Shown here piece after piece: positions 1 to 64,000 of a stretch of 64,000 bases of DNA (positions are counted from its first letter, which is position 1; each line of letters begins with the position of its first letter). Source of the DNA: an uncultured Thermoleophilia bacterium (lineage in GTDB: Bacteria > Actinomycetota > Thermoleophilia > UBA2241). The notes under the pieces are model-generated. The model made no database searches. It was not told the origin of the DNA and saw only the letters and a list, made by a program, of their open reading frames with translations. The DNA lies in assembly GCA_963702475.1 (NCBI GenBank), contig CAVPCT010000002.1:320001-384000 (forward strand), in the 5' to 3' direction. A program made the position numbers and the translations under genes.

Positions 1-1446
1 GTCCCCGTGGTCGACAACGAGCGCACCCTCGGCATCGACGACGCCCTCGTGGGCGCCTGCACGATCTCCGGCAACGTCGGCGGGATCCCCGGTATCGAGG
101 TCTACGTCTACACGCCCGAGATGGGCGACCCGTATGACTTCGTCGCGGCCGTCCAGACCGGCGACGCCGTCCCCGACGCCGTCAGCGACATCAACGGTGA
201 CTACGCGGTCGAGGAGCTCAACCCGACCGGCGGCGCCGGCCCGGCCGCCTACTGGGTCTACTTCTACGACCCCAGCGGCACCTACGCGCCGGAGTGGTTC
301 GACAACGTGCTGCCGTGGTTCGACGGCACCAGCCTCACGCAGCCCTTCGGCACGGTCGACATGCTCGCCGGCGCCGAGCTCGATCTGGCCGGCACCATCG
401 CCGGCTCCGTCGACGGCGACGTCGGCGACATGACCGAGTACGATCTCGAGGGCATCGAGGTCAGCGTGTACGCGACCGACGGCAAGAGCATCTCGCTCTT
501 CATGGGCATGGCCGTGTCCGACTCCAACGGGCGCTTCGCCATAGACGGCCTGCCCGTGGGTGACTACTTCGTCCGCTTCGACGACTTCAGCGGCGACTAC
601 TTCGACAAGTGGTTCAACGTCTGGTCCTACGCCGCCGCCGCCACCGGCGACCCGTTCACGGACGGCGCCCAGATCGTCGAGATCGACGACCCCGGCTACC
701 AGGACAACGGCGTCTACGCGCTCATGAAGCCGATCCCCTACATCGACTTCGTGCACCCGCCGTTCGGCGTGAACGACGGTCCTAACCGTTACGAGACCGA
801 GCTCGCCTTCAGCGGCTGGGGCCTGAACTTCGTCGAGTTCGTCGATATCTGGAAGCCGGGCCTGCCGCCGTTCTTCATCAACAAGCTGGGCTTCTGGTCC
901 GACTCGACCTTCGCGGCCACCGGCGTCTACAACCTGGCCGCGCCGCTGGCCCCGACCGGCACCTACGTCGTCTCCGCTTGGTACTACGACTACTACCTCG
1001 AGGACTGGACCTGGACCTACCTCTACAACTCCTTCCAGGTCGTGAACAGCTGGGTGCCGACCGTCCCGCCCACGCCGCCGTCGCCGACCACCCCGGTGCT
1101 CCCGGCTGAGCCCACGCCGATCGTCACCCCGCAGCCGCCCGCGCCGCAGCCCCCGGCTGCGCCGGTCGCCGGCCCCGTCATGGTGAGCGCCGAGAAGGCC
1201 GCCGTGAAGAAGGGCGCCATGGCCACCCTGCGCTTCCAGGTCAGCGAGCTCGTCCTGGGCGGCACTGCCGAGGTCAAGGTCGTCATCGCCAACAAGGCCG
1301 GCAAGGTCGTCAAGCAGGTCAAGAAGAGCGTCACCATGAACGCTGCCGCGAGCGTCAGCTTCCGCTGCAAGCTCGCCAAGGGCAGCTACACCTACACCGT
1401 CAGCGCCGGTGCGGCGTCGGCGTCCAGCACCCTGGTCGTGAAGTAA
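1..1446 (+). CDS. Secreted/surface protein, 5'-truncated: repeated carboxypeptidase-regulatory-like Ig domains, Pro-rich linker, Lys-rich C-terminal beta domain
   Basis: Frame open from base 1; repeated YxVxFxDxSGxYxx(E/K)WF motif; PTVPPTPPSPTTP linker; strong GC3 codon bias. Confidence 0.7.
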   Translation, partial: VPVVDNERTLGIDDALVGACTISGNVGGIPGIEVYVYTPEMGDPYDFVAAVQTGDAVPDAVSDINGDYAVEELNPTGGAGPAAYWVYFYDPSGTYAPEWFDNVLPWFDGTSLTQPFGTVDMLAGAELDLAGTIAGSVDGDVGDMTEYDLEGIEVSVYATDGKSISLFMGMAVSDSNGRFAIDGLPVGDYFVRFDDFSGDYFDKWFNVWSYAAAATGDPFTDGAQIVEIDDPGYQDNGVYALMKPIPYIDFVHPPFGVNDGPNRYETELAFSGWGLNFVEFVDIWKPGLPPFFINKLGFWSDSTFAATGVYNLAAPLAPTGTYVVSAWYYDYYLEDWTWTYLYNSFQVVNSWVPTVPPTPPSPTTPVLPAEPTPIVTPQPPAPQPPAAPVAGPVMVSAEKAAVKKGAMATLRFQVSELVLGGTAEVKVVIANKAGKVVKQVKKSVTMNAAASVSFRCKLAKGSYTYTVSAGAASASSTLVVK

Positions 1447-1500
1447 CACTCGCGACCGGAGGACCACGGGCCAACGCCCTGGTACAGGCCCGTGGATCGA

Positions 1501-1538
1501 ACGCGGCGGGGCCGGCAGTGAAGCCGGCCCCGCCGCGT
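1501..1538 (+). terminator. GC-rich hairpin after surface protein gene
   Basis: ACGCGGCGGGGCCGGC-agtgaa-GCCGGCCCCGCCGCGT, perfect 16-bp stem. Confidence 0.65.
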
Positions 1539-1933
1539 CTTGCGGTTGAAACCGACAGGCCGGCTGCCCGGCCGTGACGGCCGCCGATCACGGCTCCGAG
1601 CGCACGAGCCGCTTTCGAGGAAGGTGCGCCTCCGTCTCGAGGGCCCGGTCGTCCGCCGTGCGGCGCGGCGGCCGAGCGTGTGGGATCCTCACGCCGCGCA
1701 TCGAGGGCGCGGACCCGGGACCGGCGTGAGCCCGGGTCGCCGTCTCCGCTTGCCGCTCAGGGATGCCTTGTGACTCGGGCATGCTTCCTGATCCGGAGTG
1801 TTTCTGACCTCGTCGTATCTCGCTTGCGCCCCCTGCGCCCACCGCCACCCGCCTGCTCCTGCCGCCCGGATCACGGCCCGTCCAGTCCCACCGGGGTTAT
1901 GCGACGGATTTGACAGGGTAGGATGGGCAAGCG

Positions 1934-2734
1934 ATGGAGCCTGTGGACGACAGCGCGAGCGAGACTTTACGGCCTTCAGACGCCGGCGGTGAGTCCGCCG
2001 TGGCCGCCGTGTTCGACAGAGTCGCGGCGGCCCTCGAAGCCCACGACAAGGCCACGGCCGTGCGGTCGGCGGTCGAGGCCGTGGCGTCCGGGCAGGTGAC
2101 GATTTCCGAGCTCTACAGAGACGTGCTCACCGCCATTCTCGCCGCGACTGGGACGGCGTGGCAGCGGGGGACCGTCGCGGTCTGGGAGGAGCACCTGGCC
2201 AGCGCTGCCGTCCGCACCATCGTCGAGATCCTGTATCCGGGCGTGCTGAAGGCCAAGGCGCAGGCCCCCGCCACCGGGCGGTCCGTGCTGCTGGCCTGCC
2301 CGCCTGAGGAGTCGCACGACCTGGGCCTGCGCATGGTGTCGGACCGCTTCGACATGGCGGGCTGGACGACGTACTTCCTCGGCGCGGACACGCCGGTGGA
2401 CGAGATCGCGGACGCCGCCGCACGCCTTGGTGTGGAGGCCGTCGTCATGAGCTCGTCGACGCACTACCACCGGCTCGAGGTCAGGCACGCGGTCGACGCG
2501 CTCAAGCGGGCGCTGCCCAACGTGGACGTCTGGGTCGGCGGTCCCGCCTTCGCCCTGGACACGGCAGGCTGGTCACCGCACGAGATCGTCGATCTCGACG
2601 CCCTCCTCGGCACCTGGATCGGCCCGGGCGCGGCTGTACACACGGGCAGCACGGCGCCGGCCGGGGCCCGGACGCCCGCCGACGACGAGCCGGCCGGCGA
2701 GAGCGACCACGCAGACGAGCAGGCGGGGGACTGA
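1934..2734 (+). CDS. Stand-alone cobalamin-binding domain protein (CarH/AerR-like sensor module, no HTH)
   Basis: WQRGTVAVWEEH (W-x9-EH), ESHDLG (ExHxxG) and VWVGG motifs. Confidence 0.8.
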   Translation: MEPVDDSASETLRPSDAGGESAVAAVFDRVAAALEAHDKATAVRSAVEAVASGQVTISELYRDVLTAILAATGTAWQRGTVAVWEEHLASAAVRTIVEILYPGVLKAKAQAPATGRSVLLACPPEESHDLGLRMVSDRFDMAGWTTYFLGADTPVDEIADAAARLGVEAVVMSSSTHYHRLEVRHAVDALKRALPNVDVWVGGPAFALDTAGWSPHEIVDLDALLGTWIGPGAAVHTGSTAPAGARTPADDEPAGESDHADEQAGD

Positions 2735-2737
2735 CGC

Positions 2738-3877
2738 GTGCTGAGCTTCTCCATCGCCGTGCGCTTCCTTCGCAAGAGCCCGGTGCAGTCCATACTTATC
2801 GCGGCCGGCATCGCCGTCGGCATCGGCGTTCAGGTGTTCCTCGGGTCGCTGATCATCGGCCTGCAGGAGAGCCTGGTCGACCAGACCATCGGCAGCAGCT
2901 CTCAGGTCACGGTCCAGGCCAGGGAACAGGGCGGGGCGGTCGACTACACGGCGCAGGTCAAGGAGGCCATCGCCGAGCAGTCCGCGATCACCACGCAGGT
3001 CCCGGTGCGGCAGTTCTCCGCCATCCTGCGCGAGGGCACCGATACCGTGCCCCTTCAGCTGACCGGCGGCGAGCTGTCCCAGCTCGACACGATCTACGAC
3101 ATCACCGGCAAGACCGTCGCCGGTACGGCTGGCCTGGACGGCGCCGATCTCATCGTGGGCAAGGACCTGGCCGACAAGTACGGCCTGAAGCCGGGACAGA
3201 CGCTCACGCTCGTGCAGCCCGACGGGCAGACGCTGAACGAGACCGTCAGCGCGGTAGTCGACTTCGGCTCATCCCAAGCCAACCTGAGCCTCGGTTTCAC
3301 CTCCGCGCAGGTGGCGAAGGAGGTCCTCGGCTACACGGACGAGCAGTACTCCGAGATCCAGACCCAGGTGGGCGACGTGTTCGAATCGGCGCAGGTCGCC
3401 GACAGTCTGCAGGCAGAACCGGCCATGCAGAATCTCAAGGTCACCGAGTGGCAGGCCGAGAACGCCGATCTGCTTCAGGCGCTGCAGTCGCAGAGCACCT
3501 CCAGCTACACCATCCAGTTCTTCGTGCTGGTGGCAGTCGCCCTCGGCATCGCCTCCACACTGGCCATCTCGGCCGTGCAGAAGACGCGCCAGATCGGCAT
3601 CCTCAAGGCGATGGGCATGCGCGACCGGCAGGCCGGGCGCATCTTCCTCTGGCAGGCGACCATTCTCGGGCTCGTCGGCGCCGGCGCGGGCGTGGTCGTC
3701 GGCGTCGGCCTGATCAGTCTGTTCTCGCTCACCGGCGGCAGCCTGACCTTCGGCCCCAAACCCGGCTTCACGGCCATCTCGTTCGCCGTAGGCGTGTTGG
3801 TGGCTCTGGGCTCGTCGCTCATCCCGTCGCGCCGCACGTCCAAGCTGGACCCGATCGAGGTGATCCAGGGTGGCTGA
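2738..3877 (+). CDS. ABC transporter permease, FtsX/MacB/LolE family
   Basis: N-terminal TM, large extracytoplasmic domain, KTRQIGILKAMG motif, C-terminal LDPIEVI. Confidence 0.9.
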   Translation: MLSFSIAVRFLRKSPVQSILIAAGIAVGIGVQVFLGSLIIGLQESLVDQTIGSSSQVTVQAREQGGAVDYTAQVKEAIAEQSAITTQVPVRQFSAILREGTDTVPLQLTGGELSQLDTIYDITGKTVAGTAGLDGADLIVGKDLADKYGLKPGQTLTLVQPDGQTLNETVSAVVDFGSSQANLSLGFTSAQVAKEVLGYTDEQYSEIQTQVGDVFESAQVADSLQAEPAMQNLKVTEWQAENADLLQALQSQSTSSYTIQFFVLVAVALGIASTLAISAVQKTRQIGILKAMGMRDRQAGRIFLWQATILGLVGAGAGVVVGVGLISLFSLTGGSLTFGPKPGFTAISFAVGVLVALGSSLIPSRRTSKLDPIEVIQGG

Positions 3878-4574
3878 GGTGCTCCTCAAGGCCGAGGGCC
3901 TGGGCAAGACCTACGGCACGGTGGCGAAGACCGTGGCTCTCAGCGGCGTGGACTTCGAGCTGCACGGCGGGGAGTTCGCCTCGGTGATCGGCCAGTCCGG
4001 GTCGGGCAAGTCAACGCTCCTCAACCTCATCGGCCTGCTCGACACGCCCACCGAGGGCCGCGTGGTGCTCAACGGGCACGACACGGTCGCCGCGAGTCGC
4101 ACGCAGCGCGCCGCCCTGCGCAACGACTTCATAGGGTTCGTGTTCCAGTTCCACTACCTGCTTCCGGAGTTCACGGTGCTGGAGAACGTGGTCATGCCCG
4201 GCCGCATCGCCGGCGTCAGCCCGGCGGAGCTCAGGCCGCGGGCCGAGGAGACGCTGGCGCTGCTCGGCCTCGAGGGCCTCGAGAAGAAGAACGCCAACGA
4301 TCTCTCGGGCGGGCAGAAGCAGCGCGTGGCCATCGCGCGCGCGCTGATGAACCGGCCCGCCCTGGTGCTCGCCGACGAGCCCACCGGCAACCTGGACACG
4401 GTCAACACCAAGGCCGTGTACAAGCTGTTCCGGCAGATCAACGAGCAGCTCGGCACGGCCTTCATCATCGTCACGCACGACCGCGGCGTGGCGCAGCAGA
4501 CCGATCGCATCCTGGAGATCCAGGATGGACGCCTGGAGCAGGACGTGCGCAACACGTACGTCGAGCAGGGGTGA
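3870..4574 (+). CDS. ABC transporter ATP-binding protein, LolD family
   Basis: GQSGSGKS Walker A, LSGGQKQR, ADEPTGNLD. Confidence 0.95.
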   Translation: MAEVLLKAEGLGKTYGTVAKTVALSGVDFELHGGEFASVIGQSGSGKSTLLNLIGLLDTPTEGRVVLNGHDTVAASRTQRAALRNDFIGFVFQFHYLLPEFTVLENVVMPGRIAGVSPAELRPRAEETLALLGLEGLEKKNANDLSGGQKQRVAIARALMNRPALVLADEPTGNLDTVNTKAVYKLFRQINEQLGTAFIIVTHDRGVAQQTDRILEIQDGRLEQDVRNTYVEQG

Positions 4575-4609
4575 CGCGCAGCCCGGGCGTCACTCGCTGC
4601 GTCAGGCGT

Positions 4610-4638
4610 GTGACGCCCGACACCGAAGGTGGTATCGT
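4610..4638 (+). promoter_or_regulatory. sigma70-type promoter for tRNA-tig operon
   Basis: GTGACG-17 bp-TATCGT with TGn extension. Confidence 0.5.
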
Positions 4639-4694
4639 TTGAGGCCGCCGCACGGTCGAGCCTGCAGTCAGGCCGTCCGGCGGCGTGCACCGGT

Positions 4695-4771
4695 GGTGGA
4701 CGTAGCTCAGTTGGTAGAGCTCCAGGTTGTGGCCCTGGCGGTCGCGGGTTCAAGTCCCGTCGTTCACCCCA
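4695..4771 (+). tRNA. tRNA-His(GUG)
   Basis: G-1, acceptor GTGGACG/CGTTCAC, anticodon arm CCAGG-TTGTGGC-CCTGG, GGTTCAAGTCC, encoded CCA. Confidence 0.97.
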
Positions 4772-4820
4772 ACCATGTGTGGCACCGGCCGGCGCTACGT
4801 GCCGGCTGTCGACGTTAAGT

Positions 4821-4906
4821 GCGGGTGTGGCGGAACTGGTAGACGCGCTAGACTTAGGATCTGGTGAGCTCTGCTCGTGGAGGTTCAAGTCCTCTCACCC
4901 GCACCA
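4821..4906 (+). tRNA. tRNA-Leu(UAG)
   Basis: GCGGGTG/CACCCGC acceptor, CTAGA-CTTAGGA-TCTGG anticodon arm, long variable arm, encoded CCA. Confidence 0.97.
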
Positions 4907-4999
4907 GAAGCTCACGCCTGACTCCCGCACAGACCACAGGAGGGGGCGGCCCCGCGGCTTCGCCGCCCCGCCGCCCACCCGACAGACGGAGAACCCACA

Positions 5000-6388
5000 G
5001 TGAAGACGAAGGTCGAACCAGCAGCCGAGAACGAGGTCCTTCTCACCGTCGACGTCCCCGCCGAGGCGGTGAAGCGTGCCTACGACTTCGCCGTCGCCAA
5101 GGTACGCAGCGACCTCCAGCTTCCCGGCTTCCGCAAAGGTCGTGTGCCGGTGAGGATCGTGGAGCAGCAGGTCGGCATGGACTACCTGCGCGCCGAGGCG
5201 CTTGAGGACGCCATCCCCGAGTGGGGCGACCAGGCGCTTCGCGAGTCCGGGCTCTACGACGACGCCGTCGGCACGTCGGATCTCCAGGCCGGTCCCCTTG
5301 ACGAGAGCACGGAGTACAGCTTCACCCTCAAGGTCCAGACCCTTCCCGTGCCCGTTCTCGGTGAGTACAAAGGCCTCGAGGTGCCGAAGCGTGAGTTCGA
5401 AGTCACCGACGGCCAGGTCGACGCACAGCTCGCCATGCTGCAGGAGCGCCTCGCCAAGTTGCAGCCCGTGGAGGGTCGCGCCGTCCAGAAGGGCGACTTC
5501 GTGCTCATGGACTTCAGCGGCACGCACGACGGCGAGCCCATCGAGGGCGCCGACGGCGCCGACCAGGTGTACGAGATCGGCAGTGGCAACCTCATCCCCG
5601 GCTTCGAAGAGGCCGTCGAGGGCGTCATGAGCGGCGAGGAGAAGATCTTCGACATCACGTTCCCGGACGACTACCACGCCGAGCACCTGGCCGGACAGCC
5701 GGCCACCTTCACCGTCCAGGTCAAGGACATCAAGGAGAAGGTCGTCCCGGAGCTCGACGACGCCTTCGCGGTCGACGTGAGCGAGTTCGACACCCTCGAC
5801 GAGCTGCGCAGCGACGTGCGCGCCCGCCTCGAGGCGGCCGCCGAGGCCGGCGTGCGCCGCGAGTTCCGCGCCGCCGCCGTCGACAAGGCCGTCGAGAACG
5901 CCACCGTCAACGTGCCCTCCACGATGATCGACCGCGAAGCCCACCGCCTGTACCACGAGCTCGAGGAGAACGTGGGCGAGCGCGGCCTCACCATGGACGT
6001 GTACCTCGGCGTGCTCGAGAAGACGCCGGAGGACGTCGAAGAGGAGCTCCGGCCGCAGGCCGAGCACGTCATCAAGCGGCGCCTCGTGCTCGAGGCCATC
6101 GCCGAGGCCGAGGGCCTCGCGGTCGGCGACGACGAGATGCTCGAGATGATCAAGGCCGACGCTGCCGCGCTCCAGCGCGATCCGCTGCAGCTCATCGCCG
6201 ACCTGCGCGAATCGGGCAGGCAAGAGGCGGTCCGCGACGAAATGCTACTGGCCAAGACCGTCGACCTCGTGGCCGACGCGTCCGTGCCGGTGCCCCTGAC
6301 CGAAGAGGAAGAGGCCGCCGAAGAGGACGCCGCCGAGGCCGCCGAGGCCGCCGAGGAGGCCGGCGAAGCTGTGTCCACGGAGAGCTGA
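5000..6388 (+). CDS. tig: Trigger factor
   Basis: LPGFRKGRVP ribosome-binding motif, FKBP domain (LIPGFEE), synteny with clpP. Confidence 0.97.
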   Translation: MKTKVEPAAENEVLLTVDVPAEAVKRAYDFAVAKVRSDLQLPGFRKGRVPVRIVEQQVGMDYLRAEALEDAIPEWGDQALRESGLYDDAVGTSDLQAGPLDESTEYSFTLKVQTLPVPVLGEYKGLEVPKREFEVTDGQVDAQLAMLQERLAKLQPVEGRAVQKGDFVLMDFSGTHDGEPIEGADGADQVYEIGSGNLIPGFEEAVEGVMSGEEKIFDITFPDDYHAEHLAGQPATFTVQVKDIKEKVVPELDDAFAVDVSEFDTLDELRSDVRARLEAAAEAGVRREFRAAAVDKAVENATVNVPSTMIDREAHRLYHELEENVGERGLTMDVYLGVLEKTPEDVEEELRPQAEHVIKRRLVLEAIAEAEGLAVGDDEMLEMIKADAAALQRDPLQLIADLRESGRQEAVRDEMLLAKTVDLVADASVPVPLTEEEEAAEEDAAEAAEAAEEAGEAVSTES

Positions 6389-6442
6389 CGTTTCGTTGCG
6401 GGAAACAAGTACACGATATCAGCGAGCAAGAAGGGTGGTCCC

Positions 6443-7027
6443 TTGACACCACTGGTCCCGTTCGTGATCGAACAGACGAGCCGCGGTGAGCGCTCGTTCG
6501 ACATCTTCAGCCGGCTGCTCAACGAGCGCGTCATCTTCCTGGGCACGCCCATCAATGACGACGTCGCCAACCTCATCGTGGCTCAGCTGATCCACCTGGA
6601 GTCGGACGACCCCGACAAAGACATCAGCCTCTACATCAACAGCCCTGGCGGCGCGGTGTACGCGGGGCTGGCCATCTACGACACCATGCAGTTCATCAAG
6701 CCCGACGTGAGCACCATCTGCGTCGGGAGCGCCATGAGCATGGGGGCGCTGCTGCTCGCCGGCGGCGCCAAAGGCAAGCGCTTCGCGCTGCCCAACGCCC
6801 GCGTGCTCATCCACCAGGTGATGGGCGGCTACGAGGGTCAGGCGACCGACATCGAGATCCACGCTCGCGAGGTCATCAGTCTGCGCCAGCGCCTGGACGA
6901 GATCCTCTCCGAGCATACGGGCAAGGAAGTGGAGAAGGTGCGCACCGACACGGAGCGCGACTACTTCATGAGTGCGGCAGAAGCCCAGGACTACGGAATC
7001 ATCGACGACGTCATCGCCCACCGCTGA
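6443..7027 (+). CDS. clpP: ATP-dependent Clp protease proteolytic subunit
   Basis: [27 protein letters not shown]. Confidence 0.98.
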
Positions 7028-7064
7028 GGCGGGTGCGAGGCTCACACGTGAGAAGGAGCTGAAC

Positions 7065-8316
<1,252 letters not shown>

Positions 8317-8336
<20 letters not shown>

Positions 8337-10833
8337 GGCGGGCTCCGCAGGGTCCGCAGACGACGGCGGCGTGGCCGCGCGCGGCGGCGAGGCGAAGCCG
8401 AGCCGAGCATCGCGCGGCGTCAAAAGGCCGTCCGTGACACCGGACACCGTGGCTCTGCCGCTCCTGCCCACACGGGAGCTGGTCGTCTTTCCCAAGATGG
8501 TCGCGCCCCTGTTCGTCGGGCGTGAGCGGTCCATCGTCGCCATCGAACAGGCGTTCGCCGCCAAGGGATCGCTCGTCCTGTGTGCCCAGCGCGACCCGTC
8601 GATCGAGGATCCGGACGTCGAGGACATGGGGCCGGTGGGCACCCGCGTCACGGTCCTGCAGCTGCTCAAGCTCCCGGACGGCAGCATCAAGGCCCTGGTG
8701 GAGGGTCACGAGCGGGTGCACATCGGGCGCTACACGGCCACGTCGCCGTGCTTCCTGGTCGAGGCCGAGCCTATCGCGCCGCGCGACCGCGCCCTGGGGC
8801 GCACGCGCTCTCTTGCGCGGCGTGTGGCCGCCGAGTTCACCACCTACGTGCAGCTGAACCCACAGCTCTCCGACGAAGTGCAGTACGTCGCCGGACAGAT
8901 CGACGACGCCGAGACGGTCGCCGACATCGTGGCGGCGCACCTGCAGATCGGCGCGGCCGAGAAGCAGGCGCTTCTGGAGACGGAGTCCACGCAGGAGCGC
9001 CTGCTCGCCCTGTTGGAGCTCGTGGCAGAGGAGAACGCGGTGCTCGGCCTCGAGCACGAGATCATGAGCAAGGTGCAGCACCGTATCGAGAGCGCCCAGC
9101 GCCAGCTGCTCCTGCACGAGAAGCTGCGTGTCATCCGCGACGAGATCGAGGAGGCCGGGGAGCTCGTGGACGACGACACGGTGCAGTACCACCGGCTGCT
9201 CGAGGAGACAGGTCTGTCGTCGGCCGCTCGCGCCCTCGTCCAGCGCGAGCTTCGCAAGCTCAAGCAGGCCTCGCCGATGAGCCCGGAGGTGGCCGTGATC
9301 CGCGGCCTCCTGGACACGCTCAGCGAGCTTCCCTGGGGCAGGCTCGCGCCGGCCGAGGTCGACGTGCCCGCGGTGGCCGCGCACCTGGAGCGCACGCACT
9401 ACGGCCTCAAGGATGTCAAGGACCGGATCCTCGAGTACCTTGCGGTGGTGCGCATGCGTGCCGAGGCGGGACGCTCCGGCAAGGCGGGCCCGTCGGTCGC
9501 CGACCAGCCGGCCACCATCCTGTGTCTGGCCGGCCCACCCGGCACCGGCAAGAGCAGCGTCGCGCAGAGCATCGCCGACGCACTCGGCCGTCCATTCATG
9601 CGCGTCGCGCTGGGTGGCGTGCGCGACGAGGCCGAGATCCGTGGGCATCGCCGCACGTACGTGGGGGCGATGCCGGGCCGCATCATCGATGGGCTCGCCA
9701 AGGCCGGTGTCGACAACCCGGTGATGCTGCTCGACGAGCTCGACAAGCTCGACAGCGACTGGCGCGGCAACCCCTCCGCGGCGCTCATGGAGGTCCTCGA
9801 CCCAGCCCACAACACGTCCTTCCGGGACAATTACCTGGAGTGTGAGTACGACCTCAGCCGCGTGTTCTTCATCGCCACGGCCAACGACGTCGACGCCATC
9901 CCCGGCACGCTGTACGACCGTCTGGAGGTCATCCACCTCAGTGGGTACACGCTGGCAGAGAAGCTGGCCATCGCGCGCCGCCACCTCGTGCCCCGTGTGG
10001 CGCGCGACACCGGCCTGCGCCGCGGCGACGTGCGCTTCGGCCGCGGCGCCCTCCAGGCCGTCGTCCGCGGCTACACGCGTGAGGCCGGCGTGCGCGAGCT
10101 GGAGCGCGCCCTGCGGCGCATCGACCGTAAGGCCGCGCGCGAGCATCTGGAGAAGGGTGCCGCGTTCCCGCTGGAGGTAGGTCCGGCCGACCTGCGCGGG
10201 TACCTGGGCGAAGCCCACTGGCTCGAGGCCGAACTGCGCCGCAAGGCGTGCGCGGGGGAGAGCCTCGGCCTCGCCTACACGTCCGACGGCGGCGAGGTGC
10301 TCGTGATCGAGGCCGCCGTCGCCCGCGGCCGCGGCGAGCTGGTGCTCACCGGCCAGCTCGGCGACGTGATGCAGGAGTCCGCGTCCGCAGCCTGGGGCTA
10401 CCTGCTCGGGCACATGGAGCGCGACCCTGCGCTGCAGCCGCTTCTCAGGCGGTCGCCATACCTGACCAGGGAGGGCCTGGATCTCGCCTCCCAGGACGTA
10501 CGCGTACACGTGCCCGAGGGCGCCGTCCCCAAGGACGGCCCTTCCGCCGGCATGGCTCTCGCCGTGGCGATGCTGTCTGCGCTGACCGGCGCGCGCATCA
10601 GGCCCCGCGTGGCGATGACCGGCGAGATCACCCTGAGCGGGCGCATCCTTCGCATAGGCGGCCTCAAGGAGAAGCTCCTTGCAGCCGGCCGGTCCGGCGT
10701 ACGCACCGTCGTGTTGCCCGAGGCGAACCGTGGCACCGTGGCCGAGTTGCCGGCCGAGATCGTGGGTGGCCTGGAGCTCGTGTACATCACGGAGTTCCCC
10801 CAGGCGCTTCCCCACGTCCTCGCCCGCCGCTGA
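8317..10833 (+). CDS. lon: Lon protease
   Basis: LON N-domain, [35 protein letters not shown]. Confidence 0.96.
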
Positions 10834-10905
10834 TAGGCTTGTCGACGTCGCGGGTACCATCCCGCGTGACGGTCCCTGTCATCTTGTCGTGAGGAGCGCG
10901 GCACC

Positions 10906-11103
10906 ATGGGTGAAGAGCACAACCATCAGACGCCCGGTTCCATCGAGGAGCCCGGCGTGGACGCGGCCACGGGAAAGCTCGAGGTGACCTGTTCGGCCTG
11001 CGGCACCACGGTCGAGGGGTCAGACGAGTTCTGCCAGGTATGCGCCATCGAGGCCAGCGGCGGCGAGCTGCCGCCGGAGGACGAGGGCGCAGCCAAGGAG
11101 TGA
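10906..11103 (+). CDS. Small acidic zinc-ribbon protein
   Basis: GAGGAG RBS; CSAC-x10-CQVC. Confidence 0.65.
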   Translation: MGEEHNHQTPGSIEEPGVDAATGKLEVTCSACGTTVEGSDEFCQVCAIEASGGELPPEDEGAAKE

Positions 11104-11140
11104 CCCGGCGGCCGCAGGGCCGGACCGCGGCAGAGTCACG

Positions 11141-11175
11141 AGGGGCTGCGACGCGCACCGCGCGTCGCAGCCCCT
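11141..11175. terminator. Perfect 16-bp hairpin between convergent genes
   Basis: AGGGGCTGCGACGCGC-acc-GCGCGTCGCAGCCCCT. Confidence 0.6.
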
Positions 11176-11233
11176 CGATGCGTTCAGGTCACGGTCGGGC
11201 GATGACCGGTGACCGGCGCACCTGCGCCGAGGC

Positions 11234-11359
11234 TCGTTGAGCCCGCTGCGTCGCTCAGTGACGAGTGCCTCTGCGGCGCACCCGTCGTTGAACCCGCTGC
11301 GTCGCTCAGTGACGAGTGCCTCTGCGGCGCACCCGTCGTTGAGCCCGCTTCGTCGCTCA
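11234..11359. repeat. 51-bp tandem repeat, ~2.5 copies, with internal hairpins (REP/BIME-like)
   Basis: TCGTTGA(G/A)CCCGCT starts at 11234, 11285 and 11336; units nearly identical. Confidence 0.9.
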
Positions 11360-11923
11360 ATCGGACTGCTCGTCGGCCGGCGTGTCGTCCTGCTCGGCGA
11401 GGGCCGCGTGCATCTTCTCGATGCGGTCGCGCGGCCCCATCCAGCGCCTCGGCTTGTCGGGGTCGGCCTCGGTCCAGGCGCGGGTGGCCCTCGTCGGCAC
11501 CACCTCTCGGGCGGCGTCGCGGTCGACCATCGCCAGGACGCGCTCGGCACTGCCGGCAAGCAGGACCCGACGTGCGTAGCCGTTCGAGACGATGCGTCCG
11601 GTCATGGCCGCTGCCTGGTCCGCCCACGCCTGTGCGTACCGCAGCATGGCCTCGGCGAGTTCGGCACGCGCCTCTTCCAGCGTGGCGCCGGCGGCGTGGA
11701 GCCCGATCTCGGGGAGCCAGAGCTCGGTGTCGCCCTCATCGGTGACGGTCGCCGTCGGCCGGAACGGATAGGAGCCGCCGAGCAGGTCGTTGAGCTCGCT
11801 CACTTCCGCGAGGACCGCCTCTGTGCGACCCTGACGGCCGATCAGCTGCCAATCGCCGCGCATGGTGCCGTCGAACACCGTCTGGAAGTGCCTCCCGGCT
11901 TCGCCGGTCTCCCACGTCTCCAC
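11357..11923 (-). CDS. Putative antitoxin (Phd-like N-terminus plus HicB-like domain), no adjacent toxin
   Basis: GAGGTG RBS before GTG; EAGRHFQTVFD N-terminus; LWLPEIGLHAAGATLEEARAELAEAMLRYAQAW. Confidence 0.6.
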   Translation of the reverse strand: METWETGEAGRHFQTVFDGTMRGDWQLIGRQGRTEAVLAEVSELNDLLGGSYPFRPTATVTDEGDTELWLPEIGLHAAGATLEEARAELAEAMLRYAQAWADQAAAMTGRIVSNGYARRVLLAGSAERVLAMVDRDAAREVVPTRATRAWTEADPDKPRRWMGPRDRIEKMHAALAEQDDTPADEQSD

Positions 11924-12176
11924 TTGCTCACCTCGTGTGGCTGGGGTCGCCGGGCTCGCGTGCCCGGCGCGGGTGTGCGAGGCAGTCTACACCGGACCTG
12001 AGGGCGACGGCCCGGGCCGGCGTGACCGGCGCCCGGGCCCGCGGCCGGCAGGCCCGGGCGGCCTCGGCAGCCACGGGCTCATCCCGGTATACTGGCGCGT
12101 GGCCGCGAGCCGCCTGCGGCGCGCGGCCCAGACTGGCGGGCGCGTGGCGCCCGCGTCACCAGACCGCCGAGGCCCC

Positions 12177-14870
12177 ATGAGCGACCACCGAGACAACGTC
12201 ACGCCCCCGGCCGGCGGGGCCGCCGCCCTCCCGCCGCGCGGGGCCGAGTACCTGCGGGAGACCACCCGCTTCGAGCCGGCCGCCGTCGAAGGGCGCTGGA
12301 TGGACGAGTGGCTCGGCGAGCACCTCTTCCACGCCGAGCCCGATCCGGAGCGGCAGCCGTACTCGATCGTCATCCCCCCGCCCAACGTCACCGGCAACCT
12401 GCACATGGGGCACGCCCTCAACGGCACGATCCAGGACGTCCTCACGCGGTACCACCGCATGCTCGGCGAGAACGCCTGCTGGCTGCTGGGCACCGACCAC
12501 GCCGGCATCGCCACCCAGAACGTGGTCGAGAAGCTCCTGCGCACGGAGGGCCTCACCAAGGAGGACCTGGGTCGCGAGGAGTTCGCCAGGCGGGTGTGGG
12601 CGTGGCGCAAGGAGTACGGCGGCAACATCGTCCGCCAGCTCAAGAGCCTCGGCTGCTCGTGCGACTACGAGCGCGAGCGCTTCACCTTCGACGAGGGCTA
12701 CGTGCGCGCCGTCACCCGCGTGTTCGTAGCGCTCTACGAGAAGGGCTACATCTACAAGGACCACTACCTCGTGAACTGGTGCCCGCGCTGCGGTACGGCC
12801 ATCAGCGACCTGGAGGTGGCCTACAAGGATATGCCCGGCACGCTCAACCACATCCGCTACCCGGTGGACGGGGGCGGGTCGGTCACCATCGCCACGACCC
12901 GCCCGGAGACCATGCTCGGCGACACCGCCGTGGCGGTCCATCCCGACGACGAGCGCTACAAGGACCTGGTCGGCAAGACGGCGAGACTGCCGCTGCTGGA
13001 CCGCGAGCTGAAGATCGTGGCCGACGAGCGCGTCGACCCCGCGTTCGGCACCGGCGCCCTCAAGATCACGCCGGCGCACGACCTCACCGACTTCGACATC
13101 GGCCGCACCCACGGGCTGGAGACCGTCCAGGCTATCGGCCAGGACGGCCGCATCACCGAGGCCGGCGGCCCATACGCCGGGCTCGAGGTCGAGGAGGCCG
13201 CCGAGCGCGTGGTCGCCGACCTGCGCGCGCTCGGCGCTCTCGAGAAGGTCGAGGACTACCCGCACAGCGTCGCCACCTGCGACCGCTGCGGCACGCCCAT
13301 CGAGCCGCTCATCAGCGAGCAGTGGTTCATGCGCATGGACGAGCTCAAGGAGCCGGCCACCGACGTCGTGCGCGACGGCAGGGTCGTCTTCACGCCCGAG
13401 CGCTGGGGCCGCGTCTACATCGACTGGATGGAGAACCTGCGTCCGTGGTGCATCAGCCGCCAGCTGTGGTGGGGACACCAGCTTCCCGTGTGGTACTGCG
13501 AGAACGAGGCCTGCCGCGAGACGATCGTCGCGGAGGTCGAGCCCGCCGCCTGCCCGCACTGCGGCGGCACGGGCCTGCGCCGCGAGACCGACGTGCTCGA
13601 TACGTGGTTCAGCTCGGCGCTGTGGCCGTTCGCCACGTGGGGCTGGCCGGACGAGACAGCCGACCTGGCCTACTTCTACCCGACCAACCTGCTGAGCACG
13701 GCGCGCGAGATCATCTTCCTGTGGGTCGCGCGCATGGTGATGATGGGTCTGGAGTTCATGCACGACATCCCGTTCAGCGATGTCTACATCCACTCCGTCA
13801 TCCAGGCGCCCGACGGACGACGCATGAGCAAGAGCCTGGGTACCGGCATCGACCCGCTGGAGATGATCGACAAGTACGGCGCCGACGCCACGCGCTTCGC
13901 TCTCCTCCTCATGAGCAGCACGCAGGACGTGCGCTTCAGCGAGGAGAAGATCGTCATGGGCCGCAGCTTCGCCAACAAGCTGTGGAACGCGTCGCGGCTC
14001 GTGCTTCTGGCGAGCGAGGGGTACCAGGCGGCGCGCAGCGACGCCTCGCAGGTGGACCGCTGGATCACGAGTCGCTTCCAGCGGTGCCTGTACGAGGTCG
14101 AGCGCGCGGTGACGCGGTACGACTTCGCCGACGCCGTCGACACGCTGTACCACTTCGTGTGGGACGAGCTCTGCGACTGGTACCTGGAGCTCGTCAAGGT
14201 GCGCCTGTACGGCGAGGACGAGCGGCAGAAGGCGCAGGCCGCCGGGCACGCGCGCTGGATCCTCAGCCAGGTGGTGCGCCTGCTGCACCCGTTCTTGCCC
14301 TTCGTGACCGAGGAGGTCGCGGCGCAGTACGGCGAGGCGCCCCTGCTGAACCAGGACCACCCGCTGCACGACGAGGCCCTGCTCTCCCCGGCAGACGAGG
14401 CGGCCGTCGGCGAGCTGCAGGCCGTGGTCGACGCCCTCCGGCGGTTCCGGGCCGACGCCCAGGTACCTCCCGGCAAGGTTCTTGCGGCCGTGTTCGTCGA
14501 AGAGGCGGGGCACGGCGTGCCCGGTGCAGCCGAGAGGTACGCGCCGTACGCCGGCGCCTTCCGCGCCCTCGCCAGGACCGAGGTCGGCTTCGAGGGCGAC
14601 CCCGAGGCCGGTGCCACGGTCGTGCTGGTGCCCGGCGGCCGGCTCGAAGTGGCTGTCGCCGTGGACAGGGCAGAGGAGATCACCCGCCTGGAGCAGCAGC
14701 TCGCCAAGGTCGAGGCCGAGGTCAGGCGCGGCGAGGCGAAGCTGGCCAATGAGGGCTTCACGGGGCGTGCGCCGGAGGCGGTCGTGCTGAAGGAGCGCGA
14801 GAAGCTCGCGGGGTATGTCGCGGACCGTGACGAGCTCGCGGCCCGGCTCACCGCGTTGCGGGATGGCTGA
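12177..14870 (+). CDS. valS: Valine--tRNA ligase
   Basis: PPPNVTGNLHMGH, RMSKS, WCISRQLWWGH, C-terminal coiled coil. Confidence 0.98.
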   Translation: MSDHRDNVTPPAGGAAALPPRGAEYLRETTRFEPAAVEGRWMDEWLGEHLFHAEPDPERQPYSIVIPPPNVTGNLHMGHALNGTIQDVLTRYHRMLGENACWLLGTDHAGIATQNVVEKLLRTEGLTKEDLGREEFARRVWAWRKEYGGNIVRQLKSLGCSCDYERERFTFDEGYVRAVTRVFVALYEKGYIYKDHYLVNWCPRCGTAISDLEVAYKDMPGTLNHIRYPVDGGGSVTIATTRPETMLGDTAVAVHPDDERYKDLVGKTARLPLLDRELKIVADERVDPAFGTGALKITPAHDLTDFDIGRTHGLETVQAIGQDGRITEAGGPYAGLEVEEAAERVVADLRALGALEKVEDYPHSVATCDRCGTPIEPLISEQWFMRMDELKEPATDVVRDGRVVFTPERWGRVYIDWMENLRPWCISRQLWWGHQLPVWYCENEACRETIVAEVEPAACPHCGGTGLRRETDVLDTWFSSALWPFATWGWPDETADLAYFYPTNLLSTAREIIFLWVARMVMMGLEFMHDIPFSDVYIHSVIQAPDGRRMSKSLGTGIDPLEMIDKYGADATRFALLLMSSTQDVRFSEEKIVMGRSFANKLWNASRLVLLASEGYQAARSDASQVDRWITSRFQRCLYEVERAVTRYDFADAVDTLYHFVWDELCDWYLELVKVRLYGEDERQKAQAAGHARWILSQVVRLLHPFLPFVTEEVAAQYGEAPLLNQDHPLHDEALLSPADEAAVGELQAVVDALRRFRADAQVPPGKVLAAVFVEEAGHGVPGAAERYAPYAGAFRALARTEVGFEGDPEAGATVVLVPGGRLEVAVAVDRAEEITRLEQQLAKVEAEVRRGEAKLANEGFTGRAPEAVVLKEREKLAGYVADRDELAARLTALRDG

Positions 14871-16227
14871 CGCGGACCGGGTGCTCCAGCCCTCCGTCAC
14901 GGCCGGCTCGGGCGGTGCCGACTGGTCCGCCTACCTCGAGTCCCTGGCCGTGTTCGGCATGCGGCCGGGGCTCGAGCGCGTCGCTGAGCTGCTCGAGCGC
15001 CTCGGCCGTCCACAGGACGCCTACCGCGTCGTCCACATCGTGGGGACGAACGGCAAGTCATCGACGACGCGGTACTGCGAAGCGCTGCTTCGCGCCCACG
15101 GGCTGCGCTCGGGCGCGTACCTCTCGCCTCATATCTCCGGCTGGGCGGAGCGTGTCGTGATCGGCGGTCGTCCGGTGGACGCCGACCTCTTCGGCGGGTG
15201 CGTGGAGCGGGTGCGCGGACTGGTCCCCGGCCTGCCCGGGGACCTCGGCGAGACCACCCAGTTCGAGGTCCTCACCGTCGCCGCGCTGCTCGCCTTCGCG
15301 GAGAGTGGGGTGGAGGCGGTCGCTCTCGAGGCCGGTCTGGGCGGACGCCTCGACGCCACGAACGTCATCGCGGCGCCGGTCGTGGTGCTCACCAACATCG
15401 CCCTCGAGCACACCGAGGTGCTCGGCGGCACGCGCCAGCTGATCTTCGCCGAGAAGGCCGCCGTCATCAAAGGCGGGGACGCCGTCTTCGGGCCGCTCGA
15501 CGGTCTCGAGGGGGAGGCGCGCCGGGTGTGCTCGGCCGCCGGCGCGAGGCCGCACTTCCTGCGGCCGTCGGCGTCCGCGCTCGCGCCCGGCGACCTGGCC
15601 GTCGACGGCTCGCCGAACGACTTCGTCGTCACCCTGCGGGGTGGCGGTCAGGTGGAGGAGTATGCCGGCCTCAGAGTGCCGACGCCGGCGGTGTATCAAC
15701 TCGAGAACGCGGCGCTCGCCACAGCGGCCGTCCGCCTGCTGCTCGGCCGCCTTGACGCGCGGTCCACGCGCGACGCGCTGGCCGGCACGCCGGTGCCCGG
15801 CCGCCTCCAGAAGGTCGCCGAGCGACCCCTCGTGCTCGCAGACGGCGCTCACAACCCCGAAGGCGTACGTGTGCTGGCGCAGAGCCTGGCGGCGGTGCAG
15901 GTGCCGCGGCCATGCATCGGCGTGCTCGCGATCATGCGTGACAAGGACTACGGCGCCATGCTGCGGCGGTTCCTGCCGCTGCTCGACGAGGTCGTCTGTA
16001 CGCGTGCGCGTGAGCCGCGCAGCCTCACGGCCGAGGAGCTGGCCGCCGCGCTGCGCGCGGCGGCACGGGACGTCGGCCGTGACGAGCCACCCGTGCACGT
16101 GGTCTCCGACCCTCACGCGGCGCTGGCCCGCGCGAAGGAACGTGCGGGCGCGGACGGCGCCGTGCTCATCGGCGGCTCGCTCTACCTGCTCGAGGACCTC
16201 GGCGACGTCGTGACCCAGGCGTCCTGA
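14863..16227 (+). CDS. folC: Folylpolyglutamate/dihydrofolate synthase
   Basis: GTNGKSS, EAGLGGRLDATN, DGAHNP, GSLYL; follows valS. Confidence 0.95.
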   Translation: MADADRVLQPSVTAGSGGADWSAYLESLAVFGMRPGLERVAELLERLGRPQDAYRVVHIVGTNGKSSTTRYCEALLRAHGLRSGAYLSPHISGWAERVVIGGRPVDADLFGGCVERVRGLVPGLPGDLGETTQFEVLTVAALLAFAESGVEAVALEAGLGGRLDATNVIAAPVVVLTNIALEHTEVLGGTRQLIFAEKAAVIKGGDAVFGPLDGLEGEARRVCSAAGARPHFLRPSASALAPGDLAVDGSPNDFVVTLRGGGQVEEYAGLRVPTPAVYQLENAALATAAVRLLLGRLDARSTRDALAGTPVPGRLQKVAERPLVLADGAHNPEGVRVLAQSLAAVQVPRPCIGVLAIMRDKDYGAMLRRFLPLLDEVVCTRAREPRSLTAEELAAALRAAARDVGRDEPPVHVVSDPHAALARAKERAGADGAVLIGGSLYLLEDLGDVVTQAS

Positions 16228-16282
16228 GCCGGCTCCCCGCGGGGCCGGTCGGATATACTCACCCAAACTCGTGGAGGGTGGC

Positions 16283-16429
16283 ATGGCACAGAAGAAGGCG
16301 CACCCGGCGGTGCGGTTCCTGGTGGCGTTCCTCATCGTCATCGCCGTGGCGTTCGTCGCCTTTTTCGTCGGCTATCTGCTGGGTATGCGCCTCGCCGTCG
16401 TGCCCGTCTCGGTCCTGACCCTGCTGTAG
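16283..16429 (+). CDS. Small (48 aa) membrane protein, missed by the ORF track
   Basis: TATACT -10 at 16254, GGAGG RBS, MAQKKAHPAVRFLVAFLIVIAVAFVAFFVGYLLGMRLAVVPVSVLTLL. Confidence 0.7.
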   Translation: MAQKKAHPAVRFLVAFLIVIAVAFVAFFVGYLLGMRLAVVPVSVLTLL

Positions 16430-16473
16430 GCGGCGCGAGCGCCTGCTGCGCCGGCCTGAGAGCGGAGGTCTCC

Positions 16474-17991
16474 GTGGCCATCGACACACACCGTAGAGCA
16501 CCAGACCCCGAGCGGGGTCACACCGTACTCGTGACCGGCGCGACCGGCTACGTCGGGGGCCGTCTCGTCCCACGGCTGCTCGCCGCGGGTCACCGGGTAC
16601 GCTGTCTCGTGCGCGATCCCTCCCGGCTTCAGGGCCGCGACTGGCTCCCGCACGTCGAGGTCGTGACCGGCGACGTGCTGGCCCCCGAGGGACTCCAGCC
16701 CGCGTTGCTGGGTGTGGACGCGGCGTACTACCTCGTGCACAGCCTCGCTTCGGGGAGTGGCTTCCACGAGAGGGACGTGGCGGCGGCGCGCTCCTTCGCG
16801 GCGGCTGCCGCCCAGGCCGGCATCTCACGCATCGTGTATCTGGGCGGCCTCGGCGACCCGCAGACGGACCTCTCCGAACACCTGCGTTCGCGCCAGGCCA
16901 CGGGTGACGCCCTGCGTGAGGGCGGCGTCCCGGTCACCGAGCTCCGCGCCGCCGTCGTCGTGGGTTCGGGAAGCATCTCGTTCGAGATGATCCGCTACCT
17001 CACGGAGCGGTTGCCGGTGATGGTCTGTCCGCAGTGGGTGTACACGCGGGTGCAGCCGATCGGCGTGGACGACCTGTTGCGCTACCTGGTCGCTGCCCTC
17101 GACAACCCGGCCAGCGCCGGTCGCGTCGTGGAGATCGGCGGCGCCGACGTGCGCACCTACGGGGACATGATGCTGGGCTACGCCCAGGTGCGCGGCCTGC
17201 GCCGCCGCCTGCAGCCGGTACCGGTGCTCACACCGGTGCTCTCCTCGTACTGGGTGCACCTGGTGACGCCGATCCCCTCGGCGATCGCCAGGCCTCTCAT
17301 CGAGGGGTTGCGCAGCGAGGTGGTCGTGCGTGACGGTACAGCCCGCGAGCTGTTCCCGGACATCGTCCCCGTCGACTACCTCACGGCGGTGCGCGCCGCG
17401 GTCGCCACGCTCGAGGGCGGTGAGGTGGAGACGTCCTGGGCCGACGCGCTGGTGACGAGCTGCGAAGGGCCGGCCCCGCGCGTGTTCCGTCAGGAGGCCG
17501 GCATGCTCATCGAGCGCCGCGCGGCGCACGTGGACGCGGCGCCGGACGAGGTGTTCGCGGTCGTGCTCGGCATCGGTGGCGAGCGCGGCTACGGCTACGG
17601 GGACTGGCTCTGGCAAGTGCGTGGCGCGATGGACCGCCTGGCGGGGGGTGTCGGCCTGCGTCGCGGGCGCCGCGACCCCGACGACCTGCGCACGGGGGAC
17701 GCCCTCGATTTTTGGCGCGTCGAGGCCGTGGAGAGGCCTCGCCTCCTGCGACTGCGGGCCGAGATGAAGGTCCCGGGCAGGGCGTGGCTGCAGTTCGAGA
17801 CCCTGCCCGAGGGCGGGGGCACGCGTCTGGTGCAGACGGCCTACTTCGCCCCCAAGGGGCTGCCGGGCCTCCTGTACTGGTACGGGCTCGCGCCTGTCCA
17901 CGCGCGGATATTCTCGGGTATGATTGCCCGGCTGGCCGCCGCGGCCAGCCGGCCGGTAGCCCGCCGTGGCGGCGCTTCGTGCGTTCCCTGA
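16474..17991 (+). CDS. Atypical SDR/NAD(P)-binding protein with C-terminal DUF2867 (YbjT-like)
   Basis: VTGATGYVGG, AYYLVHS, GDALDFWRVE, LRAEMKVPG. Confidence 0.88.
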   Translation: MAIDTHRRAPDPERGHTVLVTGATGYVGGRLVPRLLAAGHRVRCLVRDPSRLQGRDWLPHVEVVTGDVLAPEGLQPALLGVDAAYYLVHSLASGSGFHERDVAAARSFAAAAAQAGISRIVYLGGLGDPQTDLSEHLRSRQATGDALREGGVPVTELRAAVVVGSGSISFEMIRYLTERLPVMVCPQWVYTRVQPIGVDDLLRYLVAALDNPASAGRVVEIGGADVRTYGDMMLGYAQVRGLRRRLQPVPVLTPVLSSYWVHLVTPIPSAIARPLIEGLRSEVVVRDGTARELFPDIVPVDYLTAVRAAVATLEGGEVETSWADALVTSCEGPAPRVFRQEAGMLIERRAAHVDAAPDEVFAVVLGIGGERGYGYGDWLWQVRGAMDRLAGGVGLRRGRRDPDDLRTGDALDFWRVEAVERPRLLRLRAEMKVPGRAWLQFETLPEGGGTRLVQTAYFAPKGLPGLLYWYGLAPVHARIFSGMIARLAAAASRPVARRGGASCVP

Positions 17992-18049
17992 CGGCCGTCC
18001 TGGCAGAGGCGCGTGGTGCGCCCCGCCGTTGAGCGCCTGAGGAGGTAGG

Positions 18050-18571
18050 GTGCCTCTCTGGATCATCGCTGCGACCGCGAGCAGCGACAGCAGCAATCCC
18101 TTCCAATCCGTCATGGACTTCTTCCAGTCGCCGACGTGGCACTTCATCACGTTGCTGGCCTACTTCCTCCTCGCGGTGCTCTGGATCGCCTGTGCCTACT
18201 GGGTGTTCAAAGACGCGCGCCGGCGCATCGACGACAAGATCGTCATCACCGTGTGCGTACTCGCCGGCATCGTGTTCGGTCCGCTCGGCCTCATCGTGTA
18301 CGCCATCGTCCGTCCGCCGGAGCTGCTTGCCGACCGTGACGAGCGCGAGCTCGAGATGCAGATGATGACGCAGCGCCTCAGCGAGGAGACGCGCTGCTCG
18401 TTCTGCAAGACGCCGGTGAAGGACGAGTACCTCGTGTGTCCCACCTGCGGCCGCCGGCTGCGCTCCCAGTGCGGCCACTGCGGCAGGCCACTCGAGCCCA
18501 ACTGGCGGGTGTGTCCGTACTGCGAGGCCGACGTGCGCGCCGCGCCGGCCACCATGTACGACCGCCTGTAG
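18050..18571 (+). CDS. Membrane protein with double zinc ribbon
   Basis: Two TM helices, WVFKDARRR, four CxxC pairs; GGAGGT RBS. Confidence 0.85.
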
Positions 18572-18668
18572 CAGGCGTGAGGGCCGTGAGGGCCCCGCTC
18601 GCGCCGATCTGCGACACGACGACTCACCCGCGGCGCCGACGTGCCGCCCTGGACCCGGAGGTCCCCCT

Positions 18669-19082
18669 GTGGAACGTACGTTCGTCATGGTCAAGCCCAA
18701 CGGAGTGGCCCGCGGCCTCGTGGGCGAGATCGTCGCCCGCTTCGAGCGTCGCGGTTTCGTGCTTCGTGGCATGAAGGCGGTACGCATCGATCGCTCCCTC
18801 GCGGAGCGTCACTACGCCGAGCACATCGGCAAGCCGTTCTTCGAGTCGCTGGCGGCGTTCATCACGTCTGGTCCTGTGGTGGCCATGGTCTGGGAGGGCC
18901 GCAACGCCGTCGCCGTGGCGCGCGACATGATGGGCGTCACCGACTCCGCCGAGGCGGCGCCGGGCACCATCCGCGGGGACTTCTCGCTGAGCAAGGAGGA
19001 GAACGTGGTGCACGGCTCCGACAGCGACGACAGCGCGGCCCGCGAGATCGCCCTGTTCTTCGATGAGGCCGAGCTCGTCTGA
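18669..19082 (+). CDS. ndk: Nucleoside diphosphate kinase
   Basis: [25 protein letters not shown]. Confidence 0.97.
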
Positions 19083-19122
19083 GCGCGACGAGCGGCGCGC
19101 CCCGCGCGCGCCCGGCCGGCCC

Positions 19123-19725
19123 GTGAAGCTCGTCCTCGCCTCGAAGTCGCCGCAGCGCGATGCCCTGCTGCGCCAGCTGCGCGTGCCGTTCCGCGTCGTG
19201 GTCAGTGAGCACGACGAGGACCTGCACGACGGTGAGCCTGTGCGCACCGTCGAGCGCAACGCCCGCGGCAAGGCCGCCGAGGTGCTCGCCCGGGTGCACC
19301 TGCATCCGAGCGAGCTCGTGCTCGGCGTCGACACCGTGGTCGTGATAGACGGCCGCGTGCTCGGCAAGGCGGGGAGCGAGCAGGAGGCGGCGGAGTACCT
19401 GCGCCTGCTCGCCGGCCGCCGCCATGAGGTGTACAGCGGTCTGCACCTCTGCGACCGCGTGCGTGGCGTGAGCGCGCACGCCGTGACCGGCGTGACGTTC
19501 CGATCGCTGGACGAAGACGACATCGCCCGCTACGTCGCCTCCGGCGAGTGGCGCGAACGCGCCGGTGCCTACGCCATCCAGGGCATCGGCTCGGCCCTCG
19601 TGGCCGGCGTGGACGGCGACTACTTCAACGTCGTCGGCCTGCCCGTGGCCGAGCTGGTGACGGCGCTGGCCGTCTTCGGCGCCGCGCCGTTCTCCTGGCT
19701 TCGCGCAGTCGAGCCGGAGGCCTGA
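19123..19725 (+). CDS. maf: Maf family nucleotide pyrophosphatase
   Basis: [28 protein letters not shown]. Confidence 0.93.
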
Positions 19726-19937
19726 GCCCCGGCTCCCGGGGTCGTGCGCGAGGGGGGACGCCCGCCGTTCCGCCCTCCGCGGCCTCAGGTCGTCCGTCCC
19801 GCGCGCGAGGAGCTTCGCCCCGCGCGCCGAACTACCCTCTGCGCCCCGCTGCGCGGAGCCCCGGGGACACCTCAGGTGGCTCCGTCGGAGGGACGCGTAT
19901 ACAATCGTCGTTCGATACCTCCCCGAAAGGAGCCACC

Positions 19938-20981
19938 ATCAGCTTCCTCGGCTTCGTGACGGGCTTCGGGGCCCGCGACATGGCGGTCGACCTCGGTACC
20001 GCCAACACCCTCGTCTATCTCCGTGGCCGCGGTATCGTGCTCAGCGAGCCGTCCGTGGTCGCCATCGACCACCGTACCGGCGAGGTACACGCCGTCGGTG
20101 CCGAGGCCAAGCGCATGCTCGGCCGCACCCCGGCCACCATCAGCGCCGTCCGGCCGCTCAAAGACGGCGTCATCGCCGACTTCGACGTCACCGAACAGAT
20201 GCTCCGCCACTTCATCCGCAAGGTCATGCAGAACCGCTGGGCGCACCCCCGCGTGGTGATCTGCGTCCCAAGTGGTGTGACTGGTGTCGAGAAGCGCGCC
20301 GTGGAAGAGGCCACGTACTCGGCTGGGGCTCGTTGGGCGACCCTCATCGAGGAACCCATGGCGGCGGCCATCGGCGCCGGTCTTCCGGTGGCCGAGCCTA
20401 CGGGCAGCATGATCGTGGACATCGGGGGCGGTACCAGCGAGGTGGCCGTCATCTCGCTGGGCGGCATCGTCGTCAGCCAGTCGATCCGCGTGGGCGGGGA
20501 TGAGCTGGACGAGGCCGTCATCAGCTACGTCAAGAAGGAGTACAAGCTGCTCATCGGCAGTCAGACGGCGGAGGAGATCAAGCTCGAGATCGGGTCGGCG
20601 CACGCACTGCCGCAGGAGGAGCAGGCCGAGATCCGCGGCCGCGACCTCGTGACGGGCCTGCCCAAGACCATCGTGCTCTCGTCGGAGGAGGTCCGCACGG
20701 CCCTCGAGGAGCCCGTGCAGGCCATCATCGACGCCATCAAGGCGACGCTCGACAAGACGCCGCCCGAGCTGGCCAGCGACATCATGGACCGCGGCATCAT
20801 GCTCGCCGGCGGCGGTTCCCTCCTCCAGGGCCTCGCGGAACGTCTTCGCGAAGAGACCCAGATGCCGGTGCACCTGGCAGAGTCGCCCCTCACCTGCGTG
20901 GCCGTGGGTTCGGGCCGGTACCTCGAGGAGTTCGATGTCCTCGTCAAGAGCAAGCGCAACTCCCGGCCGCGGGGCCGGTAG
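19938..20981 (+). CDS. mreB: Rod shape-determining protein MreB (start ATC 19938 or ATG 19980)
   Basis: [29 protein letters not shown]. Confidence 0.97.
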
Positions 20982-21000
20982 CCCCGTAGCTCGCTGATCC

Positions 21001-21831
21001 GTGAATCGCCGGCGCGTACTCCGGCGTCGCATCGTGGTGGGGGTCCTGCTACTGCTCTGCGTCGCCATGTTCACGCTGTACTTCCGTGAGTCGGACAGCG
21101 GGGTGGTGCACGGTGCCCAGGGCGTCGTGCTGCGCGTGGTGGCGCCGCTGCAGAACGGCACCGCCCGCGCCACCAAGCCGTTCCGCGACGCCTGGAACTG
21201 GACGGCCGATCTGTTCAGCGCCAAATCGGAGAACGCCAAGCTCAAGAAGGAGCTCGAGCAGCTTCGCGCCGGCGTTGCCAGCGAGCTGGCGACCCAGGAC
21301 GAGAACGCACAGCTGCGCGCCATGGTCGCTCTCGACGGCGCCGGCGTCTTCCCGGCGAGCGCCGAGCTCGTGACGGCGCACGTGGTCGCTCGATCCACCA
21401 CGGCCTGGTACTCCACGGTGACTATCGACGCCGGCAGCGACGACGGCATCGGTCTCTACCAGGCCGTCGTCAACGGCGCCGGGCTGGTGGGCAGGATCTC
21501 CAAGGTCGAGCCCGGGGCCTCGCAGGTGACGCTTATCACGGACCAGCAGAGCTACGTCGATTCCATGGTCGTGCCGGGTGGCGCCCAGGGCATCGTGGCA
21601 GGCAGCGTCACCGGCGACCTTACCATGCAGTACGTCGACCGCAACGAGCGCGTCAAGGTGGGGCAGTACGTGGTCACGTCCGGCCGCGCAGGCTCCGTGT
21701 TCGTGCGCGGCATCCCCATCGGGCGGGTCGAGAGCGTGGGCCTGCAGGAGGTCGAGCTGTACCAGAGCATCTCCGTGCGCCCGTTCGTGGACTTCCGCAA
21801 GCTGGACATCGTCCGGGTGGTGATCCCGTGA
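21001..21831 (+). CDS. mreC: MreC
   Basis: TM, coiled coil, GLVGRI, VVTSG, GIPIG; synteny. Confidence 0.93.
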   Translation: MNRRRVLRRRIVVGVLLLLCVAMFTLYFRESDSGVVHGAQGVVLRVVAPLQNGTARATKPFRDAWNWTADLFSAKSENAKLKKELEQLRAGVASELATQDENAQLRAMVALDGAGVFPASAELVTAHVVARSTTAWYSTVTIDAGSDDGIGLYQAVVNGAGLVGRISKVEPGASQVTLITDQQSYVDSMVVPGGAQGIVAGSVTGDLTMQYVDRNERVKVGQYVVTSGRAGSVFVRGIPIGRVESVGLQEVELYQSISVRPFVDFRKLDIVRVVIP

Positions 21832-22394
21832 TCGTCATGCCCGCCCGTACCTCGCCCGAGGAGGAGCCGCACTGGTGGCCGTCGCCGGCCCAGGTCGCGC
21901 GACTGGCCGTCATCCTGATGGTGGCCGTGCTGCTGCAGACGGCCGTGGCCTCCAACTTCCGCATCCTCGGCGCCAATCCGGACTTCGCCCTGATAGTGGT
22001 GGTCTGTGTGGCGCTGTTGAGGGGCTCGGAGACGGGTGCGGTCTTCGGCTTCCTCACCGGGACTCTGGTGGCGGTCGCGCTCATGGAGCCGTTCGGCCTG
22101 AGCGCGTTCGTGTTCGTCGTCGTGGGTTTCCTCGCGGGGCGCTACGCGGAGACGGCCGATCTCTCGCATGGCTTCGCGCCGCTCGTCAGCGTCTTCGTCG
22201 CCACCCTGGTCGCCGGCGTGCTGCTGGCGCTCGCCCAGTTCCTCCTGGCGCGCCAGGTGCCGCTGGGCTTCTTCGTGGGGCGCGTGCTCGTGCCGTCACT
22301 CATCCTCAACACGCTTCTGGCTGCGCCACTGTACCTGGTGGTCCGCTGGTGGCTCCGCGGGGGAGGTGACCTCCGTGCCGTTCGGGCTCGCTGA
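21828..22394 (+). CDS. mreD: MreD
   Basis: Hydrophobic, PDFALI, GAVFGF; synteny. Confidence 0.88.
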   Translation: MIVMPARTSPEEEPHWWPSPAQVARLAVILMVAVLLQTAVASNFRILGANPDFALIVVVCVALLRGSETGAVFGFLTGTLVAVALMEPFGLSAFVFVVVGFLAGRYAETADLSHGFAPLVSVFVATLVAGVLLALAQFLLARQVPLGFFVGRVLVPSLILNTLLAAPLYLVVRWWLRGGGDLRAVRAR

Positions 22395-24402
22395 CGGCAA
22401 CGGCCGCCGCCACCGGCCCATCCGCACCGGCCGCCGCGACAAGCCCATCATCCAGCTGCCTTCGGTGGCGCTCCGCGCCGCCGTGATCTTCGGCATGGTG
22501 CTGGTGCTCTTCGCGGTGATCCTCTTCCGTCTGTGGTTCCTGCAGATCCTGAGCGGCCAGCAGTTCGTCGCGCAGGCCAACGACAACCGCCTGCGCTCGG
22601 TGAAGATCGTGGCGCCGCGCGGCACCATCACCGACCGCAACGGCGAAGTCATTGTCGCCAACCGCCCCGGGCTGGCCGTGGGCATCCGGCTCATGGATGT
22701 GCCGCCGGGCCGGCTCGACGCCGAGGTCATCGAGCTCGCGCGCGTGCTGCACCGCAACCCGCAGAAGATCCGCAAGGACATCGTCGCGCACCTGCAGCCC
22801 AGCTGGCCGACCGGCGTGCCGCGCGGCTGGAAGGCGGTGACCGAGGGCAAGGTCGTCTCGCTCGACCTCGTGGTCGTCAAGGAGGATGTGAGCCGCAAGG
22901 TGCTCTCCTACATCCTCGAGCACGCACAGTCGTTCCCTGGCGTGGAGATCCAGAAGAACTACCTGCGTGACTACCCGAACGGTGAGCTCGCCGCCCACGT
23001 GCTGGGCAACCTCGGTGAGGTCACCGCCGAAGAGCTCAAGATGACGCGGTTCAAGGGCTACGCGCCCGGCGACGTGGTTGGGCAGAGCGGGCTGGAGTGG
23101 ACCTACGACAGCTGGCTCCGCGGCCGCGACGGCGTGGCCAAGGTCGAGGTGGACGCGTTCGGGCGGCCCAAGGGGCACGATCCCGTGCCCGGAGGCCGCC
23201 TGCCCGAGCCCGGCGACACCCTGGTCACCACCCTGGATACCAAGGTGCAGGAGGGTGCCGAAGAGGCGCTGCGGTATGGCATCCGCCTCGCGCAGACCAG
23301 CGGCTCTCCGGCGGCCAACGGCGGCGCCGCCGTGGTGCTCGACGCCGACAACGGCGAGGTCCTCGCCATGGCCAGCTATCCGTCGTTCGATCCGGCCGAG
23401 TGGGTCGGCGGCATCAGCACCAAGGACTACAAGAAGTACACGAAGAAGAGCGCCAATACGCCGCTGCTGAACCGTCCCATCCAGGAGACCAAGGCCGTGG
23501 GCTCCACGTTCAAGCCGGTCGACGCGATCGCGGCGCTCGAGGAGGGCGTCATCACCGCCGGCACCTCGTTCTTCTGCCCTGGGTCCTACGTGGCGCCGAA
23601 CACGCTGGACAACCTGAAGTTCAACTGCTGGGCCCGTGACGGCCACGGCACGCTCGACCTGGTCGAGGCCATCACCCAGTCGTGCGACGTGTACTTCTAC
23701 AACGTCGGCTACCTCTTCTACCAGCGCAAGGGCACGGAGCTCGCGGACTGGGCGGTCCGTATGGGCCTCGGCAAGACTACCGGCATCGACATCCCCGGTG
23801 AGGTGGCCGGTCGCATCCCGACGCCCGACTGGAAAGAGTCGTACTACGAGAGCGAGATCGACAAGATCTGGAAGCCGGGCGACTCCATCAACCTGGCGGT
23901 CGGTCAGGGCGACATGGAGGCCACGCCGCTGCAGCTCGCGGTGAGCTACGCGACCGTCGCCAACGGCGGGAAACTGGTGGTGCCGCACCTCGGCCTCAAG
24001 GTCGTCGATCCCCAGGGGCAGACCGTGCGCACCCTGGGCGACACCGGCAAGACGCGCAAGGTGGACATCTCACAGTCCACCCTCGAAACGGTGCGCCGTG
24101 GCATTCTGGATGCGGCCAACTCGCCCAGCGGGACGTCGAGCGGTGTCTTCGGCGGGTACCCGGTCACCGTGGCCGGCAAGACCGGCACCGCCGAGGTGTA
24201 CGACGCCGACGTGATGCACTACGTGGACTACGCCTGGTACGCGAGCTACGCACCGGCCAACGACCCCAAGTACGTGGTGGTCGTGATGATCGAGAAGGGC
24301 GGCCACGGCGGCGCCACCGCCGCCCCCGCCGCCCGGATCATCTACGACAGCATCTTCGACCTCAAGAGCGACAGGTCCGAGGGCGCGGTAAGGAGCGACT
24401 GA
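22375..24402 (+). CDS. mrdA: Penicillin-binding protein 2
   Basis: RLWFLQI, APRGTITDRNG, GSTFK, SCD, KTG motifs; GGAGGTG RBS. Confidence 0.95.
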   Translation: MPFGLADGNGRRHRPIRTGRRDKPIIQLPSVALRAAVIFGMVLVLFAVILFRLWFLQILSGQQFVAQANDNRLRSVKIVAPRGTITDRNGEVIVANRPGLAVGIRLMDVPPGRLDAEVIELARVLHRNPQKIRKDIVAHLQPSWPTGVPRGWKAVTEGKVVSLDLVVVKEDVSRKVLSYILEHAQSFPGVEIQKNYLRDYPNGELAAHVLGNLGEVTAEELKMTRFKGYAPGDVVGQSGLEWTYDSWLRGRDGVAKVEVDAFGRPKGHDPVPGGRLPEPGDTLVTTLDTKVQEGAEEALRYGIRLAQTSGSPAANGGAAVVLDADNGEVLAMASYPSFDPAEWVGGISTKDYKKYTKKSANTPLLNRPIQETKAVGSTFKPVDAIAALEEGVITAGTSFFCPGSYVAPNTLDNLKFNCWARDGHGTLDLVEAITQSCDVYFYNVGYLFYQRKGTELADWAVRMGLGKTTGIDIPGEVAGRIPTPDWKESYYESEIDKIWKPGDSINLAVGQGDMEATPLQLAVSYATVANGGKLVVPHLGLKVVDPQGQTVRTLGDTGKTRKVDISQSTLETVRRGILDAANSPSGTSSGVFGGYPVTVAGKTGTAEVYDADVMHYVDYAWYASYAPANDPKYVVVVMIEKGGHGGATAAPAARIIYDSIFDLKSDRSEGAVRSD

Positions 24403-24405
24403 CGC

Positions 24406-25548
24406 GTGGACTGGCGCTCCTACCTGCGGCACCTGGACTACATCCTGCTGGCCGCCACGGCGGCCATCGTCGTGTACGGGGTCTCGCTCGTGTACTTCGC
24501 GACCCGTCACGATGTGACCGGCGAGCCGTTGTACTACGTCGCCCAGCAGCTGCAGGCCGTCGTGGTGGGCCTCATCGCAGCTGTGGTCATCGCCCTGCTC
24601 GACTACGAGATCTACCGCCGCTTCCAGTGGCTCATCTACATCTTCGCGGTGTTCATCGTCGCGGCGGTGCTGCCGTTCGGGGAGGTGGTCAACGGCGCGC
24701 GGCGCTGGATCGACCTCGGGGTGACCAGCTTCCAGCCCTCCGCGCTGGCGCTGCTGCTGCTTGCGCTGAGCATCGGCGCCTACCTGGCCGACCGCATGGA
24801 TCTGCTCGGCGCCAAACGCATCACCGCCGCGGCGCTTGTGATGGTCGCGGTGCCGGCTTTCCTCGTCTATCAGGAGCCCGACTTCGGCTCGGCCATGGTG
24901 ATGGTCGCGCTCGCGCTCGGCATGCTCTTCTTCTACGGGACGCCGTGGACCCACTTCGCCGTGCTCGGCGCCGGAGGGGCCGCGCTGTTCGTCGTGGCCC
25001 TCAAGGTGCTGCCCATGGCCGGCGTGCGTGTCATCCAGCAGTACCAGATCGACAGGCTGTTCGTGTTCCTCAATGCCGGTCAGAACCCCACCGGCTCCGG
25101 CTACAACATCATCCAGTCGATGATCGCCGTAGGGGCCGGGGCCTTCAGCGGCCGCGGTGACGCCGCCACGCAGACCGCGCTCTACTTCCTCCCCGAGCAC
25201 CACACCGATTTCATCTTCGCCGTTCTCAGCGAACGCAACGGTTTCCTGGGCGCGCTGCTCCTCCTCGGCCTCTACGGTGTCATCATCTGGCGCTGCCTGC
25301 GCATCGCGACGCTCTCGCGAGACATGTACGGCAGTATCCTCGCGGGGGGTGTCGGGGTTATGCTGCTGTTTCAGGTGTTCGTGAACATCGGCATGACGAT
25401 TGGTATCATGCCGGTGACGGGTATCCCGTTGCCGTTCGTCAGCTACGGCGGCACCCATATGATCGCGTTCTTGATGTTCGTGGGCCTGCTGCAGGCCATC
25501 CACCTGCGCGGCACCACTTCGAAGGGCTCGGGAGGGCCGCTTGTCTAG
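24406..25548 (+). CDS. rodA: Rod shape-determining protein RodA (SEDS)
   Basis: FQPS, EPDFG, LPEHHTDFIF, GIPLPFVSYGG. Confidence 0.96.
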   Translation: MDWRSYLRHLDYILLAATAAIVVYGVSLVYFATRHDVTGEPLYYVAQQLQAVVVGLIAAVVIALLDYEIYRRFQWLIYIFAVFIVAAVLPFGEVVNGARRWIDLGVTSFQPSALALLLLALSIGAYLADRMDLLGAKRITAAALVMVAVPAFLVYQEPDFGSAMVMVALALGMLFFYGTPWTHFAVLGAGGAALFVVALKVLPMAGVRVIQQYQIDRLFVFLNAGQNPTGSGYNIIQSMIAVGAGAFSGRGDAATQTALYFLPEHHTDFIFAVLSERNGFLGALLLLGLYGVIIWRCLRIATLSRDMYGSILAGGVGVMLLFQVFVNIGMTIGIMPVTGIPLPFVSYGGTHMIAFLMFVGLLQAIHLRGTTSKGSGGPLV

Positions 25549-26458
25549 CATCAGCGTCTCGAAGATCTACAAGGCCGTGACCGAGGTACGCGGCGGCGAC
25601 GACAAGGCGCCGGGTCTCTGCGTGGTCGGCGCCGGACCCGAGCTCGGCCGTGTGGTGGCCGAGCTCTCCGCCGGCGCCGGCGATGCCCACGGCGGCGTGA
25701 GCGACGCGCTCGACGCTCTCGCACCGGCCGACTTTCCGCGGAGTGCGAGCCTCATAGAGCGTTGGGACATCGTCGTTGTCCTCGCGGACGGCGTGCCGGC
25801 CGCGGAGATGGCGCCGGTCGTGGAGGCGGCCCGCGACGCCGGCCGCCGTATCGTCGCGCTCGTCCCTCCGCCGCACGGCCTGTGGGCCGACGCGGCCGGC
25901 GTCGCCGACGAAGAAGTGGCACACCGGCTGGCCGGCGAGCACGGCTCGTCACCTACGCTGGAGAACCGGATCCTGCACGCCGCCGGAAGCGGCGAGCTCG
26001 CGCTCGTCCTGCGGCTGCCGGCCCTGCGACCCGCCTACTGCGGGCGCGTCGTGCTGGCCAACGCGACGCAGAACGCCGTCATCGGCGCCGTCGTGTTCCT
26101 GCCCGGCGCCGACATGCCCGCCATGACGGCCAACCAGGTCCGCATGGTCCTCAAGATAGCCGCCGCCTACGGCGAGGAGCTCGGGCTCGACCGGGCCCTC
26201 GAGATCCTCTCCGTGGTCGGCACCGCGTTCGTGTTCCGCGCGCTGGCGCGCCAGGCGCTCGACTTCGTGCCGGGGTTCGGCTGGGCCCTCAAGGGGGCTT
26301 TCGGCTTCTCCGCCACCGTCGCGCTCGGTGAGGCCGCCATCGCGTACTTCGAAGCCGGAGCGCCGCTCCAGCTTCAGCGCATGCAAAGGATTAGCAAGCA
26401 AGTTGAGCGCATTCGCTCCAGGCTGCCTGGACCAGTGCGGAGAGTGGCCGACTGGTGA
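25541..26458 (+). CDS. DUF697/YcjF-like membrane-associated protein
   Basis: QNAVIG...PGADMPAMTANQVRMVLKIAAAYG, VPGFGW. Confidence 0.7.
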   Translation: MSSISVSKIYKAVTEVRGGDDKAPGLCVVGAGPELGRVVAELSAGAGDAHGGVSDALDALAPADFPRSASLIERWDIVVVLADGVPAAEMAPVVEAARDAGRRIVALVPPPHGLWADAAGVADEEVAHRLAGEHGSSPTLENRILHAAGSGELALVLRLPALRPAYCGRVVLANATQNAVIGAVVFLPGADMPAMTANQVRMVLKIAAAYGEELGLDRALEILSVVGTAFVFRALARQALDFVPGFGWALKGAFGFSATVALGEAAIAYFEAGAPLQLQRMQRISKQVERIRSRLPGPVRRVADW

Positions 26459-28181
26459 TCTAGAGAGGCTGCTGGCGCGCGTCACGCGCCCCGGCCGCTA
26501 TATAGGCGGCGAGTTCAACGTCCGCACCAGGCCGGCGGCCCGTCCGCGGCTCGTCCTGTCCTACCCGGACGTGTACGAGATCGGCATCTCCAACCAGGGG
26601 TTGCAGATCCTCTACTCCCTGGTCAACGACGCCACGCCGGCGGCGGCGGAGCGCGCCTACTGCCCGTGGCCCGACATGGCGGATCTCATGCGTGGCTCCG
26701 GGGTGCCCCTGTGGACGCTCGAGACCCTGGCCCCCGTTGCGGCGTGCGACCTGTGGGGCTTCACGCTGCCGCATGAGCTCACGTACACCAACGTGCTCGA
26801 GATGCTCGACCTGGCGGGGGTGCCGCTGTACGCCGCGGCACGCGGCGAGAGGCACCCCATCCTGCTCGGCGGCGGCCCAGGCGTCGCCGACCCCTGGCCG
26901 CTGGCGCCGTTCTTCGACGCCTTCTTCGTCGGCGAGGTCGAGCACCGGCTCGCCGACGTCGTCGCCGCGCTCGAGCGGCCGTCGCGGGCGGCGCGGCTGC
27001 AAGCGCTCGCCGCCGTACCGGGTGTCTGGGCCCCGAGCCTGAGCGCAGGCCCCGCCCGGCGCCAGGTCTTCACGGCCTTCTCGAGCACGATGCCGGTGCT
27101 GCGGCCCGTCGTGCCCGTCCTCGAGGCCGTGCACGACAGGGCGGTCGTGGAGGTCATGCGTGGCTGCACCTCGGGCTGCCGCTTCTGCCAGGCAGGGATG
27201 TGGTACCGCCCGGTCCGCGAGCGGCCGGTGGACATGGTCGTGGAGGCCGCCGACCGTCTGCTCGACGAGACCGGGTGTGACGAGGTCTCCCTGCTGTCAC
27301 TCAGCTCCTGCGACTACTCGGGCATCGAGGAGGCGCTCACGCGCATCCGCGGCCTGCGGCCGGGTTTGCGCGTGTCGCTGCCGTCGCTGCGCATCGACTC
27401 GGCGGCCGAGCAGCTCCGCGGTTTCGCGCGTGATCAGCGCGGGTCCATCACGCTGGCACCCGAAGCCGGCACCCAGGAACTGCGCGACGCCATCAACAAG
27501 GGCGTGGATGACGCGCAGTTCGAAGAGGCGGTGCGAGCCACCTTCTCGGGTGGTTTCACCGGGCTGAAGCTCTACTTCATGATCGGGTTGCCAGGTGAGA
27601 CCGACGACGACGTGCTGGGCATCGCGCGCATGGCCGGCGTGGCAGCGCGGGTGGCGCGCGAGGTCGCCAAGGGCCGCGCGCGCCTCTCGGTCTCGGTCTC
27701 GTCCTACGTGCCCAAACCCCACACACCGCACGAACGCGAGCCGTTCGCCGGCGCCGTGGTCCTGCGGCGCCGGCAGCAGCTGCTGCGCGGCGCGATGCCC
27801 AAGGGGGTGCGGACGTCGTTCCACGACGTCGCCGCGTCCGGCGTGGAGGCCGTGCTCGCGCGCGGCGGGGAGGGCAGTCACCTTCTTGTGGAGGAGGCGT
27901 GGCGCCGCGGCGCCCGCTTCGACGGCTGGAGCGAGCACTTCAGGTACCAGGCGTGGGCCGGCGCGGCGAAGTCTCTCGGCCTGGACCTCGGCGCGGCGGG
28001 AGAAGCACTGCGGGGGGCGCTGCCCTGGTCGGCGGCCGTGGACGCGGGCCTCGACCCGGCATTCCTCGTCGACGAGGCCGGCCGCGGTCGTCGCGGCATG
28101 CTGACGCCGGACTGCCGCGACGGCTCGTGCGCCGCCTGCGGCGTGTGTGGCGACGGCGTCGAGATGGACGTGCTCGCATGA
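26328..28181 (+). CDS. B12-binding radical SAM protein (TIGR03960 type); true start uncertain, homology begins near 26460
   Basis: PGRYIGGE, YPDVYEIGISN, RGCTSGCRFC, APEAG, C-terminal DCRxxxCxxCGVC. Confidence 0.88.
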   Translation: MRPPSRTSKPERRSSFSACKGLASKLSAFAPGCLDQCGEWPTGDLERLLARVTRPGRYIGGEFNVRTRPAARPRLVLSYPDVYEIGISNQGLQILYSLVNDATPAAAERAYCPWPDMADLMRGSGVPLWTLETLAPVAACDLWGFTLPHELTYTNVLEMLDLAGVPLYAAARGERHPILLGGGPGVADPWPLAPFFDAFFVGEVEHRLADVVAALERPSRAARLQALAAVPGVWAPSLSAGPARRQVFTAFSSTMPVLRPVVPVLEAVHDRAVVEVMRGCTSGCRFCQAGMWYRPVRERPVDMVVEAADRLLDETGCDEVSLLSLSSCDYSGIEEALTRIRGLRPGLRVSLPSLRIDSAAEQLRGFARDQRGSITLAPEAGTQELRDAINKGVDDAQFEEAVRATFSGGFTGLKLYFMIGLPGETDDDVLGIARMAGVAARVAREVAKGRARLSVSVSSYVPKPHTPHEREPFAGAVVLRRRQQLLRGAMPKGVRTSFHDVAASGVEAVLARGGEGSHLLVEEAWRRGARFDGWSEHFRYQAWAGAAKSLGLDLGAAGEALRGALPWSAAVDAGLDPAFLVDEAGRGRRGMLTPDCRDGSCAACGVCGDGVEMDVLA

Positions 28182-28864
28182 CCTGGTGGCTCCTGACGTT
28201 CTCCCGCACGGGACCGGCGCGGTACCTGTCGCACCTCGACACCTCCCGGGCGGTGCAGCGCACCTTTGCGCGCGCGGGCATCCCCCTGGCGCTCTCCCAG
28301 GGCCTGCGGCCCAAGGCGCGGATCTCCTTGCCGCTTCCGCTGCCGGTGGGCGCGGCCGGCTGCGAGGAACTCGCCGTGGTGGAGGTCCCGGACGAAGTGC
28401 AGGCCGGCGCGGCCACGCTGCGCCGGCTGCGCGACGCGTCCCCGCCCGGCCTCGCGCCGAAGACGCTCAACGTTGTCGGGGAGCAGCACCCGCGGCCGCA
28501 GGCCGGGGAAGCGGAGTACGTGTGTGCCCTCGATGGCGACGCAGGCGCGGTGCGCGCGGCCGTCGAACGCTATGCAGAGGAAGCTTCGATCGAGGTCGAG
28601 CGCATGTCTCCCAAGGGCACGCGCGTCCTCGATCTCAAAGAGTACGTTGCGGAGGCCGCGGCCGAGGCCGGTCCGCACGGGGAAGGCGCACGTGTGCGCT
28701 TCACCGTGCGGTACCGGGCGGACGGCGCGGCGCGGCCGCAGGAGTTCATCGACCTCATCGCCGCATGGGCGGGGGTCGACGCGGTGATGCGCGACCTGCA
28801 GAGGGTCCGGATCGCCTGGAGAGGTCTGCCCACGGGCGTGGTCCCTGGGCTGGAAGGAGTGTGA
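28178..28864 (+). CDS. Radical SAM-linked protein (DUF2344/TIGR03936)
   Basis: RYLSHLD...RAGIPLALSQG, PLPVG; coupled to upstream gene. Confidence 0.88.
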   Translation: MTWWLLTFSRTGPARYLSHLDTSRAVQRTFARAGIPLALSQGLRPKARISLPLPLPVGAAGCEELAVVEVPDEVQAGAATLRRLRDASPPGLAPKTLNVVGEQHPRPQAGEAEYVCALDGDAGAVRAAVERYAEEASIEVERMSPKGTRVLDLKEYVAEAAAEAGPHGEGARVRFTVRYRADGAARPQEFIDLIAAWAGVDAVMRDLQRVRIAWRGLPTGVVPGLEGV

Positions 28865-28868
28865 CGGA

Positions 28869-31814
28869 GTGAGCCCAGCGAAGAAGGCCGCCGGCGGCGA
28901 CGAGTCGGCCACGGCGAAGCAGGGCAAGCCGGCCGCGGAGCCCACGCCGCCGGACGGCGCCGGCAAGACCGATGTGCCCGCCGCCAGCGAGGACGGGGGC
29001 GTGAACGAAGCGGGCGGGCGGCGGCGGCGCGGGTCGCGTGGCGGACGCGGGCGGCGCAAGACGACGCAGCCGGCCGGCGAACAGGCCCAGGGCCGGCCGG
29101 CGCCGGCCGGCCAGGATCAGCCGGCCTCCAGGCCGGACAAGGCAGACCGGACCGTTGCGCAGCGGGGCACGACCGCCGAGCGGCCCGGCGCCGTGCTGCC
29201 GACGGCTCCGCTGATCCCGATCGCCGCTCCCGTTTCCGGGGGCCCCGGGGTCCGTCCGGGGACCGGTCCGGCACCGGCATCTCCGTCCGCGGGGACCGGG
29301 GCGCCGGTCGAGGCCGGCGACGCGAAGCCGCGCTCTCGACGCCGCGGCGGCCGCCGTCGCGGCGAGGAGGGTGCGGCGGGGCAGCAGGCGGCGGCCGTCC
29401 AGGCTCGAGGTGCCTCGCCGTCCGCCCACGCCACCGGCGGCACGGACGCGGCCGGTCCGCCGGTCGCCGCAGAGACGAAGCCGGCCGGGCGGGAAGCCGC
29501 GGCCACCGCCGGGCGGCAGGCGACCCGGCGCTCGTCGGGGCGCAAGCGCGGAACGCCGCCCAGCGCCGGCGAGGGCTCCGCGCCCGTCGCGCCCGAGCAG
29601 GCGGTCGCCGGCGCGGTCCCCGAGGCGGCGCGGGAGTCGGTCGCGGCCGGCATCGGCGAAGCCGCCGAGAGCGATACCTCCGCGTCCCGGACGGTCGGCG
29701 AGACCGCAGCCTCGCGGCGCCGGCACCGCGGCTCACGTGGGGGGCGCCGCCGTCGCAAGGCGGCGGAGATCGCCCACGACGAGGCGGTGCGTGAGGCAGA
29801 AGAGGCGGTCGAGGGAGAGGAACCGGCGAAGGAGGAGACTGAGGGTACGGCCGCAGAGGCCCCCGAGGCCGCAGCGGCCGAGGGCGCCGGCGCGCGCCGC
29901 AGGCGTCGCGGCTCACGCCGCCGCACCGGCGACCAAGGCGAGGGGGAGGAGCCCGCGGGGGAGACCGCTGCGACGCCTTCCGTAGCGGCGCCCGCCGCCG
30001 CGGCGGAGACCGTGCGCGCTACCCGCACGCGGCAGCGCGACCGCCGCCGTCCCAAGGCGATCGTCCGGCAGGACGAGGGCAGCGGACTCGACACCTACAC
30101 GGTCACGGCTCCCAGCCGCCGGATCGACGTCGACGTCGCGGAGCCCAAGCGCAAGGTCATCCTCGCCTCCGACGACGGCCAGGAGCTGCGCGTGGCGCTC
30201 GTGGAGGACGGCCGCCTCGCGGAGATCTACATCGAGCGGCCGGACAAGAAGTCGTACCTCGGCGACATCTACCAGGGCAGGGTCGAGAACGTGCTCGGCG
30301 GCATCGACGCCGCGTTCGTGGACTTCGGCCTGGAAAAGAACGGCTTCCTCTACGTGGACGAGGTCACCACACCGGAGGGCGAGAAGCGCGCCCGCCGTAT
30401 CGGCGACGCGCTGAAGCCTGGGCAGGAGGTGCTGGTCCAGGTCACCAAAGACCCGATGGGCAGCAAGGGCGCCCGGCTCAGCACGAAGATCTCCCTGGCG
30501 GGGCGGTACCTCGTGTACGTGCCCGGCGGGAGCGGGGTGGGCGTGTCACGCCGCCTCTCACAGGGCGAGCGTGACCGGCTTCGCGACATCAGCAAGGAGC
30601 TGAAGCCCAAGAACGCCGGGCTCATCGTGCGCACGATCGCTGAGGGGCACGGGCTGGAGGACCTGAAGCGCGACATGCAGTACCTCTCCCGCCTCTGGTC
30701 ACGCCTCAAGCGAAAGGCGGATACCGTCAAGGCGCCGGGGCTCGTGCACAAGGAGGTCGACATCTCCATCGAAGTGGCGCGCGACCTGTTCAACGACACG
30801 TGCGAGAGCCTGATCGTCGACGACGTCAAACGCCACAAGGCGATCGTCTCATTCCTCGACAAGGAAGCGCCCGAGCTGTTGCCCAAGGTGCATCAGCACA
30901 CGGGCGTCGAGCCGCTCTTCGAGGCTTACGGCATCGAGGAACAGATCGCCAAGGCACTCGAGCGCCGCGTGCCGCTGCCGAGCGGCGGCAACCTGATGAT
31001 CGACCACGCCGAGGCGCTCACCGTCATCGACGTGAACACCGGCCGGTTCACGCGCGGCAAGGGTCTCGAGGACACCATCACCAAGACCAACCTCGAGGCC
31101 GCCCACGAGGTGGTCAAGCAGCTCCGCCTGCGCGACATCGGCGGCATCATCATCATCGACTTCATCGATATGGCGCACGCCGCCAACCGCGAGATGGTGC
31201 TGGCCACGCTCGAGGCCCAGCTGGAGACCGACCGCACGAAGACCTACGTGGTCGAACTCTCGCCCCTGGGCCTTGTCGAGATGACGAGGCAGAACACCAC
31301 CGACGGCGCGCGCGGCATCATGACGCGCTCCTGCCCGTGTTGTACGGGCAAGGGCCGGGTGCTCAGCGAGGAGACCATGGCCCTCGCGGTCGAGCGCCGC
31401 GTGCGTGCGCTGGCGCGCAAGTCGCAGGCCAAGGCCTGGCTCATCGAGGTCAACGGCGGCGTCGCGGACCGGCTCAGCGACCAGCGGCTCAAGAAGCTGG
31501 AGAAGGCGGTCGGCAGTCGCGTGTTCTTCGAGGGCGCGACGTCTCTGCCGGTCGACACCTTCCGCGTCATCGCGGAGGGCACCGCGGCACACGTGCAGGA
31601 GCAGCGCGTCCCGGTCAAGGAGGGTCAGGAGGTCGAGCTGGAGCTCGAGTTCAGTCTCACGTACAGCCCTCGGGACGCTGTCGGCTACATCGACGGGTAC
31701 ATGGTCATCGTGGAGGGCGGCCGGCAGCACCTCGGCCAGCGGCGCAAGGTGAAGATCACCAGCACCGAGCGGACGGGTGCCCATGCGACCGTCGTCAAGC
31801 AGGGGTCGAATTGA
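28869..31814 (+). CDS. rne: Ribonuclease E/G family with long disordered N-terminus and C-terminal TRAM-like domain
   Basis: AAFVDFG, QVTKDPMGSKGAR, VIDVNTG, LRDIGGIIIIDFIDM, CPCCTGKG. Confidence 0.92.
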   Translation: MSPAKKAAGGDESATAKQGKPAAEPTPPDGAGKTDVPAASEDGGVNEAGGRRRRGSRGGRGRRKTTQPAGEQAQGRPAPAGQDQPASRPDKADRTVAQRGTTAERPGAVLPTAPLIPIAAPVSGGPGVRPGTGPAPASPSAGTGAPVEAGDAKPRSRRRGGRRRGEEGAAGQQAAAVQARGASPSAHATGGTDAAGPPVAAETKPAGREAAATAGRQATRRSSGRKRGTPPSAGEGSAPVAPEQAVAGAVPEAARESVAAGIGEAAESDTSASRTVGETAASRRRHRGSRGGRRRRKAAEIAHDEAVREAEEAVEGEEPAKEETEGTAAEAPEAAAAEGAGARRRRRGSRRRTGDQGEGEEPAGETAATPSVAAPAAAAETVRATRTRQRDRRRPKAIVRQDEGSGLDTYTVTAPSRRIDVDVAEPKRKVILASDDGQELRVALVEDGRLAEIYIERPDKKSYLGDIYQGRVENVLGGIDAAFVDFGLEKNGFLYVDEVTTPEGEKRARRIGDALKPGQEVLVQVTKDPMGSKGARLSTKISLAGRYLVYVPGGSGVGVSRRLSQGERDRLRDISKELKPKNAGLIVRTIAEGHGLEDLKRDMQYLSRLWSRLKRKADTVKAPGLVHKEVDISIEVARDLFNDTCESLIVDDVKRHKAIVSFLDKEAPELLPKVHQHTGVEPLFEAYGIEEQIAKALERRVPLPSGGNLMIDHAEALTVIDVNTGRFTRGKGLEDTITKTNLEAAHEVVKQLRLRDIGGIIIIDFIDMAHAANREMVLATLEAQLETDRTKTYVVELSPLGLVEMTRQNTTDGARGIMTRSCPCCTGKGRVLSEETMALAVERRVRALARKSQAKAWLIEVNGGVADRLSDQRLKKLEKAVGSRVFFEGATSLPVDTFRVIAEGTAAHVQEQRVPVKEGQEVELELEFSLTYSPRDAVGYIDGYMVIVEGGRQHLGQRRKVKITSTERTGAHATVVKQGSN

Positions 31815-31839
31815 CGGTCCCCACGCACTTGGTTATCAT
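31811..31839 (+). promoter_or_regulatory. sigma70 promoter of rplU-rpmA
   Basis: TTGACG-17 bp-TATCAT. Confidence 0.75.
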
Positions 31840-31868
31840 TTACGGCCGTTGTCTTTCGGGGAGTTGAA

Positions 31869-32222
31869 ATGACGAAGTCTCATACCACCTACGCGGTCAT
31901 CCGCGTCGGCGGGCAGCAGTACAAGGTGAGCGCCGGCGACACCATCGTCGTCGACCGCGTGGACGCCGACGAGGGCAAGCACGTCACGTATGCCACTCTC
32001 GCGGTGCGCACCGACAGCGGCGAATTCGACGCCGACGTTGCCAAGCACGCCAAGGTCAAGGCCAAGGTCGAAGAGCACGTCCTCGGTGAGAAGATCAAGG
32101 TCTTCACCTACAAGCCCAAGAGCACGTTCAAGAAGACGAAGGGCCATCGCAGTCGTCTCACCAAGCTGACGATCGAGTCGATCACCCTCAAGGAGTCGAA
32201 GGAGAAGCCCAGTGGCGCATAA
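31869..32222 (+). CDS. rplU: 50S ribosomal protein L21
   Basis: [17 protein letters not shown]. Confidence 0.97.
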
Positions 32223-32466
32223 GAAGGGCGCCGGCACCAGCCGCAACGGGCGCGACTCCGAGGCCAAGCGCCTCGGCGTCAAGGCGTTCGCCGGCCAGGT
32301 GGTCCCGGCAGGATCGATCATCGTGCGTCAGCGCGGCACCAGGTTCCGCCCCGGCGAGAATGCCGGCATCGGCGTCGACCACACCATCTTCGCGAAGGTG
32401 ACGGGCAGGCTCGTGTTCACCGAGAAGGGCGCGGGGCGCTTCATCTCGGTCGTCCCCGAGGCCTGA
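32212..32466 (+). CDS. rpmA: 50S ribosomal protein L27
   Basis: [22 protein letters not shown]. Confidence 0.98.
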
Positions 32467-32512
32467 CCCGCCGGCCGGCGCTCGGCCTCCGGGCCGGCCG
32501 GCCTCACCTCTC

Positions 32513-33787
32513 ATGCTCGACAGGGCAAGCATCTGCGTGCGCGGCGGTCACGGCGGCAACGGCTCCGCCAGCATGCGCCGTGAGAAGTACGTGCCCAAGG
32601 GCGGCCCCGACGGCGGCGACGGCGCCCCCGGCGGAGACGTCGTCCTCGTCGCGACGCGGCAGCTGCACGACCTCAGCCAGTTCCGCCACAAGCACCACTT
32701 CCGGGCCGAGGCAGGCGGCCACGGCCGCGGCGCCAACAAGCGCGGCGCCGATGGGCCGGTGCTCGAGGTCAAGGTGCCGGTGGGCACCGAAGTCCGTGAC
32801 GCCGAGGGCGGACTGCTCGGCGACCTCGTAGCCGAGGGCCAGCGCCTGCTCGTGGCACGCGGTGGCGAGGGCGGACGCGGCAACGTCAACTTCAAGACTT
32901 CCACGCGTCAGGCGCCCCGCTTCGCGGAGCACGGCCTGGAGGGTGAGGAGCTGTGGCTCACCCTCACGCTCAAGCTCCTCGCAGACGTCGGCCTCGTCGG
33001 CCTCCCCAACGCCGGCAAGTCGTCCCTGCTGGCGGCGCTGACGCGCGCCCATCCCAAGATCGCGTCATATCCGTTCACCACCATCGAGCCGAACCTGGGC
33101 GTCATGTACCTCGGGGAGGGCGCGGCGGTGATCGCCGACATCCCCGGGCTCATCGAGGGCGCCAGCGAGGGGGCCGGACTCGGGCACCGGTTCCTGGCTC
33201 ACATCGAGCGCACTGCCGTGCTGGTCTACGTGCTCGACGGCGGCGACGGCGCCGACGGGTGGCCTGCGGCACTGGCGACCGTGCGTGCAGAGCTCGGCGC
33301 GTTCCGTGCCGCGATGCTGGACCGACCCGCGCTCGTGCTCGTCAACAAGGCCGACCTGCTGGACGAGGTCGGCAGAGAAGAGGCGGCCGCGTTCCTGGCC
33401 GGCCTCGCGTGGCCGGCCGCGGCGCTCCTGGCCTCGGCGGAGAGCGGGGAGGGGCTGCTCGAGGTGCGCGAGGCTCTCGAGGGAGCCGTCAACGCCGCCC
33501 GCGAGGCTCTCGCCGCGGTCGAGCCGTCGGAGGTCGCCCCGGCGGTGCTGCGCCCCGGCGAGGACCGCCTCGAGTCGTTCACCTTGGAGCGCGTGGAGGA
33601 CTACTTCGTCGTCCACGGGCGCCAGGTCGAGCGCCTCTTCGCCAAGGCGGACCTCGACAACGATGACGCCGTGGCCTACCTGCAGCAGCTCATCGAGCGC
33701 GCCGGCCTGAACCAGGCCCTGCGCAAGGCCGGCGCCGTGCCCGGTGACACGGTGGTCGTCGGCGACCAGGAGTTCGAGTTCTCCTGA
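32513..33787 (+). CDS. obgE: GTPase ObgE
   Basis: GGPDGGDG, GLPNAGKS, YPFTT, DIPGLI, NKAD. Confidence 0.97.
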   Translation: MLDRASICVRGGHGGNGSASMRREKYVPKGGPDGGDGAPGGDVVLVATRQLHDLSQFRHKHHFRAEAGGHGRGANKRGADGPVLEVKVPVGTEVRDAEGGLLGDLVAEGQRLLVARGGEGGRGNVNFKTSTRQAPRFAEHGLEGEELWLTLTLKLLADVGLVGLPNAGKSSLLAALTRAHPKIASYPFTTIEPNLGVMYLGEGAAVIADIPGLIEGASEGAGLGHRFLAHIERTAVLVYVLDGGDGADGWPAALATVRAELGAFRAAMLDRPALVLVNKADLLDEVGREEAAAFLAGLAWPAAALLASAESGEGLLEVREALEGAVNAAREALAAVEPSEVAPAVLRPGEDRLESFTLERVEDYFVVHGRQVERLFAKADLDNDDAVAYLQQLIERAGLNQALRKAGAVPGDTVVVGDQEFEFS

Positions 33788-33943
33788 TGCACCGCGCCGG
33801 GGGTACGCCGGCGCTCCGGCGTGGTCTACCGCGCGATGACCTCCGGTGAGCCTGCGGAGCAGCGCCCGAGGAGGTCCGGACGCTCCCGCCGGCGTGGTGG
33901 GGCGAGGCCGCCGGCGTGGTGACGGATCAGCGACGCGGGCACG

Positions 33944-34006
33944 TTGACTTCGGCACATCCTTGAGATAGTCTCCGCTATAACTTCGTATACGAACTCTGA
34001 TACGTA
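33944..34006 (+). promoter_or_regulatory. Promoter + tandem operator, copy 1
   Basis: TTGACT-17-TAGTCT then TTCGTATACGAA CTCTGATACGTA. Confidence 0.85.
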
Positions 34007-34315
34007 GTTGGTTCCGAGAGTCGGTCGCGCAAACGAGAAGGTGTGTCGAGAGAAGACTCCCGCCGCGGTGCTCGTCGCACCGCCTTGAACCACTGACCAC
34101 TGCTCCCCCCTGGCAGGATGGAAGTGGCGCGGGAGGGCGGCCCTTGGCCCCAGCCTTGCGACAGGGCGCCGGCCGGATCGCTGGTGGCAGCAGCGGCCGG
34201 CGCCGGACGACGGGGCATGGCCGCCGGACCGGCGGGGAGGCTCCACAGGAGGTCCCCATCGCTCCCACGCGGCGCGTCCTTCGCGCCATGATGGAGACGG
34301 AGCCTTCGCCGGCGA

Positions 34316-34356
34316 GCCGGAGGCGCCGTCCGCCGCGAGCGGGCGGCGCCTCCGGC
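34316..34356 (+). terminator. 18-bp hairpin just before promoter 2
   Basis: GCCGGAGGCGCCGTCCGC-cgcga-GCGGGCGGCGCCTCCGGC then AGTTT. Confidence 0.6.
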
Positions 34357-34376
34357 AGTTTCCAGGGCGCGGACTC

Positions 34377-34437
34377 TGGACTTCGAGAGCGGCCTGCGGT
34401 ACCTTGAGGTAACTTCGTATACGAACTCGGATACGTT
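34377..34437 (+). promoter_or_regulatory. Promoter + tandem operator, copy 2
   Basis: TGGACT-17-TACCTT then TTCGTATACGAA CTCGGATACGTT. Confidence 0.82.
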
Positions 34438-34465
34438 GATTGCTCAGCACACCTGGAGCGGCCAT

Positions 34466-35417
34466 ATGACAGACACCGGAAGAGTCCTCATCGTCGGCGC
34501 CGGCACGATGGGGGAGGGGATCGCGCAGACGTTCGCCCAGCACGGGTCCGGCGTCCGCCTCGTGGACATCAACGACGAGTCCGTCTCCCGCGCGCTCGGT
34601 CAGATCAAGCGCAACGTCCTGCAGTTCGCCGACTTCGGGCTCATCAAGGAGCCCGTCGACCAGGTGATGGGCCGCATCGAGGGCATGGTCACCACCGACA
34701 TGGCACGGGCGGCCGACGGCTGCACCTACGCCGTCGAGGCCGTCCAGGAGATCCTCGAGCAGAAGCTCGACCTGTTCGCCCGGCTGCAGGCGGCCGCCCC
34801 CGAGCTGGCCATCGGCAGCAACACGGGCAGCTTCACCATGGACACGCTCGTCCGAGGGGCTGCCCCGCCCCGACAGGGTGATCGGCATCCACTACTTCAA
34901 CCCGGCGCACATCATCCCGCTGGTGGAGATCCACCGTGGCAGCGCCTGCTCGGACGCGACCTACGAGGAGACGAAGACCCTGCTCGAGGCCTCGGGCAAG
35001 AAGACGGTGCTGGTGCGCGTCGAGCGTCCCGGCTTCATCGTCAACCGTCTCATGGGGGCCCTTGAACGCGAGATCGACTACCTCCTCGACGAGGGCATCG
35101 TGACGCCCGAGGACCTGGACGTCGCCGTGAAGTCGAGCACCGGTTTCCGCTTCGCCTGTCTCGGGCCCATGGAGGTGGAGGACATGATCGGCCTCGACAT
35201 CGCCGCGACGGTGTCGGGACGCGTCTTCAAGGGCCTCTCCAACGCCACCGAGCCGTCGCCCATGCTGCTCGAGAAGGTCGAGCGCGGCGAGCTCGGGATC
35301 AAGGCCGGCAAGGGCTGGTACGACTACAGCGGCAGGACGCGTGCGGAGGTCCTGGAGGAGAAGAACGCCAAGCTGCTTCCGCAGCTCAAGCTGTTCCTGG
35401 ACGCGCAGAAGGACTGA
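34466..35417 (+). CDS. 3-hydroxyacyl-CoA dehydrogenase family protein (frameshift ~34860)
   Basis: GAGTMG, EAVQE, SNT in one frame; HYFNP, PGFIVNR, GPM, DMIGLD in the next. Confidence 0.88.
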
Positions 35418-35458
35418 AGGCCGGGGAACCCGGTCGCCCGCAGACTGAAGGAGGTCCG

Positions 35459-36214
35459 GTGTTCGATCTTACGGGCAAGGTTGCGATCGTGACCGGCGGC
35501 GGCGGCGGCCTGGGCCGTCCCATCTCGGTCGCGCTGGCGCAGTGCGGCGCCGACGTGCTGGTCGACGACTTCGACGCCGATCACCTGGCGGCGACGGTCG
35601 CCGAGATCGAGGCGCTGGGGCGCAGGTGCGTGGCCGTCACGGCCGACCTCACCAGCGCCGCCGCCATGAAAGACATGGCCGACAGGGCCGTGCAGGAGTT
35701 CGGCAGGATAGACATCCTCGTCAACGTGGCCGGCACCAACGCGCGGTTCGACGCCGAGGCGATGCCGCCCGAGGAGTTCGAGCGCGTCCTCCGCGTCAAC
35801 GTGCTGGGCGTGTTCCTGGCCTGCCAGGCGGTCGGCCGGGTCATGATCGAGCAGGGGCAGGGCGTGATCGTCAACATGTCGTCGGTGAGAGGGAGGGTCG
35901 CTCCCGGCATGGGCGGCTCGGCCTACGCCACGAGCAAGGGCGGCGTGGACCAGCTCACGCGCACGCTGGCGGCCGAGTGGGCCAAGTACGGCATCCGTGT
36001 CAACGCCGTGGCGCCGGCGCTGATCATGACCGACATGACCCGCGATTTCCTGTCCAAGCCCGAGGTCTACTCCAAGATGACCGCCGAGATCCCGATGCGG
36101 CGCCTGGGCGAGCCGGGCGAACTGGTCGGGCCGGTCGTTCTGCTGGCCTCGGACGAGTCCAGCTTCATGACCGGCCAGATCGTCTACGTCGACGGCGGGC
36201 TCTCCGCCGTCTGA
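35459..36214 (+). CDS. SDR oxidoreductase (candidate phloroglucinol reductase-like)
   Basis: TGGGGGLG, NVAG, SSVR, YATSK. Confidence 0.9.
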   Translation: MFDLTGKVAIVTGGGGGLGRPISVALAQCGADVLVDDFDADHLAATVAEIEALGRRCVAVTADLTSAAAMKDMADRAVQEFGRIDILVNVAGTNARFDAEAMPPEEFERVLRVNVLGVFLACQAVGRVMIEQGQGVIVNMSSVRGRVAPGMGGSAYATSKGGVDQLTRTLAAEWAKYGIRVNAVAPALIMTDMTRDFLSKPEVYSKMTAEIPMRRLGEPGELVGPVVLLASDESSFMTGQIVYVDGGLSAV

Positions 36215-36256
36215 TCCGCGGCCGGACGCTCGAGACCCGATGGGAGGGCACGACGT

Positions 36257-36598
36257 GTGAAGAAGATCGCGCGCGCGGACGTGACGAAGTACGGCGTCCC
36301 GCCCAAGCACTTCAACGTCAACTCCTGCCGTCTGCAGGGCGAGGCCGAATCGGGGCTCAAGAGCTTCTGGATCGGCTGCTCGCACTACCTGCCCGGCGGC
36401 GGCATCGAGTGGTCGGGCGAAGATTCCGCCGAGGAGAAGGTCTCCATCGTCATCGAGGGCGAGCTCACGGTGAAGGGGGAGGACGAGGAGTTCGCGCTCG
36501 GGCCGCTCGACTCCCTCTACATCGGCCCCAACGAGGCCCGGTCGGTCGTCAACAACGGCACCAGACCGGCCATCATGCTGGTGGTCGTCAACACCTGA
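36257..36598 (+). CDS. Cupin-domain protein lacking the usual metal-binding His residues
   Basis: YLPGGG...EEKVSIVIEGEL...GPLDSLYIGPNEAR. Confidence 0.8.
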   Translation: MKKIARADVTKYGVPPKHFNVNSCRLQGEAESGLKSFWIGCSHYLPGGGIEWSGEDSAEEKVSIVIEGELTVKGEDEEFALGPLDSLYIGPNEARSVVNNGTRPAIMLVVVNT

Positions 36599-39216
36599 TG
36601 GGTCCTGTGCCGGCCGAGGAGCGAGACGTGAAGCAGGCCGTACGGCTCACGAACCTCACCACCGGCGGTCCGGTGCACGTCGACGTGCGCGACGGCAGGA
36701 TCCTGCGCATGGTCCCCCTTGAGCTGGACGAGAGCGACGGGCCGTCGTGGAGCATCACGGCGAGGGGGCGCACGTTCACGCCTCCCCGCCGCACCACGCT
36801 CTCACCGTTCACCGTCGCTCACCGCTCCACCATCTACTCTCCCCGGCGCATCCTCACGCCGCTCAAGCGAGTTGACTTCGACCCCGCGGGCCAGCGCAAC
36901 ACGCACAACCGCGGCAGTTCAGGTTACGAGCCCATCTCGTGGGACGAGGCCCTGGACCTCACCGCCGGCGAGATGACGCGCCTCAGGCGCGAGCACGGCC
37001 CGGCCGCCATGCTGACCTCGCCCGGCTCCCACCACCTGTGGGGGACCCACGGCTACCGCACCAGCGCCTACTACCGCTTCATGGACCTCGTCGGGTTCAC
37101 GTACGGAGAGCACAACCCGGACAGCTGGGAGGGCTGGCACTGGGGCGGCATGCACATGTGGGGCTTCAGCTGGCGCCTCGGCATCCCCGAGCAGTACGAC
37201 CTCCTCGAGGACGCGCTGCAGCACACCGAGCTGCTCGTCTTCTGGTCTTCCGACCCTGAGAGCACCGGCGGCGGCATCTACACGGCCTTTGAGAGCACGC
37301 CCAGGCGGTACTGGTTCAAGGAGCTGGGCGTGAAGATGGTCTTCATCGACCCGTACTTCAACCACACGGCCGAGCTCTTCGGCGACAAGTGGTTCGCGCC
37401 GCGGCCGGGCACCGACGTGGCGATGGGGCTGGCGATCGCTTCCACGTGGCTCTCCGAGGGCCTCTACGACGAGGAGTACGTGGTTACGCGCACCGTCGGC
37501 TTCGACGAGTGGAAGGACTACGTGCTCGGCAGGACCGACAACGTGCCCAAGACGCCGGAGTGGGCCGAGGGGGAGTGCGGCATCCCGGCGCGCCAGATCC
37601 GCGCCCTGGCGCGCGAGTGGGGCACGAAGAGGACCATGCTGGCCGCCGGCGGCAAGGGCGGGTTCGGCGGCGCCTGTCGCTCGGCCACCGGCAACGAGTG
37701 GGCGCGCACCATGATCGCCCTCGCGGCCATGCAGGGCTTGGGCAAGCCGGGCGTCAACATCTGGTCGACGACGCAGGGCGTACCCTGCGACACCGGCTTC
37801 TGGTTCCCCGGCTACAACGAGGGCGGCATCTCGGCCGACGCCAACACCCTGAGCGGCTTCCGTCTGGCCAATCGTCTCTGGCCGGACGGAGGCCCGTGCG
37901 GCAACCCGCACCACTCCACCGAGGGCCAGACTGTCAGCCGTCTCCTCATCCCCGAGGCCATGAGGGGCCAGAGCCTCGAGTGGCGGGGCAAGGGCTTCTG
38001 CGGCTCCTCCATCGAGTCGCAGTTCCAGAAGTACGAGTACCCCGCCCCCGGCTACGACCCGTGCCGTATGTACTACAGGTACGGCGGGTCCTTCATCGGC
38101 ACCATGACCGAGACCAACCGCTACGTCCGAGCCTACCGCGAGGGCGACGTCGAGTTCGTGGTCAACCAGTCGATCTGGTTCGAGGGCGAGGCGCGCTTCG
38201 CCGACGTCATCCTCCCGGCGTGCACCAACTTCGAGCGCTGGGACATCGGGGAGTGGGCGGCGCCCACCGGCGCCGGGGCGTCGTCCACCGACGCCTGCAA
38301 CCACCGCCTCATCGTCTTCCAGCAGAAGTGCATCGAGCCGCTCGGCGAGTCGAAGCCGGACTACGAGATCTTCGCCCTCCTCGCCGGGCGCCTCGGCCTC
38401 GGCCACCTGTACACCCAGGGCCTCACCGACCTGGACTGGGTCAAGCGGCTGTTCCTCGCCAGCGACCTGCCGCAGCGGATCTCCTGGGACGACTTCGCGC
38501 GCAAGGGCTACTACGTGGTGCCCGTGCCTCCGGAAAGGAAGCGCACCCCGGCGCTGCGCTGGTTCGCGGAAGACCGCGAGCGGGACACGCCGGACCTGGG
38601 GCCCAGACCGTGGGAGACCGATCGCCTCAAGGGCCTGCAGACGGCGTCGGGCAGGATCGAGTTCGTCGCTTCCAGCCTCCGGCGCTTCGAGCGCTCCGGG
38701 GCCGTCGACCCCGAACGGCCCGCGCTGGGGCCGCAGTACATCCCCAGCTGGGAGGGCCACCGCACGGCGGAGCTCGTGGCCCGGTACCCGCTGCAACTCA
38801 TCAGCCCGCACCCGCGCTTCTCGTTCCACACCATGGGCGACGGCAAGGGCTCGTGGACCGACGACGTCGCGGACCACCGCGTGCTCGTCGACGGCCACCA
38901 CTACTGGATCCTTCGCCTGAACAGCGCCGACGCGCGGGCGCGCGGCGTCGCCGACGGCGACCTCATCCGGGCCTTCAACGACCGCGGCGAGGTCATCCTC
39001 GCCGCCCAGGTCACGGAGCGCGTGGGCCCCGGCACCGTGCACTGCTACGAGTCGGTCGCCGACTATCTCCCGCTGGGAGAGCCGGGCCACTCGCCGGACG
39101 CCGCCGGCTGCATCAACATCCTCACGCCCAAGCGGTTTGTCACCCCGACCTCGACCGGCATGGCGCCCAACTCCTGCCTCATCCAGGTGGAGCGGTGGGA
39201 GCCGGCACCGGTCTGA
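36598..39216 (+). CDS. Mo-bisPGD enzyme large subunit 1, pyrogallol-phloroglucinol transhydroxylase (AthL) family
   Basis: TGGPVHVDV, TFTPPR, HNPDSWEGWHWGGMHMWGFSWRLG, SPHPRFSFHTMGDGK; no Tat signal. Confidence 0.92.
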   Translation: MGPVPAEERDVKQAVRLTNLTTGGPVHVDVRDGRILRMVPLELDESDGPSWSITARGRTFTPPRRTTLSPFTVAHRSTIYSPRRILTPLKRVDFDPAGQRNTHNRGSSGYEPISWDEALDLTAGEMTRLRREHGPAAMLTSPGSHHLWGTHGYRTSAYYRFMDLVGFTYGEHNPDSWEGWHWGGMHMWGFSWRLGIPEQYDLLEDALQHTELLVFWSSDPESTGGGIYTAFESTPRRYWFKELGVKMVFIDPYFNHTAELFGDKWFAPRPGTDVAMGLAIASTWLSEGLYDEEYVVTRTVGFDEWKDYVLGRTDNVPKTPEWAEGECGIPARQIRALAREWGTKRTMLAAGGKGGFGGACRSATGNEWARTMIALAAMQGLGKPGVNIWSTTQGVPCDTGFWFPGYNEGGISADANTLSGFRLANRLWPDGGPCGNPHHSTEGQTVSRLLIPEAMRGQSLEWRGKGFCGSSIESQFQKYEYPAPGYDPCRMYYRYGGSFIGTMTETNRYVRAYREGDVEFVVNQSIWFEGEARFADVILPACTNFERWDIGEWAAPTGAGASSTDACNHRLIVFQQKCIEPLGESKPDYEIFALLAGRLGLGHLYTQGLTDLDWVKRLFLASDLPQRISWDDFARKGYYVVPVPPERKRTPALRWFAEDRERDTPDLGPRPWETDRLKGLQTASGRIEFVASSLRRFERSGAVDPERPALGPQYIPSWEGHRTAELVARYPLQLISPHPRFSFHTMGDGKGSWTDDVADHRVLVDGHHYWILRLNSADARARGVADGDLIRAFNDRGEVILAAQVTERVGPGTVHCYESVADYLPLGEPGHSPDAAGCINILTPKRFVTPTSTGMAPNSCLIQVERWEPAPV

Positions 39217-39255
39217 GTCCCTCAGTCCCACACCCGACCAGGAAGAGCCACGACC

Positions 39256-40071
39256 ATGGATCCCATCATCACCGCCTCGCTCACCGGCCCGGCCGCCACC
39301 AAGAAGGACAACCCGGCGATCCCCGGGACGCCGGAGGAGATCGCGCGGAGCGCCGGGGAGGCCTACGACGCCGGCGCCGCCGTCATCCACATCCACCTGC
39401 GCGACAACGACGACTTCACGACCGACCTCGAGGTGGCGCGGCGCACCGTGGAGCTGGTGCGCGAGCAGTGCCCGGGGATCGTTCAGCTCTCCACCGGGGG
39501 TGGGTTCGAGTACGAGGACCGCATGCGCATCGTCGAGGCGAGACCGGCGATGGCCACCCTGAACCCGGGCACCATGACGATCGGCGACCACGAGTTCCGC
39601 AACCCGCCCAGGCAGATGTACAAGCTCGCCGAGCGCATGCTCGAACTGGGCATCAAGGCCGAGGTGGAGATCTACGACACCGGCCACCTCGGCCTCGCCC
39701 TGGACCTGCTCAAGAAAGGGCTTCTCACCGAGCCGCTGCAGGTCTCGTTCGTGATGGGCGTCAAGGGCGGCATGCCGGCCGACCCGCGCCTGCTCGGCTA
39801 CCTCGTCAACGAGCTCCCGGCCGGCACCAGCTGGCAGGTGATCGCCATCGCGAAGGCCAACCTGCCGCTCACCACCATCGGCCTGGCCATGGGCGGCAAC
39901 GCTCGCACCGGCCTTGAGGACACGCTCTACATCAGGCCGAAGGAGCTCGCCTCGTCCAACGCCCAGCTCGTCGAGGCGCTGGTGAACGTGGCGCGCTCGC
40001 AGCACCTGGAGCCCGCGGGAGTCGAGGAGGTCATCGACCGCCTCAAGCTCAACCGCGACCTGATCGGGTGA
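39256..40071 (+). CDS. Beta-keto acid cleavage enzyme (BKACE/DUF849)
   Basis: IITASLTG, AGAAVIHIHLRD, QLSTGG, ARTGLED. Confidence 0.93.
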   Translation: MDPIITASLTGPAATKKDNPAIPGTPEEIARSAGEAYDAGAAVIHIHLRDNDDFTTDLEVARRTVELVREQCPGIVQLSTGGGFEYEDRMRIVEARPAMATLNPGTMTIGDHEFRNPPRQMYKLAERMLELGIKAEVEIYDTGHLGLALDLLKKGLLTEPLQVSFVMGVKGGMPADPRLLGYLVNELPAGTSWQVIAIAKANLPLTTIGLAMGGNARTGLEDTLYIRPKELASSNAQLVEALVNVARSQHLEPAGVEEVIDRLKLNRDLIG

Positions 40072-40103
40072 CGGAGCAAACCGAGGACCTGGGGGAGGCC
40101 GAG

Positions 40104-40953
40104 ATGGCGGAGCAAGACTACGTGCACATGCCGTCGCTGGAGGAGTACTCGAAGCGGTTCGAGCGCTTCTTCAAGTTCACGCGGTCCGACGACGGCATCC
40201 TCGAGGTGCGGATGCACACATGCGACGGTCCGGTGCGCTGGAGCTACCAGATGCACCACGCCATCTCGGAGCTCTGGACGGCCGTCGGGCACGACGTCAA
40301 GAACGAAGTGCTCATCTTCACGTCCACCGGCGACCAGTGGATCAACGAGGTGGACGCTTCGTCCTTCAAGGATGTCGAGCAGTCCGACGACGACGACCAG
40401 CGTTTCAACGTCCAGATCTACGACACCCTCAAGGTCGTCGAGAACTTCGTCAACGACATCGAGATCCCGACGATCTGCGCCGTCAACGGCCGCGGCATCC
40501 ACTGGGAGATGGCGATGATGAGCGACATCACGCTCTGCACGCCGGACTTCATCCTGCAGGACGACCACTTCGTGATGAAGGGCGGCCACGTGCCCGGCGA
40601 CGGCATGACGATGGCCTTGCAGCAGGTCCTCGGCATCAAGCGCGGCAACTACATGAGCTACACCAACGCGGGCATCGACGCCGAGACCTGCCTCAAGCTC
40701 GGCGCGGTCAACGAGATCGTCGAGCGCGAGCGCATCGTCGAGCGCGCCTGGGAGCTGGCGCGCATGATCATGAAGACCAACCGCTCCACTCGCCGCCTCA
40801 CCCACCACGTCGCCGTGCGGCCGTGGCGCGAACTGGTGGAGCAGAACCTGCGCCAGCACGTGTACGCGGAGATGTACTCGTTCAACCTGGTCAAGTCGTC
40901 CCACGACTTCGACTCAGATCGCCTACTGCGACGACAAGATGGCGGAGATGTGA
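40104..40953 (+). CDS. Crotonase-family beta-diketone hydrolase 1 (6-oxocamphor hydrolase-like; frameshift ~40912)
   Basis: GILEVRMH, AVNGRGIHWE, QDDHF, VPGDG, RAWELAR. Confidence 0.8.
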
Positions 40954-40974
40954 GGAACGGAAGGAGACCTGACC

Positions 40975-41830
40975 ATGGCGATGCAGCCGTACGTGCACGT
41001 GGAGACCGCTCGAGGAGTACGCAGAGCGGTTCAAGGACTTCGCCCACCTGGAGCGCAACGACGAGGGCATCCTCTTCTGCCGCCTCCACTGGAAGGGCGA
41101 GGCCTGCGTGTGGAGCTACCAGACCCAGAACGCCTACGGCGAGCTCTGGACGGCCATCGGTCACGACAAGGAGACCGAGATCGTCATCCTCACCTGCGCC
41201 GACCCCTACTGGATCACGCAGCGCAGCGACCCCGCCTCCTTCGACGAGGTCGAGGACTCAGACTCCACCACGCTCAAGTACAACTGCAACGTGCCCGACA
41301 CGATGAACTTCGTCGAGAACTTCATCAACGACATCGAGGTGCCGGTCATCACGGCCATCAACGGCATCGGCCAGCACTACGAGTTCGGGCTCATGGCCGA
41401 CATCTGCATCTGCGACCCGGACTTCTACTTCTCGGATGCGCACTTCTCGCACAACATCGTCCCGGGCGACGGCATGAACTTCTCCTACCGTATGTGCCTG
41501 GGGCAGAGGCGCGCCTCGTACATGGCGTACATGGAGCCGAAGATCGACGCGCAGACCGCCCTGGCGTGGGGGCTGGTCGACGAGATCGTCGCCCACGACG
41601 AGCTCGTCCCGCGCGCCTACGAGATCGCCCGGCATATCCTCAAGACCGGCCGGGCGGTCCGCCGCCTCACGCACGAGCTCGTCATGCGCCCGTGGAAGCG
41701 CTTCCTGCAGGACGACGAGCGCGTGCGCGTGCTGGCCGAGATGTACGCCGTCCAGCTCGAGGCCACCCGGCACAACTTCGCCAAGATCGCCGCCGACTTC
41801 ACCGGGGGGCGGCCCCAGCACAAGAAGTGA
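40975..41830 (+). CDS. Crotonase-family beta-diketone hydrolase 2, tandem paralog (frameshift ~41005)
   Basis: AAGGAG RBS; AINGIGQHYE, SDAHF, VPGDG, RAYEIAR. Confidence 0.8.
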
Positions 41831-41902
41831 GCGGCGTGCCTGCGGACCGCCGCTCCACGCCTCACCTGCGGTGGGAATCGAGCACGGCGGCGAAGACCGT
41901 GA

Positions 41903-41934
41903 GGCCGGGACCCCACCCTGAGGGGGTCCCGGCC
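41903..41934 (+). other. Intergenic hairpin
   Basis: GGCCGGGACCCC-8 nt-GGGGTCCCGGCC. Confidence 0.5.
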
Positions 41935-41981
41935 GCCGTCCGCCGGGACCAGCCACGACACTCCCTGGATAGAGGTGGCAG

Positions 41982-42680
41982 ATGAGCGGCGCGATCGAGA
42001 TCATCGAGAAGGCCCGGAGCGCTGGACGGACCGTCCTCACGGAGGCGGAGTCCAAACAGCTCCTCGCCGATCTGGGCATCCGGACCACGGAGATGCGGCT
42101 GGCGGCCACCCGCGAGGAGGCCGTGGCCGCCGGTCGCCTGATCGGCTATCCCTGCGTGCTCAAGGTGTCGTCGCCGGACATCACGCACAAGAGCGACGCC
42201 GGCGGGGTGAAGGTGGCGCTGGCCGACGAGGAACAGTTGGCCGAGGCCTGGGACGACATCATGGCGTCGTGCCGGGCGAAGTACCCCGACGCCGTGATCG
42301 AGGGCGTCAGCGTGCAGAACATGGCGCCGCAGGGGCTCGAGGTCATCGTCGGCATGGCGACCGACCCTCAGTTCGGCCCCGTCCTCATGTTCGGCCTGGG
42401 CGGCGTGTGGGTCGAGGTGCTCAAGGACGTCAGCTTCAAGATCGTCCCCCTGACGAGGGACGACGCGCGCAACGCCATCAGAGAGACCATCGCCTCGAGG
42501 CTCCTCGAGGGGTTTCGCGGCTCGGATCCGGTGGACACGGCCGCCCTCGAGGACATCCTGCTGCGCGTCTCGGACTTCGTGGCGGCCACGCCGGAAGTGA
42601 GGGAGATGGACATCAACCCCATCTTCGCGTACCCGCACGGCGCTATGGCCGTCGACGCCCGCGTCATCCTGGGGGAGTGA
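41982..42680 (+). CDS. ADP-forming acyl-CoA synthetase beta (ATP-grasp) subunit
   Basis: LTEAESKQLL, HKSDAGGV, DPQFGPVLMFGLGG, EMDINP, VDAR. Confidence 0.92.
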   Translation: MSGAIEIIEKARSAGRTVLTEAESKQLLADLGIRTTEMRLAATREEAVAAGRLIGYPCVLKVSSPDITHKSDAGGVKVALADEEQLAEAWDDIMASCRAKYPDAVIEGVSVQNMAPQGLEVIVGMATDPQFGPVLMFGLGGVWVEVLKDVSFKIVPLTRDDARNAIRETIASRLLEGFRGSDPVDTAALEDILLRVSDFVAATPEVREMDINPIFAYPHGAMAVDARVILGE

Positions 42681-42685
42681 GAGCC

Positions 42686-44086
42686 ATGTCATCGCAGACC
42701 GTCGAACAGCTGGCGCACATCTGCAACGCCGAGTCGGTGGCGCTCGTCGGCGCCAGCGACAAGGAGGGCAGCTTCGGACGCCTCTTCCTCGAGGGCCTCA
42801 GGGACGCCGGCTGCCGCAGGATCTACCCGGTCAACCCCAAGCGCGAGGAGATCCTCGGCATCACCGCCTACCCGAGCATCAGCGCCGTGCCGGACGAGAT
42901 CGACCTGGCCATCCTCCTCACCCCGACCGGCGTCGCGCTGGACCTGGTCAAGGAGTGCGTCGCCAACCGGGTGAAGGGCGCCGTGGTGTTCGCCTCCGGC
43001 TTCGGTGAGCTCGGCGCGGAGGGCAAGGAGCTCGAGCGCGAGATCGGCCGCGTCGGCAGGGAGGGCGGCACGCGCGTCGATCGGCCCGAACTGCATCGGC
43101 CTCTTCAACCCCAGGGCGGGCGTCATCACCTACCCGCAGGTGCTGATGAAGGGCATCCCCAGGGAGCCCGGCTCGGTCGGCGGCTTCTCGCAGAGCGGCT
43201 CGTTCGTCGACTATCTCGTGTGGTTCCTGGCCGAGAAGGGCCTGCGCTTCAGCACCATCGTGAGCTGCGGCAACGAGTGCGACCTGGCCGCCGAGGACTA
43301 CCTGGAGTACTTCGGGCAGGACGAGCAGACGAAGACGATCGTCGCCTACATGGAGGGCGTCAAGGACGGCCGCCGCTTCTTCGAGGTGGCTCGGGACGTC
43401 GGGCCGCCGGAAGCCGATCATCCTGTGGAAGGGCGGGCATGAGCGAGCACGGCGCCCGGGCCGCGGCGTCACACACCGGCGCGCTGGCCGGGTCCGCCGA
43501 GCATCTGGCGCGCGATGTTCAGGCAGACGGGCATCATCGACGTCACCAGCGTGGCGGAGGTCGTCGACTGCGCCGTGGCGTTCCACGCACCTGCCGCTGC
43601 CCAAAGGGCCGCAGAGTGGCGCGTCATCGGCGGGCAGGGCGGGACCGGCGTGGGGACGGCGGACAACTGCTACGCGCTCGGGCTGGAGCTGCCGCGCCTG
43701 CTCGGAGCAGCACGGTCGCCCGCCTGCGCGAGGTGCTGCCGCCGGTCGGCACGTCGGTCGGCAACCCGACCGACACCGGCGTGGCCTCGCTGCTCGACCC
43801 GGGCCTGTACGAGAAGGCCATCGAGATCGTCGCCGACGACGAGGGCATCGACATGATCCTCGTCATCTCGACGCCCGTGCCGGAGTGCCTCGACGCACGT
43901 GGCCGCGGCCGCCAAGGCGATCGACAAGCCGCTGGCGGTCTCCGTGTACGCCCTGCCCGAGTCGGAGCCGGAGATCTACGCGTCGCTGGGCGCCAGGGCG
44001 TGGCCGCGTACCCGGACCCGAAGCGCGCGGCCTACGTGCTCGCGCGCATGGCCGAGTACGCGAGGTTCCGTGAGAGCTCGAAGTAG
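42686..44086 (+). CDS. ADP-forming acyl-CoA synthetase alpha (CoA-binding) subunit, many frameshifts
   Basis: VALVGAS, YPVNPK, IGPNC, SQSG, SCGN, ASHTGALAG, NPTD spread over three frames. Confidence 0.85.
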   Translation: MSSQTVEQLAHICNAESVALVGASDKEGSFGRLFLEGLRDAGCRRIYPVNPKREEILGITAYPSISAVPDEIDLAILLTPTGVALDLVKECVANRVKGAVVFASGFGELGAEGKELEREIGRVGREGGTRVDRPELHRPLQPQGGRHHLPAGADEGHPQGARLGRRLLAERLVRRLSRVVPGREGPALQHHRELRQRVRPGRRGLPGVLRAGRADEDDRRLHGGRQGRPPLLRGGSGRRAAGSRSSCGRAGMSEHGARAAASHTGALAGSAEHLARDVQADGHHRRHQRGGGRRLRRGVPRTCRCPKGRRVARHRRAGRDRRGDGGQLLRARAGAAAPARSSTVARLREVLPPVGTSVGNPTDTGVASLLDPGLYEKAIEIVADDEGIDMILVISTPVPECLDARGRGRQGDRQAAGGLRVRPARVGAGDLRVAGRQGVAAYPDPKRAAYVLARMAEYARFRESSK

Positions 44087-44202
44087 CACCGCTCGGAGGC
44101 GGTGCGCCCGCTGCGGGGCGCCGCCGGCCGGCGCCCCGTCCGTCCCGACGACGGGACGGTTGGAGCGGTCGTCGCCCCAAGAAGATAGGCAGCGGGATGG
44201 TG

Positions 44203-44263
44203 TTGACTTCCCTCCGGACGAGCGGTAGTCTGCGATAACTTCGTATACGAACTCGCATTCTAG
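44203..44263 (+). promoter_or_regulatory. Promoter + tandem operator, copy 3
   Basis: TTGACT-17-TAGTCT then TTCGTATACGAA CTCGCATTCTAG. Confidence 0.85.
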
Positions 44264-44301
44264 TAGGCCTGTCGCTAGTTCCAGGGGGGTGTCGAAGCCT
44301 C

Positions 44302-44361
44302 TTGACTCTCACGCAGGCGGGCGCTACGCTCTGATACTCCGTATACGAACTCGGATACGTA
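44302..44361 (+). promoter_or_regulatory. Promoter + tandem operator, copy 4
   Basis: TTGACT-17-TACGCT then TCCGTATACGAA CTCGGATACGTA. Confidence 0.85.
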
Positions 44362-44423
44362 GTGAGGGCGCGTCCCGTCATGACCCGTGCCGACCAACAT
44401 CGACTCCGCTGCGAGGGATACAG

Positions 44424-45469
44424 ATGATCATCGACGCCAACATGCACTGGCTCCCCGAGGACCTGTTCACCGAACATCGAGCTGCGTGACGCGTTCCTCG
44501 CCTGCGTCCCCAAGGAGGAGGGCGAGCACGCCTACGTCACGCCGATGCCCGGCACCGACCTCGAGCAGATCGTGATCGCCAAGCCCGAGGGTCACGAGAA
44601 CCTGAACTACGCCGAGAACCAGTACGACCCGGCGCTGCGCGTCAAGGACATGGACGGCGCCGGCGTCGACCTCGCCGTGCTGCGTATCCCCGTGTTCCAG
44701 AGCTGGCTGCCGCTCGACCTGTGCACGCAGGTCAACGACCGGCTCGCCGCCCACGTGGCCGACTACCCGGAGCGCGTGCGCGCGCTGGCCGTGGCTCCGC
44801 CCGACGGCACCCCCGAGTGCCTGGCCGAGGTGGAGCGCGCCCTCGCCCTGCCCGGCTTCGTCGGCGTGCAGATGGCGGCCCACTACGGCAGCGATAGGAG
44901 CGGACTACCTCGACCACCCCCGCTTCCGCAGCTACTTCAAGGCGCTCGACGCCCTCGGCGTCCCGGTGGTCGTGCACCACACGCCGCTGCCGGTCGAGTG
45001 GGCGAGCCTCGTGACCTACACCAACATGCGCCGCCAGTACGGGCGCTGCGTCGACCAGGGCACGGCCGTCGGCCGCGAGATCTTCAGCGACCTCTTCGAG
45101 GAGTGCCCCAACCTGCGGCTCATCCACTCCATGCTCGGCGGCGGCTTCTTCGCCTACGCCAACATGCTGGCGCCGCGCAGCAAGAAGTCCAACGAGGAGC
45201 TGGAGCGGTTCGACCCGGCGGCCGGCGTGCGCGAGCGCCTCGAGACCAACATCTACTTCGACACGTCCGGCGCCGCCCAGTGGGGCAAGGACCAGCTCGA
45301 GTGCGCCGTCAAGGTGTTCGGCGCCGACCACATCCTGTACGGCAGCTCGTATCCCGTGCGCCGCGAGTGGTTCGCCCAGGGCATCGACTTCGTCAAGGCC
45401 CTGGACATCCCGCAGGAGAGCAAGGACCTCATCCTCGCCGGCAACGCACAGCGGATGTTCGACCTCTGA
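44424..45469 (+). CDS. Amidohydrolase_2 family protein (candidate dihydrophloroglucinol cyclohydrolase; frameshifts ~44485, ~44895)
   Basis: MIIDANMHW, DMDGAGVD, VVVHH, HSMLGG, YFDTS, ILYGSSYP, GNAQRMF. Confidence 0.85.
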
Positions 45470-45539
45470 GACTGACACGCCGGACGACGATCGGCCGCCC
45501 GGCTTGGCTGGACTGCACCTTCGGAAAAGGAGACAAGTC

Positions 45540-46694
45540 GTGAGTCATCAGTTGGGGATCCCCAAGGCAGCGCTTGATGCGCTGATTCAATTGGTGGACT
45601 ACGACGCGCAGGTCAAGCCGGGCATGGAGGTCCTCATCGGGGCCCACCTCGACGGCGCCTACGGCAGTGAGAACCTGGTGGATCCGGTGGTCGTCAGCTG
45701 GGTCCAGGCCATGGTCGCTTCGCGCGGCGCCAATTGCTCGGTCCTCTGGATCGACGAGATCATGAAGAAGCACGAGTGGCGCGTGCCGCCCATCCTCAAG
45801 GGCGCCATCACCGACGCCGATCTGTTCATCAACTTCTCTCTCGATCTGGCCATCGAGGAGAACGCGGAGTTCCGGCAGTACATCGAGAAGACGAAGACCT
45901 GGTACGTGCGCATGTTCCCCGTCACCACGGCCCTGCTGATGACCGATTGGGCGCGGACGCCGCATGAGCTCGTGGTCATGGTCCGCCACGTCAGCTCCGA
46001 TCCGTTCATGAACCACATGGCCAAGTTCGTCATGAGCGACACCAACGGCACGGAGCTCGAAGGCAACATCCTCGATCCGGTGAAGCGCGAGGGTATCCCC
46101 GGCATGCCCTACAACTCCTGGCGCAGGGACGCCAGCCACTACATCCCGTGGCCTGAGTGGGTCCACCCGCCGGTCAACTGCAAGAACGTCAACGGCGTCC
46201 TGTTCTTCGACTGCATGCTGCCCTACTGGGCGCGCTACATGGGCATCGCCCCGGCCTGGCAGGACCCGGTCCGCGTGGATGTCGTCGACAACAAGATGGT
46301 CAAGATCTCCGGCGGCAAGGAAGCCGACGCGATCAACCGCGCCCTGAAGGACCTGGAGACCAAGGTCGGCGACGGCATCTGGAAGTTCGACACCTTCCAC
46401 TTCGGCATCCACCCGAACGCGAGCGTCACGCACGACCAGTGCCCGAACGACATCTACAGGCGGATCATCGAGCACTCGCACCCCTCCAACATGCATTGGC
46501 ACCTCGGTTCGGCGCCGGCCAACGAGAACTACAACTTCTATCCTCACGTCACTGCCGACATCCGCAACTGCACCCTCAAGATCGCCGACGAGCTCGTGTG
46601 GGACAACGGCTACATGCTGTGCCAGCAGGACCCGAGAGTGCTCGAGGTCGCTGCCAAGTACCCCGATCTCCCCGGCATTCCCGAGCGGGTCTAG
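45540..46694 (+). CDS. Unknown metalloenzyme, peptidase M29/NicX-like fold
   Basis: AAGGAG RBS; VKPGMEVLI, NGTEL, VNGVLFFD, ISGGKEA, FHFGIHP, HWHLG, HVT. Confidence 0.6.
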   Translation: MSHQLGIPKAALDALIQLVDYDAQVKPGMEVLIGAHLDGAYGSENLVDPVVVSWVQAMVASRGANCSVLWIDEIMKKHEWRVPPILKGAITDADLFINFSLDLAIEENAEFRQYIEKTKTWYVRMFPVTTALLMTDWARTPHELVVMVRHVSSDPFMNHMAKFVMSDTNGTELEGNILDPVKREGIPGMPYNSWRRDASHYIPWPEWVHPPVNCKNVNGVLFFDCMLPYWARYMGIAPAWQDPVRVDVVDNKMVKISGGKEADAINRALKDLETKVGDGIWKFDTFHFGIHPNASVTHDQCPNDIYRRIIEHSHPSNMHWHLGSAPANENYNFYPHVTADIRNCTLKIADELVWDNGYMLCQQDPRVLEVAAKYPDLPGIPERV

Positions 46695-46724
46695 GCGATC
46701 GAGCGACAGACAGGAGAAGAAGGT

Positions 46725-47910
46725 ATGAGCAGGCTGATCGCCTACATCGGGCGCAACCACGTGGGCGGCTTCAAGGGCGGCGGCATCGACATCCTCGAGA
46801 TCAGCGAGGACGGCAGCAGCATCACCCCGCTGCCCGGCGGCGCCGTGGACATGCCGAAGCGGGCGGGCTACCTCGCCTACGCGCCCAAGGCGGGCGTCCT
46901 CTACTCGGTCGACGAGCGGAAGACCGACGGACGCGGCCCCAAGCAGCCGGCCTCGTCCGTGATGGCGTTCAAGGTGGACCAGGAGACCGGCGCGCTGACC
47001 TTCCTGAACCAGCAGCCCACCGTGGGGGCCATGCCGGCCTCCATCACGGTGGACGAGGACAAGAGGCTCCTCTGGACCGCCAACCACGGCTTCTTCGACC
47101 ACGTGGTCAAGGCGGTCCAGCTCGCCGACGGCACGTGGGTCGAGAAGTTCGAGTACGACGACTCGACGGTGGTCCAGTACGGCCTGAACGACGACGGCTC
47201 CATCGGCCCGGTCCAGGACGTGCACGTGCTGACCGGCTACGGCACCGACCCGAACGACTCGCCGCAGGGCGGCGGCCACGCGCAGGCCAGCCCTCACGCG
47301 CACATCGTCGTGATCGACCCGTCGGGCAAGTTCATGGTGGCGTGCGAGAAGGCCGGGCGAGCGCATCTACGTCTACCGCATCGGCGGCAAGAGACTGGAG
47401 CTCGCCTCCGTCTACCAGTGCCCGGCGGGCACCGGCCCCCGGCACGTCGCGTTCCACAAGGACACGGGCCGCATGTTCATGACGTGCGAGTTCTCGTCCG
47501 AGCTCTGGTCCTTCGACTTCGACGGCGAGACCGGCGTGCTGAGCTTCATCGACAAGCAGTCGACGCTCGACGGGTTCACGGGCCGCAACGAGACGGCCAC
47601 CGTGCAGGTGCACCCGAGCGGCCGCTTCGTGTACATGAACAACCGCGGCCAGGACGACGTCGTCTGGTTCACCGTCTCCGACGACGGCCATCTCACGAAG
47701 TCCGGACGGGTCGAGCTGAGCCGGTGCGAGGATCCCAAGGACGCGACGCGGGCGATGACGCTCTCGCCGTCCGGCGCGTTCCTGCTCGTCCCGGACCGCC
47801 CGGCGGACATCGTCCGGGCGTACGCAGTGGACCCGGACGACGGGAGCCTGAAGGCCGTGGCCGAAGTCCCGGTCGAGAACCCGGTCTTCATCCAGTTCGT
47901 CGAGCTCTGA
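46725..47910 (+). CDS. Lactonase, 7-bladed beta-propeller (Pgl/YbhE family; frameshift ~47358)
   Basis: ANH, PHAH...DPSGKF, GTGPRHVAFH, HPSGRFVYMNNRGQD. Confidence 0.85.
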
Positions 47911-47924
47911 GCCGGTCTGACCAC

Positions 47925-47971
47925 GTCGCTCCCGGCCCCCATGGGGGTGCCCCGTGGGGGCCGGGAGCGAC
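47925..47971 (+). terminator. Long GC hairpin after lactonase
   Basis: GTCGCTCCCGGCCCCCA...TGGGGGCCGGGAGCGAC. Confidence 0.6.
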
Positions 47972-48180
47972 GGCCGGACCGGACCTCTCCTCCGCCGCCG
48001 GCGGAGGGCGGGCACGCGCCGATCAGAGGCCCCGGAGGCTTCGCAGCCACCAGGAGCCTCTGATGGGCGGCATCTCCGCCCTGGTCCCGGCAATCGGGTG
48101 AGGGATGGATCCGAACCAGTGAGCACGCGACTTCACACGACGAACGACAGCCTGCGAGGTGCACGAGAGGTGGTTGTCCT

Positions 48181-50722
48181 ATGAGCGAGGAGCAGGTCTT
48201 CACCCAGTGCACGGTCGGCGGGCCGGTGCGCGTGTACGTCGAGGACGGCGTCATCAAGCGGATGCGCCCCATCATCTTCGATGAGGACGACGCCGCGTCC
48301 TGGACGATCGAGGCGCGCGGCCGGAAGTTCACGCCGCCGCGCAAGACCACCCTGCAGAGCTACGAGGTGCCCGAGCGGACGCGCGTCTACACGAACCGCA
48401 TCCAGTACCCGCTGAAGCGCAAGAACTTCGACCCGAACGGCGAGCGGCATCCCGAGCTGCGCGGCAAGGACGAGTACGTGCGCATCTCCTGGGACGAGGC
48501 CCTCGACCTCGTGGCCGGTGAGATCACCCGCATCCGCGAGACCCACGGTCCCGCGGCCATCACCGCCATGACCCCGTCCCACCAGAACTGGGGCTTCCTG
48601 CACTACAAGCTCGGCCCGCTCGGGCGCTTCTTCAACATCCTCGGCTACAGCCAGTGCCTGGACAATCCCGACAGCTGGGAGGGCTGGCACTGGGGCGCCA
48701 CCCACGCCTGGGGCTACTGGTGGCGCCTGGGCCACTGCGAGCAGTCCGAGCTCCTGCAGGACGCGCTCAAGCACACCGAGCAGGTCATCTTCTGGTCGGT
48801 GGACCCCAACAGCACCTCCTACATGTACAGCGGCCAGGAGAACCTCATCTGGCGCCACTGGATGAAGGAGCTCGGCATCCAGTTCGTGGTCATCGACCCG
48901 TACGACAACTGCACCGCGAGCACCATGGGCGACAAGTGGATCGCGCCGCGCCCGGGCACCGACGCGGCGCTGGCCCAGGCGATCGGCTACGTGTGGCTCA
49001 CCGAGGACACCTACGACCACTTCTTCGTCGAGAACCGCACCTACGGCTTCGACGAGTGGAAGCAGTACATCCTGGGCGAGGGCGAGGACGGCACGCCCAA
49101 GACGCCGGAGTGGGCCGCCGCCATCTGCGACGTGCCGGCCCACACCATCAGGGCGCTGGCGCGCGAGTGGGCGGCCAAGAAGACCATGCTGGCCGTGGCC
49201 AGCATCTTCGGCGCCACCGGCGCCTGCCGCCAGGCCTACGCCACCGAGTGGACCCGGCTGTGCATCTACCTCATGTCCATGCAGGGCTTCGGCAAGCCGG
49301 GCGTCAACTTCTGGGGCGGCACCGGCAAGGGCGCGCCGCTGGACATGGGCTTCCACATGTTCGGCTACTCGGACAACGGCTGGGACGCCTTCGGCACCGT
49401 GGCCGAGAAGGCCTACTTCCCCGAGGGCAACACGGTCACCCAGAAGACCTACCGCCACCTGCTGCCGGACATCGTCATGGACCCGCCGGTGAGCTGGATC
49501 GGCGAGGGCTTCTGCGGCCAGAGCATCGAGCAGCAGTTCCGCCCCTTCACCTGCCCGGAGGAGGGGCCGGACGGCGCCCCCATCAAGATGATCCACCGCC
49601 AGGGCGGGTCGTTCATCAGCACGATGAGCGAGACCAACAAGTGGGTGCGGATGTACCAGCACCCCAACCTCGAGTTCGTCGTGATGCAGGACTGCCACTG
49701 GTCCAGCGAGACCAGGTTCGGCGACGTCATCCTGCCGGTGAGCACCAACTTCGAGCACTCCGACCTCTCGGAGTGGGGAGCCGCCGGCGGCTACGGCTTC
49801 AACGACTTCAACAGCAACCACCGCATCTGCATCTACCAGCACAAGTGCATCGAGCCGCTCTGGGAGTCCAAGCCCGACTACGAGATCTACACGCTCCTCG
49901 CGGCGCGGCTGGGCTTCGAGGAGGAGTACACGGAGGGCAACAGCATCGAGGACTGGAACCGCATCGTCTTCGACAAGTCCGACCTGCCCAAGTACGTCAC
50001 CTACGAGGAGTTCAAGGAGAAGGGCTACTTCGTGGTGCCGGCCAGGCCGGACGACGAGGAGCCGGTCGTCTCCTTCCGCTGGTTCTACGAGGGCACGGAC
50101 GCGGCGGTGCCGTCGGAGATGAGGACCCCGCCCGGCCCGCCGCGACAACGGCTCCGACCTGGCCACCCCGAGCGGCAAGGTGGAGTTCGTCTCGCAGACC
50201 CTCACGGCGTTCGACCCGGACGACGAGGAACGGCCGCCCATGGCGCGCTACATCCCGAGCTGGGAGGGCTACGACACCGAGGGCCTGGTCGAGAAGTGGC
50301 CGCTGCAGATGGTCTCGCCGCACCCGCGGTTCTCGTACCACACGCACAACGACAACAAGAGCCTCTGGCTGGACGACATCCCGCAGCACCGGGTCAAGAT
50401 CGACGGCTACGCCTACTGGCCGGTGCGCATCAACCCGGCGGACGCGGCGGCTCGCGGCATCAAGCACCACGACCTGGTGAAGGTCTTCAACGACCGCGGC
50501 GCCGTCATCTGCGCGGCGATCGTGACCGAGCGGATGCGGCCCGGCGTCGTCCACTCCTACGAGGCGGGCGCGAAGTACGACCCGCTGGAGCCCGGCAAGC
50601 CCGGCAGCCCCGACCGGGGCGGCTGCGTGAACCTGCTGACGCCCTCGAGGATGGTCTCCAGGAACGCGCCGGGCGAGGCGCAGAACTCCTGCCTGGTCGA
50701 GGTGGCCAGGTGGGACGGCTAG
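48181..50722 (+). CDS. AthL-family Mo-bisPGD large subunit 2 (frameshift ~50135)
   Basis: GGPVRVYVEDG, DNPDSWEGWHWG, KTPEWA, SPHPRFSYHT, DRGGCVNLL. Confidence 0.9.
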
Positions 50723-50743
50723 GCGAGGAGGTGAGAGAACTTC

Positions 50744-53282
50744 ATGGCAGAGCAGGAATTCATCAACTGCTGCATCGGCGGCATGGTCAAGGTCACCGTC
50801 GAGGACGGCGTGATCAAGCGCATGCGCCCTCTGCGTCTGACCGAAGAGGACGGCGGCCGCTGGACGCATCGAGGCCAAGGGCAAGCGGTTCACCGACCCG
50901 CGCAAGACCACGATCAACCCGTTCAACATCGCCGAGCGCACGCGCGTGTACGCGGAGAACCGCATCAAGTACCCGATGAAGCGCAAGAACTTCGACCCCG
51001 AACGGCGAGCGGCACCCCGAGCTGCGCGGCAAGGACGAGTACGTGCGCATCACCTGGGACGAGGCGCTGGACCTGGTCACCAGCGAGATCACGCGCGTGC
51101 GCGAGACCTACGGCCCGGCGGCCATCACCGCCTTCGTCTCGCTCGCACCACAACTACGGGCTGCTGTACTACAAGATGGGCCCCATGCCGCGCTTCTACA
51201 ACATCCTCGGCTACACCCAGCTCCTGGACAATCCGGACAGCTGGGAGGGCTGGCACTGGGGCAGCATGCACACCTGGGGCTGGTACTGGCGGTTCGGCCA
51301 GTGCGACTGCTTCGACATGCTGGCCGAGGCGCTCAAGAACACCGAGCAGCTCATCTACTGGTCGGTGGACCCCAACACCTCGGCCGGCGGCTACGGCGGC
51401 CAGGAGACCGTGATCTGGCGCGAGTGGCTGCGCGAGCTGGGCGTCGGCGCCATCTTCATCGACCCCTACTGCAACGCGACCGCCGCGCACATGGCCGACA
51501 AGTGGCTCGCGCCGCGGCCCGGCACCGACGCGGCGCTGGCGCAGGCGATCGCCTGGCAGTGGATCGTGGACGACACCTACGACCACTGGTTCATCGAGAA
51601 CCGCACCGTCTACTTCGACGAGTGGAAGGACTACATCCTCGGCAAGGTCGACGGCGTGCCCAAGACGCCCGAGTGGGCGGCCCCCATCTGCGACATCCCG
51701 GCGCACACCATCAAGGCGGTGGCCAGGCAGTGGATGTGCAAGAAGACGATGCTGGCCACCGGGTCCATGTACGGCACCGCCGGGGCCTGCCGCAACTCGT
51801 TCGCCACCGAGTGGGCCAGCCTCATGATCCACCTGGCCGCGATGATGGGCATCGGCAAGGAGGGCGTGAACATCTGGGGCGGAGCCGCTCACGGCGCTCC
51901 GCTGGACATGCGCTTCAAGAGCGCCGGCTACTCCGACTGCGGCTGGGACGTCTTCGGCCTGGTGGCCGAGCAGCCCACCTTCCCCGACCGCAACTCGGTC
52001 ACGCAGAAGGTGTACCGGCTCAGCCTGCCGGAGGCGATCCTCGACGGCCACATCGAGTGGTACGGCGAGGGCTTCTGCGTGCAGTACCCCGAGCAGCAGT
52101 TCAAGCCCATGCAGTACCCCGAGCCCGGCCCGAACGGCGCCGAGATCAAGATGATCCACCGCCACGGCGGCTCGTTCATCAGCACCATGAGCGACACCAG
52201 CAAGTGGGTGCGCATGTACCAGAGCCCCAAGCTGGAGTTCGTGGTGATGCAGGACTGCCACTGGCAGAGCGAGACGAAGTTCGGCGACGTGATCCTGCCG
52301 GCCTCCACCAACTTCGAGCACAACGACATCTCGGAGTGGGCGCAGCCGGGCGGCTACGGCAACGGCAACGTCAACTGCAACCACCGCATCCTGATGTACC
52401 AGCAGAAGTGCATCGAGCCGCTGTGGGAGTCCAAGCCGGACTACCAGATCTACTGCGAGCTGGCCGAGCGCCTGGGCTTCCTCGAGGAGTACACCGAGGG
52501 CAACTCGGAAGAGGACTGGATCAAGAAGGTCTTCGCGATCACCGACCTGCCCAAGCACCTCACCTACGAGGAGTTCAAGGAGAAGGGCTACTTCGTGGTG
52601 CCGTCGGTGCCCGACGACTACGAGCCCACGATCTCCAACCAGTGGTACTACGAGGGACGCCCGGTCGACACGCCGGACAGGTTCAACCCGCTGGCCGACA
52701 CCGAGCACGCCACCGAGATGGCCACCCCCTCGGGCAAGATCGAGTTCAAGCGGACCATCCTCGAGAAGTACTTCCCCGACGACGAGGAGCGGCCGATCAT
52801 GCCGCGCTACATCCCGCTGTACGAGGGGCACGAGACCACCGGGCCTCGTGGACAAGTACCCGCTCATCATCATGACGCCGCACGCCAAGTTCTCGTACCA
52901 CACGCACCAGGACAACAAGATCCAGTGGCTCAACGACATCAGGCAGCACCGGATCATCAAGGACGGCTACCCGTACTGGCCGATGCGCCTGAACCCGGGT
53001 GACGCCGAGGAGCGGGGCATCAAGGACGGCGACATCGTCGAGGTCTACAACGACCGCGCCAGGGTGCTCGGCGTGGCCCTGGTGACCGAGCGCTGCCGCC
53101 CGGGCCTGGTGCACTCCTACCAGGCCGGCGCCAAGTACGACCCGCTCGAGCCCGGCAACGCCGACAGCGTGGACAGAGGCGGGTGCGTCAACCTGCTGTC
53201 GCCGTCTCGCTACACCAGCAAGAACGCCTGCGGCGAGGCCAACATGTCCTATCTCGTCGAAGTCCGCAAGTGGGAGGCCTGA
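50744..53282 (+). CDS. AthL-family Mo-bisPGD large subunit 3 (frameshifts ~50866, 50998, 51140, 52843)
   Basis: Close paralog of subunit 2; DNPDSWEGWHWG, TPHAKFSYHT, DRGGCVNLL. Confidence 0.9.
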
Positions 53283-53284
53283 CA

Positions 53285-54115
53285 ATGACCCGGTATGGGA
53301 TGGTGATCGACGTCGACAGGTGCGTGGGGTGCTACAACTGCTTCCTCACCTGCCGCGACGAGTACGCCGGCAACGCGTACCCCGGCTACTCCGCCCCTCA
53401 GCCGATGAGCGGCATGGACTGGATGAAGGTCAACGAGATCGAGCGCGGGCAGTACCCGCACGTCAAGGTCGACCACGTGCCCGTGACCTGCGCGCACTGC
53501 GACTCCGCCGTCTGCGTCACCCTGGACCAGACCGGGGCCATCTCACCGGCGCGCGGACGGCATCGTGCTGATCGACCCGGAGAAGGCCAAGGGCAACAAG
53601 GGCCTGGTGGCGCTGTGCCCGTATCGCCAGATCGAGTGGAACGAGGAGCTCCAGCTGGCGCAGAAGTGCACCCTGTGCGCGCACCTGCTGGACGCGGGCG
53701 ACCCGGAGCCCCGCTGCGTGGAGTCCTGCCCGAGCGGGGCGATCGATCTTCGGCGACCTCGACGACCCCAGCAGCAAGGTCGCCGCGCTGGTGGCCTCGG
53801 GGACCGAGGTCGATTCACCCCGAGTACGCGATGGGCGAGAAGGTCACGTACAAGGGCCTGCCCAAGAAGTTCGTCGCCGGCACCGTCGTCTACGGCGACG
53901 TGGACGAGGTCGCCGCCGGGATCGACGTGGTGCTGACCGGCGACGGCGTGAGCGAGACCATGAAGACCAACGGCTTCGGCGACTTCGAGTTCGACGGCCT
54001 CGCGGACGCCGCCACCTACACGGTCACCGTCGAGGCGCCGGGCTACGCGCCCGCCACCCTGAAGGCCACGACGCGCAGGGACCTCTACCTGGGCGAGATC
54101 GTCCTGCAGAAGTAG
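53285..54115 (+). CDS. Transhydroxylase-type small Fe-S subunit with C-terminal beta-sandwich (three frameshifts)
   Basis: CVGCYNCFLTC, CAHC...C, CPY, KCTLCAH, PRCVESCP, TNGFGDFEFDGL. Confidence 0.88.
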   Translation: MTRYGMVIDVDRCVGCYNCFLTCRDEYAGNAYPGYSAPQPMSGMDWMKVNEIERGQYPHVKVDHVPVTCAHCDSAVCVTLDQTGAISPARGRHRADRPGEGQGQQGPGGAVPVSPDRVERGAPAGAEVHPVRAPAGRGRPGAPLRGVLPERGDRSSATSTTPAARSPRWWPRGPRSIHPEYAMGEKVTYKGLPKKFVAGTVVYGDVDEVAAGIDVVLTGDGVSETMKTNGFGDFEFDGLADAATYTVTVEAPGYAPATLKATTRRDLYLGEIVLQK

Positions 54116-54121
54116 GCCGGC

Positions 54122-55572
54122 ATGCCTGGGATCACAGCATACGGAGCGTACATCCCGCTGCACCGGCTGAGCCGGGCGGAGATCGCGCGGGCGTGGGGCG
54201 GCAAGGCGGCCCCGGGCGAGCGCGCGGTCGCGAGCTACGACGAGGACAGCCTCACCATGGCCGTGGCCGCGGCGCGGGACTGCCTCAGGGACGCGGACCG
54301 CGCCACGGTCGGCGCGGTGTACTTCGCCTCCACCACGGCGCCCTACAAGGAGAAGCAGTCGGCCGCCGACCATCGCGTCGGTGCTGGACCTGCCGCCGGA
54401 CACGGCGACCGCGGACTTCGGCGGCTCGCTGCGCTGCGGCACCAACGCCCTCAAGGCGGCGCTGGACGCGGTGGCGGCCGGGAGCGCGCAGAGCGTGCTG
54501 GTCTGCGCCGCGGACATGCGCCTCGGGCTACCCCGCCGGCCCCGGCGAGATGAACTTCGGGGACGGCGCCGTGGCGCTGCTGGTCGGCGCCGGCGAGACG
54601 CTCGCCGAGGTCGAGCACTTCGACAGCCGCTACTGGGAGATCCAGGACACCTGGCGCTCGGACCAGGACACCTTCGTGCGCACGGCCGAGGACCGCTTCT
54701 CGATGGACGAGGGCTACGCCGACGTCATGGTGCACAGCGTGGCGGCGGCCCTCGAGAAGTACGGGCTGGCCGCCGCCGACGTGGCGCACTTCGCCTTCAA
54801 CGCCCCCAACGTGCGCCAGGTCAAGGGCGTCGCGAAGAAGCTCCGCTTCGACGAGCAGACCCAGGTCAACGACGTGCTGCACGCGTCGGTGGGCGACACG
54901 GGCTGCGCCGCGAGCCTGCTCAGCCTGGTCGCGGCGCTGGAGCAGTCCAGGGGCGGCGAGACGATCCTCCTGGCCTGCTACGGCAACGGCTGCGACACCG
55001 CCGTCCTGCGGACGACGGACCGCGTCGGCTCCGTGCCGGCCTGTCGCGGCGTGCGCGGGCACATCGAGTCCCGGCGCGAGCTGAGGAACTACGAGCAGTA
55101 CCTGCGCTGGCGCGGGCTGCTCCCGATCCAGCCGGCCGCGCGCCCGCCCGTCGAGGAGCGCATGCCCTCGCCGGCGGCCCAGTGGCGCGAGGTGCCCTGG
55201 GAGATGCGGCTCACGGGCACGAGGTGCCTGCACTGCGGCACGCCGCAGTACCCGCCGCAGCGCGTGTGCGTCACGTGCCACACCAAGGACGAGATGGAGC
55301 CGTACCGGTTCACCGACGTGCCGGCGAGGCTGTTCTCGTTCTCGCACGACTACGTGATGGAGACCCTGGACACGCCGGTCACCGTGACCTTCGTCGACTT
55401 CGAGGGCGGCGGCCGCCTCATGTGCGACATGACCGACCGCGACCCGGACGAGGTCGCGGTCGGCATGCCCCTCGAGATGTCGTTCCGCCGTCTCTACTAC
55501 GTGAACGGCGTCTACAACTACTGGTGGAAGTGCCAGCCGGTCAGGTGCCGGCAGACCGGGACCGAGGTGTGA
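54122..55572 (+). CDS. HMG-CoA-synthase-like domain fused to DUF35 (Zn-ribbon/OB-fold); frameshifts ~54370, ~54525
   Basis: GITAYGAYIP, DEDSLTMA, GDGAVA, VGDTG, YGNG, then CLHCG...PPQRVCVTC and FEGGGR. Confidence 0.85.
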
Positions 55573-55574
55573 CC

Positions 55575-56761
55575 GTGGAGAGCATCAAGGACAGAGTCGC
55601 GATCGTCGGCATGGGCTGCGTCAAGTTCGGCGAGAACTGGGGCCAGAGCCTCGAGGACATGATCATCGACGCCGCCTACGAGGCGTTCGAGGACGCCGGC
55701 ATCGGGCCGGACGACATCCAGGCGGCGTGGTGGGGCACGGTGTTCGCCGGCCACACCGGCCAGATCCTGGCCGCGCCGCTCAAGCTCGCCTACATCCCCG
55801 TCACGCACGTCGAGAACGCCTGCGCGACGGGCTCCGAGGCCATCAGGAACGCCTGCTACGCGGTGGCCGCCGGCCAGTACGACATCGTGCTCGCCGTCGG
55901 CGCCGAGAAGCTCAAGGACTTCGGCTACTCCGGCCTGCCGCAGACGCGGCCGGTCGCCACCTGGAGCTACCGGCTCACCACCCAGACGCCGGCGGCCGGG
56001 TTCGCCATGATGGCCACCGCCTACTTCGCCAAGTACGGGCTCGAGTACGACGTGGGCAAGGACCTCCTCGGGCAGATCGCCGTCAAGAACCACCACAACG
56101 GCTCGCTCAACCCCAAGGCCCACTTCCAGCGCGAGATCACGCCTGGAGCAAGGCCGTCAACGCGCCGATGATCGCCTGGCCGCTCGGGCTGTTCGACTGC
56201 TGCGGCGTGAGCGACGGCGCGGCGGCCGCGGTCATCACCCGGGCCGACCTGGCCAAGAAGTTCCGGCCGGACCCCATCTACATCAAGGCCGCGCAGATCT
56301 GCCAGGGCCCGCGCGAGGGCTGGCTCAGCCAGGTCTACGACCTCGCGCACGTGGAGGAGACGTACCGCGGCGGCCAGGCCGCCTACGCGGAGGCCGGCAT
56401 CAAGGACCCGCGCAAGGAGATCAGCATCGCCGAGGTGCACGACTGCTTCTCCATCACCGAGCTCACGATCATGGAGGACCTGCAGTTCAGCCCGCGGGGA
56501 CGCGCCGGCGAGGACATCGAGGCCGGCACGTTCGCCATCGAGGGCGAGCTGCCGGTGAACACCGACGGGGGCCTCAAGTGCTTCGGCCACCCCATCGGTG
56601 CGACCGGCCTGCGCATGCTCTACGAGGTCTACAAGCAGCTGCAGGAGAAGGCCGGGCCTCGGCAGGTGAAGGACCCGCGCCTCGGCCTGACCCACAACCA
56701 GGGCGGCGAGCCCGGGTCCGCCACCGTCAGCGTCATCATCGCCGGCAACGAGCTGGGCTGA
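55575..56761 (+). CDS. Thiolase, SCP2/PhlC type (frameshift ~56145)
   Basis: ENACATG, KNHHNG, VSDGAAA, EVHDCF, GHPIGATG. Confidence 0.9.
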
Positions 56762-56775
56762 GGGGGCCGAGGCTA

Positions 56776-56836
56776 TTGACTTCCCGGGGAGCCCGCACTA
56801 CGATGTGGCAACTTCGTATACGAACTCGCATACGCA
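56776..56836 (+). promoter_or_regulatory. Promoter + tandem operator, copy 5 (upstream of MarR, autoregulation)
   Basis: TTGACT-17-TACGAT then TTCGTATACGAA CTCGCATACGCA. Confidence 0.85.
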
Positions 56837-56912
56837 CATGAAAACGTCCCCAGACAGCATGGCCGCGAGCGTGGTCGACGACCACAAGGGCCCAACGGGA
56901 TCGGAGGGCGAA

Positions 56913-57420
56913 TTGCCCGTCACAGAGTCTCGCTCGGTCTCCGACGAGTACTTCATGCTGTGGGTGCTGATCGCCCAGACCAAGGACGCGATCCTGCGTG
57001 CGCGAGAGCTCGAGTACGCGCGCTACGGCATCAGCAACGAGCGGCGCGCGATCCTGGCCATCATCCAGCGCAACGGCGGCCGCAGCACCCCGGTGGACAT
57101 CGCCCGGGACCTCTTCCGCGAGCTCCACTCCGTCACCGAGATGCTCGTGCGCATGGAGCGGGACGGCCTCATCGTGAGGCACAAGGGGACGGGCCGGTCC
57201 AAGGTGGAGGTCAGCCTCACCGAGCAGGGCCTCGACGTCTTCCACCAGTCCCTGAACAGCGAGGCGGACAGCAGGATCTTCTCGGTGCTCACCAAGAAGC
57301 AGCGTGAGCGCCTCTCGCAGTACCTGTGGAAGCTGCGCGGCAGGACCATGGAGCATCTCGGCATCCCCGAGTGGCAGCTCACCTTCCTGCCCGCAGCCCG
57401 ACGAGAAGGAGGGACCCTGA
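56913..57420 (+). CDS. MarR-family transcriptional regulator (probable +1 indel ~57391 hides the stop)
   Basis: GGAGG RBS + TTG; TPVDIARDLFRELHSVTEMLVRMERDGLI, VSLTEQG. Confidence 0.85.
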
Positions 57421-57597
57421 CGCGCGCGACCGGGGCGGTCGCGCCGGCGGCCTGTGAGGGGCCGTCGCACAGGCGTCCACGACGAGGACGGACCGAAGGA
57501 GGCTGGTATTCACCGAGGGGGTTCGATCAAGGTGTCACGACGCAAGCTGCATCGCACGGAGCACCAAGGAAGAGTCATGGCAAACAGGGGGAGTGAT

Positions 57598-58682
57598 ATG
57601 AAGAGTTCGAAATGGGCCATCGTGCTGCTGATCGTCATCCTGGCGGTGAGCCTCTCGGTCGTGCTCGCCGCCTGCGGCGGCGACGAGCCGGCGGCGGAGG
57701 AGTCCGCGGCGGCCGTCGAGGACACGGGCCAGACGTGGGACCTCAAGTTCAGCTACCCGACGCCTGAGCGCGCCAGCCTCGTACCGGCGTACCTCGTGCC
57801 GTGGAGCGAGGCCGTCACCATGGCCACCGACGACCGCGTGAAGATCACCCACTACGCCGAGAACTCGCTGGTCAAGGAAGAGCAGCAGTGGGACGCCCTG
57901 CTCTCGGGCACGTCGGACATCGCCCTGATCGAGCCGGAGTTCAACCCCGGCATGTTCCCGATCTCGGAAGTCGGCTCGCTGCCGTACCAGTTCCCGGACG
58001 CGGTCACGGCCGCCAAGACGTTCTGGGACGTCGTCACCCAGAAGGCCCAGGATGAGTGGAAGGACGTGCAGGTCCTCGGCGTGACGGTCATCGCGCCGGC
58101 CCAGTACCGCGGCAACGTCGAGGTCAAGGGCGACGTCACCAAGTTCGAGGGCACGCGCATGCGGTCCGGCGGCACGGATCGAGACCTGGATCGTCGAGGC
58201 GTTCGGCGCGACCCCGGTGGAGATCGGGACCGGCGACCTCTCGACGTCGCTCGAGCGCGGCATGGCCGACGGCGCCTTCCTCAGCTACTCGCTGATCCTG
58301 GCCATGGCCAAGGACTTCACCAAGTACACGACCGAGTGCAACATGTTCTATCGCTGCTGGGTCATCGCGATGAACAAGGACGTCTGGAACTCCATGCCGA
58401 CGACCGTCCAGGACCAGATCATGGGCGTGAGCGGGCAGGAGGGCTCGGCCAAGTACTCGGCCGCCAACGCCGGAGTCGAAGCGGCGAGAAGAAGGGCCTC
58501 GAGGGCGCCGACAAGGGCATGGGCAATCCGCCGATCTACGTGCTGACCGCGGCGAGCTCGCCACGTGGACCGAGGCGTGCCAGCCGGTCATCCAGAAGTG
58601 GATCGACCAGCTGTCCGACCCGGCGACCGGCCAGGAGGTCATCGACTTCATCGCCGCGCAGAACGCGACCTACGCCCAGTAA
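57598..58682 (+). CDS. dctP: TRAP transporter substrate-binding lipoprotein (frameshifts ~58178, 58485, 58550)
   Basis: Lipobox LAAC; FEGTRMR, LERGMADG, MNKDVWNSMP. Confidence 0.85.
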
Positions 58683-58695
58683 GCGACACGTGACT

Positions 58696-58736
58696 GACGG
58701 CCGGCCCCGGCCCAGTCCTCGCCGGGGCCGGCCGTC
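58696..58736 (+). terminator. Hairpin between dctP and dctQ
   Basis: GACGGCCGGCCCCGGC-9 nt-GCCGGGGCCGGCCGTC. Confidence 0.6.
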
Positions 58737-58760
58737 CCATACAGCAGTGAAGGGACGCCT

Positions 58761-59318
58761 ATGAACGAACATGGACGACCGGAGGGTGACGCGGCGCTGC
58801 CGGCCTCAGGGCTGGTGCGGTTCGCCGACTCGTTCGAGGCCCTCCTCGGGAAGATCTACACGGCCGATCGCGTGGGTCGGGGCCGCCACCTTGGCTGCGC
58901 TGGTCGTGGCGATGTTCTGCTCCGTCATCGGGCGCAGGTTCTTCAACTCCCCGCTGGAGGGCTCCGGGGACATCATCGAGATGTCGCTGCTGATCATGAC
59001 CGCCACGGTCCTGGGCCTGGAGCACCTCGGCCACGAGAAGATGACCGTCGACATCCTCAGCAAGCAAGTTCTCGAAGAAGGCGCAGGCGATCATCGCTCC
59101 GTCATCTACTGCCTCGCCATCGCCATCCTGTGCCGTGGCGTTCTAGAGTTGATGGTGTGGGCCGGCAAGCTCTTCGAGCGCGGCGAGACCACGCCCGGGC
59201 GTGCTGGAGCTCCCCAAGTACCCCTTCGCCTACCTGATCGCGTTCGGGATCCTCACGCTGGTCCCCATCTACGTGGTCCGGCTGCTGCGGGCCATCGGAC
59301 GAGGTGAGGCGGCCATGA
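58761..59318 (+). CDS. dctQ: TRAP small permease (frameshifted)
   Basis: VIGRRFFNSPLEGSGDIIE, KMTVDIL, LELPKYPF. Confidence 0.78.
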
Positions 59319-60635
59319 GCACCCTTCCGCTGTGGGCCTGCGGCATCATCGGCGCGGGGGTCTTCTTCGGCCTCATGTTCCTCAAGCTCCACGTCGGCCT
59401 CTCGATGATGATCGGCGGGTTCGTGGGCTTCATCCTGACCCGGGGTCTGCCGGCCGCAGAGATCGACCCTGCGAGGACGATCTTCGAGGTGTCCACCTCG
59501 CCGATCCTGGTCATCATCCCGCTGTTCGTGCTGATGGGCGTCATCGCGGGGGCCGGCGGAGTCATCGCCGCCGCGTTCGAGACCTTCGACAAGTGGCTGG
59601 GGCACCTGCGCGGCGGCCTGGCCATGGCCACCGTGGGCGCGTGCGCCGCGTTCGGGGCCGTGTGCGGCGACAACATCGCCACGGCGGTGACGATGAACAA
59701 GGCGGCCCTGCCCGCAGATGCGGAAGCTGGGGTACGACGACAAGCTCTCCTTCGGCTCCATCGCCGCCGGCGGCAACCTCGGCATCCTGATCCCGCCGAG
59801 CGCCGCGTTCGTGGTGTACGGCTTCATCACCGAGAACAACATCGCCAACCTGTTCGTCTCGGGCATCCTGCCCGGCATCATCCTGACCGCGATGTTCATG
59901 GTCGACGATCGCGATCTGGTGCAAGCGTGACCCGAGCCTGTCCTCGAAGCACGAGCCCCAGACCCATGAAGGTCAGGCTGGCCTCGCTGCAAGGGGCTGA
60001 TCGGCATCGTCGCGGTGTTCGTGCTCGTGATGGGCGGCCTCATGGGCGGCGTCTTCACGCCGCAGGAGGCCGGCGCCGTGGGTACGGTCGCGATGATCGT
60101 CGTGAGCCTCTTCTACAGGCAGCTCACGTGGAAGAAGCTGGGCCACGCCCTGGTGGAGTCGACGAAGACGTCCGCCATGATCCTGCTGCTCATCATGGGG
60201 GCGAGGTACTTCAGCTACTTCATCACCACGACGGAGCTGCCGCAGACGCTCTCCGACCTGATCCTCAACGCGAACCTCAACGGCTACATCGTGATCATCC
60301 TGGTGTGCATCCTGTGGATCATCCTGGGCATGCTCATGGACATCTGGTCGGTGATGATCATCACGCTGCCGATCTTCTACGGCATCCTGCTCACCCTGGG
60401 GTTCGACCCGCTGCAGCTGGGCGTGATCGTGGTGCTGTGCATCATGCTGGGCTGCGTCACCCCGCCGGTGGGCGTGGTGGTGTTCTCGCTGGCCGGCATG
60501 CACAGGGACGTGCCGATGTACACCATCTTCAAGGGTGTCTGGCCGTTCATCTACGCGATGGTCATCTTCCTGCTGATGATCATCTTCATCCCTTGGATCA
60601 GCACGTTCCTGCCTAGCCTCGTGGTACCAGGCTAG
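59315..60635 (+). CDS. dctM: TRAP large permease (frameshifted)
   Basis: IPLFVLMG, GHLRGGLA, GILIPPS, FTPQEAG, VTPPVG. Confidence 0.88.
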
Positions 60636-60655
60636 CCAGCCGACCTGCAGAATGG

Positions 60656-60696
60656 AGACTCCCCTGCCTCGTCCGGCGGATGAGGCAGGGGAGTCT
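60656..60696 (+). terminator. Hairpin at the right end of the island
   Basis: AGACTCCCCTGCCTCGTCC-ggc-GGATGAGGCAGGGGAGTCT. Confidence 0.65.
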
Positions 60697-60749
60697 GCTG
60701 CGAGCAGGAAGTGCACGGTGCACGAGCGACGACATCGGAGTGTGGCCTC

Positions 60750-62075
60750 TTGACTCTCGGCGAGTACCTCAGCCCCTGGCTCATCCTGCCCTTTGCCGGG
60801 CTGCTGCTCTGCATCGCCGTGCTGCCGCTGGCCACGCCGAAGTGGTTCGACAGCCTGCGCAACAAGGCGCTGGTGGCGGCGGTGTTCGGCGTACCCGTGG
60901 TGCTGTACCTGGTGCTCGAGTTCGACGCCCTGGGTCGCCACACGGTGCTCACGACGGCGGAGGACTACTTCTCGTTCATCGTCCTGCTGCTGGCGCTGTT
61001 CGCGATCTCCGGAGGCATCTACCTCACCGGCGACCCGCTGGGCACGCCGCGCAACAACCTCACCTTTCTCGCCGTCGGGGCCGTGCTGGCCAACTTCGTC
61101 GGCACCACCGGGGCCGCCATGCTCCTGGTGCGTCCCATGCTGCGCGCCAACTCCGAGCGGACCAAGGTGCGCCACATCTTCGTCTTCCTGATCTTCGTGG
61201 TCTGCAACCTCGGCGGCCTGCTCACGCCGATCGGCGACCCGCCGCTGTTCCTCGGCTTCCTGAACGGAGTGAGCTTCACCTGGACGCTCCGCCTGGCGCC
61301 GCAGTGGCTCCTGGCCAACAGCCTCGTGCTCGCCGTCTTCTACGTGCTGGACACCTACTACTACCGCAAGGAGCCGCTCTCGGCGATCGTCGCCGACGAG
61401 GCCGAGTACGTGCCCATCCGCCTGCTCGGCAAGATCAACCTGCTCTTCCTCGCCGGCGTCATCGCCGCGGTGGTGTTCTCGGAGCCGCTGGCCACCCTGG
61501 GCGAGGCGGTGCACGTCCCGTTCCTGCGCGAGATCGTCATGCTGGTGATGGTGGGGCTCTCGCTGCGGTACGGACCGGCAGAGCCGCGGCGCCTCAACCG
61601 CTTCGCGTGGGCGCCGATCGGCGAGGTGGCGATCGTGTTCGCCGGCATCTTCGCTTCCATGGTGCCGGCGCTCGCCATCCTCGAGGCCCGCGGCGACCAG
61701 CTCGGCCTCACCCTGCCGTGGCAGTACTTCTGGGCGTCGGGGGTGCTCTCGTCGTTCCTCGACAACGCCCCCACCTACCTCACCTTCACGGCCGCCGCCC
61801 AGGGCTTCCTCGGCGTACCGACCACCGGCGGGCTGATGTCCCCGGACGTGATCCCGGGGTTCGCCGCAGCCCCCGCCGCCTTCCTGGCGGCGATCTCCTG
61901 CGGCGCCGTGTTCATGGGCGCGAACACGTACATCGGCAACGCGCCCAACTTCATGGTCCGGAGCATCGCGGAGGGGCACGGCGTCCCCATGCCCAACTTC
62001 TTCCACTACATGGCGTGGTCGGCGGCGGTGCTCCTGCCGGTGTTCGCGATCGTCACCGTCGTCTTCTTCCTGTGA
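60750..62075 (+). CDS. Putative Na+/H+ antiporter or citrate transporter (IT superfamily)
   Basis: GTTGAAMLL, LTPIGDPPLFLGFL, SSFLDNAPTYL, YIGNAPNFMV. Confidence 0.88.
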   Translation: MTLGEYLSPWLILPFAGLLLCIAVLPLATPKWFDSLRNKALVAAVFGVPVVLYLVLEFDALGRHTVLTTAEDYFSFIVLLLALFAISGGIYLTGDPLGTPRNNLTFLAVGAVLANFVGTTGAAMLLVRPMLRANSERTKVRHIFVFLIFVVCNLGGLLTPIGDPPLFLGFLNGVSFTWTLRLAPQWLLANSLVLAVFYVLDTYYYRKEPLSAIVADEAEYVPIRLLGKINLLFLAGVIAAVVFSEPLATLGEAVHVPFLREIVMLVMVGLSLRYGPAEPRRLNRFAWAPIGEVAIVFAGIFASMVPALAILEARGDQLGLTLPWQYFWASGVLSSFLDNAPTYLTFTAAAQGFLGVPTTGGLMSPDVIPGFAAAPAAFLAAISCGAVFMGANTYIGNAPNFMVRSIAEGHGVPMPNFFHYMAWSAAVLLPVFAIVTVVFFL

Positions 62076-62108
62076 CGGTCTGAGCGCGCGAGCGAGCCCG
62101 GCGCCGCG

Positions 62109-62426
62109 TCAGGCCGGGCGCACTCCGCGGTGGTGGCAGGTCCGGCAGTCGTCGCCGCAGTCAGCCGTGCCGCCGAGCCTGGGGCAGCCGGCGGCGGTCG
62201 CCGGGGGAGCCTCGACCGCGAGAACGGGGGACTCCGCCAGGCCACGCTCCGCCATCGCCCACCGCCCGCCGAGGTCGTGCTGATCGACCTCGTGGCCGGG
62301 GTGCTCGTGACCGTGATGCGCATACCCGTGGTGGCCGTGCGCGTGACGCTCGTGCCGTCCACCGTGACCACGGCTGTGTGCGCCGTGGCGATGCCCGGTA
62401 TGGTGGTCGTGTGCGTGCTGGTGCAT
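62109..62426 (-). CDS. His-rich small protein with C-terminal Cys cluster
   Basis: AGAGGAG before ATG; 20 His in first 50 aa; C-x8-C-x3-C-x2-C. Confidence 0.55.
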   Translation of the reverse strand: MHQHAHDHHTGHRHGAHSRGHGGRHERHAHGHHGYAHHGHEHPGHEVDQHDLGGRWAMAERGLAESPVLAVEAPPATAAGCPRLGGTADCGDDCRTCHHRGVRPA

Positions 62427-62512
62427 GGACTCCTCTGCGTACTTTCCAATATGTCTCGATATATCGTAACAGGTGCGTCAACTGGCCGTCCGCGGTCCGA
62501 GGGGGCGTGGTC

Positions 62513-63752
62513 GTGAGCGAGCGGTGGAAGATGTGGCACGACCCGGCCGGCCGCGGCTACATCCTCCTCGCCGCTGATGACGCTGGCGTTCGGCCTCTCG
62601 ATGAACACCAGCAACGCCGTGACGACCAACTACTTCGCCGACGTCCTGCACTTCACGGGGCCGCAGTTCGGCTACATCACGGCGATCCGCGAGATCCCCG
62701 GGCTGCTGCTCATCTTCATCACGGCGCTGCTGTACCGCATGTCGCAGCAGCGCCTCACGGCCCTCGCGCTCGTCGTCCTCGGCGTGGGGATCGCCGGCTA
62801 CGCGCTGGCGACGGACTTCCGCAGCGTCCTCCCCTGGGTCGTCCTGGGCAGCCTGGGGTTCCACACCGTCCTGCAGACGCAGGTGGCGCTCGGCATGAGC
62901 CTCTCGGTGGAGTCGCGGAGCGGGCGCATCCTCGGCAACATGGCCGGCATCGGGCAGGCGGGAGCGCTGGTGGGCATGGGGGCGGTGTTCGTGCTGTTCC
63001 TGAGGTGGCCCGACCTCTACCACCAGGTCTACGTGGTCTGCGGCCTCATCGCCCTGCTCGGCGCCGCGGCCATCATCGGCTTTCCGCACCTCCACGAGGG
63101 CAAGGCCATCGCGGCGCAGATGCCGCGGCAACGGATCGTGGTCAAGCGGGACTACCGCTACTACTACGTCCTCAACGTGCTGGACGGCGCGCGGCAGCAG
63201 CTGTTCTTCTCGTTCGGGCTGTGGGTGCTGGTGAGCCGGTTCGGCATGGGGGTGTCCGCGGTCTCGCTGGTCGTGATCGTCTCGACCGTGGTGGCGATGG
63301 TGTTCTCGCCGTGGGCCGGCAGGATGATCGACCGCCACGGCGAGCGCCACACGCTCTCGGCGATCAACGTCGCCTACATCGTGGCGCTGGCCGGCTACGC
63401 GCTCATGGGCAACGTGTGGCTGGCGTGCGCCTTCTACGTGCTCTACAGCTTCATCGCGCCGTTCTCGGCGATCGGGGCGGCGACCTACCTGCGCAAGATC
63501 GCCGTGCCCGCCGACATCGCCCCCAGCCTGGCGATGGGGGTGACCCTGCTGCACGCGACGGCGATCGTGGTGCCCGTCGCCGCCGGCCTGATCCTCAACT
63601 ACGTGGGCTACCAGGTGCCGTTCTTCATCGGCTGCGGCTTCGCGCTCGTCGCCGCGCTGGTGACGCTGCGGCTGGACCCCGTGCGGCAGCGGGCGGCGGC
63701 CAAGGTCGCGCTGGACGAGGCCGGCCGCGATGAGGCGGCGGTCGCGCCATGA
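62513..63752 (+). CDS. MFS transporter (probable indel ~62572)
   Basis: ~12 hydrophobic segments, IREIPG, GRMIDRHGER. Confidence 0.85.
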
Positions 63753-64000
63753 CGCAGGCCGCCGCGCACCGGTCGCGCACGCTGGCGGTGCTGATCCTCG
63801 GCCACGTCAGCGTGGACCTCGCCGCCGGCGCCCTGTTCGCCCTGCTCCCCTTCCTGGTCGCCGAGCGCCACTACACGCTGGCGGCCGTCGGCACGTTCGC
63901 GCTCGTCGCCAACGTCACCAACGGGGCCTGCCAGCCGCTCTTCGGCGCGCGCGGCGACCTCCGTGAGGCGCGCTGGATGCTGCCGCTCGGTCTCGTCCTC
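63749..64000 (+). CDS. MFS transporter, Fsr-like, 3'-truncated by the window
   Basis: MTQAAAHRSRTLAVLILGHVSVD...LLPFL...QPLFG; ATGA overlap with upstream gene. Confidence 0.75.
   Translation, partial: MTQAAAHRSRTLAVLILGHVSVDLAAGALFALLPFLVAERHYTLAAVGTFALVANVTNGACQPLFGARGDLREARWMLPLGLVL

Follow-up and report, generated by a model that had tools for sequence, protein, structure and literature searches.

The DNA between 34466 and 60635 of the window (the whole 64,000-nucleotide stretch that was analysed) holds about 23 genes, all on the + strand, which on balance, and to judge from their sequences, seem to form one MarR regulon for the oxygen-independent catabolism of polyhydroxy-aromatics through a variant phloroglucinol route. 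The host is a soil or sediment actinobacterium, which most likely imports polyhydroxy-aromatics of plant origin and breaks them down. If the variant route is real, its ring-opening enzyme is of a different kind from the published one.

Pfam, run over 117 stop-to-stop + strand ORFs (31815-63963), and NCBIfam, run over 39 pieces, show that the block is real and that its families are those originally listed (Table 1). A 3-hydroxyacyl-CoA-dehydrogenase (3HCDH)-family gene, an SDR, a cupin, AthL-like molybdenum (Mo) subunit 1, a beta-keto acid cleavage enzyme (BKACE) and two crotonase-fold proteins are followed by the beta and alpha parts of an ADP-forming acyl-CoA synthetase, an Amidohydro_2 protein, a protein with no Pfam hit and a 7-bladed lactonase; then come AthL-like Mo subunits 2 and 3, a BthL-like Fe-S subunit, an HMG-CoA-synthase (HMGS)-like protein, a DUF35 protein (ChsH2 zinc ribbon/OB), an SCP2-type thiolase, MarR and DctP/DctQ/DctM. 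The minus strand within the island has no convincing gene, and its ORFs are of antisense-type codon composition. The predicted co-regulated polyhydroxy-aromatic island with AthL-family Mo enzymes, SDR, 3HCDH, BKACE, thiolase, ADP-forming synthetase and TRAP system thus stands, as do, at family or fold level, the extra 6-oxocamphor-hydrolase (OCH)-type beta-diketone hydrolases, M29/NicX fold and lactonase, and the indels that leave many genes in two to four frame pieces.

Table 1. Features of the island, with positions in the window.
Feature	Position	Strand	Basis and remarks
Control region	33940..34445	+	TTGACT at 33943, O1, about 400 nt without coding-type ORF, O2
Operator O1	33980-33996	+	exact copy
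Operator O2	34411-34427	+	exact copy; first start codon about 40 nt on
3HCDH-family dehydrogenase (TfD-like candidate)	34466..35417	+	Pfam, NCBIfam; frame break near 34851-34870
SDR reductase, phloroglucinol-cluster SDR clade	35459..36214	+	Pfam, NCBIfam, tree
Small cupin	36215..36598	+	Pfam; start uncertain, first GTG 36257
AthL1, Mo hydroxytransferase large-subunit paralog, no adjacent beta subunit	36598..39216	+	Pfam, 4v4c_A match
BKACE	39256..40071	+	Pfam, NCBIfam
Beta-diketone hydrolase-like crotonase 1 (ECH1)	40068..40972	+	Pfam; extra base near 40914
Beta-diketone hydrolase-like crotonase 2 (ECH2)	40975..41830	+	solved relatives; frame break near 41007
ADP-forming acyl-CoA synthetase, ATP-grasp (beta) part	41982..42680	+	Pfam, NCBIfam
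ADP-forming acyl-CoA synthetase, CoA-binding (alpha)	42681..44228	+	extra bases 42684, 43502, 43895, 43980
Operators O3 and O4	44237-44253 and 44335-44351	+	O3 exact; O4 with 2 mismatches
Amidohydro_2 protein, decarboxylase-like	44545..45469	+	Pfam, solved relatives; frame break near 44900
NicX/M29-fold protein, rare family	45540..46694	+	start GTG 45540 or TTG 45504
7-bladed beta-propeller lactonase	46725..47910	+	Pfam; extra base at 47353
AthL2, Mo large-subunit paralog	48181..50722	+	Pfam; extra base at 50142
Mo3, third Mo large-subunit paralog	50744..53282	+	Pfam; extra bases 50996, 51139, 52841
BthL-like Fe-S small subunit, C-terminal CarboxypepD_reg-type domain	53285..54115	+	frame breaks, one at 53545
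HMGS-like gene, then DUF35 (zinc ribbon + OB)	54122..55572	+	internal boundary near 55200, blurred by frame breaks
SCP2-type thiolase	55575..56761	+	Pfam, NCBIfam; frame break near 56141
Operator O5	56810..56826	+	exact; upstream of regulator gene
MarR-family regulator	56859..57596	+	start uncertain; frame probably lost in the C-terminal tail
TRAP solute-binding lipoprotein DctP	57598..58764	+	Pfam; lipobox LAAC; frame breaks
TRAP small permease DctQ	58771..59307	+	
TRAP large permease DctM	59297..60635	+	Pfam, NCBIfam; frame breaks

The operator is a 17-bp element, AACTTCGTATACGAACT, whose core is a 12-bp perfect palindrome, TTCGTATACGAA. Within the island, three gaps between genes contain five copies of it, four of them exact; the single exact copy elsewhere in the 4.3-Mb genome (C9:9226) is upstream of a paralogous MarR gene. 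The island is therefore not a single operon but a MarR-type regulon with three or more units; of the roughly 20 co-oriented genes under one operator that had been predicted, the genes stand but the one operator does not. Most likely, its own MarR-family protein acts as the repressor of one regulon through the palindromic operator at the three promoter regions. Position 33944, the predicted start of the island, coincides with a TTGACT shortly upstream of the first operator, and 44258-44413 is replaced by 329 letters in other populations. Nine of 34 related loci, every one from Actinomycetota, also have the palindrome with at most one mismatch.

We infer each step of the proposed flow from family or fold assignments only. 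An aromatic acid would be imported by the TRAP system and lose its carboxyl group to a LigW/ACMSD-type Amidohydro_2 enzyme; the three Mo large-subunit paralogs, with the one BthL-type Fe-S subunit, would then move hydroxyls to give a 1,3,5-type ring. The SDR would reduce this ring to a cyclic beta-diketone, and one or both of the OCH-type enzymes would open it by retro-Claisen hydrolysis, replacing the cyclase-family dihydrophloroglucinol cyclohydrolase (DPGC). A 3-hydroxy acid would be oxidised by the 3HCDH-family dehydrogenase, the BKACE would cleave the beta-keto acid with acetyl-CoA, and the SCP2-type thiolase, partnered by the HMGS-like and DUF35 proteins, would act with the ADP-forming synthetase to yield acetate and ATP. 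Since a true pyrogallol transhydroxylase (athL/bthL) ortholog and a canonical cyclase-type phloroglucinol cluster lie outside the island, on contigs C4 and C3 of the same genome, the island is a paralogous system; its substrate is probably a related compound, substituted or differently hydroxylated.

The characterised DPGC is a Mn enzyme of the cyclase family, not an amidohydrolase (PMC10470551). A cyclase-family gene is found neither in the island, which on that account lacks one of the families said to be all present, nor anywhere in the window; the three copies in the genome are on C3 and C9. The position expected for DPGC is occupied by two OCH-type hydrolases, ECH1 and ECH2, a tandem pair with 45% mutual identity. 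OCH (3e-31) and the Anabaena beta-diketone hydrolase (BDH) are the best solved relatives of ECH2, and OCH His122, His145 and Asp154 are conserved in both crotonases. Among the 34 loci retrieved with ECH2, SDR, 3HCDH and BKACE genes lie within the flanks in 16, and a cyclase homolog lies within 10 kb in one; a Lachnospiraceae locus has the order SDR-thiolase-BKACE-3HCDH-butyrate kinase-BDH, with cyclase absent. A close BKACE was present in 6 of 401 Actinomycetota genomes sampled around this gene, and its neighbourhood was BDH-type without cyclase in one, cyclase-type without BDH in three and uninformative in two. In relatives, a cluster of SDR, dehydrogenase and BKACE thus includes either such a hydrolase or a cyclase; the two hardly ever occur together. 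Against the variant route count the BDH homologs that have none of these partners (at least 10 of the 34 loci, in Oscillospiraceae and others; the two inspected have housekeeping surroundings) and the C3 cyclase cluster, which could open the ring in trans.

In the SDR tree, 13 proteins from BDH-type and 5 from cyclase-type clusters form one clade (98/98), set off from 21 others, in which the two types are sister groups. The island SDR thus groups with those of cyclase-type clusters. The nearest solved relatives of the Amidohydro_2 protein are the LigW, gamma-resorcylate and ACMSD decarboxylases; its sequence looks like that of a LigW/ACMSD-type decarboxylase, not of the cyclohydrolase it had been taken for. 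PDB 5g4k, presumably the characterised phloroglucinol-route SDR reductase (PGR), is missing from the top 60 solved relatives listed for the window SDR, and this, if 5g4k is PGR, counts against the variant route. The C-terminal piece of the 3HCDH-family gene has as its top NCBIfam match FHMPC dehydrogenase, a non-CoA-substrate member (142 bits), and the cupin is found in both BDH-type and cyclase-type clusters. The BKACE reaches 163 bits on NCBIfam NF053538, under the cut-off of 430 for the triacetate enzyme, and is nearer Kce (261 bits), a further point against the variant route. A PhlABC-like module is not supported either, because PhlC is a more distant match of the thiolase than archaeal and SCP2 thiolases are (for the thiolase half, archaeal thiolase 101 bits vs PhlC 62 bits).

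All three island Mo paralogs retain His144, Asp174, Ser175, Trp176 and Tyr404 of the Pelobacter enzyme. Counting against the variant route, Trp354 is replaced by Phe in AthL1 and by Ala/Thr in AthL2 and Mo3, and Arg153 by Lys in the latter two. The island beta subunit matches 4v4c_B at E 8e-27; that AthL1 has no beta subunit beside it is a further point against the route. The NicX-fold protein has no Pfam hit and no PDB match by sequence. Its predicted structure (pLDDT 91) is nearest NicX (E 4e-19, TM 0.62-0.72), followed by PepS, AmpS and AmpT, and its family comprises 160 representative clusters at E≤1e-3 out of 1.84 billion. As this is the fold of an O2-dependent dioxygenase, the pathway may have an oxygen-dependent branch, which counts against the oxygen-independent variant route.

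The original prediction read the island as the organism's pyrogallol/phloroglucinol fermentation, with AthL1 as transhydroxylase, the Amidohydro_2 protein as cyclohydrolase and the extra genes as an upper funnel, which we now regard as improbable. AthL1 does match the Pelobacter enzyme over its full length (1180 bits on 4v4c_A), SDR, 3HCDH-family and BKACE genes adjoin, and the island has an ATP-yielding synthetase and a transporter. However, the C4 paralog is closer to the Pelobacter enzyme (1710 bits), keeps Trp354 and adjoins a beta-subunit homolog, which argues against AthL1 as the pyrogallol transhydroxylase, and the C3 cluster argues against the island as the organism's phloroglucinol pathway; the cyclase family of DPGC (PMC10470551) and the decarboxylase relatives of the Amidohydro_2 protein point the same way. 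Moreover, "anaerobic fermentation" is an over-reading, because the genome encodes haem-copper (COX1) and cytochrome bd oxidases. It is possible, although doubtful, that the island is a co-regulated mosaic, in which the BDHs cleave other beta-diketones (triacetate, the acyl side chains of acylphloroglucinols, or what the lactonase and NicX-fold protein release by opening a lactone or pyrone) and the C3 cyclase opens dihydrophloroglucinol. A NicX-fold gene and a lactonase lie near a BDH in three phyla, one Oscillospiraceae locus combines all three without SDR, BKACE or dehydrogenase, and BDH homologs are solitary in many Firmicutes loci; acylphloroglucinols, too, are likely substrates of the organism, because its genome has three DAPG/phloretin-hydrolase-family genes. 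A mosaic is nevertheless at odds with the either/or occurrence of BDH and cyclase beside SDR-3HCDH-BKACE and with the BDH clusters of Lachnospiraceae and other relatives, which have no cyclase within their flanks; triacetate-type cleavage, moreover, is already covered by the BKACE.

That the island is decaying, its frame breaks (at least 20) being genuine and its genes pseudogenes in this strain, seems very unlikely. The breaks do concentrate in the island, none of the 21 flanking ORFs with whole Pfam domains (1-31811) being split, and they are not limited to homopolymers. Yet near-identical contigs built from other public runs do not have the extra single base at 11 of the break points (40914, 42684, 43502, 43895, 43980, 47353, 50142, 50996, 51139, 52841 and 53545), and both sides of each break have 60-97% protein identity to orthologs. 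The diverged copy on C9 has different indels and lacks the same extra bases at five of the 11 places; some of its segments are 98-99% protein-identical, so that the consensus can be confused. By these sequence comparisons, the breaks appear to be mostly assembly insertions, not gene decay.

For the variant phloroglucinol route, the closest known system is the phloroglucinol cluster of Clostridium scatologenes (PGR, DPGC, TfD, TAL; Zhou et al. 2023, mBio, PMC10470551), in which SDR, 3HCDH-family and BKACE genes are adjacent as in the island; a regulator, a transporter, a thiolase and genes of the acyl-CoA/ATP-yielding kind are likewise common to both. By comparison, the island has two OCH-type crotonases instead of the cyclase-family DPGC and an ADP-forming synthetase instead of phosphotransacetylase/kinase, and adds the cupin, three Mo subunits, NicX-fold protein, lactonase and Amidohydro_2 protein; its BKACE also falls under the NCBIfam triacetate-enzyme cut-off. 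With Pelobacter acidigallici AthL/BthL (PDB 4v4c), the island shares an AthL-like first domain in all three large subunits and a small subunit that matches BthL, but its paralogs reach at most 1180 bits, with substitutions at Trp354 in every case and at Arg153 in two, and the three alpha subunits have a single beta subunit among them, AthL1 lying beta-less between cupin and BKACE.

The crotonase fold and His122/His145/Asp154 are common to the island pair, the 6-oxocamphor hydrolase of Rhodococcus (PDB 1o8u) and the Anabaena enzyme (2j5g), and their reaction, in which a cyclic beta-diketone undergoes CoA-independent retro-Claisen cleavage, is the one needed to open dihydrophloroglucinol; the island hydrolases, however, are distant (109 bits), in tandem and in a polyphenol setting. 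NicX, the 2,5-dihydroxypyridine 5,6-dioxygenase of Pseudomonas putida (PDB 7cn3/7cup), and the M29 aminopeptidases share the fold of the island protein at 13% identity, but one member of its family comes from an Oscillospiraceae MAG, in which no dioxygenase would be expected. Finally, the trio of HMGS-like protein, DUF35 and SCP2-type thiolase known from the archaeal thiolase/HMG-CoA synthase/DUF35 complex (PDB 6esq/6et9) and Pseudomonas PhlACB (5m3k) is found here too, placed after the Mo subunits in an order that recurs in three related loci.

The island is a real, co-regulated and conserved gene block, and its gene content marks it as a probable variant of the known phloroglucinol pathway, the specific novelty of which would be hydrolases of the 6-oxocamphor hydrolase (OCH) type in place of the dihydrophloroglucinol cyclohydrolase, DPGC. 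Pfam/NCBIfam scans and codon-position G+C delimit about 23 genes in uninterrupted series (see the table); gene starts were checked individually and boundaries were set with ortholog guidance. The co-oriented run and the listed families of the original prediction are borne out, because the domain scans confirm the genes and because the minus-strand ORFs within the island have an antisense-type composition by codon-position G+C. Upstream, in a window with a G+C of 0.65-0.78, the genes for ribosomal proteins L21 and L27 and for Obg are followed by 680 nt of non-coding sequence and then by the island (codon-position G+C, Pfam/NCBIfam, all plus-strand ORFs). DctP carries a lipoprotein signal. Two transporter genes and an ORF lie 3' of the island on the same strand, and no operator copy precedes any of the three.

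Locations of the features discussed (window positions unless one of the genome's contigs, C3, C4 or C9, or a compared neighbourhood locus, L0xx, is named)
Feature	Location	Strand	Details
L21, L27, Obg	31815-33787		
TTGACT	33943		
Operator 17-mer, exact copies	33980; 34411; 44237; 56810; C9:9226		
Operator 17-mer, inexact copies	44335 (O4); C9:20691		two mismatches; three mismatches
Gap between operator copies O1 and O2	33997-34410		~410 nt
Island	34466-60635	+	~23 genes
Island genes, order 1		+	3HCDH-family dehydrogenase, SDR, cupin, AthL1, BKACE
Island genes, order 2		+	two crotonase-fold genes (ECH1, ECH2), ADP-forming acyl-CoA synthetase beta, alpha parts
Island genes, order 3		+	Amidohydro_2 gene, gene without Pfam match, lactonase
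Island genes, order 4		+	AthL2, Mo3, BthL-like Fe-S subunit
Island genes, order 5		+	HMGS-like gene, DUF35, SCP2-type thiolase, MarR, DctPQM
Length difference	40955-41007		51 letters in window, 73 in contigs of other runs
Length difference	44258-44413		154 letters in window, 329 in contigs of other runs
Frame-change points	40914; 42684; 43502; 43895; 43980; 47353; 50142; 50996; 51139; 52841; 53545		base absent from contigs of other runs
Second copy of distal half	C9:1-13057 (L054)		matches window 47626-60613; DNA identity 88-92%
CitMHS_2 transporter	60684-62072	+	
ORF of 146 aa		+	no Pfam match
MFS transporter	62517-63749	+	
Cyclase-family copies	C3:580454; C9:91337; C9:92146		
Cyclase cluster	C3:575001-585000 (L053)		AthL-like, IclR, SDR(s), 3HCDH, IclR, cyclase, cupin, BKACE, Peripla_BP_6 protein, ABC transporter
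Peripla_BP_6 protein, 531 aa	L053:7827-9419		homologs in L019, L032, L033, L069, L070
Three PF18089 genes	C9:185429-191223		
Synthetase-BKACE-AthL cluster	C9:174-180 kb		
Gene closest to 4v4c_A	C4:267316-269886		
Other paralogs with R/W at 153/354	C9:106-108k; C3:566-568k		
Oscillospiraceae MAG cluster	L040:1488-10810		lactonase, NicX-fold gene, Liv-type ABC transporter with Peripla_BP_6 protein, BDH homolog

The published Clostridium route comprises PGR (an SDR reductase), DPGC (a Mn2+ enzyme of the 'cyclase' family), TfD (a 3HCDH-family dehydrogenase that acts on the free acid and has lost the CoA-binding Lys/Asn) and TAL (a BKACE), as described in PMC10470551. The claim that all families of this pathway are present fails at the ring-opening step, since Pfam finds no cyclase-family (PF04199) gene among the ORFs of the window; the genome has three copies elsewhere. 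Nor can the Amidohydro_2 protein be upheld as the cyclohydrolase, because the published DPGC belongs to the cyclase family and the nearest solved structures of the island protein are, weakly (2e-8), the 5-carboxyvanillate, gamma-resorcylate and ACMSD decarboxylases; a structure-atlas look-up of the Amidohydro_2 piece returned the family name alone. The C-terminal piece of the 3HCDH-family dehydrogenase finds its best NCBIfam match in a family member that acts on a non-CoA substrate. The two beta-diketone hydrolases (BDH), on the other hand, stand at the family level: both have the crotonase fold, with OCH and the Anabaena beta-diketone hydrolase as nearest relatives, and both keep His122, His145 and Asp154 of OCH in an alignment that does not reach Glu244 (the column was fixed through the H122A mutant entry, 1szo). 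OCH-type hydrolases would have the right chemistry for dihydrophloroglucinol, itself a cyclic beta-diketone. We tentatively suggest, with more doubt than confidence, that in Actinomycetota, Acidobacteriota and some Lachnospiraceae the ring of dihydrophloroglucinol is opened by OCH-type crotonases, a second hydrolase that is not homologous to DPGC and takes its place, and that the three transhydroxylase paralogs of the island (of 15 in the genome) carry out sequential hydroxyl shifts of the hydroxyhydroquinone or tetrahydroxybenzene type, for which we know of no genes. If true, the swap would account for the presence of a phloroglucinol reductase in genomes that lack DPGC. Our literature search found no link between OCH-type or diketone hydrolases and (dihydro)phloroglucinol; the Collinsella pathway paper and the supplementary cblaster/GNT tables of PMC10470551 lay outside that search and may bear on prior sightings. 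The papers listed on cyclohexanedione hydrolase, resorcinol reductase and dihydroresorcinol gave no gene identity for this context, and the available part of a 2026 review gives the Clostridium and Collinsella routes only (PMC13039779).

With ECH2 as the query, a search limited to a single genome for each species returned 34 loci, from about 17 Actinomycetota MAGs and from Acidobacteriota, Lachnospiraceae and Oscillospiraceae; two of the MAGs are labelled Thermoleophilia, one of them with 97% identity and an identical gene order. SDR, 3HCDH and BKACE genes flank the ECH2 homolog at 16 of the 34 loci, an AthL-type gene at 14, a cupin at 12 and the synthetase at 11, and a cyclase homolog lies near the BDH gene at one. 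At one Lachnospiraceae locus the gene order is SDR, thiolase, BKACE, 3HCDH, butyrate kinase, BDH, and the cyclase is absent. When sampling started from the BKACE, a close homolog was found in 6 of 401 Actinomycetota genomes, its neighbourhood being BDH-type without a cyclase in one, cyclase-type without a BDH in three and uninformative in two. In a maximum-likelihood tree of 40 SDRs, built without characterised PGR sequences and without rows that had stops or matches shorter than 225 residues (which excluded the Lachnospiraceae SDRs), 13 SDRs from BDH clusters and five from cyclase clusters form one clade (98/98), with 21 others outside; it is into this clade that the island SDR falls, and within it the SDRs of BDH-type and cyclase-type clusters split into two sister groups. 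Homologs of the island SDR are abundant (5290 of 7999 scored proteins at E<=1e-30), and no characterised reductase is among the 120 listed (metagenome proteins with generic names, 69-92% identical). PDB 5g4k, with 5g4l presumably a phloroglucinol reductase, is absent from the 60 nearest solved structures of the island SDR.

Because the loci with SDR, 3HCDH and BKACE carry a BDH or a cyclase, and because their SDRs form sister groups, census and tree together give the pattern that would be expected if BDH and cyclase were alternatives in one pathway type. Against this reading, at least 10 BDH loci have no such partners, and the two examined have housekeeping surroundings; moreover, the island BKACE scores 163 bits on NF053538, the NCBIfam model of the triacetate-cleaving enzyme (cut-off 430). 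Two other BKACEs, from the C3 cyclase cluster (161) and from the Lachnospiraceae cluster (190), fall below this cut-off as well, so the model may be narrow. Phloroglucinol is the hub for the oxygenase-free mineralisation of tannins and flavonoids, and marker-based surveys would undercount degraders if DPGC can be replaced by a hydrolase of the crotonase type. PGR, DPGC, TfD and TAL serve as markers in gene surveys of soils, peat, sediments, rumen and gut (PMC10470551), and genomes with pgthAB and PGR that lack DPGC are reported in a preprint (10.64898/2026.07.17.739263).

The block was originally placed under one operator; joint control stands, a single operator does not, as sites lie in three control regions. 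The region upstream of the island contains a TTGACT motif and the 17-mer AACTTCGTATACGAACT, the core of which, TTCGTATACGAA, is a perfect palindrome; the table lists all copies found in the whole 4.3-Mb genome. Because copies precede the first island gene, the Amidohydro_2 gene and the MarR gene, the block appears to form a single regulon, controlled from three or more regions and with a putative MarR repressor. The regulator gene matches MarR_2 at 4e-5, a palindromic operator is present at both its own and the target promoters (binding is predicted), and the C9 site precedes a MarR paralog. With at most one mismatch, the palindrome was found again in 9 of the 34 related loci, every one from Actinomycetota. 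The interval between O1 and O2 has no ORF with coding-type composition; it could be a long leader sequence, or it could hold a second promoter. One of two stretches that differ in length between the window and the contigs of other sequencing runs covers O4 together with the sequence that leads up to the Amidohydro_2 start; populations would thus differ in this control region, or the window is misassembled there. A scan of 33700-48300 for consensus promoters and terminators found no promoter; its 4 terminator-like sites compare with an expectation of 4.3, and the scan is uninformative at such G+C. The putative operator/regulator pair could act as an inducible sensor for the true substrate.

Frame changes occur in at least 20 island genes or gene parts. 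We read these as assembly errors and take the island genes to be intact in nature; that the breaks are real and the genes decaying we regard as very improbable. At no fewer than 11 of the frame-change points, the window has a base that is absent from contigs of four other public runs (X1, X2, X3 and X5; sediment and wastewater metagenomes) aligned to 34201-54200, among the indels listed. None of the 21 runs listed for the island is an RNA run. A second copy of the distal half of the island, from the 3' end of the lactonase gene to DctM, begins at the extreme end of contig C9 and lacks the same extra bases at five of these points. Between it and the window there are 84 gaps, most of them one base long and not tied to homopolymers, and the sequence 3' of it is unlike that 3' of the window copy; possibly the C9 copy is a paralog, possibly a strain variant that ended up in the same MAG (contamination 6.5%). 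Moreover, at least 20 breaks were detected in 34201-60635 and none in 21 flanking housekeeping ORFs (1-31811), and since the Pfam domains of the latter are all whole, the errors are local to the island. Such errors probably arose when reads from paralogs or strains were combined in one consensus, which is plausible because parts of the C9 copy reach 98-99% protein identity to the island.

The pathway requires no oxygen. The anaerobic fermentation of the original prediction is not shown, however, and neither is a strictly anaerobic life, as the genome encodes oxidases of the haem-copper and the cytochrome bd type. The C3 cyclase lies in a canonical-looking cluster, the BKACE of which is 69% identical to that of the island, and no NCBIfam equivalog names its cyclase, SDR or dehydrogenase. 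The 531-aa Peripla_BP_6 protein is found beside cyclase-type and BDH-type clusters alike and is likely an uptake component for the same substrate class. On C9, three genes of the DAPG/phloretin-hydrolase family (PF18089) lie within 6 kb, near a synthetase-BKACE-AthL cluster. The family of the island gene without a Pfam match is rare: of 1.84 billion representative clusters, 160 match at E<=1e-3 and 28 at 1e-30. Peptidase_M29 matches one of 15 distant homologs weakly. An alignment of 35 sequences gave a confident fold (pLDDT 91.4; an earlier one from seven sequences, pLDDT 48, was discarded) that is most like NicX (7cn3, E 4e-19) and then M29 aminopeptidases, and a structure-atlas look-up concurs. 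This gene and the lactonase occur near a BDH in Actinomycetota, in one Acidobacteriota locus and in one Oscillospiraceae locus, the last of which has no SDR, BKACE or Mo genes.

The three Mo large subunits of the island, AthL1, AthL2 and Mo3, match PF21423, the AthL-like first domain of the bis-MGD large subunit (5e-25, 9e-23 and, in pieces, 2.8e-6), and AthL1 aligns over its full length, with 1180 bits, to the large subunit from Pelobacter acidigallici (4v4c_A). The BthL-like small subunit (8e-27) is encoded directly after Mo3; AthL1 has no neighbouring beta subunit (Pfam on window ORFs). The best match of the genome to the Pelobacter enzyme is on contig C4 (1710 bits), where a beta-subunit homolog adjoins and Arg153 and Trp354, presumably substrate-pocket residues, are kept (numbering of the solved transhydroxylase, read from the AthL1 alignment); R/W is also found at these positions in paralogs on C9 and C3. 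In AthL1 the pair is R/F, in AthL2 and Mo3 K and A/T. With neither the highest score nor a small subunit beside it, AthL1 does not qualify as the ortholog. The C4 gene is thus the near-ortholog of the Pelobacter enzyme and, because it scores higher, keeps both residues and has a beta subunit while the island pockets are altered, the island enzymes are paralogs and not the genome's pyrogallol transhydroxylase ortholog. They form a compact set of candidate transhydroxylase paralogs with changed pocket residues. PF21423 has 16 matches in the genome, counted as 15 genes, a large expansion of such paralogs in the genome as a whole. The 15 genes lie on C2, C3, C4 and C9, many with a BthL-like gene adjoining, and have R, K, F, W, H, P or V at position 153. 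The possibility that the island subunits are catechol dehydroxylases was rejected, since those enzymes group apart from the transhydroxylase (PMC7028382) and all three subunits match 4v4c_A or PF21423.

The gene order Mo subunits, beta, HMGS-like, DUF35, thiolase recurs in three related loci. In a comparison with the PhlACB acyltransferase, the examined half of the island thiolase is nearer to archaeal and SCP2-type thiolases (101-109 bits) than to PhlC (62 bits), and in this respect the PhlABC-like module of the original prediction is not supported. With AthL/BthL of P. acidigallici, the island enzymes share the PF21423 domain and, in all three large subunits, Ser175, which we take to be the Mo ligand, together with Asp174, His144 and Tyr404, as well as Trp176; they differ from it at Trp354 in all three paralogs and at Arg153 in AthL2 and Mo3.
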